A stretch of DNA of 31,455 nucleotides, from IMG/VR virus record IMGVR_UViG_3300026885_000038. One strand, given 5' to 3'. Shown piece after piece: positions 1-31,455 of the stretch. Numbering within the stretch: the stretch's first letter is position 1; each line of letters begins with the position of its first letter. The position numbers and the translations under genes were made by a program. Under the pieces are notes generated by a model. It was not told the origin of the DNA, did not search any database, and saw only the letters and a list, made by a program, of their open reading frames with translations. This DNA comes from a virus.

Positions 1-60
1 AAGTTCGCCTTCATCAATCCCTGTATCGTTGACACTAAAATATTCCTCCCATCTGGCTAA
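1..60 (+). CDS. Possible 3' end of an upstream gene (partial, KFAFINPCIVDTKIFLPSG*)
   Basis: Frame open from base 1 to TAA at 58-60. Too short to assign. Confidence 0.3.
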   Translation, partial: KFAFINPCIVDTKIFLPSG

Positions 61-114
61 TCAGGATTCCGCCACAGTCAGCCAAGATTTTTAACGAGGA
101 GTGGTTAACTAGTA

Positions 115-1053
115 ATGATGGCGGCATCAATCACCACTGCAAGCAACGTCATTATCGTTGGTACCTCAATCATCGTCCCTGTTGATATACAGAGCAGTGC
201 GATCGCTTACGACACCTTCAACAATGCATGGATTGTTGAGGGTACGGTGGAGGCTAACATTCAGAATGGTACCCTGTACGTTGATGTGGTGAACACACCA
301 ATAGTTTTGGCGACGATTGAAGGACAACCAATCTCCGTTACGGTGGCAAATACTCCCAAGGTACTCGCCACGATTGAGGGACAACCCATCTCCGTGAACG
401 TGTCGAATACCCCCTCCGTGAACGTTGCAAACACGCCAAGGGTATTGGCGACGATTGAAGGACAACCAATCTCCGTCACTGTGTCGAATACGCCAACGGT
501 ACTCGCGACGATTAAAGGACAGCCAATCTCGGTCACGGTGTCGAATACTCCTACGGTACTAGCCACGATTGAGGGTCAACCGATCTCGGTGAACGTGGCA
601 AACGCCCCCACTGTGTTGGCGACAATTGAGGGGCAACCAATCTCCGTCACCGTGTCGAATACGCCCACCGTGTTAGCCACGATTGAAGGACAGCCAATCT
701 CCGTGAACGTTACAGGTGGTACTGTAAACACCGTGAAACAACCTAACGCAACCCTACTAGGACAGGTGGTGAATGGTAGCATAACGGCGAACACAAACAT
801 CTTTGCTAGTAACCTGTCAGTTACGCAACCCAGTAGTATCCACACAGTTGTCGCCGCAGGTGCATCTGGTACGCTAAGCCTGGCGTTAACTGTTGGTACG
901 ACAACTGTACAAAACCACCTCAACAGTGGCAACCCGTTGAACGCAAACTCATGGTATGAATTCAACATAGACTTACCATCAGGAGTACAAATAAACTACC
1001 AGTATACAAGTAACACAACGATAACAATCCTTGTATTAAGTGAGCCGCTCTAG
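115..1053 (+). CDS. Putative virion fibre/spike protein with seven 19-aa repeats and a beta-rich C-terminal domain
   Basis: 312 aa, nearly uncharged and rich in T/V/N/S. Repeat unit NTPxVLATIEGQPISV(T/N)V(S/A). TTTTTAAC TATA-like box at 88-95. Confidence 0.6.
   Translation: MMAASITTASNVIIVGTSIIVPVDIQSSAIAYDTFNNAWIVEGTVEANIQNGTLYVDVVNTPIVLATIEGQPISVTVANTPKVLATIEGQPISVNVSNTPSVNVANTPRVLATIEGQPISVTVSNTPTVLATIKGQPISVTVSNTPTVLATIEGQPISVNVANAPTVLATIEGQPISVTVSNTPTVLATIEGQPISVNVTGGTVNTVKQPNATLLGQVVNGSITANTNIFASNLSVTQPSSIHTVVAAGASGTLSLALTVGTTTVQNHLNSGNPLNANSWYEFNIDLPSGVQINYQYTSNTTITILVLSEPL
292..714 (+). repeat. Coding tandem repeat: 7 x 57 bp plus one 24-bp partial unit
   Basis: Units aligned by hand. 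The protein unit is almost invariant, the DNA differs mainly at third codon positions, and no two DNA units are identical. Confidence 0.95.
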
Positions 1054-1317
1054 CTATTTAATATTGTTTAAAACCTTCCTCAATAACTTTAGTGCCGGAC
1101 CTTGGTACTCCTTCGGTACTAGCAAGTCTATCAAGTTACCAACGTTGTTCTCCTCACCACTACCCTTCTCCATCAGAAGGTTAGCAACCTTGTTACTAAT
1201 CTCCTCCAATTCCTGCAGGGAGAGTTTACTCCACCTAACTTGTAAACCCAAGGCTTTGTTAAGTGTCTCCTCGTACTCCTTCTTAGTGGTCTCATCCTCA
1301 CTTTTCCTTCTTGCCAT
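1054..1317 (-). CDS. Hypothetical helical protein, 87 aa
   Basis: ATG start, overlaps the upstream 61-aa ORF, plausible composition. Confidence 0.7.
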   Translation of the reverse strand: MARRKSEDETTKKEYEETLNKALGLQVRWSKLSLQELEEISNKVANLLMEKGSGEENNVGNLIDLLVPKEYQGPALKLLRKVLNNIK

Positions 1318-1483
1318 TCTTCAGCTCCTCCAATATCTTACTCAACAACTTGTTATTCTCCCTCTCCAACGCCACCAACTCGTTCATCAGGTTAACTAGT
1401 GAGGACATGTTATTCCTAAGGGTTTGTATATCACCACTACTAATCATGTTTGCCACATCTTTGAGCTTTGAAAGACCGCTCAT
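1298..1483 (-). CDS. Hypothetical coiled-coil protein, 61 aa
   Basis: Heptad-like Leu pattern. AAAGTTAAAA promoter about 23 nt upstream of ATG. Confidence 0.7.
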   Translation of the reverse strand: MSGLSKLKDVANMISSGDIQTLRNNMSSLVNLMNELVALERENNKLLSKILEELKNGKKEK

Positions 1484-1505
1484 GACTTAAACTAGTGAGA
1501 CACCA

Positions 1506-1528
1506 TTTTAACTTTTTTTGGGGGTTAA
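1506..1528 (-). promoter_or_regulatory. BRE/TATA promoter (TTAACCCCCAAAAAAAGTTAAAA) for the 1483 ORF
   Basis: Leaderless spacing to ATG 1483. Related motifs at 3042-3062, 23710-23724 and 23750-23766. Confidence 0.6.
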
Positions 1529-1534
1529 GGGGAG

Positions 1535-1566
1535 GAAGTCCTCCTCGTGAGGATGGGGTAGTTCAC
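1535..1566 (+). mobile_element. Isolated IS200/IS605 right-end relic (GAAGTCCTCCTCGTGAGGATGGGGTAGTTCAC)
   Basis: Hairpin TCCTC-CTCGT-GAGGA followed by GGGGTAGTTCAC. Resembles the recalled archaeal IS605 right end GAAGCCCCGTCCGTTAGGGCGGGGTAGTTCAC (24/32 by hand). Confidence 0.6.
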
Positions 1567-1635
1567 CAGAAATCTTCTCCTTCTAAAATCTAGAAATATG
1601 GAAAACTTAAATTCAATTCCGTATATGTTGTATTC

Positions 1636-1974
1636 ATGTTGTCAATACACAGATGGAGGATTTCCTCTTACCTAAACTGTTTGAAGGACTACTACACGGA
1701 TGACAAGGTTGTGTCAACCATTGCCTTCTTAATTGCCTCGGCTAGAGGTGACAACCTAGAGTTCTTCGCACCAGATGATGAAGGTGTGGTGTACACGGAT
1801 AGGTTGGAGGATGTTAAGGGTGAATGTGATAAGTACGTCAGTCTACTTGGTAACCACAATGGGAAGACTATAAAAAGTACAGGTAGAAAACTGTGGTGGT
1901 ATTACGCAAACGAACCTGTGGAGTTTACGGGTGAGGAAAGACAAATCCTATTGGGGCTGGGAATTAGAATCTAA
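1636..1974 (+). CDS. Hypothetical protein, 112 aa
   Basis: ATG with AAAACTTAAAT TATA-like box about 28 nt upstream. Confidence 0.75.
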   Translation: MLSIHRWRISSYLNCLKDYYTDDKVVSTIAFLIASARGDNLEFFAPDDEGVVYTDRLEDVKGECDKYVSLLGNHNGKTIKSTGRKLWWYYANEPVEFTGEERQILLGLGIRI

Positions 1975-2105
1975 ATGCGATTCGTCGAAATTTGATGGTA
2001 CCATTTCTTGAAAGTCCACTAAGTACGAACTCTAATAGTCCATCTATCTACATACTCATCTACGTGAAGTTAATCATTTTAAACCACTGTACAATAAGTA
2101 TCATC

Positions 2106-2408
2106 ATGCCAGCCAAGCAAGATCAAGAGATCGACGAGATGAGGACGGCAATAGACAGAATACTAAAAACGATGGACGAACAGAGTAAAAGTTTACAACT
2201 AAACAACTACAGGCTGGAACAGGTGGAGAAGAAGGTTGACGAACACACAAAGCTTCTCATGGGTGACGTGGAGAATCCGGGTTTACTCGTACATATAGCA
2301 GAATTGGAACGTGACCAGAAAAACAATTCACGGTTGTTACAGCTGTTGGTTACAATGCTGGGTGGTTTGTACGCATTGTTGTTGGCGACTCTCCTACACC
2401 TGATCTAG
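2106..2408 (+). CDS. Coiled-coil protein with C-terminal transmembrane helix (XhlA/holin-like architecture), 100 aa
   Basis: Start moved from 1992 to ATG 2106, which has TTTTAAAC about 27 nt upstream. Coiled coil, then hydrophobic LLQLLVTMLGGLYALLLATLLHLI. Confidence 0.6.
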   Translation: MPAKQDQEIDEMRTAIDRILKTMDEQSKSLQLNNYRLEQVEKKVDEHTKLLMGDVENPGLLVHIAELERDQKNNSRLLQLLVTMLGGLYALLLATLLHLI

Positions 2409-2803
2409 TCGGGATTTTGTCCTTGTAAAACGTAGTGTTTAGCCACATTTGAATATCTCTCATGTAAAACCCTAAACCTATTACAACCATTGCACTGGTA
2501 ATACTTCACATTCCTCCTCCTTAGTGCGAACGATCTCCTCAGGTTGTAGAGGATTGGTGAGATTGAATAAGCCGCATCCTCTCCGAAACCATAAGTGTGT
2601 AGCAATTCGTGTACCACTGTCTCCTCAGTGGCAGTTTTTGAGAGGACTATCACGTCATGTAACCAGGATGGAGTTGCACCGTTAACGTAGTACATCCTTT
2701 CGGAGAATTCGTCCAACACGTAGTCATCAATTATTATCACGTGTTTTGGTGGCTTGATCATCACATGCCTTGATAAAACGTTTTCAACCGTTTCTATGTC
2801 CAT
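2405..2803 (-). CDS. HExxH zinc metallopeptidase-like protein
   Basis: VHELLH motif with downstream E, and C-terminal CxxC (CNGC). ATG at 2803 preferred over TTG at 2833. Confidence 0.55.
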   Translation of the reverse strand: MDIETVENVLSRHVMIKPPKHVIIIDDYVLDEFSERMYYVNGATPSWLHDVIVLSKTATEETVVHELLHTYGFGEDAAYSISPILYNLRRSFALRRRNVKYYQCNGCNRFRVLHERYSNVAKHYVLQGQNPD

Positions 2804-2957
2804 TCTTCCTCTCTCTCCTTGGTACCTCTCCAAGGATGTTGTAGATGTCGCTAATAAACAATTCCTGGAATATCCCTCGTTGACCCTCTATGTGATACTC
2901 CCCAACCGAAAACCTTTGTAGCAACCTCCTCAACAAAGGACTGGCTAAAAGAACCAT
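2784..2957 (-). CDS. Small hypothetical protein, 57 aa (not in ORF track)
   Basis: Translated by hand: MVLLASPLLRRLLQRFSVGEYHIEGQRGIFQELFISDIYNILGEVPRRERKNGHRNG*. Its end overlaps the HExxH gene start. CTATTTATT about 25 nt upstream. Confidence 0.55.
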   Translation of the reverse strand: MVLLASPLLRRLLQRFSVGEYHIEGQRGIFQELFISDIYNILGEVPRRERKNGHRNG

Positions 2958-3047
2958 GAATTAAAAACGTACATCTAGAATAAATAGATTACAATAAAAG
3001 GTTTCTATAATGGGCTATCATTATGGCGGACTTACGCCCCATTAACC

Positions 3048-3062
3048 CCAGAAAGTTAAAAA
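3048..3062 (+). promoter_or_regulatory. Promoter-like CCAGAAAGTTAAAAA facing into the 3' end of the antisense gene
   Basis: Identical 15-mer on the minus strand at 23710-23724. No + strand ORF at leaderless distance. Confidence 0.35.
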
Positions 3063-3075
3063 ATTAATTTCATAG

Positions 3076-3753
3076 TCATAGTTCAGGAAGGAGTTTCATG
3101 AGTTCACGGAAATCATCGATATTGAGAGAGTAAATAACCTTAGAGGCGGGATATCGGTAACAACGTACTTCGAGTTCGCTTAGATGAAAGATATTACCGA
3201 AAGCTTCGAGTTTGCCACGAGCAGTTGATTCATATTCAGGAGCAAGGTTATCATACCAGACTTTACTACAGATATTATCGTCGTAAGGGGCAACGAGGAC
3301 TCTAATGTCTTCAGGGCGTGCAACATGACTTTTAATATATTCCTGGACATATCTATCCGAGACGTAAGGACTGACAGACCAAAACGATAAATAACGTTGA
3401 TTTGGAAAGAAACTCGACGAATAAACGTAATCATAGATCAAAGTTATTTTAGTCGCACGATAAATGTATTTATTTTTAAGATCGTAATTGTCCCACAAAC
3501 TAAGAAAATTGGCAAGCCCGGGTATACAGCGAAGGTCATACTTGATACGTAACCCTGGAATGATTTTATCAACATCATAAGCGAGTTTAATCATAAAAGA
3601 CGAAGCGTCTTCACCATAGCAGGATTCAAGGTAATCACGGTAATACAAAGTAAGAGGATAGACTCTTCTCCACTGTTCCAAAAGAGGTAACTTGGAAATT
3701 ACATCATTAACGATATCTTGATACCGCACCACATCCTTAAAATGTCGCTCCAA
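3076..3753 (-). CDS. Putative ADP-ribosyltransferase-fold protein (R-S-E clade), 225 aa
   Basis: Motifs in ART order: IYRAT, SFWSVS, SELEV (ExE). TTG start. The CDS itself is likely, the function is tentative. Confidence 0.4.
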   Translation of the reverse strand: MERHFKDVVRYQDIVNDVISKLPLLEQWRRVYPLTLYYRDYLESCYGEDASSFMIKLAYDVDKIIPGLRIKYDLRCIPGLANFLSLWDNYDLKNKYIYRATKITLIYDYVYSSSFFPNQRYLSFWSVSPYVSDRYVQEYIKSHVARPEDIRVLVAPYDDNICSKVWYDNLAPEYESTARGKLEAFGNIFHLSELEVRCYRYPASKVIYSLNIDDFRELMKLLPEL

Positions 3754-4334
3754 GTTATAAAATATTTATAAGTCTCACGGAAGTAACATAGAATCATTGT
3801 CCTGGTACTCATTCTTAATGTAGTTTCAAGGTCTTTGACGATCGTCCACTTATCCCCACATATAACGATCTCGTTATTTGACGATATGCTCCCGACCTGG
3901 ACATCATTTAAATAAATTTTGTTATTGGAAACGACAACTGGAGTATAAATCGAACCTAAAGCATTACAGGGTATCGATTGGGAAAGAGGGACGTGGACGG
4001 AAGAGAAGGTAATCTTAGATTTGTCTACCTGGATTCCAAATTTCTCTATAATGTCAGTAGGAATGAAAGAGAGGTACTCGGCAGAGCTCCCAACCATGAA
4101 ACCCAACATCTTCCAGAGGTCTTCGATATTATCGTAAGTCAAGTAATAAAGAGGAGTGACCTTACTCGTAGAAGGATAAACGACTATACGTGTTGCAAAA
4201 GTAGGCAGTATAAAGTAAATTGGTTCAAACGAATCGAATATGGCGTCGTAAGCCTCTATACCGTTAGGGGTGTAAATAGTACCGGAAACGTAGTACTTAT
4301 TCCCTGACTCCACGACGAAAAGTTGTACTTCCAT
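3699..4334 (-). CDS. Hypothetical protein, 211 aa
   Basis: TAATG stop/start overlap with the upstream ORF. No family recognised. Confidence 0.7.
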   Translation of the reverse strand: MEVQLFVVESGNKYYVSGTIYTPNGIEAYDAIFDSFEPIYFILPTFATRIVVYPSTSKVTPLYYLTYDNIEDLWKMLGFMVGSSAEYLSFIPTDIIEKFGIQVDKSKITFSSVHVPLSQSIPCNALGSIYTPVVVSNNKIYLNDVQVGSISSNNEIVICGDKWTIVKDLETTLRMSTRTMILCYFRETYKYFITWSDILRMWCGIKISLMM

Positions 4335-4522
4335 TAGCCCACCATGACATATCCGTTCTTAATAAGATAATCGAGAACCTTCTTGACGCTCTCCTCGGGA
4401 GGCAGTCCTAATATCAGGGAGATACTTTCAGTATAATGTAAAATACCGCTATAATCCACGGTATCACCATTAATAACCCCCATGTCACGGAGAAAACCGA
4501 TAGCGTCTTCAACAGTACCCAT
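4334..4522 (-). CDS. Hypothetical protein, 62 aa (possible winged-helix-like)
   Basis: AAACATTTTTAAC promoter at 4547-4559, about 25 nt upstream of ATG. Confidence 0.65.
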   Translation of the reverse strand: MGTVEDAIGFLRDMGVINGDTVDYSGILHYTESISLILGLPPEESVKKVLDYLIKNGYVMVG

Positions 4523-4630
4523 GATGATAGAAAGTAAAAGAAACAGGTTAAAAATGTTTACTTAGTAATCAAGAAAAGTACGTTTACTGTACTTATCACA
4601 TTCTAAAACAGTTTCGTCGTAACGTGACAA

Positions 4631-4884
4631 AAGTACTCTTCCTACCACGGCGTTGAAGTCAGGAGGAATCCGAGAGGAGTAGTCAGTTGTCCTAAGGGGC
4701 ATAAGCTCCATTCAGATCTTAACGGCGTATTGAACATTCTGAAGAAAGATGTTGGTTTCGTAATTTGAACAATGAAGGAACCGTTGTCTTTACTAGTACT
4801 GAACAACGGAGTAACAACCGTAAAAAGGGCGTAAAACCTGAGAACTCGGAAAATCCTCTCCCTTTAGGGAATGGGGGAGCTCAC
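4631..4884 (+). mobile_element. tnpB: Decayed 3' end of tnpB with IS200/IS605 right end (omega-RNA region)
   Basis: Frame reads KYSSYHGVEVRRNPRGVVSCPKGHKLHSDLNGVLNILKK..*..EPLSLLVLNNGV, matching the Sulfolobales TnpB C-terminus (Zn-finger half and RuvC-III D-x-N-G-x-x-N-I) with an internal TGA at 4766. Followed by the CTCCCTTTAGGGAAT hairpin and TCAC at 4881-4884. Confidence 0.85.
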
Positions 4885-5222
4885 ATATTCTCTGGGGCTA
4901 CCGGGAACGGATAACTAAATTGCCCCTTCTTCAGGTAGTAATTCTCTCCCCATATCAGTTTCCTATTATTCTCCGCAAACCCTGTGGCCATGTTAAACAC
5001 AGCACCGATCACTCCGCTACCCCTCATGCTCACCGTAAGGGTGTTTATAACGTTGTTAAACCTGTCATCAATCACCAGTCTACTCAACGCCTGTCCCTGT
5101 CCAATACCTACAGGGTTATAACCAAAGGGGTGTGGGGACTCTATGACGTTGGGAACCGAAGGTATCACCTCTGGTCCATTTAGTGCCCCTTGCCTGTAAA
5201 ACCTTCTAGTACCATACCTCAT
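4881..5222 (-). CDS. Hypothetical protein, 113 aa
   Basis: ATG 5222 has TTTTTTTATA (5244-5253) about 25 nt upstream and is preferred to TTG 5276. Its stop codon is the TCA of the IS right end. Confidence 0.6.
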   Translation of the reverse strand: MRYGTRRFYRQGALNGPEVIPSVPNVIESPHPFGYNPVGIGQGQALSRLVIDDRFNNVINTLTVSMRGSGVIGAVFNMATGFAENNRKLIWGENYYLKKGQFSYPFPVAPENM

Positions 5223-5259
5223 AGGTGTTATTTCGCGTGGGAGTATAAAAAAATCACGT

Positions 5260-6210
5260 TCAGACTCTTGGGGCAAAGTCCGTATTCCACAGGTACTTAT
5301 TCATCAAAACGAAGTAACCCAGCCCAATAATCACTAACAACAGGAAGTAGATTGGTGGAAGAATTGTCAAAACCCTGAAGAACTCGAACGCCTCAGCCAT
5401 ACCAAAATACCTCAACATCTTTAGACGGTCGCTATACTCAACATGCACGTGGTAAACTGAATAAGCCTCAAGTAGCGTGAAAGTTACAAACAACAACGTG
5501 TTAGAAATTACGTGAGGAATGAGGATAAGGATCAACAAACTATCTATCAACAATCTATCCAACATAAAGAATACCTCAAACAGGTTTGATTTCTTGCCCT
5601 TGCCGTAAATACCATACCTAGAGTAAAGGTTGTCCTCATGCGAAGAGTCCTTCTTGTTACCCTCGTACGCAATTTGATAGAAGATGACATTCACTCCCAA
5701 TAGGAAGAAGACTAACATTAGGAATGGGCTACTACTTTGGAGAAGGAGGGAATAGACCGTTAACGAGGCGAACGATATGGAGATTGGTATCCACGAGTGA
5801 AGGGATACGTGATCCACCCCGTCATTGTAAACATGCCCAAAAACAACGTAGAGTAGTAGGAAGACGAGGGAGAATAACCTACCCGTGTAGAGGGTTAACA
5901 AGATTAAGGAGATGGCAGAGATAACCTGCAACAGATTCACTGCCTTCACAGCCTCGTCATACTTTATTCTTCCGGAGGTTAACGGGTGGTGTACCTTATT
6001 CTCATCCTTCAAATCGTGGTAGTAATCCATAACGCTATTATGCCCAAATGATGAGTAGTGCACAAGTAAGCCCACAAGTACTAAAGGTAAGACTAGCCCC
6101 CTTCCTCCCGCATACATGTATGGTATTAACAACGTGTAGATTGTGGCAAAAGCCGTCTGTGCCCGGAATAGCTGTAACCAGTCACGTATCGAACCTTTTA
6201 CGAGACGCAT
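5260..6210 (-). CDS. UbiA-superfamily prenyltransferase (multi-TM)
   Basis: NSVMDYYHDLKDENKVHHPLTSG matches NxxxDxxxD..K..RP..SG. About 8 hydrophobic segments. Confidence 0.8.
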   Translation of the reverse strand: MRLVKGSIRDWLQLFRAQTAFATIYTLLIPYMYAGGRGLVLPLVLVGLLVHYSSFGHNSVMDYYHDLKDENKVHHPLTSGRIKYDEAVKAVNLLQVISAISLILLTLYTGRLFSLVFLLLYVVFGHVYNDGVDHVSLHSWIPISISFASLTVYSLLLQSSSPFLMLVFFLLGVNVIFYQIAYEGNKKDSSHEDNLYSRYGIYGKGKKSNLFEVFFMLDRLLIDSLLILILIPHVISNTLLFVTFTLLEAYSVYHVHVEYSDRLKMLRYFGMAEAFEFFRVLTILPPIYFLLLVIIGLGYFVLMNKYLWNTDFAPRV

Positions 6211-6285
6211 GAATGTTTTTGAATTTTAAGAATAAGAAACTAACGAAAGGGAAAGGTCATTATTCTGAGTCAACAAAGGGGTGTT

Positions 6286-7728
6286 ATGGTACATATTTCA
6301 AAAAAGGTTATTGACCTTGTTGGTGGAAAGGTTAACACAATACCAGTCATTGTACAAACCAATCCTGAAAAGCTGGATGAGATCTCGAAGGTATACATGA
6401 AGGTCGATAACGGACTTTTGAATGGGTTGAGGCTATCCAGAATATCATACGTTAGAAAGATTCCAACCTTCAGTATGTTCTCCACAGTGTTAACACCAAA
6501 GGAGATTGACGCATTATCACAGGACAGTAACGTTGTTGCAATCTACTACAATGGTAGGAATAGAATCCTCTCGTCCGTACCACAAATGCCAACTAAGGTT
6601 ACACAAACTTACAGTTTACGTGAATTACACAACCCCTACGGTGACACCTTTACCACAAGTGTGTACACGACTAAAATGATTGGTGTGGATACCCTCAATA
6701 AACTGGGTTACCAGGGAGGAGGAGTGAAGGTGGCGATTATTGACACGGGTTTAGCCTTACGCCACCTACAAATGCCTACGGAGGGTGGGTTTAGGTTAGG
6801 GCATTACTCAAGCGTATTCCCGTGGGGTCTCCTTGACACTACTGGGCATGGGACTTGGTGTACCCTATTGATTGCAGGAAGGAAGACAGTCTCAACCCTT
6901 ATGGGCTTGAGGAGTAACCTATTCCCAATAGGTGTGACTGGGATAGCAAGTAAGTCGAGTTGGATGGCAATAAAGGGGTTGGATTACATAGTTGGTACGG
7001 GTACGGATTCGGACTTGATCTCAGCGTTCGAGATTGCCTATAACCAGGGTGTGAAGGTTTACAGCAACAGTTGGGGTGGTACACCACAAAGTGACGACCC
7101 AACGGACTCACCATTCTACCCAGTCCTGGAGAAGGTGACACAAAGTGGGGGCATACCGGTGTTTGCCGCAGGGAACAGTGGTCCTGGTTGTGGTACAATA
7201 GCATCACCGGGTGACTTGCCACAGTCGTTGACTGTAGGTGCGTGGGACGAGATAAACGGTAACCTAGCCACCTTCAGTAGCAGAGGTCCGACAACCTTCA
7301 ACAGTGTTAAGCCAGATGTTGTTATGCCTGGCGTGAATATACTAAATGGTATAACTGGTTGGCTAACCCTTCTATACCAACACCTACCGTCCAGGTTTGA
7401 CGTATTGAGTGGTACTAGTATGGCTACACCGCACATGGCTGGTTTCGCCGTATTGATGGCTGAGGTGTACAGAAAGGTTTTGGATAAAGAGTTGACTACG
7501 ATTGAGATAAAGAGGATGATGTGTAGCTGGGCTAAAGAGAGCGGATTTACGAGGAGCTACATGGCTAACGACAAGTGTGATAGAGATAGGGATGGCGTAG
7601 TTGGAGATGAGGGCTTACCAAGTGAATGCCTTGAGGTTAAAAGTAACGAGATAGGTTGGGGTATGCCAACCTTCAACGTACTTAACTGGTGGTTAGAGAC
7701 CGAGTACTCGACAAGTTTACAAGGTTGA
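6286..7728 (+). CDS. Subtilisin-family (S8) serine protease with N-terminal propeptide and no signal peptide
   Basis: IIDTG, GHGT, AAGNSG and GTSMATPH motifs. GGGGTG SD upstream. Confidence 0.95.
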   Translation: MVHISKKVIDLVGGKVNTIPVIVQTNPEKLDEISKVYMKVDNGLLNGLRLSRISYVRKIPTFSMFSTVLTPKEIDALSQDSNVVAIYYNGRNRILSSVPQMPTKVTQTYSLRELHNPYGDTFTTSVYTTKMIGVDTLNKLGYQGGGVKVAIIDTGLALRHLQMPTEGGFRLGHYSSVFPWGLLDTTGHGTWCTLLIAGRKTVSTLMGLRSNLFPIGVTGIASKSSWMAIKGLDYIVGTGTDSDLISAFEIAYNQGVKVYSNSWGGTPQSDDPTDSPFYPVLEKVTQSGGIPVFAAGNSGPGCGTIASPGDLPQSLTVGAWDEINGNLATFSSRGPTTFNSVKPDVVMPGVNILNGITGWLTLLYQHLPSRFDVLSGTSMATPHMAGFAVLMAEVYRKVLDKELTTIEIKRMMCSWAKESGFTRSYMANDKCDRDRDGVVGDEGLPSECLEVKSNEIGWGMPTFNVLNWWLETEYSTSLQG

Positions 7729-7734
7729 GATCAC

Positions 7735-7792
7735 TTAATAGATCAAGAAAAGAACTGAAAGAAGAAAAAGATTCTCAAAAATTGTATTAAAA
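7735..7792 (-). terminator. T-rich archaeal terminator region after the 126-aa gene
   Basis: Minus strand reads TTTTAATACAATTTTTGAGAATCTTTTTCTTCTTTC directly after the stop. Confidence 0.5.
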
Positions 7793-8173
7793 TTAATATC
7801 TGGGACCAAATCTGTAGACCCTTACTCCTCCTGACGTGGGACCAGTTGGTGGTCCTCCACCACCAGCCGTGCCGGTGCCGATACCGAAAGCCTGGCTGAA
7901 CTTTGTGTACCACCTGTTCTGTGCGGCCGCATTTTCCACACCATCGGTAAATGCAGTCTTGTAGGCATTGGGGTCATTTGCAAAGTTCTTGTAGTTAGTA
8001 ACATGAACATTGTTTTCGGATACAGCCTGCCCGAAGAAGCTTGTTAGACCCGCAACATAATTATTAGCGTATTTCTTAACATTAGTGGCCCAGATATCAG
8101 CCGCGGCTAAGGTGTTGGTTTCCCACTTCTGTGCGGCTTTTTGTGGATTAGATTTTGCCCTACCGCCTGGCAT
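7793..8173 (-). CDS. Candidate nucleocapsid/DNA-binding structural protein, 126 aa
   Basis: ATG 8173 with its own TTTATTAA box (8201-8208). Basic N-terminus, Ala/Asn/Thr-rich helices, Gly/Pro tail. Confidence 0.4.
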   Translation of the reverse strand: MPGGRAKSNPQKAAQKWETNTLAAADIWATNVKKYANNYVAGLTSFFGQAVSENNVHVTNYKNFANDPNAYKTAFTDGVENAAAQNRWYTKFSQAFGIGTGTAGGGGPPTGPTSGGVRVYRFGPRY

Positions 8174-8211
8174 GTTCTCCACTTAATAATTAGATTTAAG
8201 GTTAATAAAGA

Positions 8212-8928
8212 TTAGGTTCGAGATTCATCCTTTTCGTTCCTCATCTCCCTCAATCTGTACAGAAAGGTGTTATCGACCTCATTTATCTTTTTCACAAGCT
8301 TCAAACCGTTAAGAAATCTGAAATCAGTAAACTTGTCAGCCACCGTCATTAATTGTACAAATCTCAACAACTGTAGCCCGTAATAGTTGCGTATGCCCGT
8401 ATCCCACAAGGTATATAACTCGTCCTTATCCACGTTGTCAAACACGCCAGTGTTAAACGCCTGTATCAACAACGTTTTGTAGCTAACGTCGGAAACGGCC
8501 TGCCCTCCAACCACAACCTTCCACCAATTCCTAACCTTCACACCTCTAGCCTCAAAGAATGACAATGGTGGTGTGTCAACCCATATCGTCTGTACGGAAT
8601 ACCTTGGTCTATCCTCCTCGATAACCACTAATCCCCTCTCCTTAAAGGGCTTATCAGTCCCATCATACCAGTATGATGGGTGATCCAAGTGTAACACAAC
8701 CTTGTTACCGTCAAAATCTAGTTTTGGATAGTCCTCGTACCTATCCAGTGTAATACAAACGTAACCCAACTCCTCACAAGCCTTCCTTATCGAGTAAGTC
8801 TTCCCACTGCCAGTATGCCCAACAACCTGTATTACGTTTTCGTTTGCCAACTCCTGCTTTATCCTGTCTATTGCCCTGGGCCTAAACGTTGTATCCTTTG
8901 GTTTAGATGTGGAGGACAATTCTATCAC
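8212..8928 (-). CDS. P-loop ATPase resembling a degenerate RFC large subunit
   Basis: GHTGSGKT followed by ACEELGY. No clear DExD Walker B. Same operon as the RFC small subunit. Confidence 0.55.
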   Translation of the reverse strand: MIELSSTSKPKDTTFRPRAIDRIKQELANENVIQVVGHTGSGKTYSIRKACEELGYVCITLDRYEDYPKLDFDGNKVVLHLDHPSYWYDGTDKPFKERGLVVIEEDRPRYSVQTIWVDTPPLSFFEARGVKVRNWWKVVVGGQAVSDVSYKTLLIQAFNTGVFDNVDKDELYTLWDTGIRNYYGLQLLRFVQLMTVADKFTDFRFLNGLKLVKKINEVDNTFLYRLREMRNEKDESRT

Positions 8929-9568
8929 CCAAACAGATTATTTGGTAGCCACACACATCACACTTTGAATAGGTACGCTTAAACTCCTTGTCGTTGATCA
9001 TCGTTTCAATCTCCGTAGTAACGTCGAAAGGTTCCACCTCCTCCCAATTGCCCCAATCCAGGAAGACAACGTAAGCCTTGTCCGCATTTACCATCCACGA
9101 GTAAATCGACAACTGGCGTAAAATGTCCTCAGTCACGTAACCATTGTAACCAGTCTTCCAATCAACGATAACATACTTATCCCCAGCCTTCAACAACAGG
9201 TCGATTACACCAACTATCGTAACACCCTTATACTCCTTCGTAATCTTCTTCTCCGAGGCAACAAACCTGTACATTCTCTCCTTCCTCCAAACCTCAAACT
9301 TGGCAAAGTTAAGCAAGGAGTTCTCGATCTGTTCACTGTGTATACTTGAGATGGTGTGGTAAATTTGTGACAACCTTAACTTAATCTCAGTAAGCGTATA
9401 ACCCTCCACATCACCCTTGTAAAATTCCTCAATAATCTTGTGTGTAATCGTACCCCTCTCTAGACTCTCCTTGTAGTATGGGGCAATCTCCTTAAAGCCC
9501 ATTATCTTGTAGTAAGCCATTCTGGGGCATTCGAAGTACATGTTAAGCGTTGTTGGGCTTACCCTCAC
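8903..9568 (-). CDS. Cas4/AddB-like PD-(D/E)xK exonuclease with 4-Cys Fe-S staple
   Basis: ECPR, RGTITH, IDLL, IVDWKTG, QLSIY and CDVCGYQIIC. Confidence 0.9.
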   Translation of the reverse strand: MRVSPTTLNMYFECPRMAYYKIMGFKEIAPYYKESLERGTITHKIIEEFYKGDVEGYTLTEIKLRLSQIYHTISSIHSEQIENSLLNFAKFEVWRKERMYRFVASEKKITKEYKGVTIVGVIDLLLKAGDKYVIVDWKTGYNGYVTEDILRQLSIYSWMVNADKAYVVFLDWGNWEEVEPFDVTTEIETMINDKEFKRTYSKCDVCGYQIICLGDRIVLHI

Positions 9569-10475
9569 TGGTTACCACCTCGTAGAATAACCTAGCGACA
9601 ACACTACTTAACTGTATTAACGGGTTTGCCCCCTCCTTCACAGCCTGCTCAGCCCTAGCCAGCTCCATAAGGCAAACGGCACGATACCTCATATCAAGTT
9701 TTGAGATACTTTGGTAAATCTTTCTAAAGGCTAAGTTGTAGTCCAACCCCAAGTTCGTGTACACATCCTCCAATTGCTTTAAAGCCTCATTCAGATCTCC
9801 CTTCATTGCCAACTGTAACACGGAGTTCATTAGGTTGGGTGATACGAGTAACTTAAGGTAGTTAAGGCTAATGTTACCACCAATAATACTCTGCTCAAGT
9901 AAGTTCATTGTCCTCCTCAGGTCACCCTCACTCAACTCCACAATACCATTAATAACCTGTTGTACCTCTTCCTTACTCTTGAACTTCACGTTCTCCTCCT
10001 TAAGCACCCTAACGATCATCCTTGTAAGTTCGTCCTTTGGTATGGGCTTAAACCTAAACAACGAGCACCTACTTTTTATTGCGTCTATAATGTTACTCTC
10101 ATTGTTGCCAGTAAGTATGAAGTGCGTGCTCTTCGTCTCCTCCATAATCCTCCTTAATGCAAACTGGGCATTCTGTGTCATTGCGTCAAACTCGTCCAGT
10201 AGTATAATCTTCTCCTCTACGTTCATGGCTATTGGCTTTATCCTCTCCCTTATGAACTCCAGTGTCCTGTCGTCACTGGCGTTGAACTCTATAATTGGTA
10301 TACCAGCGTCGTGTGCGAATGCATAGGCAGTACTTGTCTTTCCTAAACCTGGAGGACCTACAAACATGAGGTGTGGAAAGTCCTTTCTCCTAATGAACTC
10401 CTTCAATGCCGCCACTATCTCCTCTTGTCCAACAATCTCATCCAACGTTTTTGGACGGTACTTTTCCGACAACAT
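9543..10475 (-). CDS. rfcS: Replication factor C small subunit (clamp loader)
   Basis: EKYRPKTLDEIVGQ, GPPGLGKT, EFNASD, LDEFD, SRC. ATG 10475 overlaps the polB stop (TAATG). Confidence 0.95.
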   Translation of the reverse strand: MLSEKYRPKTLDEIVGQEEIVAALKEFIRRKDFPHLMFVGPPGLGKTSTAYAFAHDAGIPIIEFNASDDRTLEFIRERIKPIAMNVEEKIILLDEFDAMTQNAQFALRRIMEETKSTHFILTGNNESNIIDAIKSRCSLFRFKPIPKDELTRMIVRVLKEENVKFKSKEEVQQVINGIVELSEGDLRRTMNLLEQSIIGGNISLNYLKLLVSPNLMNSVLQLAMKGDLNEALKQLEDVYTNLGLDYNLAFRKIYQSISKLDMRYRAVCLMELARAEQAVKEGANPLIQLSSVVARLFYEVVTSEGKPNNA

Positions 10476-12655
10476 TACTCCCACAACTCCAGTGTGATAC
10501 CGTTTGTTATTCCCAAATTCTTGAATGGTCCTTCAATGACCGCCTCAATCTGCCTCTTCCAATCCACAATAGGCTTTGGTAACCCGTCATCAACAACACA
10601 CACATCAGCCGAGATTCCGTTTTCGTAACCCTTACACCAAACGTACCTTATCCTACTACCATAACCGTAGTTTTTGTTAAAGTATTTGTTAGCCAGGACT
10701 GCCGCTCTAACGTGCGGCGGAAGGGTTTTGTACTCGTCAATTCTCCTCGTAATACCCCTGTACAAAGCCACATCCTCCAAGGGTAACTCCTTTATCTTTC
10801 GTATGAAGTCATTCTTAACCTGTATTACCTCAGTCATAGGTCTTCCCTCAAGTAGTAGCTCAAACACCTTCTCCTCCAACTCCTGAGTAATCTTGGAGGA
10901 GTCAGTCCTTATCGCCTCAAATCCCTTAATGTCAATCTCGTTAACCTGTTTTCCCTTCTTCCACACAACCTTAGCCGCATACCTCTTCTTCACACCAGTG
11001 AAATAGACTGCCCCCAAGTACTTCTCAAACTTTAGGCTTAAGGTAGGTTCGGACTTCAACGAGTACTTCTCCATGAAGTATCGACGTAGATCATTCGTCA
11101 ACTGCTTGGACAATTCCTCCGCCTTTTCGAAGGGCACTTGTATGAATACGCTGTCTGTGTCACCGTACAACGTTTTATGCCCGTAACGTTTGGACTGTTC
11201 AATAACGTACTGTATACCCTCCCTAGCCAACGCCGTTATTGTACTTGCACAATCCCTGTCGTAAAACCTAGCCTGCGGATGACCCATGTAACCGTATGCT
11301 GAGTTTATTATGTATTTTAAAGCCATCACCTTCTTCTCCAAAGTTTTATACTCCTCGCTATCGCCAGGGTACTTCTTCATCTCATCCTCCAACTCCTCCC
11401 TCCTCTTTAGTAGAATCATAGCTAACTTGGGCATTAACCCCGTCTTATCCTGCCTAAAAGCCCATATCTCATCAGTAATACGCTTTAACTTTGTCTCTGG
11501 AGACACGTTGAAACTAATGATAATGGATGGGTAATACCTCGACATATCTAGGACGGCAACGTTCTCATACCTTCCCGATGGTGGATTTAACACGATTGCA
11601 CCCCTAACGGGGTTCTCATCCCTATCGACACTAGTTGGCAACACCACACCCTCTCTCTTTGCCAACCTAAGTAGTAAAGTGTCAATCACAATACTCGTGT
11701 AATACTGGAATGAGAAGTCCTCCACACCAACTACGTTCTTCAAAGCCTGGTAGTAATCAACAATTGAGTACTTTTTATCTATCATCACAATCCTCCATAC
11801 ATCACGAATGTTGTAACGTATTATCTCGTTGGGATTTTTGTTAACCTTCACAAACTCCACTGCCTCCTCCTTCTTCTCCAATCCCTCCGCAACAGTTACC
11901 TCCTTCAACTTATAACTCCTCGCCCTAACAAACTCCTTATAACCGGAGAGTAAATCCAACTCCAACCATCCGTTGTAAGTAAACTTCACGTTGAGGTGTT
12001 TTGCCCTGGCGTAAAGGTACCTCATGTCAAAACTAACATTCCACGCCGTAACAATATCCACATCCTTTATCAGGTTGTAAACCTCCTGTATCAAGTCCTT
12101 TTCGTTAGTGAAGCTACGGGCGTGGAGGTACAAAACGTACTCCTTGTCGTTTGCAGTTAGCTTGTAGTAACCAGTCCTTTCCTTTGCTACATCATTCAGG
12201 TAATAGGCGTGATAATTACCCTGTATGTGTACTGTCACAGCAACAATCTTGTATATGGGGTTTTCCTCAGAGGGTAATTCACCGTTCTCATTATCCACCT
12301 CAATGTCAATATAGGCAACAACGGGCTTAATCGTACAGGGTTTTGCCTCAAGTGTGTCAATGTCATGGCATTCCTGTATATCCTTGTCTATGAGGTACCT
12401 TCTCACGTAGGGTATATCAGCCTCGTAATGCCTCTCATACTTCTCCCTAGCAGTCCTTACATCAATGGGAGTGTTGACGTAAACCCTATCCAACGGCTCA
12501 CCAAACACACTCCTGTACACCCCAAGTTTTGACGGTACGTAGAAGAATGGTCTGTACTGGTAAACTTTGTACTTTTTACCGCTTTCCGTCCTCCACCAGA
12601 TGCCTATATCTCTCTCGTTTACAACACGGCTAGTTATGTACAAACCAACCGTCAT
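10475..12655 (-). CDS. polB: RNA-primed family B DNA polymerase with proofreading domain
   Basis: IDIE, WNVSFD, YNIRDV, DMSRYYPS, KYIINSAYG, YGDTDS. ATG 12655 overlaps the dpdA stop (ATGA). Confidence 0.97.
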   Translation of the reverse strand: MTVGLYITSRVVNERDIGIWWRTESGKKYKVYQYRPFFYVPSKLGVYRSVFGEPLDRVYVNTPIDVRTAREKYERHYEADIPYVRRYLIDKDIQECHDIDTLEAKPCTIKPVVAYIDIEVDNENGELPSEENPIYKIVAVTVHIQGNYHAYYLNDVAKERTGYYKLTANDKEYVLYLHARSFTNEKDLIQEVYNLIKDVDIVTAWNVSFDMRYLYARAKHLNVKFTYNGWLELDLLSGYKEFVRARSYKLKEVTVAEGLEKKEEAVEFVKVNKNPNEIIRYNIRDVWRIVMIDKKYSIVDYYQALKNVVGVEDFSFQYYTSIVIDTLLLRLAKREGVVLPTSVDRDENPVRGAIVLNPPSGRYENVAVLDMSRYYPSIIISFNVSPETKLKRITDEIWAFRQDKTGLMPKLAMILLKRREELEDEMKKYPGDSEEYKTLEKKVMALKYIINSAYGYMGHPQARFYDRDCASTITALAREGIQYVIEQSKRYGHKTLYGDTDSVFIQVPFEKAEELSKQLTNDLRRYFMEKYSLKSEPTLSLKFEKYLGAVYFTGVKKRYAAKVVWKKGKQVNEIDIKGFEAIRTDSSKITQELEEKVFELLLEGRPMTEVIQVKNDFIRKIKELPLEDVALYRGITRRIDEYKTLPPHVRAAVLANKYFNKNYGYGSRIRYVWCKGYENGISADVCVVDDGLPKPIVDWKRQIEAVIEGPFKNLGITNGITLELWE

Positions 12656-13644
12656 AACCAACCCTCCACGTTCTCCATGTACGACACGTAATCGTAAAGC
12701 CCCTTATCCTTCAACGCCACGTCAATTAAGTTCGAACTGTACAGGTTGTAAACGTGGTCGTAGAAATCCAGTAACCTCCACAGGTTGTGTAGTGTTAGCT
12801 TTACATACCAGTTGATGTCTATGTAAACGTCCTTCGTAAAATTAAACCTAGTACAGACTGGGCAATGGCACCTAACCTCAGATGAATACCTCTTGCCAAT
12901 GTAAATAGCCGAATTCTGTGTGTAAAACCTTCCGTATGCCGCCGCCATGCTGTACTTGCTACTATCCATACTTATCAGCTCAAAGTAATTCCTCTTCAGT
13001 AAGGCCGCACTAATTAGCATCGCACCCTCATTACCAGCACCAAGCAAGTGTATCTTTTTAACACCGTTTTGGTAAAGGTATAACATTTGCCTAACCATGG
13101 TGGCGTAGTTTGTAGTCGGTCTAAAGGCTATTGCCACACCCTCAAGGTCATCAACGTAATCCCTTATTGCGTACTTGTACCAAATTTCAATCTGTTCTAA
13201 AGTATCACCGTGTAGGATACCCCACAGTGGCTTATCCACCTTATCCAACATAATCTTGTTATTTTCACCAGTCATCTTGGCGTAATCCTCAATCTTCTCC
13301 AGGCTAACAGACTCCATGGTATCGTTAACTCCTGCAGGTGCGTAGTCCAAACTTAAAGCCCAGTCCGCATACTCGTTCTGAAAGTCAATCAGCTCATTGA
13401 TATTCACGGATAAGCCTATAGTGAAGGTTTGCAACCCACCACTATCAACGAAGACAAAGGCGTTACAGTCCTTCAACAATTCCTTCCTTAACTTTGCCTT
13501 AGTTTGTTTCGCAGATCCATAGGATAACATTACCTTCTTGTATCCTATCGGTGATTCGTCGCACCAGTAAATCATCTCCTTTGGCAAACTGTGTAGTACC
13601 GCTAAGTAACTACCCGTAATAGCTGGAAAGAAGTACAGATTCAC
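12652..13644 (-). CDS. dpdA: TGT-fold guanine transglycosylase, DpdA-like (probable DNA base exchange)
   Basis: VDSGG, LDY, IHLLG, MDSS and zinc site CHCPVC..HN. Catalytic barrel only, no PUA extension. Coupled to polB. Confidence 0.8.
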   Translation of the reverse strand: MNLYFFPAITGSYLAVLHSLPKEMIYWCDESPIGYKKVMLSYGSAKQTKAKLRKELLKDCNAFVFVDSGGLQTFTIGLSVNINELIDFQNEYADWALSLDYAPAGVNDTMESVSLEKIEDYAKMTGENNKIMLDKVDKPLWGILHGDTLEQIEIWYKYAIRDYVDDLEGVAIAFRPTTNYATMVRQMLYLYQNGVKKIHLLGAGNEGAMLISAALLKRNYFELISMDSSKYSMAAAYGRFYTQNSAIYIGKRYSSEVRCHCPVCTRFNFTKDVYIDINWYVKLTLHNLWRLLDFYDHVYNLYSSNLIDVALKDKGLYDYVSYMENVEGWL

Positions 13645-14123
13645 TGACTACACCTCCTTGTAACCATAACACTGTTGTTTCGTATTCCTCTCATTAACAC
13701 ACAGTAGTGTTTACCAGTAACCTCAACACTTAGCCGTTTTGGTTGAAGACAGGAATGGAGTATCTCGTAAAGTAAGCTAGTGTATTCCTCCTGTACTCTG
13801 GGATACCTGGCTAAGTCCCTTGCTATTCTACTGAACTTCGACATGCCCAGTATCCTTCCGTTGGGTACGTACACGATCTCTATCTTCATATCCACTGGAA
13901 GGAAGTGGTGTGGGCATAACATGTATGTATCTTTAACTACAATCTTAACCTCTCCTTGATGGTTGCTTGGGAAGGTTACACAGTACTTCTCCTTTATCTC
14001 CTCCAACGGGATGAGGGTAGTATACTCCTCCAGCCACCTCTGCATCCTCAATGGTGTCCTGCTGAAGTGTGGGTCGCTTAGATCTACGTTTTTAAATACG
14101 TCAATAGCCCCTTTCTCTGCCAT
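13641..14123 (-). CDS. folE: GTP cyclohydrolase I
   Basis: LCPHHFLP, GMSKFSR, VQE, HYCVLMRG. Confidence 0.93.
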   Translation of the reverse strand: MAEKGAIDVFKNVDLSDPHFSRTPLRMQRWLEEYTTLIPLEEIKEKYCVTFPSNHQGEVKIVVKDTYMLCPHHFLPVDMKIEIVYVPNGRILGMSKFSRIARDLARYPRVQEEYTSLLYEILHSCLQPKRLSVEVTGKHYCVLMRGIRNNSVMVTRRCSQ

Positions 14124-14784
14124 GTGCCACCACGTGTATCTGTAAGTATGCCTTGAACATTGTATACCTTTGACTTACCAGGTCAAACAACCTCGTAAAC
14201 ATGTTGAGGTCGCTTGTGGTTACGTAAACGGGGTAATCCCTCAACAACATGGCGTAGTCCTGCAATATCTCATCTAGGTCTTCCGGTAGCTTACTCGTTA
14301 CGAACTTAAATATCGTCCTATCTGGGCTATACTCGTTATTGGCATACCTGTAATTCACCCCTGAACTTCTCAGCTTTGGAGAGACAGCCCAGTAAACCTT
14401 GGAGTGATCACTGTTCAATGCCTTCTGTATCTCATCGGGTATTCTAACCGTGCCATTCGTCTCTATCACAAACGCCTCGAATCTATTGTACAACTTTTTG
14501 TACAATGAATAAACTTGTGTTATGTACATCGTAGGCTCCCCACCCGTTATCACAAGTACTCTAATTCCCTTCTGTTTGCTTACATCAGCCACCCACTTTG
14601 CTATACTGTCAATATCTCGTAAAGTATAGTCACCCGTATCGTAGCTGTACTTAGTGTCACACCAAACGCACCTTAAGTTACATCCGTAGAACCTAAGGAA
14701 GGTTGATGGGTAACCCCACAACGGTGGCTCGCCGTTAATACTAGTAAACACCTCGTTGACTGGTAACGCATTAGTTGACGGCAT
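14101..14784 (-). CDS. queE: 7-carboxy-7-deazaguanine synthase (radical SAM)
   Basis: EVFTSINGE, RFYGCNLRCVWCDT, ITGGEP, IETNGT, VSPK. Confidence 0.95.
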   Translation of the reverse strand: MPSTNALPVNEVFTSINGEPPLWGYPSTFLRFYGCNLRCVWCDTKYSYDTGDYTLRDIDSIAKWVADVSKQKGIRVLVITGGEPTMYITQVYSLYKKLYNRFEAFVIETNGTVRIPDEIQKALNSDHSKVYWAVSPKLRSSGVNYRYANNEYSPDRTIFKFVTSKLPEDLDEILQDYAMLLRDYPVYVTTSDLNMFTRLFDLVSQRYTMFKAYLQIHVVAHGRERGY

Positions 14785-14786
14785 GA

Positions 14787-15197
14787 CTATTCCACCACTA
14801 CGTTGTAGTTTATTCTGGATTTATCGTTTTCTTCCACCTTTATGGAGTAGGACTGTACTTTAGCCTTCCTACTGTTCACCTTCTTTATTATCTCACCAAA
14901 GGGTATGGCAGATTCAAGGTACATGGCAAGTCTTTCTGCCGATGCGTTATCCCCAACGTAATCGTTTAACGACTTGTGATCAATCCCATCAATCACCGGT
15001 TTCACGTACTCGTCCAACTCCATAAAGTCCATATAATAACCTACCTCCGGTAATTCAGTAATATCGGCTGTGATACAGATTGTTATCAAGTAGTTATGCC
15101 CATGTAGATTACGGCATTTAGTGTCGTGTGCCAACGCTATCCTATGTGCCATACTAGCCCTGTAATCTTTACAAATCTCTAGTATTCTTTGCGTCAT
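14787..15197 (-). CDS. queD: 6-carboxy-5,6,7,8-tetrahydropterin synthase
   Basis: AHRI, CRNLHGHNY, MDF, IDHKSLND, SAERLA. Confidence 0.95.
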   Translation of the reverse strand: MTQRILEICKDYRASMAHRIALAHDTKCRNLHGHNYLITICITADITELPEVGYYMDFMELDEYVKPVIDGIDHKSLNDYVGDNASAERLAMYLESAIPFGEIIKKVNSRKAKVQSYSIKVEENDKSRINYNVVVE

Positions 15198-15364
15198 CAG
15201 TCCTCACCTAAGTCCCTTCTCACCAAGTCCCGTATGTACTCTGCGTACGTCCTGTATCCCTTCTCTTTCATACTTCTATCCACTCTTGCCCTCCATTCTG
15301 ACGGTAGGGACACCGTCAGAACCCATAGATCCTTCGTTTTTTCTAAACTTTTTTCTTCATACAT
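15197..15364 (-). CDS. Ribbon-helix-helix (CopG/NikR-like) transcription regulator, 55 aa (not in ORF track)
   Basis: Translated by hand: MYEEKSLEKTKDLWVLTVSLPSEWRARVDRSMKEKGYRTYAEYIRDLVRRDLGED*. TGATG overlap with queD. TTTTTATA box at 15387-15394. Confidence 0.85.
   Translation of the reverse strand: MYEEKSLEKTKDLWVLTVSLPSEWRARVDRSMKEKGYRTYAEYIRDLVRRDLGED
15296..15321. repeat. Perfect 10-bp inverted repeat inside the RHH gene
   Basis: TTCTGACGGT-AGGGAC-ACCGTCAGAA. Confidence 0.9.
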
Positions 15365-15378
15365 TGAGTAAAAAGGGC

Positions 15379-15403
15379 GACACTAATATAAAAAGTCTGT
15401 GTT
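15379..15403 (-). promoter_or_regulatory. Promoter of the RHH-queD-queE-folE-dpdA-polB operon, with an AACACAG motif
   Basis: TATA at 15387-15394. ACAC and GTGT half-sites flank it. Confidence 0.65.
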
Positions 15404-15428
15404 TTCTACCCAAAAACTATGGAATTAT

Positions 15429-16358
15429 TCAGTCATACCACCAATTGTGGTATTCACAAGTATTACAACCTATTCCCCTCTGCTTCAACACGGAACAGGA
15501 GGCTGGGAATAGCTTCTTCTGCTTCACCTTTTCATACAACTTGATGACGTGGTATTTACTTATATTGTAGTCGAAATTCTCCCATCCCATCTTCCTCAAA
15601 ATGTTGACAACACTCTCAACATCGTAACCAAGGTAGATTAGCTCAAGGGCAAACTGCGTCCTTATAAAGTGATCAGGTTTCTTAGTGTACGCCTGTCTAA
15701 AAACACAAGGTCGTACAATCTCACTAACCGTACTTAACTCCACATCGTCAATCTTGTAACTAGTAACCTCAAAGGACACGTCCTTAACCTTCCTACTGTA
15801 ATCTACATAAACGGTTATGTCGTACTCCTTGCCGTGATGGATGATGAGAGGATTCGGATGTTCACTGTCCTTAAGTATAGTGTTGAAATCGGCATGACAC
15901 GGCACGTAGGTGCAATACCTTCCGTTTAAGTGAATTGTGTTTGGTATACGAATCAGTCCATTACCCGTAGCCAACCTTATGCTGGTGTTGTAGTCCCAAC
16001 TTTTTAACTGTAATTCATCTCGTATGTAGTTTATAAATCCCATAAAATACAGTTTTGTCATTTCATTCAATGGGATCGGCTTTATCTTCAGATAGAAGTG
16101 AAAACCCTTCCTTCCACTAAAAACGTGTACGTGTTGAAAATCACTAAAGTACTCACAAAGGGCGTTGTTGTCCTCATAACTAGTAACACCATCCAAGTCA
16201 AAGATGAAGTAGTTAATTTGGCTAGAGAATTTGTAGGGGTTATAAAAAAGATTTGCAATACCATTATACCTGTTTATTACGGGTTGTATATCATCCACTA
16301 CCTTTCTAAAAAACTTACCTCCGTTTTCAATACCAACCTCAAACTTCAATCTCCTCAC
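15429..16358 (-). CDS. AEP primase (PriS-like) fused to a PriL-like C-terminal Fe-S domain
   Basis: FDLD, SGRKGFH, IRIPNT, then RPC..H..R..SC..L...G.C..C. GTG start overlaps the PCNA stop. Confidence 0.85.
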   Translation of the reverse strand: MRRLKFEVGIENGGKFFRKVVDDIQPVINRYNGIANLFYNPYKFSSQINYFIFDLDGVTSYEDNNALCEYFSDFQHVHVFSGRKGFHFYLKIKPIPLNEMTKLYFMGFINYIRDELQLKSWDYNTSIRLATGNGLIRIPNTIHLNGRYCTYVPCHADFNTILKDSEHPNPLIIHHGKEYDITVYVDYSRKVKDVSFEVTSYKIDDVELSTVSEIVRPCVFRQAYTKKPDHFIRTQFALELIYLGYDVESVVNILRKMGWENFDYNISKYHVIKLYEKVKQKKLFPASCSVLKQRGIGCNTCEYHNWWYD

Positions 16359-17068
16359 TTTACTCTCTGGTTAAGTAGATAGGCTATCACCGAGTACTTG
16401 TCTGGTTTCCCTATCATTAACTGGTAAGCCTTACCCTTCATCAAAACTAGGCTAATCTTGCCACTTAACACGCTAGTTATCTTGTTGATTAGGTTGGCGT
16501 CAAAATAGACGTCGAAGTCCTCAGTGGCCTTTTCACCGTAGAATATACGTGATGACTCTCCCTCTAGGTACTTAAACTTTATCATCAATCCCTTTTCGTT
16601 ACTTACAAGCTCCATTGTATTCTCATCCGTCTTTATGCTAGCAAGTGCGTCTGCGTCTACTGTATAGTTCGCTATGATTGTCCTTTCGAAAACTGGCAAC
16701 TGTCCAAACTCGAACGACTTGGGTTTCATAATGTTGTCAAATACGGTATCCTCCCTCATCTTCACCACGTAGCTGGTGTCACTATTGGAGATTATAATAT
16801 CTGTATCCGTCACAGTAAACTCAGCGATTGGATTATACTTAAACAGGTTTCTTATTACCTTCATTGTACTATCAGCCGAGATCACTACCTTCTTATCCAA
16901 CGGCAGGTACTCCCTGCTGTACTTGGCGTGTATCCCTACCATCCTACCCTTATCCATCAAATCCACGTTTACTGTCTTCTCGTCGGGTGTTAGCTTTACA
17001 ACATCTATGTACCCATCCAAACTTACTTGCTTTATTACGTCGTACAACCTATTCAAGTCGAACTGCAT
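16355..17068 (-). CDS. pcna: PCNA-like sliding clamp
   Basis: 237 aa, two-domain length, MDKGRMVGI segment, located among replication genes. Confidence 0.7.
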   Translation of the reverse strand: MQFDLNRLYDVIKQVSLDGYIDVVKLTPDEKTVNVDLMDKGRMVGIHAKYSREYLPLDKKVVISADSTMKVIRNLFKYNPIAEFTVTDTDIIISNSDTSYVVKMREDTVFDNIMKPKSFEFGQLPVFERTIIANYTVDADALASIKTDENTMELVSNEKGLMIKFKYLEGESSRIFYGEKATEDFDVYFDANLINKITSVLSGKISLVLMKGKAYQLMIGKPDKYSVIAYLLNQRVK

Positions 17069-17070
17069 TT

Positions 17071-17985
17071 TTACTCACCCATTAACGAAGTTATGCCCTT
17101 ACCAGTAATGTCATATTCTCCTGGTTTTAGTTTTTCCGGATTCTTGGTAGTCACAACTCTAGCCTTGTAACCGTCCTTATAGAATGTGTAAATGACGTAG
17201 TCGCTCTCAAACATTATTATATCAACCCACTTTGGTACCTTTCTCTGTTGCGTCACCTCGCCGTCGTTAATTATCTGTTCCATTGTAGTGTACATAGTGT
17301 AGATCACCCCCTTTCTTGCGGTATTTAACGCAAGGTTGTGTATATGCCTCAGTAGGAATCTCCTCTCCTTCCACAGGTTTAGGTTGGCTATTCCCTGGAA
17401 GGCTGTCAAACCATGGTTTGCCCTCATTACAAATTCGCTAATCTGTTCAAGTATCTCCACGCCGTCAATCAACACCCAGTCCACACCATTCTCCCCAAAC
17501 TTGTGGAATATCTCCTCAATAACGTCAAACACCTTCTTTGCTGTAAGAACTAGAGTTCTATCGTCAGTCTGCACCCAGTACTTAACTGGATCGTAGACAT
17601 GTATATCCTTCCTATTCTTGTACAAATTCCACCTTATTGGGGAGGTCTTCCTGTCGAAGGATAACGCCAATATCTCTCCTGGGAATGACAACGCCAATGT
17701 AGTCTTACCCTCACCCTTGTCACCATATATAACGAATACCTCCTTACCAGTCGTTAACTCCTCCTCTATCTCGATCTCTCCACCCTTTTCTTCGGTTTTT
17801 GTAGTGGTATTGTTTACATTAACCACGGGCTTTTCCTCCTCCTTTGTCGTTGCCCTCTCGTCACTAACCAATTCATCCAGTTGTACCTCGGCTTTCCTCT
17901 CCGTTTGTTTTGTCGTCTCCTTCTTCTCCTCCTTCACTTCTTCCTTCTTTTCCTCTCCAACCAATTCATCGAATATATCCGACAT
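17071..17985 (-). CDS. P-loop ATPase, Sak4/AAA_24-like, with acidic disordered N-terminus
   Basis: YGDKGEGKTT, VLIDG. About 75-aa Glu/Lys/Thr-rich N-terminal region. Confidence 0.65.
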   Translation of the reverse strand: MSDIFDELVGEEKKEEVKEEKKETTKQTERKAEVQLDELVSDERATTKEEEKPVVNVNNTTTKTEEKGGEIEIEEELTTGKEVFVIYGDKGEGKTTLALSFPGEILALSFDRKTSPIRWNLYKNRKDIHVYDPVKYWVQTDDRTLVLTAKKVFDVIEEIFHKFGENGVDWVLIDGVEILEQISEFVMRANHGLTAFQGIANLNLWKERRFLLRHIHNLALNTARKGVIYTMYTTMEQIINDGEVTQQRKVPKWVDIIMFESDYVIYTFYKDGYKARVVTTKNPEKLKPGEYDITGKGITSLMGE

Positions 17986-17996
17986 GTGTTGTCACC

Positions 17997-18803
17997 TCAA
18001 ACTAAGGGTATTGGAGTAATAGGGATTATTCCTTGAACCATAAACTGCGTCACCCCGTTCTTGTCAATCTGCAAGGTCCCATACATGTAAAGCTCGCTAC
18101 CCTCATCGTACTTGTATAAAGGTGGAGGAATCCAACAGGTTAATGTGCTGTCGGGATTGTTAGGATCGCTTAGTTCGTAAACCCCAAACACCACGTTACC
18201 CTTATCATCCTTCTTGTAGTTCGCCCTCGTTACGATACCCTGTGTTGCCCTTAGGTCAAACTCGTCGTAATACTGCCCGTTCATTCTGCTCAACATGTTA
18301 TATGCGTTATTTATCTCAAATTCAGCGAAGTTTGTGGTGTCTTTCTTCAATATAGCCAAAACCTTTTGTGGGTCGACTGGTTTTCCATTGACGAAGTTCG
18401 TGTTTGCGGTCGCAAGCAACGCACCCTTACCCGTCTCAACAACGTTGACAGTGTAGAGGTGGAATAGTTGTGCGTTCTGGTAGAGAACGCTCATGTCATC
18501 GAAAAGGGTTATAACTCCCTTCCTATCGCCCTCCTCCGTACTGTATATGACGTAAACCCTGGCAATTTTCCTCTTTGCCTTCTGTATCGGCTCCCTAAGT
18601 CCGTAGACGATCACCTTTAAGTCCTTACCAACCGGCTTTGCCAACATCTTTGCCCTGTAGTAGATGAACGCCTGCGTAAACCTCTTCTTCTCGTCTGGTA
18701 TTGCGGCAAACTTAGTGTCCGCCAACTCCTTCACCCTCCTTTTAACCTCATCTACACTCATGTGTAGTCTTTCCGCCAGTGTTGCTATATCCCTTTCACT
18801 CAT
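17997..18803 (-). CDS. Probable OB-fold ssDNA-binding protein (RPA-like)
   Basis: N-terminal helical segment, then beta-rich OB-like repeats. Located in the replication operon. Confidence 0.55.
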   Translation of the reverse strand: MSERDIATLAERLHMSVDEVKRRVKELADTKFAAIPDEKKRFTQAFIYYRAKMLAKPVGKDLKVIVYGLREPIQKAKRKIARVYVIYSTEEGDRKGVITLFDDMSVLYQNAQLFHLYTVNVVETGKGALLATANTNFVNGKPVDPQKVLAILKKDTTNFAEFEINNAYNMLSRMNGQYYDEFDLRATQGIVTRANYKKDDKGNVVFGVYELSDPNNPDSTLTCWIPPPLYKYDEGSELYMYGTLQIDKNGVTQFMVQGIIPITPIPLV

Positions 18804-19005
18804 CTTCCACCACCTTCAACAGTTCTCCATCTTCGTACAACCAGCCATCGTTTCTTTTGGCATATTCCATTGCTAACATCCTTGCGTATGTGGGGCTTAC
18901 ATCAAGCAACAGGGAAATCTCCAAAACTTTCAACCTTCTCACCCCACGTTGCCTGATGTGTTCATCCAAACTGGACAGGAGTTTTTCTCTGTTGTACTTT
19001 TGCAT
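18796..19005 (-). CDS. Small winged HTH protein, 69 aa
   Basis: EISLLLDVSPTYARMLA HTH pattern with beta-wing. First gene after a promoter. Confidence 0.65.
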   Translation of the reverse strand: MQKYNREKLLSSLDEHIRQRGVRRLKVLEISLLLDVSPTYARMLAMEYAKRNDGWLYEDGELLKVVEDE

Positions 19006-19008
19006 GTG

Positions 19009-19039
19009 TGTGTTAGTGTAACACAGGTTTAAAAAGTTT
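19009..19039 (-). promoter_or_regulatory. Promoter AAACTTTTTAAA with 7-bp palindromic operator TGTGTTA-GTG-TAACACA
   Basis: TATA at 19028-19035. Inverted repeat 19009-19025 lies between TATA and ATG. Confidence 0.7.
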
Positions 19040-19047
19040 GTTTTGTG

Positions 19048-19079
19048 AAGGTTAGAAAGTCCTCGTTGTCTATTCTAGA
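19048..19079 (-). mobile_element. Possible tiny tnpB 3'/omega-RNA fragment
   Basis: Reads SRIDNEDFLT, similar to SRVENEDFLT recalled from Sulfolobales TnpB C-termini. Based on recall only. Confidence 0.35.
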
Positions 19080-19083
19080 AAGA

Positions 19084-19929
19084 TCATTTCGTTTGGCTGA
19101 CGTTTTTCGTAGTGTTTGTGATTGATGGGTTGGAAGACAACCTAGCTAGCTCCCTGAGGAATTCGTCCACGTTCACGTTTATCTTCACACCGTGTTTCTT
19201 AGCTGACAACATAACACTGCCCCACATCTGTAACGTTAATTCCTTTGCGTTTTTGTACCACTCAAGTAGCTTGTCACTCACCCTCCCATCTATAAAAACG
19301 TCATTAACGATCACTACCCTTGGGTCGATGTCGTAAAAGTACTTAACAACGTATGGCTTATGCCTCTTGATAAACTCTATCTCAATGGGAAGGATGAACT
19401 CGCTAGAGAATGGTTTTGGGTGGTAGACAAGTAGTCCGTCATCGTGGCAGTAATTATCACCACCACTCTCCAAATACCTCCACAGCAAGTCCGTGTCACT
19501 TCTCCACCCATATCCTGCGTTACCAAACTTAGGATTGCCCCAATCCTCCTCAAAACCGCCAAGTCTTCTAAAAACCTCGGTTTTAACCGTTAGGTTGGTA
19601 CCAACGGAATGATATGCCTGCCCAAAGAACCTACCGTTACTGTACACGTAACCCGTAATAATGTCACAACCCTTCCTAATATTCCTCAACAGGTTTTGAT
19701 ACCAATTTGTACTTGGGTATGCGTCATCGTCGATGAAGGAGATGTAAGGGGTTGTAACACCCTCAGCCACAAGATTCCTGACGACATACTCGTTGACGGT
19801 TGGATCGTAATACGGTATTACCTCTGCCTCTGTGTACTGGCGGATGTATGACATAGTCTTAAATATTGACTCCCTCAACAAAGTTGGTATAACAATAGTT
19901 GTGTACCTACCCCGTGTGCTCTCCCTCAC
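19084..19929 (-). CDS. GT-A fold (GT2-like) glycosyltransferase
   Basis: IVIPT, FIDDD (DxD), LGGFEE, SDTDL. Confidence 0.85.
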   Translation of the reverse strand: MRESTRGRYTTIVIPTLLRESIFKTMSYIRQYTEAEVIPYYDPTVNEYVVRNLVAEGVTTPYISFIDDDAYPSTNWYQNLLRNIRKGCDIITGYVYSNGRFFGQAYHSVGTNLTVKTEVFRRLGGFEEDWGNPKFGNAGYGWRSDTDLLWRYLESGGDNYCHDDGLLVYHPKPFSSEFILPIEIEFIKRHKPYVVKYFYDIDPRVVIVNDVFIDGRVSDKLLEWYKNAKELTLQMWGSVMLSAKKHGVKINVNVDEFLRELARLSSNPSITNTTKNVSQTK

Positions 19930-20876
19930 GCCTTCACACCTCGTGTTTGCGTTAAACCTAACCCCTTCAACATGTCACCAACCACACGTTTAACGTCTTC
20001 CGCCCACCTATTCACTGAGAAGAACTCCCTTGCCCTCTTCCTTAACAAAGCCCTGCTTATCTTAGTGACTTCATTCACCCCATTCACGAAGCAGTCTATA
20101 TCGTCGTGTTTACAGTAAACTCCCCCATCCATCAACACACCAGTCCTAACCTCCTTACCGAAGGACAACAACTCGGATGTGCCTTCACCACTAGTAACAA
20201 CTGGACAACCCGACACCATTGCCTCCATTGCCACAATCCCCAGGCTTTCAATACTGGACAACGACCTCCAATCACTGGGCATTACTAATGCGGACGCATG
20301 CGACAACAACTCGTACTTTTCATCGTCATCTATGTTAATCCTGTATTCTACACCATCCCTGTACCTCCTCATTAAATGCCTGGCGTAATAACCATCAGAG
20401 AATTTACCAACATGTCCAGCCAAAATAATCCTTCTTCCTAGCTTTCTAGCCACCTCTATTGCCAAGTCAGGTCTCTTTATCTCACTAAACCTACCTAGAA
20501 AGAGTAAGTAACCCTCATCACCTTCTGGCTTATCGATATAACTTACCCCAGGATAGATCACAAAACCTGGTAACTTATACATGTTCGCAATTGCACGGGT
20601 TGTATACATGTTGTAACGTAAGCTAGCAGGATCGGGATGGAATGGTACACCAAGAACTAAACTATCTAAGTTTTGAAAGTATTTTTGGTGAGAGAAGTCG
20701 AACATGGCATCATAATTTGTGTTGATGTCATCGTAAGTCATCACATTATCCGTCCTTGGTACACCGAAGATATCGGCGTTTAATGCATTACCTAAGTCGT
20801 AAGCCAACCTTTCTATCCCCCCGTAACGAAGTGGGGGTGTCTTCTCCTCCTTAGTCGATATGACTGCAAATTTCAC
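19926..20876 (-). CDS. GT-B fold (GT4-like) glycosyltransferase
   Basis: PPLRYGGIER, FLGR..K, ESLGIVAMEAM (Ex7E). Confidence 0.9.
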   Translation of the reverse strand: MKFAVISTKEEKTPPLRYGGIERLAYDLGNALNADIFGVPRTDNVMTYDDINTNYDAMFDFSHQKYFQNLDSLVLGVPFHPDPASLRYNMYTTRAIANMYKLPGFVIYPGVSYIDKPEGDEGYLLFLGRFSEIKRPDLAIEVARKLGRRIILAGHVGKFSDGYYARHLMRRYRDGVEYRINIDDDEKYELLSHASALVMPSDWRSLSSIESLGIVAMEAMVSGCPVVTSGEGTSELLSFGKEVRTGVLMDGGVYCKHDDIDCFVNGVNEVTKISRALLRKRAREFFSVNRWAEDVKRVVGDMLKGLGLTQTRGVKA

Positions 20877-21837
20877 GATTGTTCACCATCTCATGGATGT
20901 AGTCCATTACCATTATGTTTAAGCCCTCCGTTAGAGGTAGAAACTCCTTACTTGGCCAGAATTTCTTTAGTCTAGCGTTATCCAGTAGTAGGCTGTTGGG
21001 ATCTACAGGACGGGGTTTCACACCCCACACAACCTCCCCATCCCACTCTGTATACCTTTTGGCTAACTTAACTATCTGATCCAACGTCTCAGCGTCGTCC
21101 TTTGCGACATTTATTACGTTACCAACATCGTTCACCCTCTCCAAATGATCCAATGCGTACTCGTACATTGAAACGTGATCAGTATAATGTATCCACTGTC
21201 TTTGGGATTGCGGATAACCATGGTAACTTATCTTCTTAAAACCACACAACATTGACAACACTGTCTTCTCCACGAAATAACCCCTAGCCTCTTCCGGTAA
21301 CTTAAACACATCCCTGTGATAGGTGTTTGTCATTCTAAAGATCAAGTAGTTTTTGCGTCGTGTGGAGTAGTGATGGTGTATAAGCATCTCCTGCCCAATC
21401 TTGCTTATTGCGTAGGGTGAGGATACATCCGTGATATTTACATCCTCCTCCTTAAACTTTTTTGAGAAATCCGCCACGGAAAGATATGGGTAAACCTCGG
21501 CTGTACTTGAGTGAATTAGAAAGGTGTCCTTGTGTTTGTCAAGGTATTGTAATACATTCTGTACCAACAAAAGATTGTTTACCAAGTACTGTTGTGAATT
21601 GTCGTAACTATATCTCACGGGAGTGATGCTTGCGAGGTTTATAAGTACATCCAGTTCAACGTTGTTTGGTATAGGGTTGCTCGCCAAATCGACCTCAACG
21701 TAATCCACGCCTTCAACCCTATTCCTTGAGAAACCGTCATTCCTTACAAAACCCACTACTTTATAACCATTCTTCACAAGTCTTGAGGACAGTTTTGATC
21801 CTATAAAACCCGTTACACCTGTTATTCCTACTTTCAT
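20851..21837 (-). CDS. NAD-dependent NDP-sugar epimerase/dehydratase (extended SDR)
   Basis: ITGVTGFIGS, SSTAEVY, PYAISK (YxxxK). ATG at 21837. Confidence 0.9.
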   Translation of the reverse strand: MKVGITGVTGFIGSKLSSRLVKNGYKVVGFVRNDGFSRNRVEGVDYVEVDLASNPIPNNVELDVLINLASITPVRYSYDNSQQYLVNNLLLVQNVLQYLDKHKDTFLIHSSTAEVYPYLSVADFSKKFKEEDVNITDVSSPYAISKIGQEMLIHHHYSTRRKNYLIFRMTNTYHRDVFKLPEEARGYFVEKTVLSMLCGFKKISYHGYPQSQRQWIHYTDHVSMYEYALDHLERVNDVGNVINVAKDDAETLDQIVKLAKRYTEWDGEVVWGVKPRPVDPNSLLLDNARLKKFWPSKEFLPLTEGLNIMVMDYIHEMVNNREICSHID

Positions 21838-21914
21838 CAACAGATGTTACAGAAGATTGAATAATAAGTCTTGTTGGAGTTGGTATTCTCGTGGTAGAAG
21901 AATACGTGTACGCC

Positions 21915-22208
21915 TCAATCGTACAGAATACGTAACAACACTAGCTTTGTGGGTAGTTTACCGTGGTGTTTCCTCCTTAGATGAGACAACCACTCATCGA
22001 CATTCTTGAAGGTACTATACTGTACATAATCCCCAAGTATTTTTCGTACATCACCATTCCTCAAGTCTACAACCTTTACGACCCTAGCCCTCACCCTTTC
22101 GTTCACCCTCACAATTCTACCAGGAGGAAGAGTCTGATTCCTAACAATGGCGTAGAAATCAGGTGTGGAGAGTAAATAACGAAAAAACCTTTCGTTCTCC
22201 ACCTTCAA
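21915..22208 (-). CDS. ASCH/PUA-like small protein, 97 aa
   Basis: Basic beta-rich N-half, then DYVQYSTFKNVDEW (compare ASCH SGFxSxxEW). TTG start 6 nt after the gat-queC stop. Confidence 0.5.
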   Translation of the reverse strand: MKVENERFFRYLLSTPDFYAIVRNQTLPPGRIVRVNERVRARVVKVVDLRNGDVRKILGDYVQYSTFKNVDEWLSHLRRKHHGKLPTKLVLLRILYD

Positions 22209-22214
22209 CAGGTA

Positions 22215-23591
22215 CTATTGCATGACTGGATCTTTTAAACCATTTATCTCAAAGGCCTTCTTTCTCATAAAACACGGTCCACACCTACCACAGTGTTTCT
22301 TCCTCCCCTCATAACAACTCCACGTAAGCTCGAAGGGTACTTTCAGCTCATAACCTAGCTTTACAATCTCATGTTTCATTAGATTTCCAACTGGCATCAA
22401 CAACCTTATTCTCCTCCTTGGTTCAGTTGCCAATGGTAAAACCCTGTCCAACAGGATGTTAAACTCCATCTCATTATCTGGATAGGCACCTGATTCCTCC
22501 AGGTTTATCCCAGTACCAACTGCGTCAAACCCGTTAGCCTCAGCCAACGCCACTGCGACACTAATGAAGACTAGATTTCTAGCTGGTACCCACTCGTATG
22601 CGTACTCTGCCCCAACAATTCCTCCCCTATCTTTCGCTATTGGTATCTTACTACCCTTAAGTAAGTTAGTCCCTCCAATAACCTTGAACATGGAGGAGGT
22701 ATCCATTGTGATCAACTCAAGGTTGTAGTATTCCGAGATTTTCTTTACAGCCGTGAGCTCAGGTCCCTCAGCCTTATGATGGTAATTGAAGTGTAGTAAC
22801 GTAACCTTATGCCCCTCATTCAGTAGTTTTGCCGTAGCCACAGTACTATCCAGCCCACCACTGGCTATCATTAACGCCTTCATCTGTTCAGCCGTCCTCA
22901 ACAGGTTATACTTAGTAAAGCTATCTTGCGAGAAACAATACATTGTGTAAGGCTCAACATACGTTGTGTTCACCTTACTGTAAACCTCACGGGGATAGTA
23001 CCTCTCCAAGGACGTGATAACTAAGTAATTATTCTCAAAGTCGTTGTGTATGTAGGCGGGCTTATAGTCTACACTAACGCATAGCTCTCCCCTTCTCACA
23101 TTTGTGAAGACCATGGCGTGCGATCCCCTAAACTCCTCCGAGAGGAATTTACTCACACCCTCGTAAGACCCAATCCTTGAGAATATACGTGGTAAGACGG
23201 CACTGTCGACGTTTGTATCCAGTATTAAACCGTACTTCTGTATCAGCTCCTTATCGTTTGCAACCACACCGTTGTGTGAAACAATCCAGTCGTTATATTG
23301 AAAGGGTTGGATATCCTTTGGGCTTTTGTTAGGTACGTACTCCGTTGTCGGCTCAGCCCTATTATTCCCTATAATCATCTTAGGTTTCATCCTAATCAGG
23401 AAGTCCTTGACAATGTCGTAGTCAGGTGTACCAGTACCCTTCAATGTTTCAACCTCTCCATTCTCCCTTATTGCGTAAACCCCCCAACTATCCCTTCCTC
23501 TGTCTGAACTATCTACAAAGGATTTGGAGATCTTACTCGCCTTCTTGTCATCCAACTCCTCACGAAGGTAGACACCGAATATGCTACACAT
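22215..23591 (-). CDS. queC: GAT-QueC fusion (class II glutamine amidotransferase plus preQ0 synthase; archaeosine-forming)
   Basis: N-terminal MC, RGRDS, HNG, VDS. QueC motifs SGGLDS, VPARN, YPD and SCY..HCGRCGPC. Confidence 0.95.
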   Translation of the reverse strand: MCSIFGVYLREELDDKKASKISKSFVDSSDRGRDSWGVYAIRENGEVETLKGTGTPDYDIVKDFLIRMKPKMIIGNNRAEPTTEYVPNKSPKDIQPFQYNDWIVSHNGVVANDKELIQKYGLILDTNVDSAVLPRIFSRIGSYEGVSKFLSEEFRGSHAMVFTNVRRGELCVSVDYKPAYIHNDFENNYLVITSLERYYPREVYSKVNTTYVEPYTMYCFSQDSFTKYNLLRTAEQMKALMIASGGLDSTVATAKLLNEGHKVTLLHFNYHHKAEGPELTAVKKISEYYNLELITMDTSSMFKVIGGTNLLKGSKIPIAKDRGGIVGAEYAYEWVPARNLVFISVAVALAEANGFDAVGTGINLEESGAYPDNEMEFNILLDRVLPLATEPRRRIRLLMPVGNLMKHEIVKLGYELKVPFELTWSCYEGRKKHCGRCGPCFMRKKAFEINGLKDPVMQ

Positions 23592-23593
23592 GA

Positions 23594-23625
23594 GTGTGTG
23601 TTACACACAGTAACTTAAAAAGTTT
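23594..23625 (-). promoter_or_regulatory. gat-queC promoter AAACTTTTTAAG with palindromic GTGTGT-GTT-ACACAC operator
   Basis: TATA at 23615-23622. Inverted repeat 23594-23608. Same layout as the 19009-19039 promoter. Confidence 0.7.
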
Positions 23626-23749
23626 CAGTTTTTGAAGATTCAGAAATTGTTGTAATTAACCTGAATTTAGCCTCCTCCTTTCCATCCACAATCTAGCCTT
23701 ACCCATGAGTTTTTAACTTTCTGGTATTGAGGGCAGTACCGACATTTTG

Positions 23750-23769
23750 AACCCCCAAAAAGTTAAGTA
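23750..23769 (+). promoter_or_regulatory. Promoter AACCCCCAAAAAGTTAAGTA for the GT gene at 23791
   Basis: 22 nt to ATG. Near-identical to the 1506-1528 promoter. Confidence 0.65.
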
Positions 23770-23790
23770 CTTGTCGTATGAGTAAACTTC

Positions 23791-24873
23791 ATGAAAGAAA
23801 AGGTAATGATTGCGTCAGATGGGCCAAACTTTAACACGGGTTACGGAAAGCTTGGTAGAGTTTTAACGAATGGGCTGATAGCAAACGGTTACGATGTCTC
23901 ATACGTGTCATTCCAACATCAAGGTAATCCTCTTTACTATATTTTTATGAACCAGAAGGTCAAGGTTTACAGTGGTTTAACCCAACAACTGATCGAAGAG
24001 GCGGTGAGAGAGTTTAAGCCCGATGTGCTAATACACATAAGGGATCCGGTAGTACACACAGAATACTACAAGTATCCCTATCAATTCGACAGGATAAGGA
24101 AGAGTACAAAGACTATAGGATATTTAATGGTTATGCACGATTACTTCGACTCTAAGGTAATGAAGGCGATCTTCGTTAATTATGACATTGTTGCAACCCC
24201 AACGGAATGGGGTAGGAGAGTGTTAGTATCGTCTGGTATGCCGATCAACCTAGTGTACACCGTTAAACCGTGGATACCTAGACCTGTAAAGCCAGAGAAG
24301 GTACAGGGACTTCCGGATAAATACCTCCTGTTCATAGGTGTGAATGACGATAAGAGAAAGAACCACGCGCTCCTATTACACGTTTTAAGCAGGTTACCAG
24401 AGGAATACAAGCTGTTTTTACTAAGTAGTAGTGGTGCGTACATACTTGAGAGTATAATAGAGAGATATGCCTTGTACAACAGAGTTTACACTCCCCAATC
24501 CTATCTGAAGGGTTACGGTCTTACGGAGGAGGAGTTGGCGTACGTTTACTTGAATGCACACGTATACGTAACCTTATCCTCCCTGGAGGGGATAGACATG
24601 CCGGCGTTAGAGGCGTTAACCTACAACACTCCCGTGGTCGCGAGTGAAATACCAGTCCACAAGGAGTTACTATCTCCTTACGCAAAATTTGTGAAGGTTA
24701 ACCTTGGTTACCCTGATACAAGTGGAGTGTACTGGATCCCGGACTTGGATGACGCAGTGGAGAAGATAATGTCAATAGGAGAGACAAGGCATAAATATGG
24801 TAGGAAGGTGTACTCGACTTACAACGTAAATAGAGCGATAGGTGACTTCAAACAGCTGTTCAATCTCGCTTGA
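23791..24873 (+). CDS. GT-B fold (GT4-like) glycosyltransferase
   Basis: TGYGK, KRKN, EGIDMPALEAL (Ex7E). Confidence 0.9.
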   Translation: MKEKVMIASDGPNFNTGYGKLGRVLTNGLIANGYDVSYVSFQHQGNPLYYIFMNQKVKVYSGLTQQLIEEAVREFKPDVLIHIRDPVVHTEYYKYPYQFDRIRKSTKTIGYLMVMHDYFDSKVMKAIFVNYDIVATPTEWGRRVLVSSGMPINLVYTVKPWIPRPVKPEKVQGLPDKYLLFIGVNDDKRKNHALLLHVLSRLPEEYKLFLLSSSGAYILESIIERYALYNRVYTPQSYLKGYGLTEEELAYVYLNAHVYVTLSSLEGIDMPALEALTYNTPVVASEIPVHKELLSPYAKFVKVNLGYPDTSGVYWIPDLDDAVEKIMSIGETRHKYGRKVYSTYNVNRAIGDFKQLFNLA

Positions 24874-25087
24874 GTAGCGTGATCTTCTCGGGTTTTGTCT
24901 GCTCAAGTTTAACTAGCTTAATGTCGTAACCGTACTTTTTCGCGGTTGGCACAACAAAGTTGTTGACGAAGTTTAGAAAGTCCAGTCCATCGTCAAAATG
25001 AAGGGAGAGCGTGGAGACTTGTGTCGACTCCATTGAGGGTATACCATCCTTGATGGATAAACTACCATTGTACGCAAACCACTTCAT
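24860..25087 (-). CDS. Hypothetical protein, 75 aa
   Basis: AAACTTTTAAG promoter at 25109-25119. Confidence 0.7.
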   Translation of the reverse strand: MKWFAYNGSLSIKDGIPSMESTQVSTLSLHFDDGLDFLNFVNNFVVPTAKKYGYDIKLVKLEQTKPEKITLLKRD

Positions 25088-25117
25088 AAGAAGAATAAAA
25101 AATTCTGGCTTAAAAGT

Positions 25118-25465
25118 TTAGATGTTACCAACCCTTCCATATACGAAGTAGTAGCCCAAGGTTACGCTCACGCTACCTCCCTCAGTCATCAAACCTAGGT
25201 ATTTTGAAGGACCTATCCTCAATACTCCCTCGTCATGTTGTTCAACATAGGTTGGCGAGGAAGGTGTAACGGTTACCTCCTGAATGACCACAGTACCACT
25301 ATAAATTTGTAATGTGACGGTACCTAAACCAGCCCTTGAGTCCAAGCTAAGCTGTATCTTGTTAATAACCAGGGACTGGTTATTCATTGTTGACGCAACT
25401 GTTGCCATCACAGTACCTACGAGATGCCTACTGTAAATTATATCGTAAACCTGTACCTCATCCAC
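25118..25465 (-). CDS. Beta-rich putative virion protein, 115 aa
   Basis: Alternating hydrophobic strands and low charge. Last gene of a four-gene operon. Confidence 0.5.
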   Translation of the reverse strand: MDEVQVYDIIYSRHLVGTVMATVASTMNNQSLVINKIQLSLDSRAGLGTVTLQIYSGTVVIQEVTVTPSSPTYVEQHDEGVLRIGPSKYLGLMTEGGSVSVTLGYYFVYGRVGNI

Positions 25466-26213
25466 TTCCTATCCCCTCCTTTATTACTTTCAACGCCTCA
25501 TCCTTAGTACTATTTAACACAAGACTGGGATTTATTGGTGTTACTCCGTAAGTGTTATACTCGTTAATCGTGTACGATGAGGCACCACCAACAATTAGCT
25601 TCTTCGTGTTCTCCCTCGTAAACATGTCATAAACAATCTCCGTATTTGTTATCTTATTCACAATCATCCTATTTACAACAAACCTAAAGAGGGGAGATAT
25701 TGGGACTGTAGTGGGGTTGACTAGCCCGAACGCCACCTCAAGACCGTATGGTACTGCAATCTGGGTGTACGGGCTAGGATTATTAAGTGGGCTTTGGTAT
25801 CCGTCAATAAAACCAAATTGGTTGTAGCTGGAGTTCCATGTCGCAACGTCAAGCCTCCCCTGTGCAACGTTTGCGGGTTGGTAGATGTAGACACGTGTGT
25901 AACTTGGTGCTACACCGAAGAATAACTGTAGAAGGTTGTTTGCCTTATCAACCTTGAAGACGTCGTTTGGATTACCAGTTATGTATCTAGATCCGAACAG
26001 GACGTCAGCGGCAATCGTCAAACTTGTAATACCATTCCCCTGAGGACTTGCCGCTAACGGAGACTGTAATGCACCCTCGGTTACAGGATCGTAGATAAAG
26101 CTGTAGGGAATGTCACTATCAACAACTACCAGAGGGACGTAACCCTGTGGAAAGACTAGAAAAAATTTGTCACTTGGCTTTAAAAGGTAAGTATCCAGAT
26201 TCATAGCCCTCAC
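25458..26213 (-). CDS. Putative capsid protein, 251 aa (ATG alternative at 26204)
   Basis: Beta/Pro-rich, low charge, co-transcribed with the 235-aa gene. Confidence 0.45.
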   Translation of the reverse strand: MRAMNLDTYLLKPSDKFFLVFPQGYVPLVVVDSDIPYSFIYDPVTEGALQSPLAASPQGNGITSLTIAADVLFGSRYITGNPNDVFKVDKANNLLQLFFGVAPSYTRVYIYQPANVAQGRLDVATWNSSYNQFGFIDGYQSPLNNPSPYTQIAVPYGLEVAFGLVNPTTVPISPLFRFVVNRMIVNKITNTEIVYDMFTRENTKKLIVGGASSYTINEYNTYGVTPINPSLVLNSTKDEALKVIKEGIGSG

Positions 26214-26220
26214 ATAATTC

Positions 26221-26562
26221 TTAGTTACCCTCCACTAATAAGGTTATTACACCGTTTATGGTCCCTGTCGGAGCCTCTGTCACCACTCCACCGGAGATTT
26301 GTTGTACGTATATGTGTATTCCATTTGTCTGTGGGGCTTGCTTCCCAACCGTACCGGTACTTAAACCGGTATTCACAACGGCAACGTGGTAAGCGACCGT
26401 ACTAACGTTACTCTTTACACCGAGGACACCGGCGTTAGTAACAGCCTGTAACTTACTGGAGTGGATTATTACTCCTCCCTGTCCTGCAACATAATAAACG
26501 TTGCTAAAACTCTCTATAATAAGCCTCAAGTTACCTTGATTAACGCTATAGGGAACGCTCAT
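26221..26562 (-). CDS. Small beta-rich putative virion protein, 113 aa
   Basis: V/T/G/N/S-rich and almost uncharged. Confidence 0.5.
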   Translation of the reverse strand: MSVPYSVNQGNLRLIIESFSNVYYVAGQGGVIIHSSKLQAVTNAGVLGVKSNVSTVAYHVAVVNTGLSTGTVGKQAPQTNGIHIYVQQISGGVVTEAPTGTINGVITLLVEGN

Positions 26563-26571
26563 TTAGATCGC

Positions 26572-27279
26572 CTAGGTTTGTTGTAGCAAGTAGGATCCTT
26601 TAGCAAAGGTTAGCCCGAATAACTGTAGGTTACTGGGTCCAGTGGCAATCACGTTACCATAGATGGTGAGGTTAGTGTTCACACCTACGTAAACCAGTCC
26701 TGGGAATTTGTAATAGTACACGTTTGACATTGGTAGGTAGGCGGCGGACTCAACCATATACGTGGTATTCTCAACCCTTACTTGGTACTCACTAACCTTC
26801 GGAGGAAGGGTGTCGATCATTCCGAGTATAGCAAGGGCAACCGTATTTTGCAGTTGCGTAGCCCCACCGTTTGCAAGCCCGGTCTGTCCAGTATTAACCT
26901 GAAAGATTGGTTGCCATCCAGTCGTAGTGAAATTCCTATACCACGAAAGCTGTGGTGTCTGTCCTGGGGCTATGTTGGTATTCATTACAGTTACAGCCCT
27001 TATCAACTGCATTCCTATTTGGGAGGAGGAGGTTGCGGCAAGACCGGCGAAACTGGCCTGTGGTGCAAGCTGTGCCACAGCCTGCTGAGCGATAGAAGCC
27101 AGGACATCACTGTACTTTAACAAGATTTCTCCTAAGTCTCTCTGCAAAGCCGGCATTTCCGCCAACGTTGCCAGATCCCTTATGAATATCTCCTGCTCCT
27201 CTTGCGTAAATGCCCTACCAGTGATCTGGTTTGATGCAGAGATTACCAGTGGTCCTACACTTTGGGTAGGAGTACTCAT
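26572..27279 (-). CDS. Candidate major capsid protein, 235 aa (helical N-arm plus beta-sandwich)
   Basis: First gene after AATATATTTTTAAC (27305-27318). About 75-aa helical N-part, then about 8 beta strands. Confidence 0.5.
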   Translation of the reverse strand: MSTPTQSVGPLVISASNQITGRAFTQEEQEIFIRDLATLAEMPALQRDLGEILLKYSDVLASIAQQAVAQLAPQASFAGLAATSSSQIGMQLIRAVTVMNTNIAPGQTPQLSWYRNFTTTGWQPIFQVNTGQTGLANGGATQLQNTVALAILGMIDTLPPKVSEYQVRVENTTYMVESAAYLPMSNVYYYKFPGLVYVGVNTNLTIYGNVIATGPSNLQLFGLTFAKGSYLLQQT

Positions 27280-27446
27280 GTTTTCACTAAAGTTACAAGT
27301 CCTTGTTAAAAATATATTGATTATGTTCTCGTACCCTCACATGTTCTACCAATAAGAAATTGTGGAGAAACATGTTCGGAGAATACGTAGTGGTGGGAGG
27401 AAAGGTAGCCCAAAAGTAGATATTTTCCAAACAACAAAACTTTCTA

Positions 27447-27830
27447 ATGAATAAGAAAGGTTTGAACTTCAGATCGCCAACGGAGTTCATGAGGGAATTA
27501 AGGGCAACACAAAAACTGATTGGATTAACGGACAACACGTTATTCCTTGAGGCATGTATACGATGCCTTGAGACGAGAACGCTCCCATTCCGTAACATAC
27601 TTAACCTCACTCCAAAGAAGACTCACAACAATGACCCAGTACACACCATTATGTGTAACCCATCGGTGATAAGGAAGATTAAGCTACTTATTTTACAACA
27701 TGATCTAGGGAATGTTTATACGTTATTGTATTACGGGCTAAAGTGCATACAGGGGCAATACGGGGTGAAACTCTCCATAAATGGTAAAAAAGATGATCAA
27801 AGTTCGCAGGTTTTACAACCACCTGAGTAG
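27447..27830 (+). CDS. Putative tandem ribbon-helix-helix protein, 127 aa
   Basis: Two strand-helix-helix patterns ([10 protein letters not shown]..., [10 protein letters not shown]...). Divergent from the structural operon. Confidence 0.4.
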
Positions 27831-30214
27831 GACTCACTTACCTCCACGAACTTCTTCTCCAACCTGAGGTTTGTGGACTGCTTGGCTTTCTCCTCTCTTT
27901 CTTTCTTTATTCCAAAGTATATCACCTGCTGGGACTTACTCTTATCTCTATACACCGTTATCCCCTTTATTCCCAGTTTCCATGCGGTTATGTATACCCT
28001 CTCCACAGCCTCCTTAGTCTCCTCACTTCTCAGGTTTATTGTCTTTGAGGTACCGGAGTCGTTCCACTGTTGCCATGCGGCTTGATGAAGGACGTGAAAG
28101 ATTGGAGGGACTTCGTGGGCAGTCCTGAAAATCCTCTTAAGGGTTTTTGGAATGAATGGATTGTCCCCCACCTCACCAGTCTCGGCTATCTTCTTAACTA
28201 CCTCCGGTGTATCCAACTCGTACCTCCTAAGATACTCAAGGAATAACGGGTCTATCTCCATAAAAGTTCCTACAGCAACACTCCTTACAAAGGCTAGTGC
28301 GAAGAGTGGCTCTATGGAGGAGGACGTACCAGCTATGATGGAGATCGTGCCCGTTGGGGCTACCGAGACCACAGTGGCGTTCCTCAGACCGTACCTCAGC
28401 CTCATGTCCTTCAACGTGGAGAAGTCTAACTTGTCCACCTCTGCCGTCAGCCTCTTTACGTATTCCGATGGCTCGCCCTGTATACCGGCTGTGGAAAACA
28501 GATCCTGTAAATCCCTTACATCCTCCCATATATCCTTGTACCTCACAGGATCGTAGGCTGGGAAGGGGCTTTTCTCCTTAGCCAACTCCACTGAGGTGTG
28601 TAAGGCGTGATAGTAAATGAATCTAGCTAACTGATATGAGAGGAAGACCGCGTCTACGCTGTCGTAGGGTATGCCCAACTTTATCAACATTCTCGCCAAG
28701 CCCATAACCCCCAAACCTACCTTTCTCGTCCTCTTGGTGGCCTCCTCTATCTGTCTCAACGGGTATCTGTTAGCATCAACAACGTTATCAAGGAAACGGA
28801 CGGCGTACCTTATGGTCTCAGCTAGTCCAGCCCAGTCTATCTTGTTGTCCACCACGAACTTCTCCAGGTTCAGGGAACCCAGGTTGCAGGACTCCCAGGG
28901 AAGGAGGGGTTCCTCACCGCAGGGGTTAGTTGCCTGTATCTTGCCCAAGTACCAAACTGGATGTCTCCTATTTATCTCATCAATGAAGAGGAGTCCTGGG
29001 TCACCGGAGTCCCATGCCCCCTTCACTATCTCGTTGAAGAGCATCCTGGCGTCAACCCACTTCACAACAGCCCCTTCCTTTTCAGCTATAACTAACGCCT
29101 CATCCACAGTTACTATTCTACTCTCCTCAAGGTAGATTGAATCCCTCTCCTCCAATTCCCTTAGAATCTCCTCCTGTACCCACTCCTCGTCCATGTAGTT
29201 CCTCGCCCTCACTATGTAGTATTCGTAATCAGTACCAGGTATCCTTGTCCTCCTAGGAGTGATCAGAGGTACCTCCCCTCCGGACTCGACTGCCCTCATA
29301 AAGTAATCGTAAACACCAACGGATATGTTGAAGTTCTGTAAATGTGTATCCTTCAACTCTCCAGTCTTTGCCTTAATGAAGTCCTCTATGTCTGCGTGCC
29401 AAACGTGCATCACGCCCATGTTTGCCCCCCTTCTCTTTCCTCCCTGCTTCACTACATCCGTGGAGACGTCGAAGATCTTCATGAATGATACAGGACCAGA
29501 GGCAACACCCGCAGTTGACGCAACCACATCACCCTTGGGTCTCAATTCTGAGAAGTCGAAACCAGTACCACCACCCTGTTGGTGGACTAACGCCATTGCC
29601 CTCAAGGTATCATATATGCCATCCCCATCCTTGGTGGTCATGGAGTCCTTAACCGGCAGGACGAAACAGGCTGAGAGTATCCCCAGCCTTGTACCAGAAT
29701 TCATCAACGCAGGGGTGTTTGGGATGAACTTAAGGGTTGACATTATCTCGTAGAACTTCTCTTCATATTCCCTCCTCCTCTCCTGGGGTTCTACGCTAGC
29801 CAGGTGCCTAGCCACTCTCCTGAACATCATCTGCGGAGTCTCTATATACCTAAGGGTGTTGGGATCCTTCAGCAAGTACCTAGCCTCGAGGACTTTCAGG
29901 GCATTGTAGCTTATCAGGAGATCCCTCTCGTCAAAGGACTTCCACCCTCCCTTACCGAACACGTGATTATAGATCCTGGCCAGGACAAACTTCTTGGCCA
30001 AATCCATGAGCTCTGGGTTTTCCAGGGAGTTCTCAACTAGGTTCCTCTCCACTATATCGCCTATAACCCTGCTTTCAATAAGGTTATCCTTACTATTTTG
30101 CAACACGTCGTTGTAAATATTCTCGTAAACCTTGTCTGGTAGCTGTAAATGTCTTAACAACTTCTCAGGCTTAAACTCCTGGACTCTGCCGTTCCTTTTT
30201 AAGACTTGTGGCAT
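27797..30214 (-). CDS. nrdJ: Class II (B12-dependent) ribonucleotide reductase with ATP cone
   Basis: VLKRNG ATP cone, PNTP, SACF, TNPCGE, CNLGS, APTG and terminal CKTC. Confidence 0.95.
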
Positions 30215-30225
30215 ACGAATCGTAG

Positions 30226-30259
30226 AAAAGTGTAGTTAAAACTCGTACAAAAGTGTGTT
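30226..30259 (-). promoter_or_regulatory. nrdJ promoter with AACACAC motif and AAAAGTGT direct repeats flanking TATA
   Basis: TATA at 30235-30242. AAAAGTGT at 30226 and 30249. GTGTGTT at 30253-30259. Confidence 0.6.
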
Positions 30260-30267
30260 TTCCAAAA

Positions 30268-30315
30268 GGAATCTAAATTGTTAGGAATTCTAATCTACAG
30301 GAATTCAATAGAATG
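30268..30315 (+). repeat. Three imperfect 16-nt direct repeats starting GGAAT
   Basis: GGAAT at 30268, 30284 and 30300. Confidence 0.6.
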
Positions 30316-30368
30316 AGAATACAGATAGTTACAACAAAGTTGAAAAATAGGTTAAGTAAAGTTAACTC

Positions 30369-31076
30369 ATGAGAAAGTTACACGCAGATGTGAAAGGGAT
30401 CAAGCCGTTAGTAAGCGTACCACAAGGTGCAAGTAAGCTGTGGGAGAGTGACGAGTTGGCGTTGTACTACACGTATGATGCAAACCAAGGAGAGATAACG
30501 TGGATTATGGTAAACAAGACTAATCAGGTGATGTATGCCTGTCTGTTGAGAGGGTCTACATTAAACATTAACGGGCGGACTGTAACCATCCCCAACTACC
30601 TCTTTGGTGATGCCTTTGCTGAGGTTTACTTTGCGAACGGGCTCTCAAACTACATCAACTCGTTAGAGAATGTACAACTTTACTCTCTAGCAATAGTGAA
30701 TGATGGAGGAATGATGCAGGTTGCCTTTGTATTCCAGTTACCGCCAAACGGGGTTGTACAAGTCCCTGAGCACGGTTTCGTAGGTTTACAAAGTGTGCAG
30801 GGTAGATTAGTTACTGCAACACCAGGAAAGAATAACCTGTACGTAATCATATACGATTACACGGAGATACTTGAATACGAGAATGAGGCGGGGGTTAGTG
30901 TAACCTCACCCCCAGACCCTTATGCCGTGTTTAGCTACGGCTTTAGTGTTAGTGAGATGGGTTATCCGATAACGAGGAGGGTGATATTTGAGATACCTGA
31001 GGAGGACGTTAACACCGCGAAGTCCATGATTAAGGACTTAAAGGGAATATTCAACACGCTGAAGAAGGCTCTTTGA
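30369..31076 (+). CDS. Hypothetical beta-rich protein, 235 aa
   Basis: Long ORF with ATG and a T-rich tract after the stop. No family recognised with confidence. Confidence 0.8.
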   Translation: MRKLHADVKGIKPLVSVPQGASKLWESDELALYYTYDANQGEITWIMVNKTNQVMYACLLRGSTLNINGRTVTIPNYLFGDAFAEVYFANGLSNYINSLENVQLYSLAIVNDGGMMQVAFVFQLPPNGVVQVPEHGFVGLQSVQGRLVTATPGKNNLYVIIYDYTEILEYENEAGVSVTSPPDPYAVFSYGFSVSEMGYPITRRVIFEIPEEDVNTAKSMIKDLKGIFNTLKKAL

Positions 31077-31115
31077 ACCAAGTATTGAAATCTTTTTTTA
31101 CACAAGTAAGTTTTC

Positions 31116-31271
31116 ATGAGGGCAATTTATGGCCAGAGGATGAGTAGATGTAGTACTCTGTATTGTCTCGAGAGGGTGCTTCAGGAGTGCTACGAGATTT
31201 GTGAAAGGGATGACGAATGTGAGAGAATATGTGACGAGTTGTACGAAGAACACACAAGGAGACTCGAGTGA
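31116..31271 (+). CDS. Small Cys-rich acidic protein, 51 aa (not in ORF track)
   Basis: Translated by hand: MRAIYGQRMSRCSTLYCLERVLQECYEICERDDECERICDELYEEHTRRLE*. Confidence 0.6.
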   Translation: MRAIYGQRMSRCSTLYCLERVLQECYEICERDDECERICDELYEEHTRRLE

Positions 31272-31455
31272 ACAATTTTGATCATCAACGTTGCTATTTT
31301 CGTTCACCACTAGACAACACATGATTAGTTTCAGCCAACTTTATTTACTACCACTTTGAGTACAAGTAGAAAGTCGGGATGAAAGAAGTTTTAGTGATTT
31401 TTTACGTTGATCATCGGAGTTAATTTACTGGTTTGGTAGAGAAAACAGAAGAATA

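Follow-up and report, generated by a model that had tools for sequence, protein, structure and literature searches.

DpdA or G+ genes have been listed for 12 Ligamenvirales and two Bicaudaviridae (Hutinet 2019, PMC6884629). DpdA2 of Vibrio phage nt-1 (VPFG_00171) was shown experimentally to insert preQ0 into DNA (PMC10516641). The Sulfolobus virus STSV2 encodes a DpdA (STSV2_15) together with ArcS2, and a 2023 NAR paper measured dCDG in this virus at 0.04% of G (PMC10516641).

Here we describe a 31,455-nucleotide stretch of DNA (the window, taken as a whole) that, judged by its genes, appears to hold everything needed to replace guanine in DNA with archaeosine. We consider it likely that the element encodes its own 7-deazaguanine DNA-modification system, with 2'-deoxyarchaeosine (dG+) predicted to be made at the replication fork. 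The original prediction knew of no such system in a crenarchaeal virus. That statement was too strong, because both the DpdA genes of Sulfolobales viruses (PMC6884629) and the dCDG of STSV2 (PMC10516641) had been published.

Nine genes form a minus-strand operon running from 15364 to 8212: RHH, QueD, QueE, FolE, a TGT-like protein, PolB, RFC-S, a Cas4-like nuclease and a P-loop protein (see table). Genes were called by matches to Pfam, NCBIfam and PHROG. The operon had been proposed as a run from RHH to an 'rfcL-like' gene. Every gene was found in its place, and the junctions were re-read from the sequence: TGATG where the RHH stop overlaps the QueD start, GTGA between FolE and TGT, ATGA where the PolB start overlaps the TGT stop, and TAATG between PolB and RFC-S. 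The name 'rfcL-like' is weakly supported, because the protein's AAA matches are weak and its counterpart in the relative L007 (24% identical) has a faint Rad17 match. Other parts of the replication module recur in relatives. The window PolB is 36–43% identical to those of L005, L007, L029 and L030, its RFC-S is 43% and its Cas4-like nuclease 32% identical to the L007 proteins, and its Sak4-like ATPase is 43% identical to counterparts in L029 and L030. The PrimPol counterparts in L007, L029 and L030 carry LigD_Prim-Pol or DNA_primase_S matches, and the same three relatives have small ORFs at the position equivalent to RHH.

Table. Features of the window, with coordinates, strand and supporting evidence
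Feature	Position	Strand	Evidence
RHH (NikR-type) small regulator, operon gene 1	15197..15364	-	NCBIfam NikR models E 4e-5
QueD (6-carboxytetrahydropterin synthase)	14787..15197	-	PF01242 E 2e-20; TIGR03367 E 2e-19
QueE (7-carboxy-7-deazaguanine synthase, radical SAM)	14101..14784	-	phrog_2076 E 3e-40; TIGR03963 E 4e-24
FolE (GTP cyclohydrolase I), short form	13641..14123	-	PF01227 E 2e-29; phrog_2197 E 5e-31
DpdA-like guanine transglycosylase, restricted to the catalytic domain of TGT	12652..13644	-	profile, AF2 model, tree
Family B DNA polymerase (PolB)	10475..~12655-12661	-	PF00136 E 4e-48; PF03104 E 1e-16
RFC small-subunit-like clamp loader	9543..~10475-10484	-	AAA E 4e-17; Rep_fac_C E 6e-9
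PD-(D/E)XK (Cas4-like) nuclease	8903..9568	-	PF12705 E 1e-20
P-loop protein, possibly RFC-large/Rad17-like clamp-loader subunit (weak)	8212..8928	-	AAA_33 E 2e-3 only
PrimPol (primase-polymerase)	15429..16358	-	25-32% identical to L007, L029, L030 genes
PCNA-like protein, probable viral sliding clamp	16355..17068	-	ESM Atlas model and weak PDB profile matches
AAA_24 / Sak4-like ATPase, replication module	17071..17985	-	PF13479 E 7e-9
Gat-QueC fusion (class II glutamine amidotransferase and QueC)	22215..23591	-	PF06508 E 9e-56; GATase_6 E 4e-9
Protospacer 1	17856..17895		39/40 vs M. yellowstonensis MK1 spacer L063:2571-2610
Protospacer 2	7532..7575		43/44 vs same-array spacer L063:1860-1903
Protospacer 3	25396..25433		35/38 vs same-array spacer L063:2248-2285

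The preQ0 pathway is complete, as originally proposed: FolE, QueD, QueE and QueC are all present, and catalytic motifs are intact in every pathway gene. QueD has CxxxHGH at C28, QueE has CxxxCxxC at C35, and FolE has what we take to be its zinc ligands (CPHH at residues 70–73 and Cys 151 in a GKHYC motif). The predicted 9g-type Gat-QueC fusion is likewise present. It matches phrog_10428 across its full length (E 3e-106), is 37–39% identical to Gat-QueC of 9g-type phages with 100% of its length covered and 46–52% identical to copies in Sulfolobales genomes, and retains Cys2, SGGLDS and CGRCGPC. The gat-queC gene heads a run comprising orf97, an epimerase, GT1 and GT2.

We propose that FolE, QueD and QueE would convert GTP to 7-carboxy-7-deazaguanine, from which the QueC half of Gat-QueC would make preQ0. 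The 330-residue DpdA-type transglycosylase would then replace guanine with the deazaguanine base in viral dsDNA, using the two-aspartate, zinc-dependent TGT mechanism. Finally, the amidotransferase half of Gat-QueC would convert the nitrile to a formamidine, giving dG+ as in coliphage 9g. Gat-QueC is thus predicted, from its sequence, to be both preQ0 synthase and archaeosine-forming amidotransferase. The modification may serve an anti-restriction role, shielding viral DNA from host nucleases.

It is possible, though we think it unlikely, that the DNA is modified but carries another end product: dPreQ0, dCDG, dADG or a further derivative, for example a base decorated with sugar by the glycosyltransferase and epimerase genes after gat-queC. 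STSV2 was predicted from its genes to contain dG+ and contained dCDG (PMC10516641), so product predictions for Sulfolobales viruses have failed before, and nt-1 DNA holds mixtures of bases. Moreover, the que-dpdA operon of the relatives contains PIG-L-like and glycosyltransferase genes (FolE-PIG-L-GT1-TGT-PolB in L030, with similar orders in L005 and L007). However, the Ntn Cys2 and amidotransferase motifs of Gat-QueC are intact, the same fusion yields dG+ in 9g, and the window glycosyltransferases have no detectable homology to those of the relatives. Crenarchaeal viruses, besides, often encode glycosyltransferases that serve other ends. We infer that the product is dG+.

The central enzyme of the proposed pathway is the TGT-like protein, which consists of a catalytic domain only. 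As a single sequence it matched no Pfam family and scored 20 bits against TIGR00449, below the curated cut-off. Its TGT fold emerged once 71 homologues were combined in a profile and the structure was modelled with AlphaFold. Profile A1 matched the ArcTGT structure 1iq8 (E 5e-21) and the DpdA structure 7ui4 (E 1e-9) in the PDB, and residues 1–327 of the model (pLDDT 93) align with residues 21–353 of 1iq8 at VIA Z 25.2. D67, D100, D227, C259, C261, C264 and H286, among them the catalytic Asp and zinc residues, are invariant across the 71 homologues. The family, which comprises 371 clusters, keeps the CxCxxC...H zinc site of the ArcTGT type (CxCPVC), a motif that the tested viral DpdAs lack.

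Could the enzyme instead be a pared-down ArcTGT with tRNA as its substrate, raising archaeosine (G15) in host tRNA so that translation stays stable in the heat, and leaving the DNA unmodified? We regard this as very improbable. The zinc motif fits such a role, as does the family profile, which is nearer to ArcTGT (84–131 bits) and even to one bacterial TGT (81 bits) than to DpdA2 (52–72), STSV2 DpdA (43) or DpdA1 (34). tRNA boosting has also been considered for some phages without DpdA (Hutinet 2019, PMC6884629). Nevertheless, the protein lacks the C1, C2 and PUA domains of ArcTGT, the window has no tRNA gene, and the three Sulfolobales genomes checked all own ArcTGT and Gat-QueC already. Among the matches listed in 301 Thermoproteota genomes there is no copy of the window family: all are ArcTGT frames of 438–631 residues, none of which scores above 121 bits, where the window protein reaches 287 bits.

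Phylogeny also points away from tRNA. In a maximum-likelihood tree that included 13 crenarchaeal ArcTGTs, ArcTGT is monophyletic (100/97), and a split at 100/99 separates bTGT and ArcTGT from the window family, DpdA1, DpdA2 and STSV2 DpdA. The window protein falls inside a 22-row set holding all seven known viral DpdAs (100/98), with DpdA2 as its sister (71/74). The AU test, run for the window protein as a single row, is borderline: one clade of this protein and ArcTGT was not rejected at 0.05 (p 0.072). In the phylogeny suggested with the original prediction, the enzyme groups with viral DpdAs and apart from ArcTGT, whose tRNA-binding domains it lacks. PF20314 (DpdA4) gave no match to the window protein or to the 71 family members, and phrog_10773, which presumably represents nt-1-type proteins, matched 27 of the 71. 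The enzyme is an undescribed type, outside the DpdA1–4 subfamilies as described, and its substrate would be DNA rather than tRNA.

The gene's neighbours point to replication. In 8 of the 10 contexts, the family gene is followed directly by a DNA polymerase gene (PolB in the window, L005/6, L029, L030, L032, L033 and L034; PolA in L031), and upstream there are usually que genes or a Vut_1 transporter. The protein also has a distinctive tail. It ends in VEGWL, and the window PolB ends in LELWE. Across the family, 39 of 144 members end in [LIVM]xx[FWY][FWYLIM] plus 0–2 residues, where 3.5 are expected, and 23 end exactly in [LIVM]xxW[FWYLIM], where 0.11 are expected. Like tails occur on co-encoded PolBs and DNA methyltransferases, and none was seen by eye among 20 ArcTGTs. 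Both the polymerase adjacency and these clamp-type tails argue against a tRNA enzyme. The tail is probably a sliding-clamp docking (PIP-like) peptide, albeit without the canonical PIP glutamine, and that of PolB ends in W-E rather than in two hydrophobic or aromatic residues.

A candidate docking partner for both tails lies in the window itself, in a protein that is probably a viral PCNA-like clamp. For exactly this protein, the ESM Atlas has a language-model structure (pTM 0.84) that matches PCNA clusters at TM 0.81 over 221 residues. The protein has no Pfam match, its PDB profile matches are weak (3aix E 0.29; 1iz5 E 0.75), and its AF2 model has a pLDDT of 33. Because its tail resembles that of PolB, the DpdA-like enzyme, whose gene would be translationally coupled to the polymerase gene, probably rides a sliding clamp, either the viral protein or host PCNA. 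Such tethering would let it modify DNA just behind the fork. The suggestion that the base is installed around replication thus gains support from family-wide synteny and PIP-like tails.

The window probably comes from an uncultured virus, or a virus-like mobile element, whose host is among the hot-spring Sulfolobales, the group originally predicted. Three spacers of one Metallosphaera yellowstonensis MK1 CRISPR array match it (the spacer for protospacer 1 is flanked by the 25-nt repeat GTTTCATCCTCAAAGGAATTGAAAG), and Metallosphaera is the best host candidate. Two window genes are 52–59% identical to SIFV/AFV/SIRV genes conserved in lipothrix- and rudiviruses and, like the Gat-QueC identities, support the assignment to Sulfolobales. 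The word 'virus' is not proven, because no capsid gene was recognised; nor was a portal or terminase gene in the 31 kb. The element might instead be a plasmid or integrated island, with the system serving as a self/non-self mark like bacterial Dpd rather than a disguise for virion DNA. Among the relatives, L029 encodes a tyrosine integrase, and a CRISPR target can be either a plasmid or a virus. We nevertheless judge this improbable, given the two lipothrix-/rudivirus genes, a STIV_B116-like gene in the relative L030, the lack of recognised DpdB and DpdC–K restriction partners in the window and the absence of the family from the listed Thermoproteota matches.

How does this predicted viral system compare with those already described? 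DpdA4 (DUF6610) of the haloarchaeal tailed viruses HVTV-1 and HVTV-2 is likewise a deazaguanine DNA-modification enzyme of archaeal viruses encoding PolB and RFC, but it belongs to a separate family (HVTV-2 gp68 matches PF20314 at E 3e-56). ArcTGT (P. horikoshii 1iq8 and Sulfolobales enzymes) is the top-scoring known family for the window-family profile and shares the catalytic TIM barrel, catalytic aspartates and zinc site. Unlike the window protein, it is ~490–630 residues long, has C-terminal tRNA-binding domains and no PIP-like tail, and forms its own clade. STSV2 DpdA is a TGT-derived, catalytic-domain-only enzyme from a crenarchaeal virus of the same host order. However, it lacks the zinc motif and does not adjoin a polymerase gene, and STSV2 has no FolE, QueD, QueE or QueC. 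The nearest characterised viral relative is nt-1 DpdA2 (blastp 26% identity, E 2e-9), which has the DSGGLQ motif of the window protein. DpdA2 proteins differ in length (437–464 residues, with the C-terminal part unaligned), in lacking the zinc motif and in their partner, which is ArcS2 rather than Gat-QueC. Enterobacteria phage 9g and its relatives (Queuovirinae; PMC6884629) encode the same five functions, FolE, QueD, QueE, Gat-QueC and DpdA1, and phage JenP1 has a dpdA-clamp-polymerase order. By contrast, the window transglycosylase is not a DpdA1, a subfamily without the CxCxxC zinc motif. The host of the window element is a hyperthermophilic archaeon, the replisome is archaeal (PolB, RFC and a PCNA-like protein), and the enzyme carries a PIP-like tail.

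Phages widely use 7-deazaguanine bases in their DNA as a defence against restriction, and the strategy counts as a major one. For the Crenarchaeota, what has been published so far amounts to fragments: singleton DpdAs and the unexplained 7-carboxy-7-deazaguanine (dCDG) of the Sulfolobus virus STSV2. The window element shows that the pathway can be encoded in full by a virus of Sulfolobales, and the finding of its deazaguanine-modification genes is well supported.

The original prediction described nine genes in a single minus-strand run, with a Gat-QueC fusion elsewhere in the window. ORF listing and profile scans bear out both, and the four types of gene junction (TGATG, GTGA, ATGA and TAATG) were all found as claimed when read from the sequence. 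GGTG-type ribosome-binding sites stand ahead of most internal operon genes. The weakest of the gene labels is rfcL: the protein is indeed a P-loop protein, but its matches are only generic, and it shares 24% identity with a gene on a related contig that itself has a faint Rad17 match.

Features of the window
Feature	Coordinates	Strand	Remarks
RHH regulator, QueD, QueE, FolE, TGT-like enzyme, family B DNA polymerase, RFC small-subunit homologue, PD-(D/E)XK Cas4-like nuclease, P-loop protein	15364 to 8212	-	ORF listing and profile scans
TGT-like enzyme	12652-13644	-	330 aa
P-loop protein ('rfcL-like')	8212-8928	-	last gene of the run
Gat-QueC fusion	22215-23591		ORF listing and profile scans
Run headed by gat-queC: orf97, epimerase, GT1, GT2	19084-23591
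Gene at the position of primase-polymerase genes	15429-16358	-	309 aa
Candidate PCNA-like clamp	16355-17068	-	237 aa, between PrimPol and AAA_24 genes
Protospacer	7532-7575		43/44 match
Protospacer	17856-17895		39/40 match
Protospacer	25396-25433		35/38 match
Strings preceding two transcription units	18985-19030, 23575-23615
ORF with weak 'minor tail protein' PHROG match	115-1053		312 aa
Tandem 57-nt repeats	270-716	+	19 codons each
Conserved lipothrixvirus/rudivirus protein	30369-31076	+	59% identity
Conserved lipothrixvirus/rudivirus protein	3076-3753	-	52% identity
UbiA-type prenyltransferase	5260-6210
Subtilase	6286-7728
ATP-cone ribonucleotide reductase	27797-30214

The precursor enzymes retain their characteristic motifs. 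QueD has an intact CxxxHGH motif, QueE an intact CxxxCxxC motif, and FolE its CPHH motif and second zinc cysteine. In Gat-QueC, the amidotransferase half keeps the nucleophile Cys2 at the N-terminus together with the RGxD and HNG motifs, and the QueC half keeps the SGGLDS PP-loop and the CGRCGPC zinc cluster. Two transcription units (starts 19005 and 23591) open with genes that have no Shine-Dalgarno sequence. A similar GTTACAC / AACACACAC string precedes both starts, perhaps as a promoter or operator motif common to the two.

As a single sequence the TGT-like enzyme has no Pfam match, as is likewise the case for the known DpdA1, DpdA2 and STSV2 DpdA proteins, and it scores 20.1 bits against TIGR00449, under the curated cut-off of 47.6. 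An IMG/VR scan with the protein found no relative, and the sole match in a word-index homology search was a 95% copy on a 1.5-kb contig. Exhaustive HMMER searching uncovered 371 representative relatives (clusters counted at 50% identity), mostly of 330–400 aa. PF01702 is matched by 51 of the 71 members of the family alignment (E up to 0.01), in which D67, S68, G70, D100, H199, D227, C259, C261, C264 and H286 are invariant. Among them are both catalytic aspartates of the TGTs and the residues of the CxCxxC...H zinc site.

Searched against the PDB, the family profile gives E 5e-21 for P. horikoshii ArcTGT and 1e-9 for Salmonella DpdA (7ui4); values for bacterial and eukaryotic TGTs run from about 1e-9 to 1e-12. 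An AlphaFold model of the window protein (pLDDT 93.3) superposes on the catalytic domain of the P. horikoshii structure 1iq8 with Z 25.2 and rmsd 3.7 over 301 residues. The window protein thus shares the TIM barrel, catalytic aspartates and zinc site of the TGT superfamily. By contrast with ArcTGT, it lacks the C-terminal C1/C2/PUA tRNA-binding domains, all of its 330 aa aligning to residues 21–353 of 1iq8.

Is the substrate DNA or tRNA? Four independent lines (phylogeny, distribution, synteny and C-terminal tails) point to DNA. A careful maximum-likelihood tree of 50 rows (13 Thermoproteota ArcTGTs, one bacterial TGT, 29 family members and seven viral DpdAs) recovers ArcTGT as monophyletic (100/97). 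It separates bacterial TGT plus ArcTGT from all the viral proteins on a branch of length 1.42, and places the window protein with all seven known viral DpdAs in a set with 100/98 support. Grouping with DpdA, outside ArcTGT, is therefore what the free tree gives (100/99), but forcing the window row onto ArcTGT costs 28 log-likelihood units and is not significantly rejected (AU test, p 0.072), so the phylogeny of this row alone is not decisive. In 301 Thermoproteota genomes, the family-profile matches listed all lie in frames of 438–631 aa and score at most 121 bits, as against 287 bits for the window protein; the short form does not occur as a cellular gene among those matches. No tRNA genes were found in the window.

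We compared the family with the named DpdAs, represented by annotated phage records. Against the family profile, ArcTGTs score 84–131 bits, DpdA2 52–72, STSV2 DpdA 43, DpdA1 23–34, and Cellulophaga phi3ST:2 gp52, a protein of uncertain subfamily used in place of a true DpdA3 (phiST or CP220), 34; DpdA4 is undetected. The viral DpdAs tested lack the CxCxxC motif, whereas the window family keeps it. DpdA1 differs further in that JenP1 gp32 reaches its 34 bits in fragments, and phrog_887 matches 11 of the 71 family members, the window protein not among them.

DpdA2 comes closest, as sister of the window protein at weak 71/74 support, and phrog_10773, which we take to be a DpdA2-type family, matches the window protein at E 3e-9. 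Yet the alignment of DpdA2 to the family is confined to profile positions 38–257, and DpdA2 proteins are 437–464 aa long, compared with 330 aa and a retained zinc site here. The DpdA4 profile PF20314 (DUF6610) matches neither the window protein nor the 71 relatives (positive control HVTV-2 gp68, E 3e-56). By these sequence comparisons the window enzyme probably belongs to none of the named DpdAs. Fold and clade support the dpdA label of the original prediction in the sense of a DpdA-type TGT, but profile scores and zinc motif indicate that it probably does not extend to membership of a named subfamily. Our interpretation is that this lineage of DpdAs is less derived and branches off close to the root of the viral ones.

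The position of the gene is conserved. In eight of ten independent contexts a replicative DNA polymerase gene lies immediately downstream of the family gene, usually overlapping it; the polymerase is PolB in the window and in the related contigs L005/6, L029, L030, L032, L033 and L034. Upstream lie que genes or a Vut_1 precursor transporter. Synteny between the window and contigs L029 and L030 extends over AAA_24, a 240-aa protein, PrimPol, que genes, TGT and PolB. The 309-aa window protein encoded next to the clamp candidate has no Pfam match and shares its position, and 25–32% identity, with primase-polymerase genes of L007, L029 and L030. On contig L031 (3346-6908), the place of PolB is taken by a UDG-exonuclease-PolA fusion, whose gene follows the family gene directly and overlaps it. 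The link with the replicative polymerase is therefore not confined to one polymerase family.

The tails of these proteins may point to a partner. The last residues are ...MENVEGWL in the window enzyme and ...ITLELWE in the window PolB. Compared with the consensus Qxx[LIVM]xx[FWY][FWYL] of PCNA-interacting peptides (PIPs), the enzyme has the hydrophobic and aromatic positions but not the Q. Among 144 full-length relatives, [LIVM]xx[FWY][FWYLIM] with up to two further residues ends 39, compared with 3.5 in shuffled tails (∼11-fold), and an exact [LIVM]xxW[FWYLIM] ending occurs in 23, compared with 0.11 (∼200-fold). Some family tails contain canonical PIP boxes (for example QTVGLSSWLQ). By eye, none of 20 ArcTGTs has such a motif. 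Each contig's PolB and, where present, DNA methyltransferase have the same type of tail; in L029 the tails read TLGRWL, QKLSRWF and STLNKYF. On the 55.8-kb contig L007 (569-11982), a terminal WW (RVWW, KRWW, RRWW and VGWW) is common to four proteins: PolB, the DpdA-like enzyme, a Dam methyltransferase and a GT4 glycosyltransferase. This suggests a common docking tail that reaches even a glycosyltransferase.

A clamp candidate is encoded in the window. The ESM Atlas structure predicted for it aligns with PCNA clusters at a TM score of 0.81 over 221 residues, its profile matches to PDB PCNAs are weak (E 0.3–0.9), it has no Pfam match, and AlphaFold from six sequences gave a pLDDT of 33. Genes for 240-aa proteins occupy its position in L029 and L030. 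On the strength of the structural model, the protein is probably a viral PCNA-like sliding clamp.

How might the system work? In the most likely reading, FolE, QueD and QueE would convert GTP to CDG, and the QueC half of Gat-QueC would convert CDG to preQ0. The DpdA-like enzyme, probably brought to new DNA by the clamp through its putative PIP-like tail, would exchange the base into viral double-stranded DNA, and the Gat half would amidate it to 2'-deoxyarchaeosine (dG+), by analogy with coliphage 9g. The 9g genes have been demonstrated to produce dG+ in E. coli (PMC6884629). For STSV2, dG+ was expected from the gene content, yet the base detected was dCDG (PMC10516641), a mismatch that is a warning for any prediction of the product here. 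Could the product instead be a sugar-decorated deazaguanine? In the que-dpdA operons of relatives (L030:4570-8071; L007:5022-11122; L005:1384-4985), the interval from FolE to the DpdA-like gene does hold PIG-L-like deacetylase and glycosyltransferase genes, and gat-queC of the window heads a run with an epimerase and two glycosyltransferases. But orthology of the window glycosyltransferases to those of the relatives was sought and not found, so the idea of sugar hypermodification stays weak.

Returning to deazaguanine exchange, we tentatively propose, as a possibility that falls somewhat short of probable, that the 371 clusters form an undescribed DpdA subfamily, intermediate between ArcTGT and phage DpdAs, that has kept its zinc site, is almost always encoded directly upstream of a polymerase and is tethered to the clamp by a PIP-like peptide; exchange would take place at the fork, during replication, and not as a free scan of DNA already replicated. 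If so, it could explain the high modification levels of such viruses.

Three spacers of a Metallosphaera yellowstonensis MK1 CRISPR array (L063:1700-4530, 25-nt repeat GTTTCATCCTCAAAGGAATTGAAAG) match the window, a direct host or exposure link to this organism. Three other Sulfolobales genomes (L064–L066) gave short DNA matches that proved to be Glu/Lys-rich low-complexity coding sequence and were rejected as spacers. The coding strand is strongly purine-loaded. No capsid gene was recognized and no terminal repeats were found in the window; because of the former, the element is likely, rather than proven, to be a virus. Two window genes resemble conserved lipothrixvirus/rudivirus genes of unknown function, with relatives in the SIFV0066/0067 region, AFVs and SIRVs (phrog_6678, E 1e-98; phrog_11741, E 8e-50), yet the replication module is quite unlike that of those viruses. 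The ORF with tandem repeats may encode a repetitive fibre or surface protein. The prenyltransferase, subtilase and ribonucleotide reductase genes make up a cargo that is unusual among mobile elements of Sulfolobales.

Deazaguanine DNA systems, Gat-QueC and DpdA1-4 have been described (PMC6884629, PMC10516641), as have DpdA (or G+) genes in 12 Ligamenvirales and two Bicaudaviridae (PMC6884629) and dCDG in STSV2 DNA (PMC10516641). Novelty in a crenarchaeal virus therefore does not extend to these, but may apply to the complete pathway: among the papers searched we found no report of one in a Sulfolobales element, nor of the window's DpdA lineage, its near-universal pre-polymerase gene position or its PIP-like tail. 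The element provides a named host candidate, M. yellowstonensis, and exposes a large uncharacterized DpdA lineage. The kept gene order and clamp-type tail yield a concrete proposal for coupling base exchange to replication, and a useful enzyme, a thermostable DNA transglycosylase, is in prospect.

A close parallel is the dG+ gene set of 9g-type phages. FolE, QueD and QueE of that set recur in the window with their catalytic motifs. Its transglycosylase has a counterpart, probably outside the named subfamilies, with the TGT fold and a place in the viral-DpdA clade (100/98). Gat-QueC is also shared, with Ntn cysteine, PP-loop and zinc motifs: the window protein is 46–52% identical to those of Sulfolobales genomes, and its homology to those of 9g-type phages is full-length, aligning end to end at 37–39% identity.

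Follow-up and report, generated by a model that had tools for sequence, protein, structure and literature searches.

Does a metagenomic contig from a hot spring encode a replisome of its own, and is the element that carries it a virus? The initial annotation described a near-autonomous replisome, with nine named functions and no helicase, in a large and probably undescribed lineage of crenarchaeal-type viruses. We analyzed the window, which is the entire contig of 31,455 bp, and confirmed seven of the nine functions at the coordinates given in Table 1, while one was weak. A single long minus-strand gene array spans positions 8212-23591. The contig is complete as assembled, but the genome is incomplete; neither terminal repeats at the contig ends nor ITRs were found.

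Table 1. Positions of the genes and gene groups on the contig and the basis of their assignment
Feature	Position	Strand	Basis
Repeat-rich fibre-like protein	115-1053		
SIFV0067 and SIFV0068 homologs	3076..4334	-	phrog_11741 (8e-50), phrog_31381 (3e-46); 52% identity to SIFV
238-aa P-loop protein ('second RFC-like subunit')	8212..8928	-	hhalign to RFC alignment
Cas4-like PD-(D/E)XK nuclease	8903-9568	-	PDDEXK_1 PF12705 (1.1e-20); TIGR00372 cas4 (7e-12, under cut-off)
RFC small subunit, clamp loader	9543-10484	-	NF001679 (6.7e-74, under curated cut-off)
Family B DNA polymerase (PolB), RNA-primed type, 3'-5' exonuclease	10475-12661	-	PF00136 (4e-48), PF03104 (1e-16)
7-deazaguanine genes: DpdA/TGT-like transglycosylase, FolE, QueE, QueD	12652..15197	-	Domain matches
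Archaeo-eukaryotic (AEP) primase, PriS-like core, 309 aa	15429-16358	-	DxD and SGxKGFH motifs
PCNA sliding clamp, highly diverged	16355-17068	-	AF2 model and Foldseek
Sak4-like (AAA_24) RecA-family ATPase	17071-17985	-	PF13479 (7e-9), phrog_124 (8e-9)
RPA-like single-stranded DNA-binding protein (SSB)	17997-18803	-	AF2 and Foldseek
Accessory block: GT2, GT1, NAD-dependent sugar epimerase/dehydratase, 97-aa protein, Gat-QueC, GT1	19084..24873	last GT1 +	Pfam
Conserved four-gene module (235, 113, 251, 115 aa)	25118..27279	-	Candidate virion module
Class II (B12-dependent) NrdJ RNR with ATP-cone	27797-30214	-	TIGR02504 (758 bits, over cut-off)
SIFV0066 homolog	30369..31076	+	phrog_6678 (1.4e-98); 59% identity to SIFV

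The catalytic motifs of the polymerase were all intact (Exo I DIE119, motif A DMSRYYPS372, motif B KYIINSAYG449, motif C YGDTDS499 and KKRY558), and no match to PF03175 (protein-primed type) was detected. Two RFC-like subunits had been proposed. The small subunit was borne out by its AAA, DNA_pol3_delta2, Rep_fac_C and lid domains and by its Walker A (GPPGLGKT), DExD (IILLDEFD) and SRC motifs. For the 238-aa protein, Pfam, NCBIfam and PDB searches returned generic P-loop matches only, and a weak link to clamp loaders came from hhalign against the RFC alignment of the lineage (92%, E 6.6e-7, over 75 N-terminal columns that include a YRP(R/K) box and Walker A). This protein, which is kept beside the Cas4 and RFC small subunit genes in the related L003/L004 (68%) and in a 71-kb relative (24%), is possibly a degenerate clamp-loader partner similar to the RFC large subunit.

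The PCNA sequence had no match in Pfam, PHROG or PDB, and its identification comes from an AF2 model (pLDDT 96.3, pTM 0.91), for which all of the top Foldseek matches listed were PCNA (TM 0.63-0.74) and at least 500 matches had E ≤ 0.001. A homotrimer model reached an ipSAE of 0.82, compared with 0.00 for the best of three controls, although this pass may stem from the predictor's memory because PCNA trimers have already been solved; among proteins of solved structure, 20 of 30 one-chain pairs and 1 of 23 single chains attain this ipSAE mark. Contact agreement among the homotrimer runs was at least 97%, with a partner pLDDT of 91, and the interface places strand 167-177 against 97-103.

The primase motifs read FDLD and SGRKGFH, and a syntenic ortholog with which the protein shares 29% identity (E 1e-39) matches LigD_Prim-Pol (PF21686) and DNA_primase_S (PF01896). 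The C-terminus of the primase weakly resembles PriL (NF002589, E 0.017; 5of3_B, E 0.11), and three of four conserved cysteines align with PriL cysteines; the primase may thus carry a PriL-CTD-like Cys4 (Fe-S) tail. The SSB model (pLDDT 92) consists of a helical N-terminus followed by two OB folds, with P. abyssi RPA (7.7e-9), Teb1 and RPA70 as the best Foldseek matches and tandem-OB SSBs as further ones, and archaeal OB/RPA clusters are its neighbours among the Atlas features. The Sak4-like ATPase, which has an acidic, Lys-rich N-terminal tail, is 48% identical to its ortholog in the 71-kb relative. Four cysteines were read from the sequence of the Cas4-like nuclease, one N-terminal and the others in a C-terminal CxxC...C arrangement.

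The 7-deazaguanine genes (TIGR00449, 2.4e-4; phrog_887; PF01227, PF04055 and PF01242; NCBIfam QueE, QueD and FolE) sit between polB and the primase gene, inside the replication operon, and the TGT/DpdA-like gene abuts polB; the initial annotation had not listed them among the nine functions. The Gat-QueC of the accessory block matched TIGR00364 QueC (3e-42). The RNR had been listed with the replication genes, and its class II identity is clear; however, it is 88% identical at the nucleotide level and 90% at the amino acid level to NrdJ of Metallosphaera yellowstonensis MK1, and the local GC is 0.50, compared with about 0.44 elsewhere. Such identity marks it as a recent capture from the host rather than a part of an old viral replication set.

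Domain searches found no helicase among the genes of the contig, as the initial annotation had reported, and ligase and flap nuclease are also absent. 'Near-autonomous' is therefore an overstatement. A search of the remaining contig for a helicase and a packaging ATPase had been suggested, but the window was already the whole contig, and neither was found in it.

The suggested comparison with Sulfolobales CRISPR spacers identified a host. M. yellowstonensis MK1 has two CRISPR arrays (53 and 48 repeats), five spacers of which match the contig (43/44, 39/40, 37/39, 35/38 and 34/41 nt), and no spacer-like match of such length was found in the other 324 genomes of the order. The protospacers share no common PAM (5' flanks GGG, TTA, CCC, TCT and TTT). 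The 325 genomes contain no integrated copy, and DNA matches in them are limited to the RNR, queC-like stretches and an IS fragment. Accordingly, the association of the element with Sulfolobales was upheld, and the element is linked to this acid-loving archaeon of the Sulfolobaceae as its host. On sequence comparison, its polymerase, clamp loader and clamp are only distantly related to the host counterparts: PolB is 32% identical to the host Dpo enzymes, the RFC small subunit is 39% identical to that of the host, and the host PCNA is barely detectable, with the PCNA family profile weakly matching two PCNA-sized host ORFs.

In the PolB tree, the contig grouped with P0002 and P0003 (SH-aLRT 100) in a 13-row clade (99) within a 47-row clade (100). 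All members lie on metagenomic contigs of up to 71 kb, with one of 214 kb, and the clade is separate from the cellular Dpo1/2/3 groups. Relatives preserve the SSB-Sak4-PCNA-primase-PolB order, with identities of 28-48%. The best PolB identity was at most 25.5% in GenBank phage and archaeal-virus records, 29% in 72,556 plasmids and 35% in IMG/VR; the clade is absent from the GenBank phage and archaeal-virus records, from PLSDB and, above 35% identity, from IMG/VR. These comparisons indicate that the lineage is undescribed in the collections searched, as had been proposed, whereas 'large' can be inferred from the relatives only, because the window is the entire contig.

Whether the element is a virus is a separate issue. 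Searches of the contig (Pfam, PHROG) gave no recognisable gene for a capsid, portal, terminase, packaging ATPase or Ligamenvirales coat protein, and no capsid, portal, terminase, packaging or coat gene was recognised in the 71-kb relative (first 49 kb; last 22 kb by Pfam only), which encodes a tyrosine integrase, a ParA/Mrp (NUBPL-type)-like ATPase and an AbiEi-like regulator. For this reason 'virus' is stated as likely and no more firmly. The same genes also fit a Metallosphaera element of another kind, a large plasmid or an integrative element with its own replisome core and DNA-modification pathway, and plasmids, like viruses, are targets of CRISPR spacers. We nevertheless regard a plasmid as unlikely, since conjugation (VirB4/TraG-type) and plasmid Rep genes were not found in the contig, the plasmid collection holds no PolB relative above 29% identity, three flanking genes are 52-59% identical to lipothrixvirus and rudivirus genes, and a fibre-like repeat protein is present. 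In crenarchaeal viruses, sequence searches routinely fail to recognise the structural genes. The conserved four-gene module, which had no Pfam, PHROG or PDB match, encodes beta-rich, low-charge proteins whose neighbours in the Atlas (score 0.97) are clusters without names, most of them viral. Its 235- and 251-aa proteins have distant homologs of the same size in the 71-kb relative, about 1.2 kb apart (E 6e-5 and 4e-4 among 117 proteins searched, comparable to the true PCNA ortholog), and one M. yellowstonensis spacer targets positions 25396-25433 inside it. Membership in a described family with this gene content, such as the Ligamenvirales or an archaeal tailed-virus family, seems very improbable. 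SIFV0066, which is conserved across lipothrixviruses and rudiviruses of the same host order, has a homolog here that matches 45 Ligamenvirales records, and some Ligamenvirales encode 7-deazaguanine pathway enzymes (PMC6884629). However, the shared genes are accessory, these families are absent among the PolB or RFC matches listed from the phage and archaeal-virus collection, and the contig has neither their coat protein nor their ITRs. Among described viruses, the nearest RFC small subunit (34%) is that of HVTV-1, HCTV-1 and HCTV-5, roughly 102-kb Caudoviricetes of halophiles that also encode PolB; HVTV-1 has a preQ0 pathway and dPreQ1 in its DNA (PMC6884629), but lacks DpdA. The primase, Sak4, PCNA and SSB had no detectable counterpart by tblastn in these three viruses. 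In the phage and archaeal-virus records, the primase and Sak4 had no match at all, and the contig had no DNA match in 50,697 of them; the searches yielded no HK97 MCP, portal or terminase, and most full-text literature searches found no Sulfolobales virus with such gene content.

A fragment of a cellular chromosome, either of the host or of a small symbiotic archaeon (Micrarchaeota, Nanoarchaeota), is more improbable still. The replication proteins are of the type found in archaeal cells, and the MAGs into which lineage contigs were binned carry the labels Metallosphaera sp., Micrarchaeaceae, Nanoarchaeia and Desulfurococcaceae; these labels conflict with each other and may be read as binning noise, although the relatives may have other hosts. 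Against a chromosome stand the spacer targeting, the near absence of DNA matches in the host order and the position of PolB outside the cellular groups. Moreover, the flanks hold lipothrixvirus-like genes instead of housekeeping genes; no housekeeping, tRNA or rRNA gene was found in the 31 kb, and none in those parts of the 71-kb relative that were scanned. A chimeric assembly of a lipothrixvirus fragment and an unrelated replication island, which the lipothrixvirus-like genes near both contig ends and the lower GC at 3-5 kb might suggest, is the least credible. The SIFV0067/68-like block is an insertion that is missing at the syntenic site of L003/L004, yet genes syntenic with the sister contig lie on both sides of it; the adjacency of the SIFV0066-like gene and RNR recurs in an independent ENA assembly, and JGI and ENA assemblies of other samples reproduce the gene order. 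We thus consider it likely that the contig derives from an extrachromosomal dsDNA element, and most probably from a virus that infects M. yellowstonensis, belongs to an undescribed lineage and has its own replisome core. The lipothrixvirus- and rudivirus-like genes, the fibre-like protein, the DNA hypermodification pathway, and the lack of cellular genes and of an integrated copy speak for a virus.

Compared with the Sulfolobaceae replisome (Dpo1/3, PCNA1-3, RFC-S/L, PriSLX and SSB), the element has the same functional parts and catalytic motifs. The Sulfolobales PCNA is a heterotrimer, whereas a homotrimer of a single PCNA is predicted here; the primase is one polypeptide and the SSB is a tandem-OB, RPA-like protein. 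If these proteins act together, the small AEP primase would make primers, which the proofreading polymerase would elongate while tethered by the very divergent PCNA. The RFC small subunit homolog would load the clamp, possibly with the neighbouring P-loop protein or host RFC-L, and the RPA-like protein would coat single strands. The most likely role of the Sak4-like ATPase and Cas4-like nuclease would be in recombination-dependent replication or in the processing of ends. Genes to make and insert a 7-deazaguanine base lie in this array as well, and the host-derived RNR would supply dNTPs. For unwinding, ligation and primer removal, the element would rely on the host (MCM, Lig1 and Fen1) or on genes in the part of its genome that the contig lacks.

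Aoguangviridae/Magrovirales, tailed dsDNA viruses of marine group II archaea known from metagenomes, likewise have genes for a family B polymerase, an AEP primase, a sliding clamp and its loader, and presumably depend little on the host replisome (PMC10768690). They also have an MCM helicase, ATP-dependent ligase, HK97-type capsid, terminase and tail genes (PMC10768690), which were not found in the contig. Their hosts are marine Poseidoniales rather than thermoacidophilic Sulfolobaceae, and no close sequence kinship was detected. Self-encoded replisomes are already known among other archaeal viruses.

When the window was searched at the DNA level against 325 genomes of the order, two short stretches matched almost perfectly, both on the same contig of Metallosphaera yellowstonensis MK1. 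The MK1 region contains two divergent CRISPR arrays with 53 and 48 repeats, the repeat ending in the Sulfolobales-type ATTGAAAG, and five of the 99 spacers extracted from them match the window, as listed in the table; no spacer-like match of such length was found in the other 324 genomes. The comparison with Sulfolobales CRISPR spacers that the initial annotation had proposed was thus positive. The five protospacers showed no consensus PAM in either orientation; type III targeting, which needs no PAM, or mutational escape are possible reasons. Counted from the end of its array where the repeats are undegenerate, the best-matching spacer comes third. The window derives from a mobile element of M. 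yellowstonensis that is targeted by CRISPR, belongs to an undescribed lineage and carries an old self-encoded replisome core.

The window is an entire JGI metagenome contig of 31,455 bp, which is gene-dense and harbors no tRNA genes. Between positions 8212 and 23591, the minus strand encodes every gene, start codons abut or overlap the preceding stop codons, and the GC skew is strongly negative across this array. The replication proteins named in the initial annotation, namely an RNA-primed PolB, PCNA, an RFC small subunit, a primase, an SSB, a Sak4-like ATPase and a Cas4-like nuclease, were upheld, as were the RNR and the lack of a visible helicase; the second RFC-like subunit was the exception.

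Positions of genes, other features and CRISPR spacer matches in the window
Feature	Position	Strand	Remarks
312-aa repeat protein	115-1053		About ten tandem copies of a ~19-residue beta-type unit (…TPTVLATIEGQPISVTVSN…)
112-aa ORF	1636-1974
Non-coding stretch	4630-4887
UbiA prenyltransferase and S8 protease	5260-7728		Annotated genes in flank
238-aa P-loop protein	8212-8928	minus
Cas4-like nuclease	8903-9568	minus	PD-(D/E)XK protein, four Cys
RFC small subunit (RFC-S)	9543-10484	minus
PolB	10475-12661	minus
TGT/DpdA-like gene	within 12652-15197	minus	Overlaps polB start codon
FolE, QueE, QueD	within 12652-15197	minus	Between polB and primase gene
Predicted primase	15429-16358	minus
Predicted PCNA	16355-17068	minus
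Sak4-like ATPase	17071-17985	minus	AAA_24 protein
Putative SSB	17997-18803	minus
Glutamine-amidotransferase-QueC fusion	22215-23591	minus	Among sugar-modifying enzymes
Four-gene module	25118-27279		235, 113, 251 and 115 aa
RNR	27797-30214
Spacer match 43/44	7532-7575		S8 protease; 5' flank GGG
Spacer match 34/41	7699-7739		S8 protease; 5' flank TCT
Spacer match 37/39	12886-12924		DpdA-like; 5' flank TTT
Spacer match 39/40	17856-17895		Sak4; 5' flank CCC
Spacer match 35/38	25396-25433		Four-gene module; 5' flank TTA

For PolB, both the exonuclease and the polymerase domains were matched in Pfam, and the Exo I-III and Pol A, B and C motifs are intact, including YGDTDS and KKRY. These catalytic motifs, together with the absence of a protein-priming PF03175-type match, are those of an RNA/DNA-primed family B polymerase. 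The RFC small subunit is clear from its sequence, which matched NF001679 (6.7e-74; 248.8 bits, under the equivalog cut-off of 303) and carries a KYRP box (RFC box II), Walker A, DExD, an SRC arginine finger and the Rep_fac_C collar domain. The 238-aa P-loop protein, which had been read as the second RFC-like subunit, was the weakest item of the set: the alignment to the RFC alignment of the lineage (hhalign 92%, E 7e-7) covers its first ~75 residues only, that is, the YRP box, Walker A and the next strand. Its comparison with RFC-S by BLASTP gave no significant match, and searches of Pfam and NCBIfam, like that of the PDB with a profile built from its family, yielded generic P-loop matches only. 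It is at most a possible counterpart of the RFC large subunit, in which a full AAA+ module and lid are followed by the C-terminal collar that closes the pentamer.

Searches of PDB sequences gave nothing significant for the PCNA, primase and SSB candidates, and neither did Pfam, PHROGs or NCBIfam, which left these three claims out of reach of sequence comparison. We gathered relatives of the PCNA candidate by an exhaustive profile search, and the protein was then folded with AF2 (pLDDT 96.3, pTM 0.91). At least 500 Foldseek matches were obtained at E <= 0.001, and all of the top matches listed were full-length archaeal or eukaryotic PCNAs (TM 0.63-0.74, E about 1e-11). The model exhibits two topologically similar beta-alpha-beta domains per monomer, as in the PCNA fold. 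The predicted fold supports the PCNA assignment despite the absence of a PCNA_N or PCNA_C match in Pfam, where one of 27 family members matched PCNA_N (7e-4). A three-copy model had an ipSAE of 0.82, compared with 0.00 for the best control, a mark reached by 20 of 30 solved one-chain pairs and 1 of 23 solved single chains. The runs agreed on at least 97% of contacts (pLDDT 91), and the modelled interface is the canonical head-to-tail strand pairing of residues 167-177 with 97-103. Because PCNA rings have already been solved, the score of the trimer model may stem from the predictor's memory of them. The family profile barely detected two PCNA-sized ORFs of the host (E 0.002 and 0.008).

The primase contains the DxD and SGxKGFH motifs of AEP, which are invariant in its family. 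It has no Pfam match of its own, and its syntenic ortholog (29% identity, E 1e-39) matched PF21686 (LigD_Prim-Pol) and PF01896 (DNA_primase_S); the motifs and the ortholog point to a predicted archaeo-eukaryotic, PriS-like primase. The C-terminal 100 residues gave two weak concordant matches to the Fe-S domain of PriL (NF002589, E 0.017; 5of3_B, which is S. solfataricus PriL, E 0.11), in which three of the four conserved Cys of this tail align to Cys of PriL, and these matches make a one-chain PriS plus PriL-CTD primase plausible. In the model of the SSB (pLDDT 92), two OB folds come after a helical N-terminus, and its best Foldseek matches were Pyrococcus abyssi RPA, Teb1, RPA70 DBD-A/B and tandem-OB bacterial SSBs (probability 1.00), with TM values of only 0.25-0.40 because the domain orientation differs. 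The modelled OB folds are those of an RPA/SSB protein and suggest a putative ssDNA binder.

The RNR belongs to class II, depends on B12 and has an ATP-cone, and its TIGR02504 (NrdJ) score of 757.8 bits exceeds the curated cut-off of 399.95. It is 88% identical to MK1 nrdJ in DNA and 90% in protein, compared with 64-75% nucleotide identity for other genomes of the order, and it lies in a local GC peak (0.50 versus about 0.44 elsewhere). These values mark the gene as a very recent host-to-element capture. The N-terminal ATP-cone region is the part of the gene that has diverged most from MK1 nrdJ. By contrast, identity to the host reaches only 32% for PolB, against its best polymerase, and 39% for RFC-S, and such an old divergent replisome core beside a recently captured RNR shows two time scales of gene gain. 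The initial annotation had described the replisome as near-autonomous. Its core replication genes are indeed encoded, but the term claims too much for what the window shows: searches of the window revealed neither a helicase nor a ligase, flap nuclease or RNase H, so that unwinding, ligation and primer removal are not covered, and the RNR was acquired from the host recently.

The phylogeny of PolB, also proposed in the initial annotation, was reconstructed by maximum likelihood from 85 sequences using a quick search and midpoint rooting, with several long branches outside the clade of interest. The window PolB grouped with P0002 (74% identity) and P0003 (59%; its MAG is labelled Metallosphaera) at an SH-aLRT of 100. 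This trio is nested in a 13-row clade (SH-aLRT 99) and, in turn, in a 47-row clade (100), whose PolBs are all located on metagenomic contigs, which do not exceed 71 kb save for one of 214 kb. All three polymerases of MK1 fell among cellular Thermoproteota enzymes on the opposite side of the tree, apart from this supported metagenomic clade. No DNA match was found in 50,697 GenBank phage and archaeal-virus records, to none of which PolB was more than 25.5% identical, and tblastn searches with the primase and Sak4 gave no match in phage records. Against PLSDB, PolB had nothing closer than 29%, with distant haloarchaeal and bacterial matches only; in IMG/VR, a single-protein scan gave one match of 25% and a profile scan a best match of 35% (L008). 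No description of a Sulfolobales virus with PolB, PCNA and RFC was found in full-text searches of open-access literature. Within the collections searched, these results support the earlier claim of an undescribed lineage.

A sister contig (29.5 kb, from ENA, with JGI and Logan copies) is syntenic with positions 115-22215 of the window at 57-85% protein identity and lacks the insertion of genes similar to SIFV0067/68 of a lipothrixvirus. It runs past the left end of the window, and the genome is therefore incomplete. Near-identical elements in independent assemblies repeat the right half of the window, one of them stopping at its end position, and a 2.6-kb ENA contig ends where the window does on the left. 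In assemblies made independently from other samples (L001, L106), breaks fall at both window ends (1 and 31455), despite the absence of inverted or direct terminal repeats there; the shared break positions may be due to variation among strains, to a repeat or to a true terminus. Another relative, G001:C52 (71,414 bp, from a Desulfurococcaceae-binned MAG), has ~15 genes in common with the window: RFC-S (43% identity), PolB (43%), Sak4 (48%), the primase, PCNA, SSB, Cas4, DpdA-like, P-loop, S8 and UbiA proteins are among them, and the order SSB-Sak4-PCNA-primase-PolB is kept. Adjoining its SSB gene is a DUF3987 P-loop protein, which, from the context of this domain, we take to be a candidate helicase. 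It further encodes another RFC/Rad17-like AAA+ protein, a classical AAA ATPase, an ERCC4 nuclease, a Dam methylase, a tyrosine integrase and a ParA/Mrp-like ATPase.

The UbiA-family prenyltransferase and the secreted-type S8 subtilase are kept across the lineage (37-40% identity to positions 21932-29219 of the 71-kb relative) and represent odd cargo for a replication-centred element. The 312-aa repeat protein is fibre- or adhesin-like in look, and its counterpart in the sister contig has 302 aa (70% identical). The non-coding stretch, which adjoins the inserted SIFV0067/68-like block, matches many Sulfolobaceae genomes at 67-82% nucleotide identity, often in several copies per genome, and would fit an IS200/605-type (tnpB) element at its 3' end. 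The 112-aa ORF, missing from the sister contig, has a 69% nucleotide match over 1642-1966 in one Sulfolobaceae genome (G279:C1:557543-557866).

Genes of a 7-deazaguanine pathway, which looks complete and does not figure in the replisome list of the initial annotation, are interleaved with those for replication, whereas the 71-kb relative has instead a QueF/FolE-like gene, a Vut_1 precursor transporter and a DpdA-like gene. Given how closely the modification genes are intermingled with polB and that of the primase, one may ask if the polymerase is adapted to modified templates.

We further considered whether the element is a virus, as initially proposed, or has a plasmid-like or integrative lifestyle. 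The flanks, where the housekeeping genes of a cellular chromosome might have appeared, are virus-like instead: no housekeeping gene was found anywhere in the window, flanks included, and three flank genes are 52-59% identical to SIFV0066, SIFV0067 and SIFV0068, the first of which also has a homolog kept in rudiviruses. The plasmid-like or integrative alternative draws on the fact that no virion gene was identified in the element. Searches of Pfam and PHROGs gave no HK97 MCP, portal or large terminase of Caudoviricetes in the window, and no HK97-type capsid, portal, terminase or tail among the 68 ORFs of the 71-kb relative, an absence that is no proof because the genome is incomplete. For Ligamenvirales, which have SIRV2-type helical major coat proteins, no coat-protein PHROG was matched, though other Ligamenvirales PHROGs matched at 1e-46 to 1e-98, and inverted repeats, a trait of the linear genomes of this order, are absent from the contig ends.

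The four-gene module, whose low-charge, beta-rich proteins are without annotation, is at most a candidate virion module. Two capsid candidates from it had no match to PDB sequences. Its 235- and 251-aa proteins have distant homologs of the same size ~1.2 kb apart in the 71-kb relative (11929-14642, L093), with E values of 6e-5 and 4e-4 in a 117-protein search, comparable to that of the true PCNA ortholog (3e-4), and the Atlas clusters nearest to the 235-aa protein are unnamed and mostly viral (score 0.97). We regard the element as probably a virus, as claimed, albeit one with no virion gene identified, and a plasmid-like or integrative lifestyle as unlikely. Tentatively, and with slightly less confidence than an even chance would warrant, this virus may be the first recognised representative of a new Thermoproteota lineage of family level or higher, with unknown virion architecture, that copies 7-deazaguanine-modified DNA with a self-encoded, stripped-down archaeal replisome. 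Such a replisome would combine a single PolB with a homotrimeric PCNA that escapes Pfam and with a minimal clamp loader; its primase would unite PriS- and PriL-like parts in one chain, and its SSB would be RPA-like.

Self-encoded replisomes of archaeal viruses are already known. The ICTV profile of Aoguangviridae includes PolB, an AEP primase, a clamp, a clamp loader, MCM and ligase (PMC10768690), and HVTV-1 combines a preQ0 pathway with dPreQ1 DNA (PMC6884629). The nearest described RFC-S, 34% identical to that of the window, is from the haloarchaeal tailed viruses HVTV-1/HCTV, which, like Aoguangviridae, are Caudoviricetes of Euryarchaeota. Among the PolB and RFC matches listed from the GenBank phage and archaeal-virus collection, there were no records of Sulfolobales viruses; what is new here is the host group, unreported before. 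The profile-invisible clamp and the candidate one-chain primase would offer compact thermostable proteins for biochemistry, and a search for the element and its particles could make use of M. yellowstonensis MK1, a host that can be cultivated. A Metallosphaera element that itself encodes PolB, PCNA, RFC, a primase and RPA would alter the view of replication in crenarchaeal mobile elements and, if the tentative reading of a new virus lineage is true, the 47-member PolB clade, found on geothermal contigs of 20-71 kb, would represent a widespread, unnoticed group of archaeal viruses.
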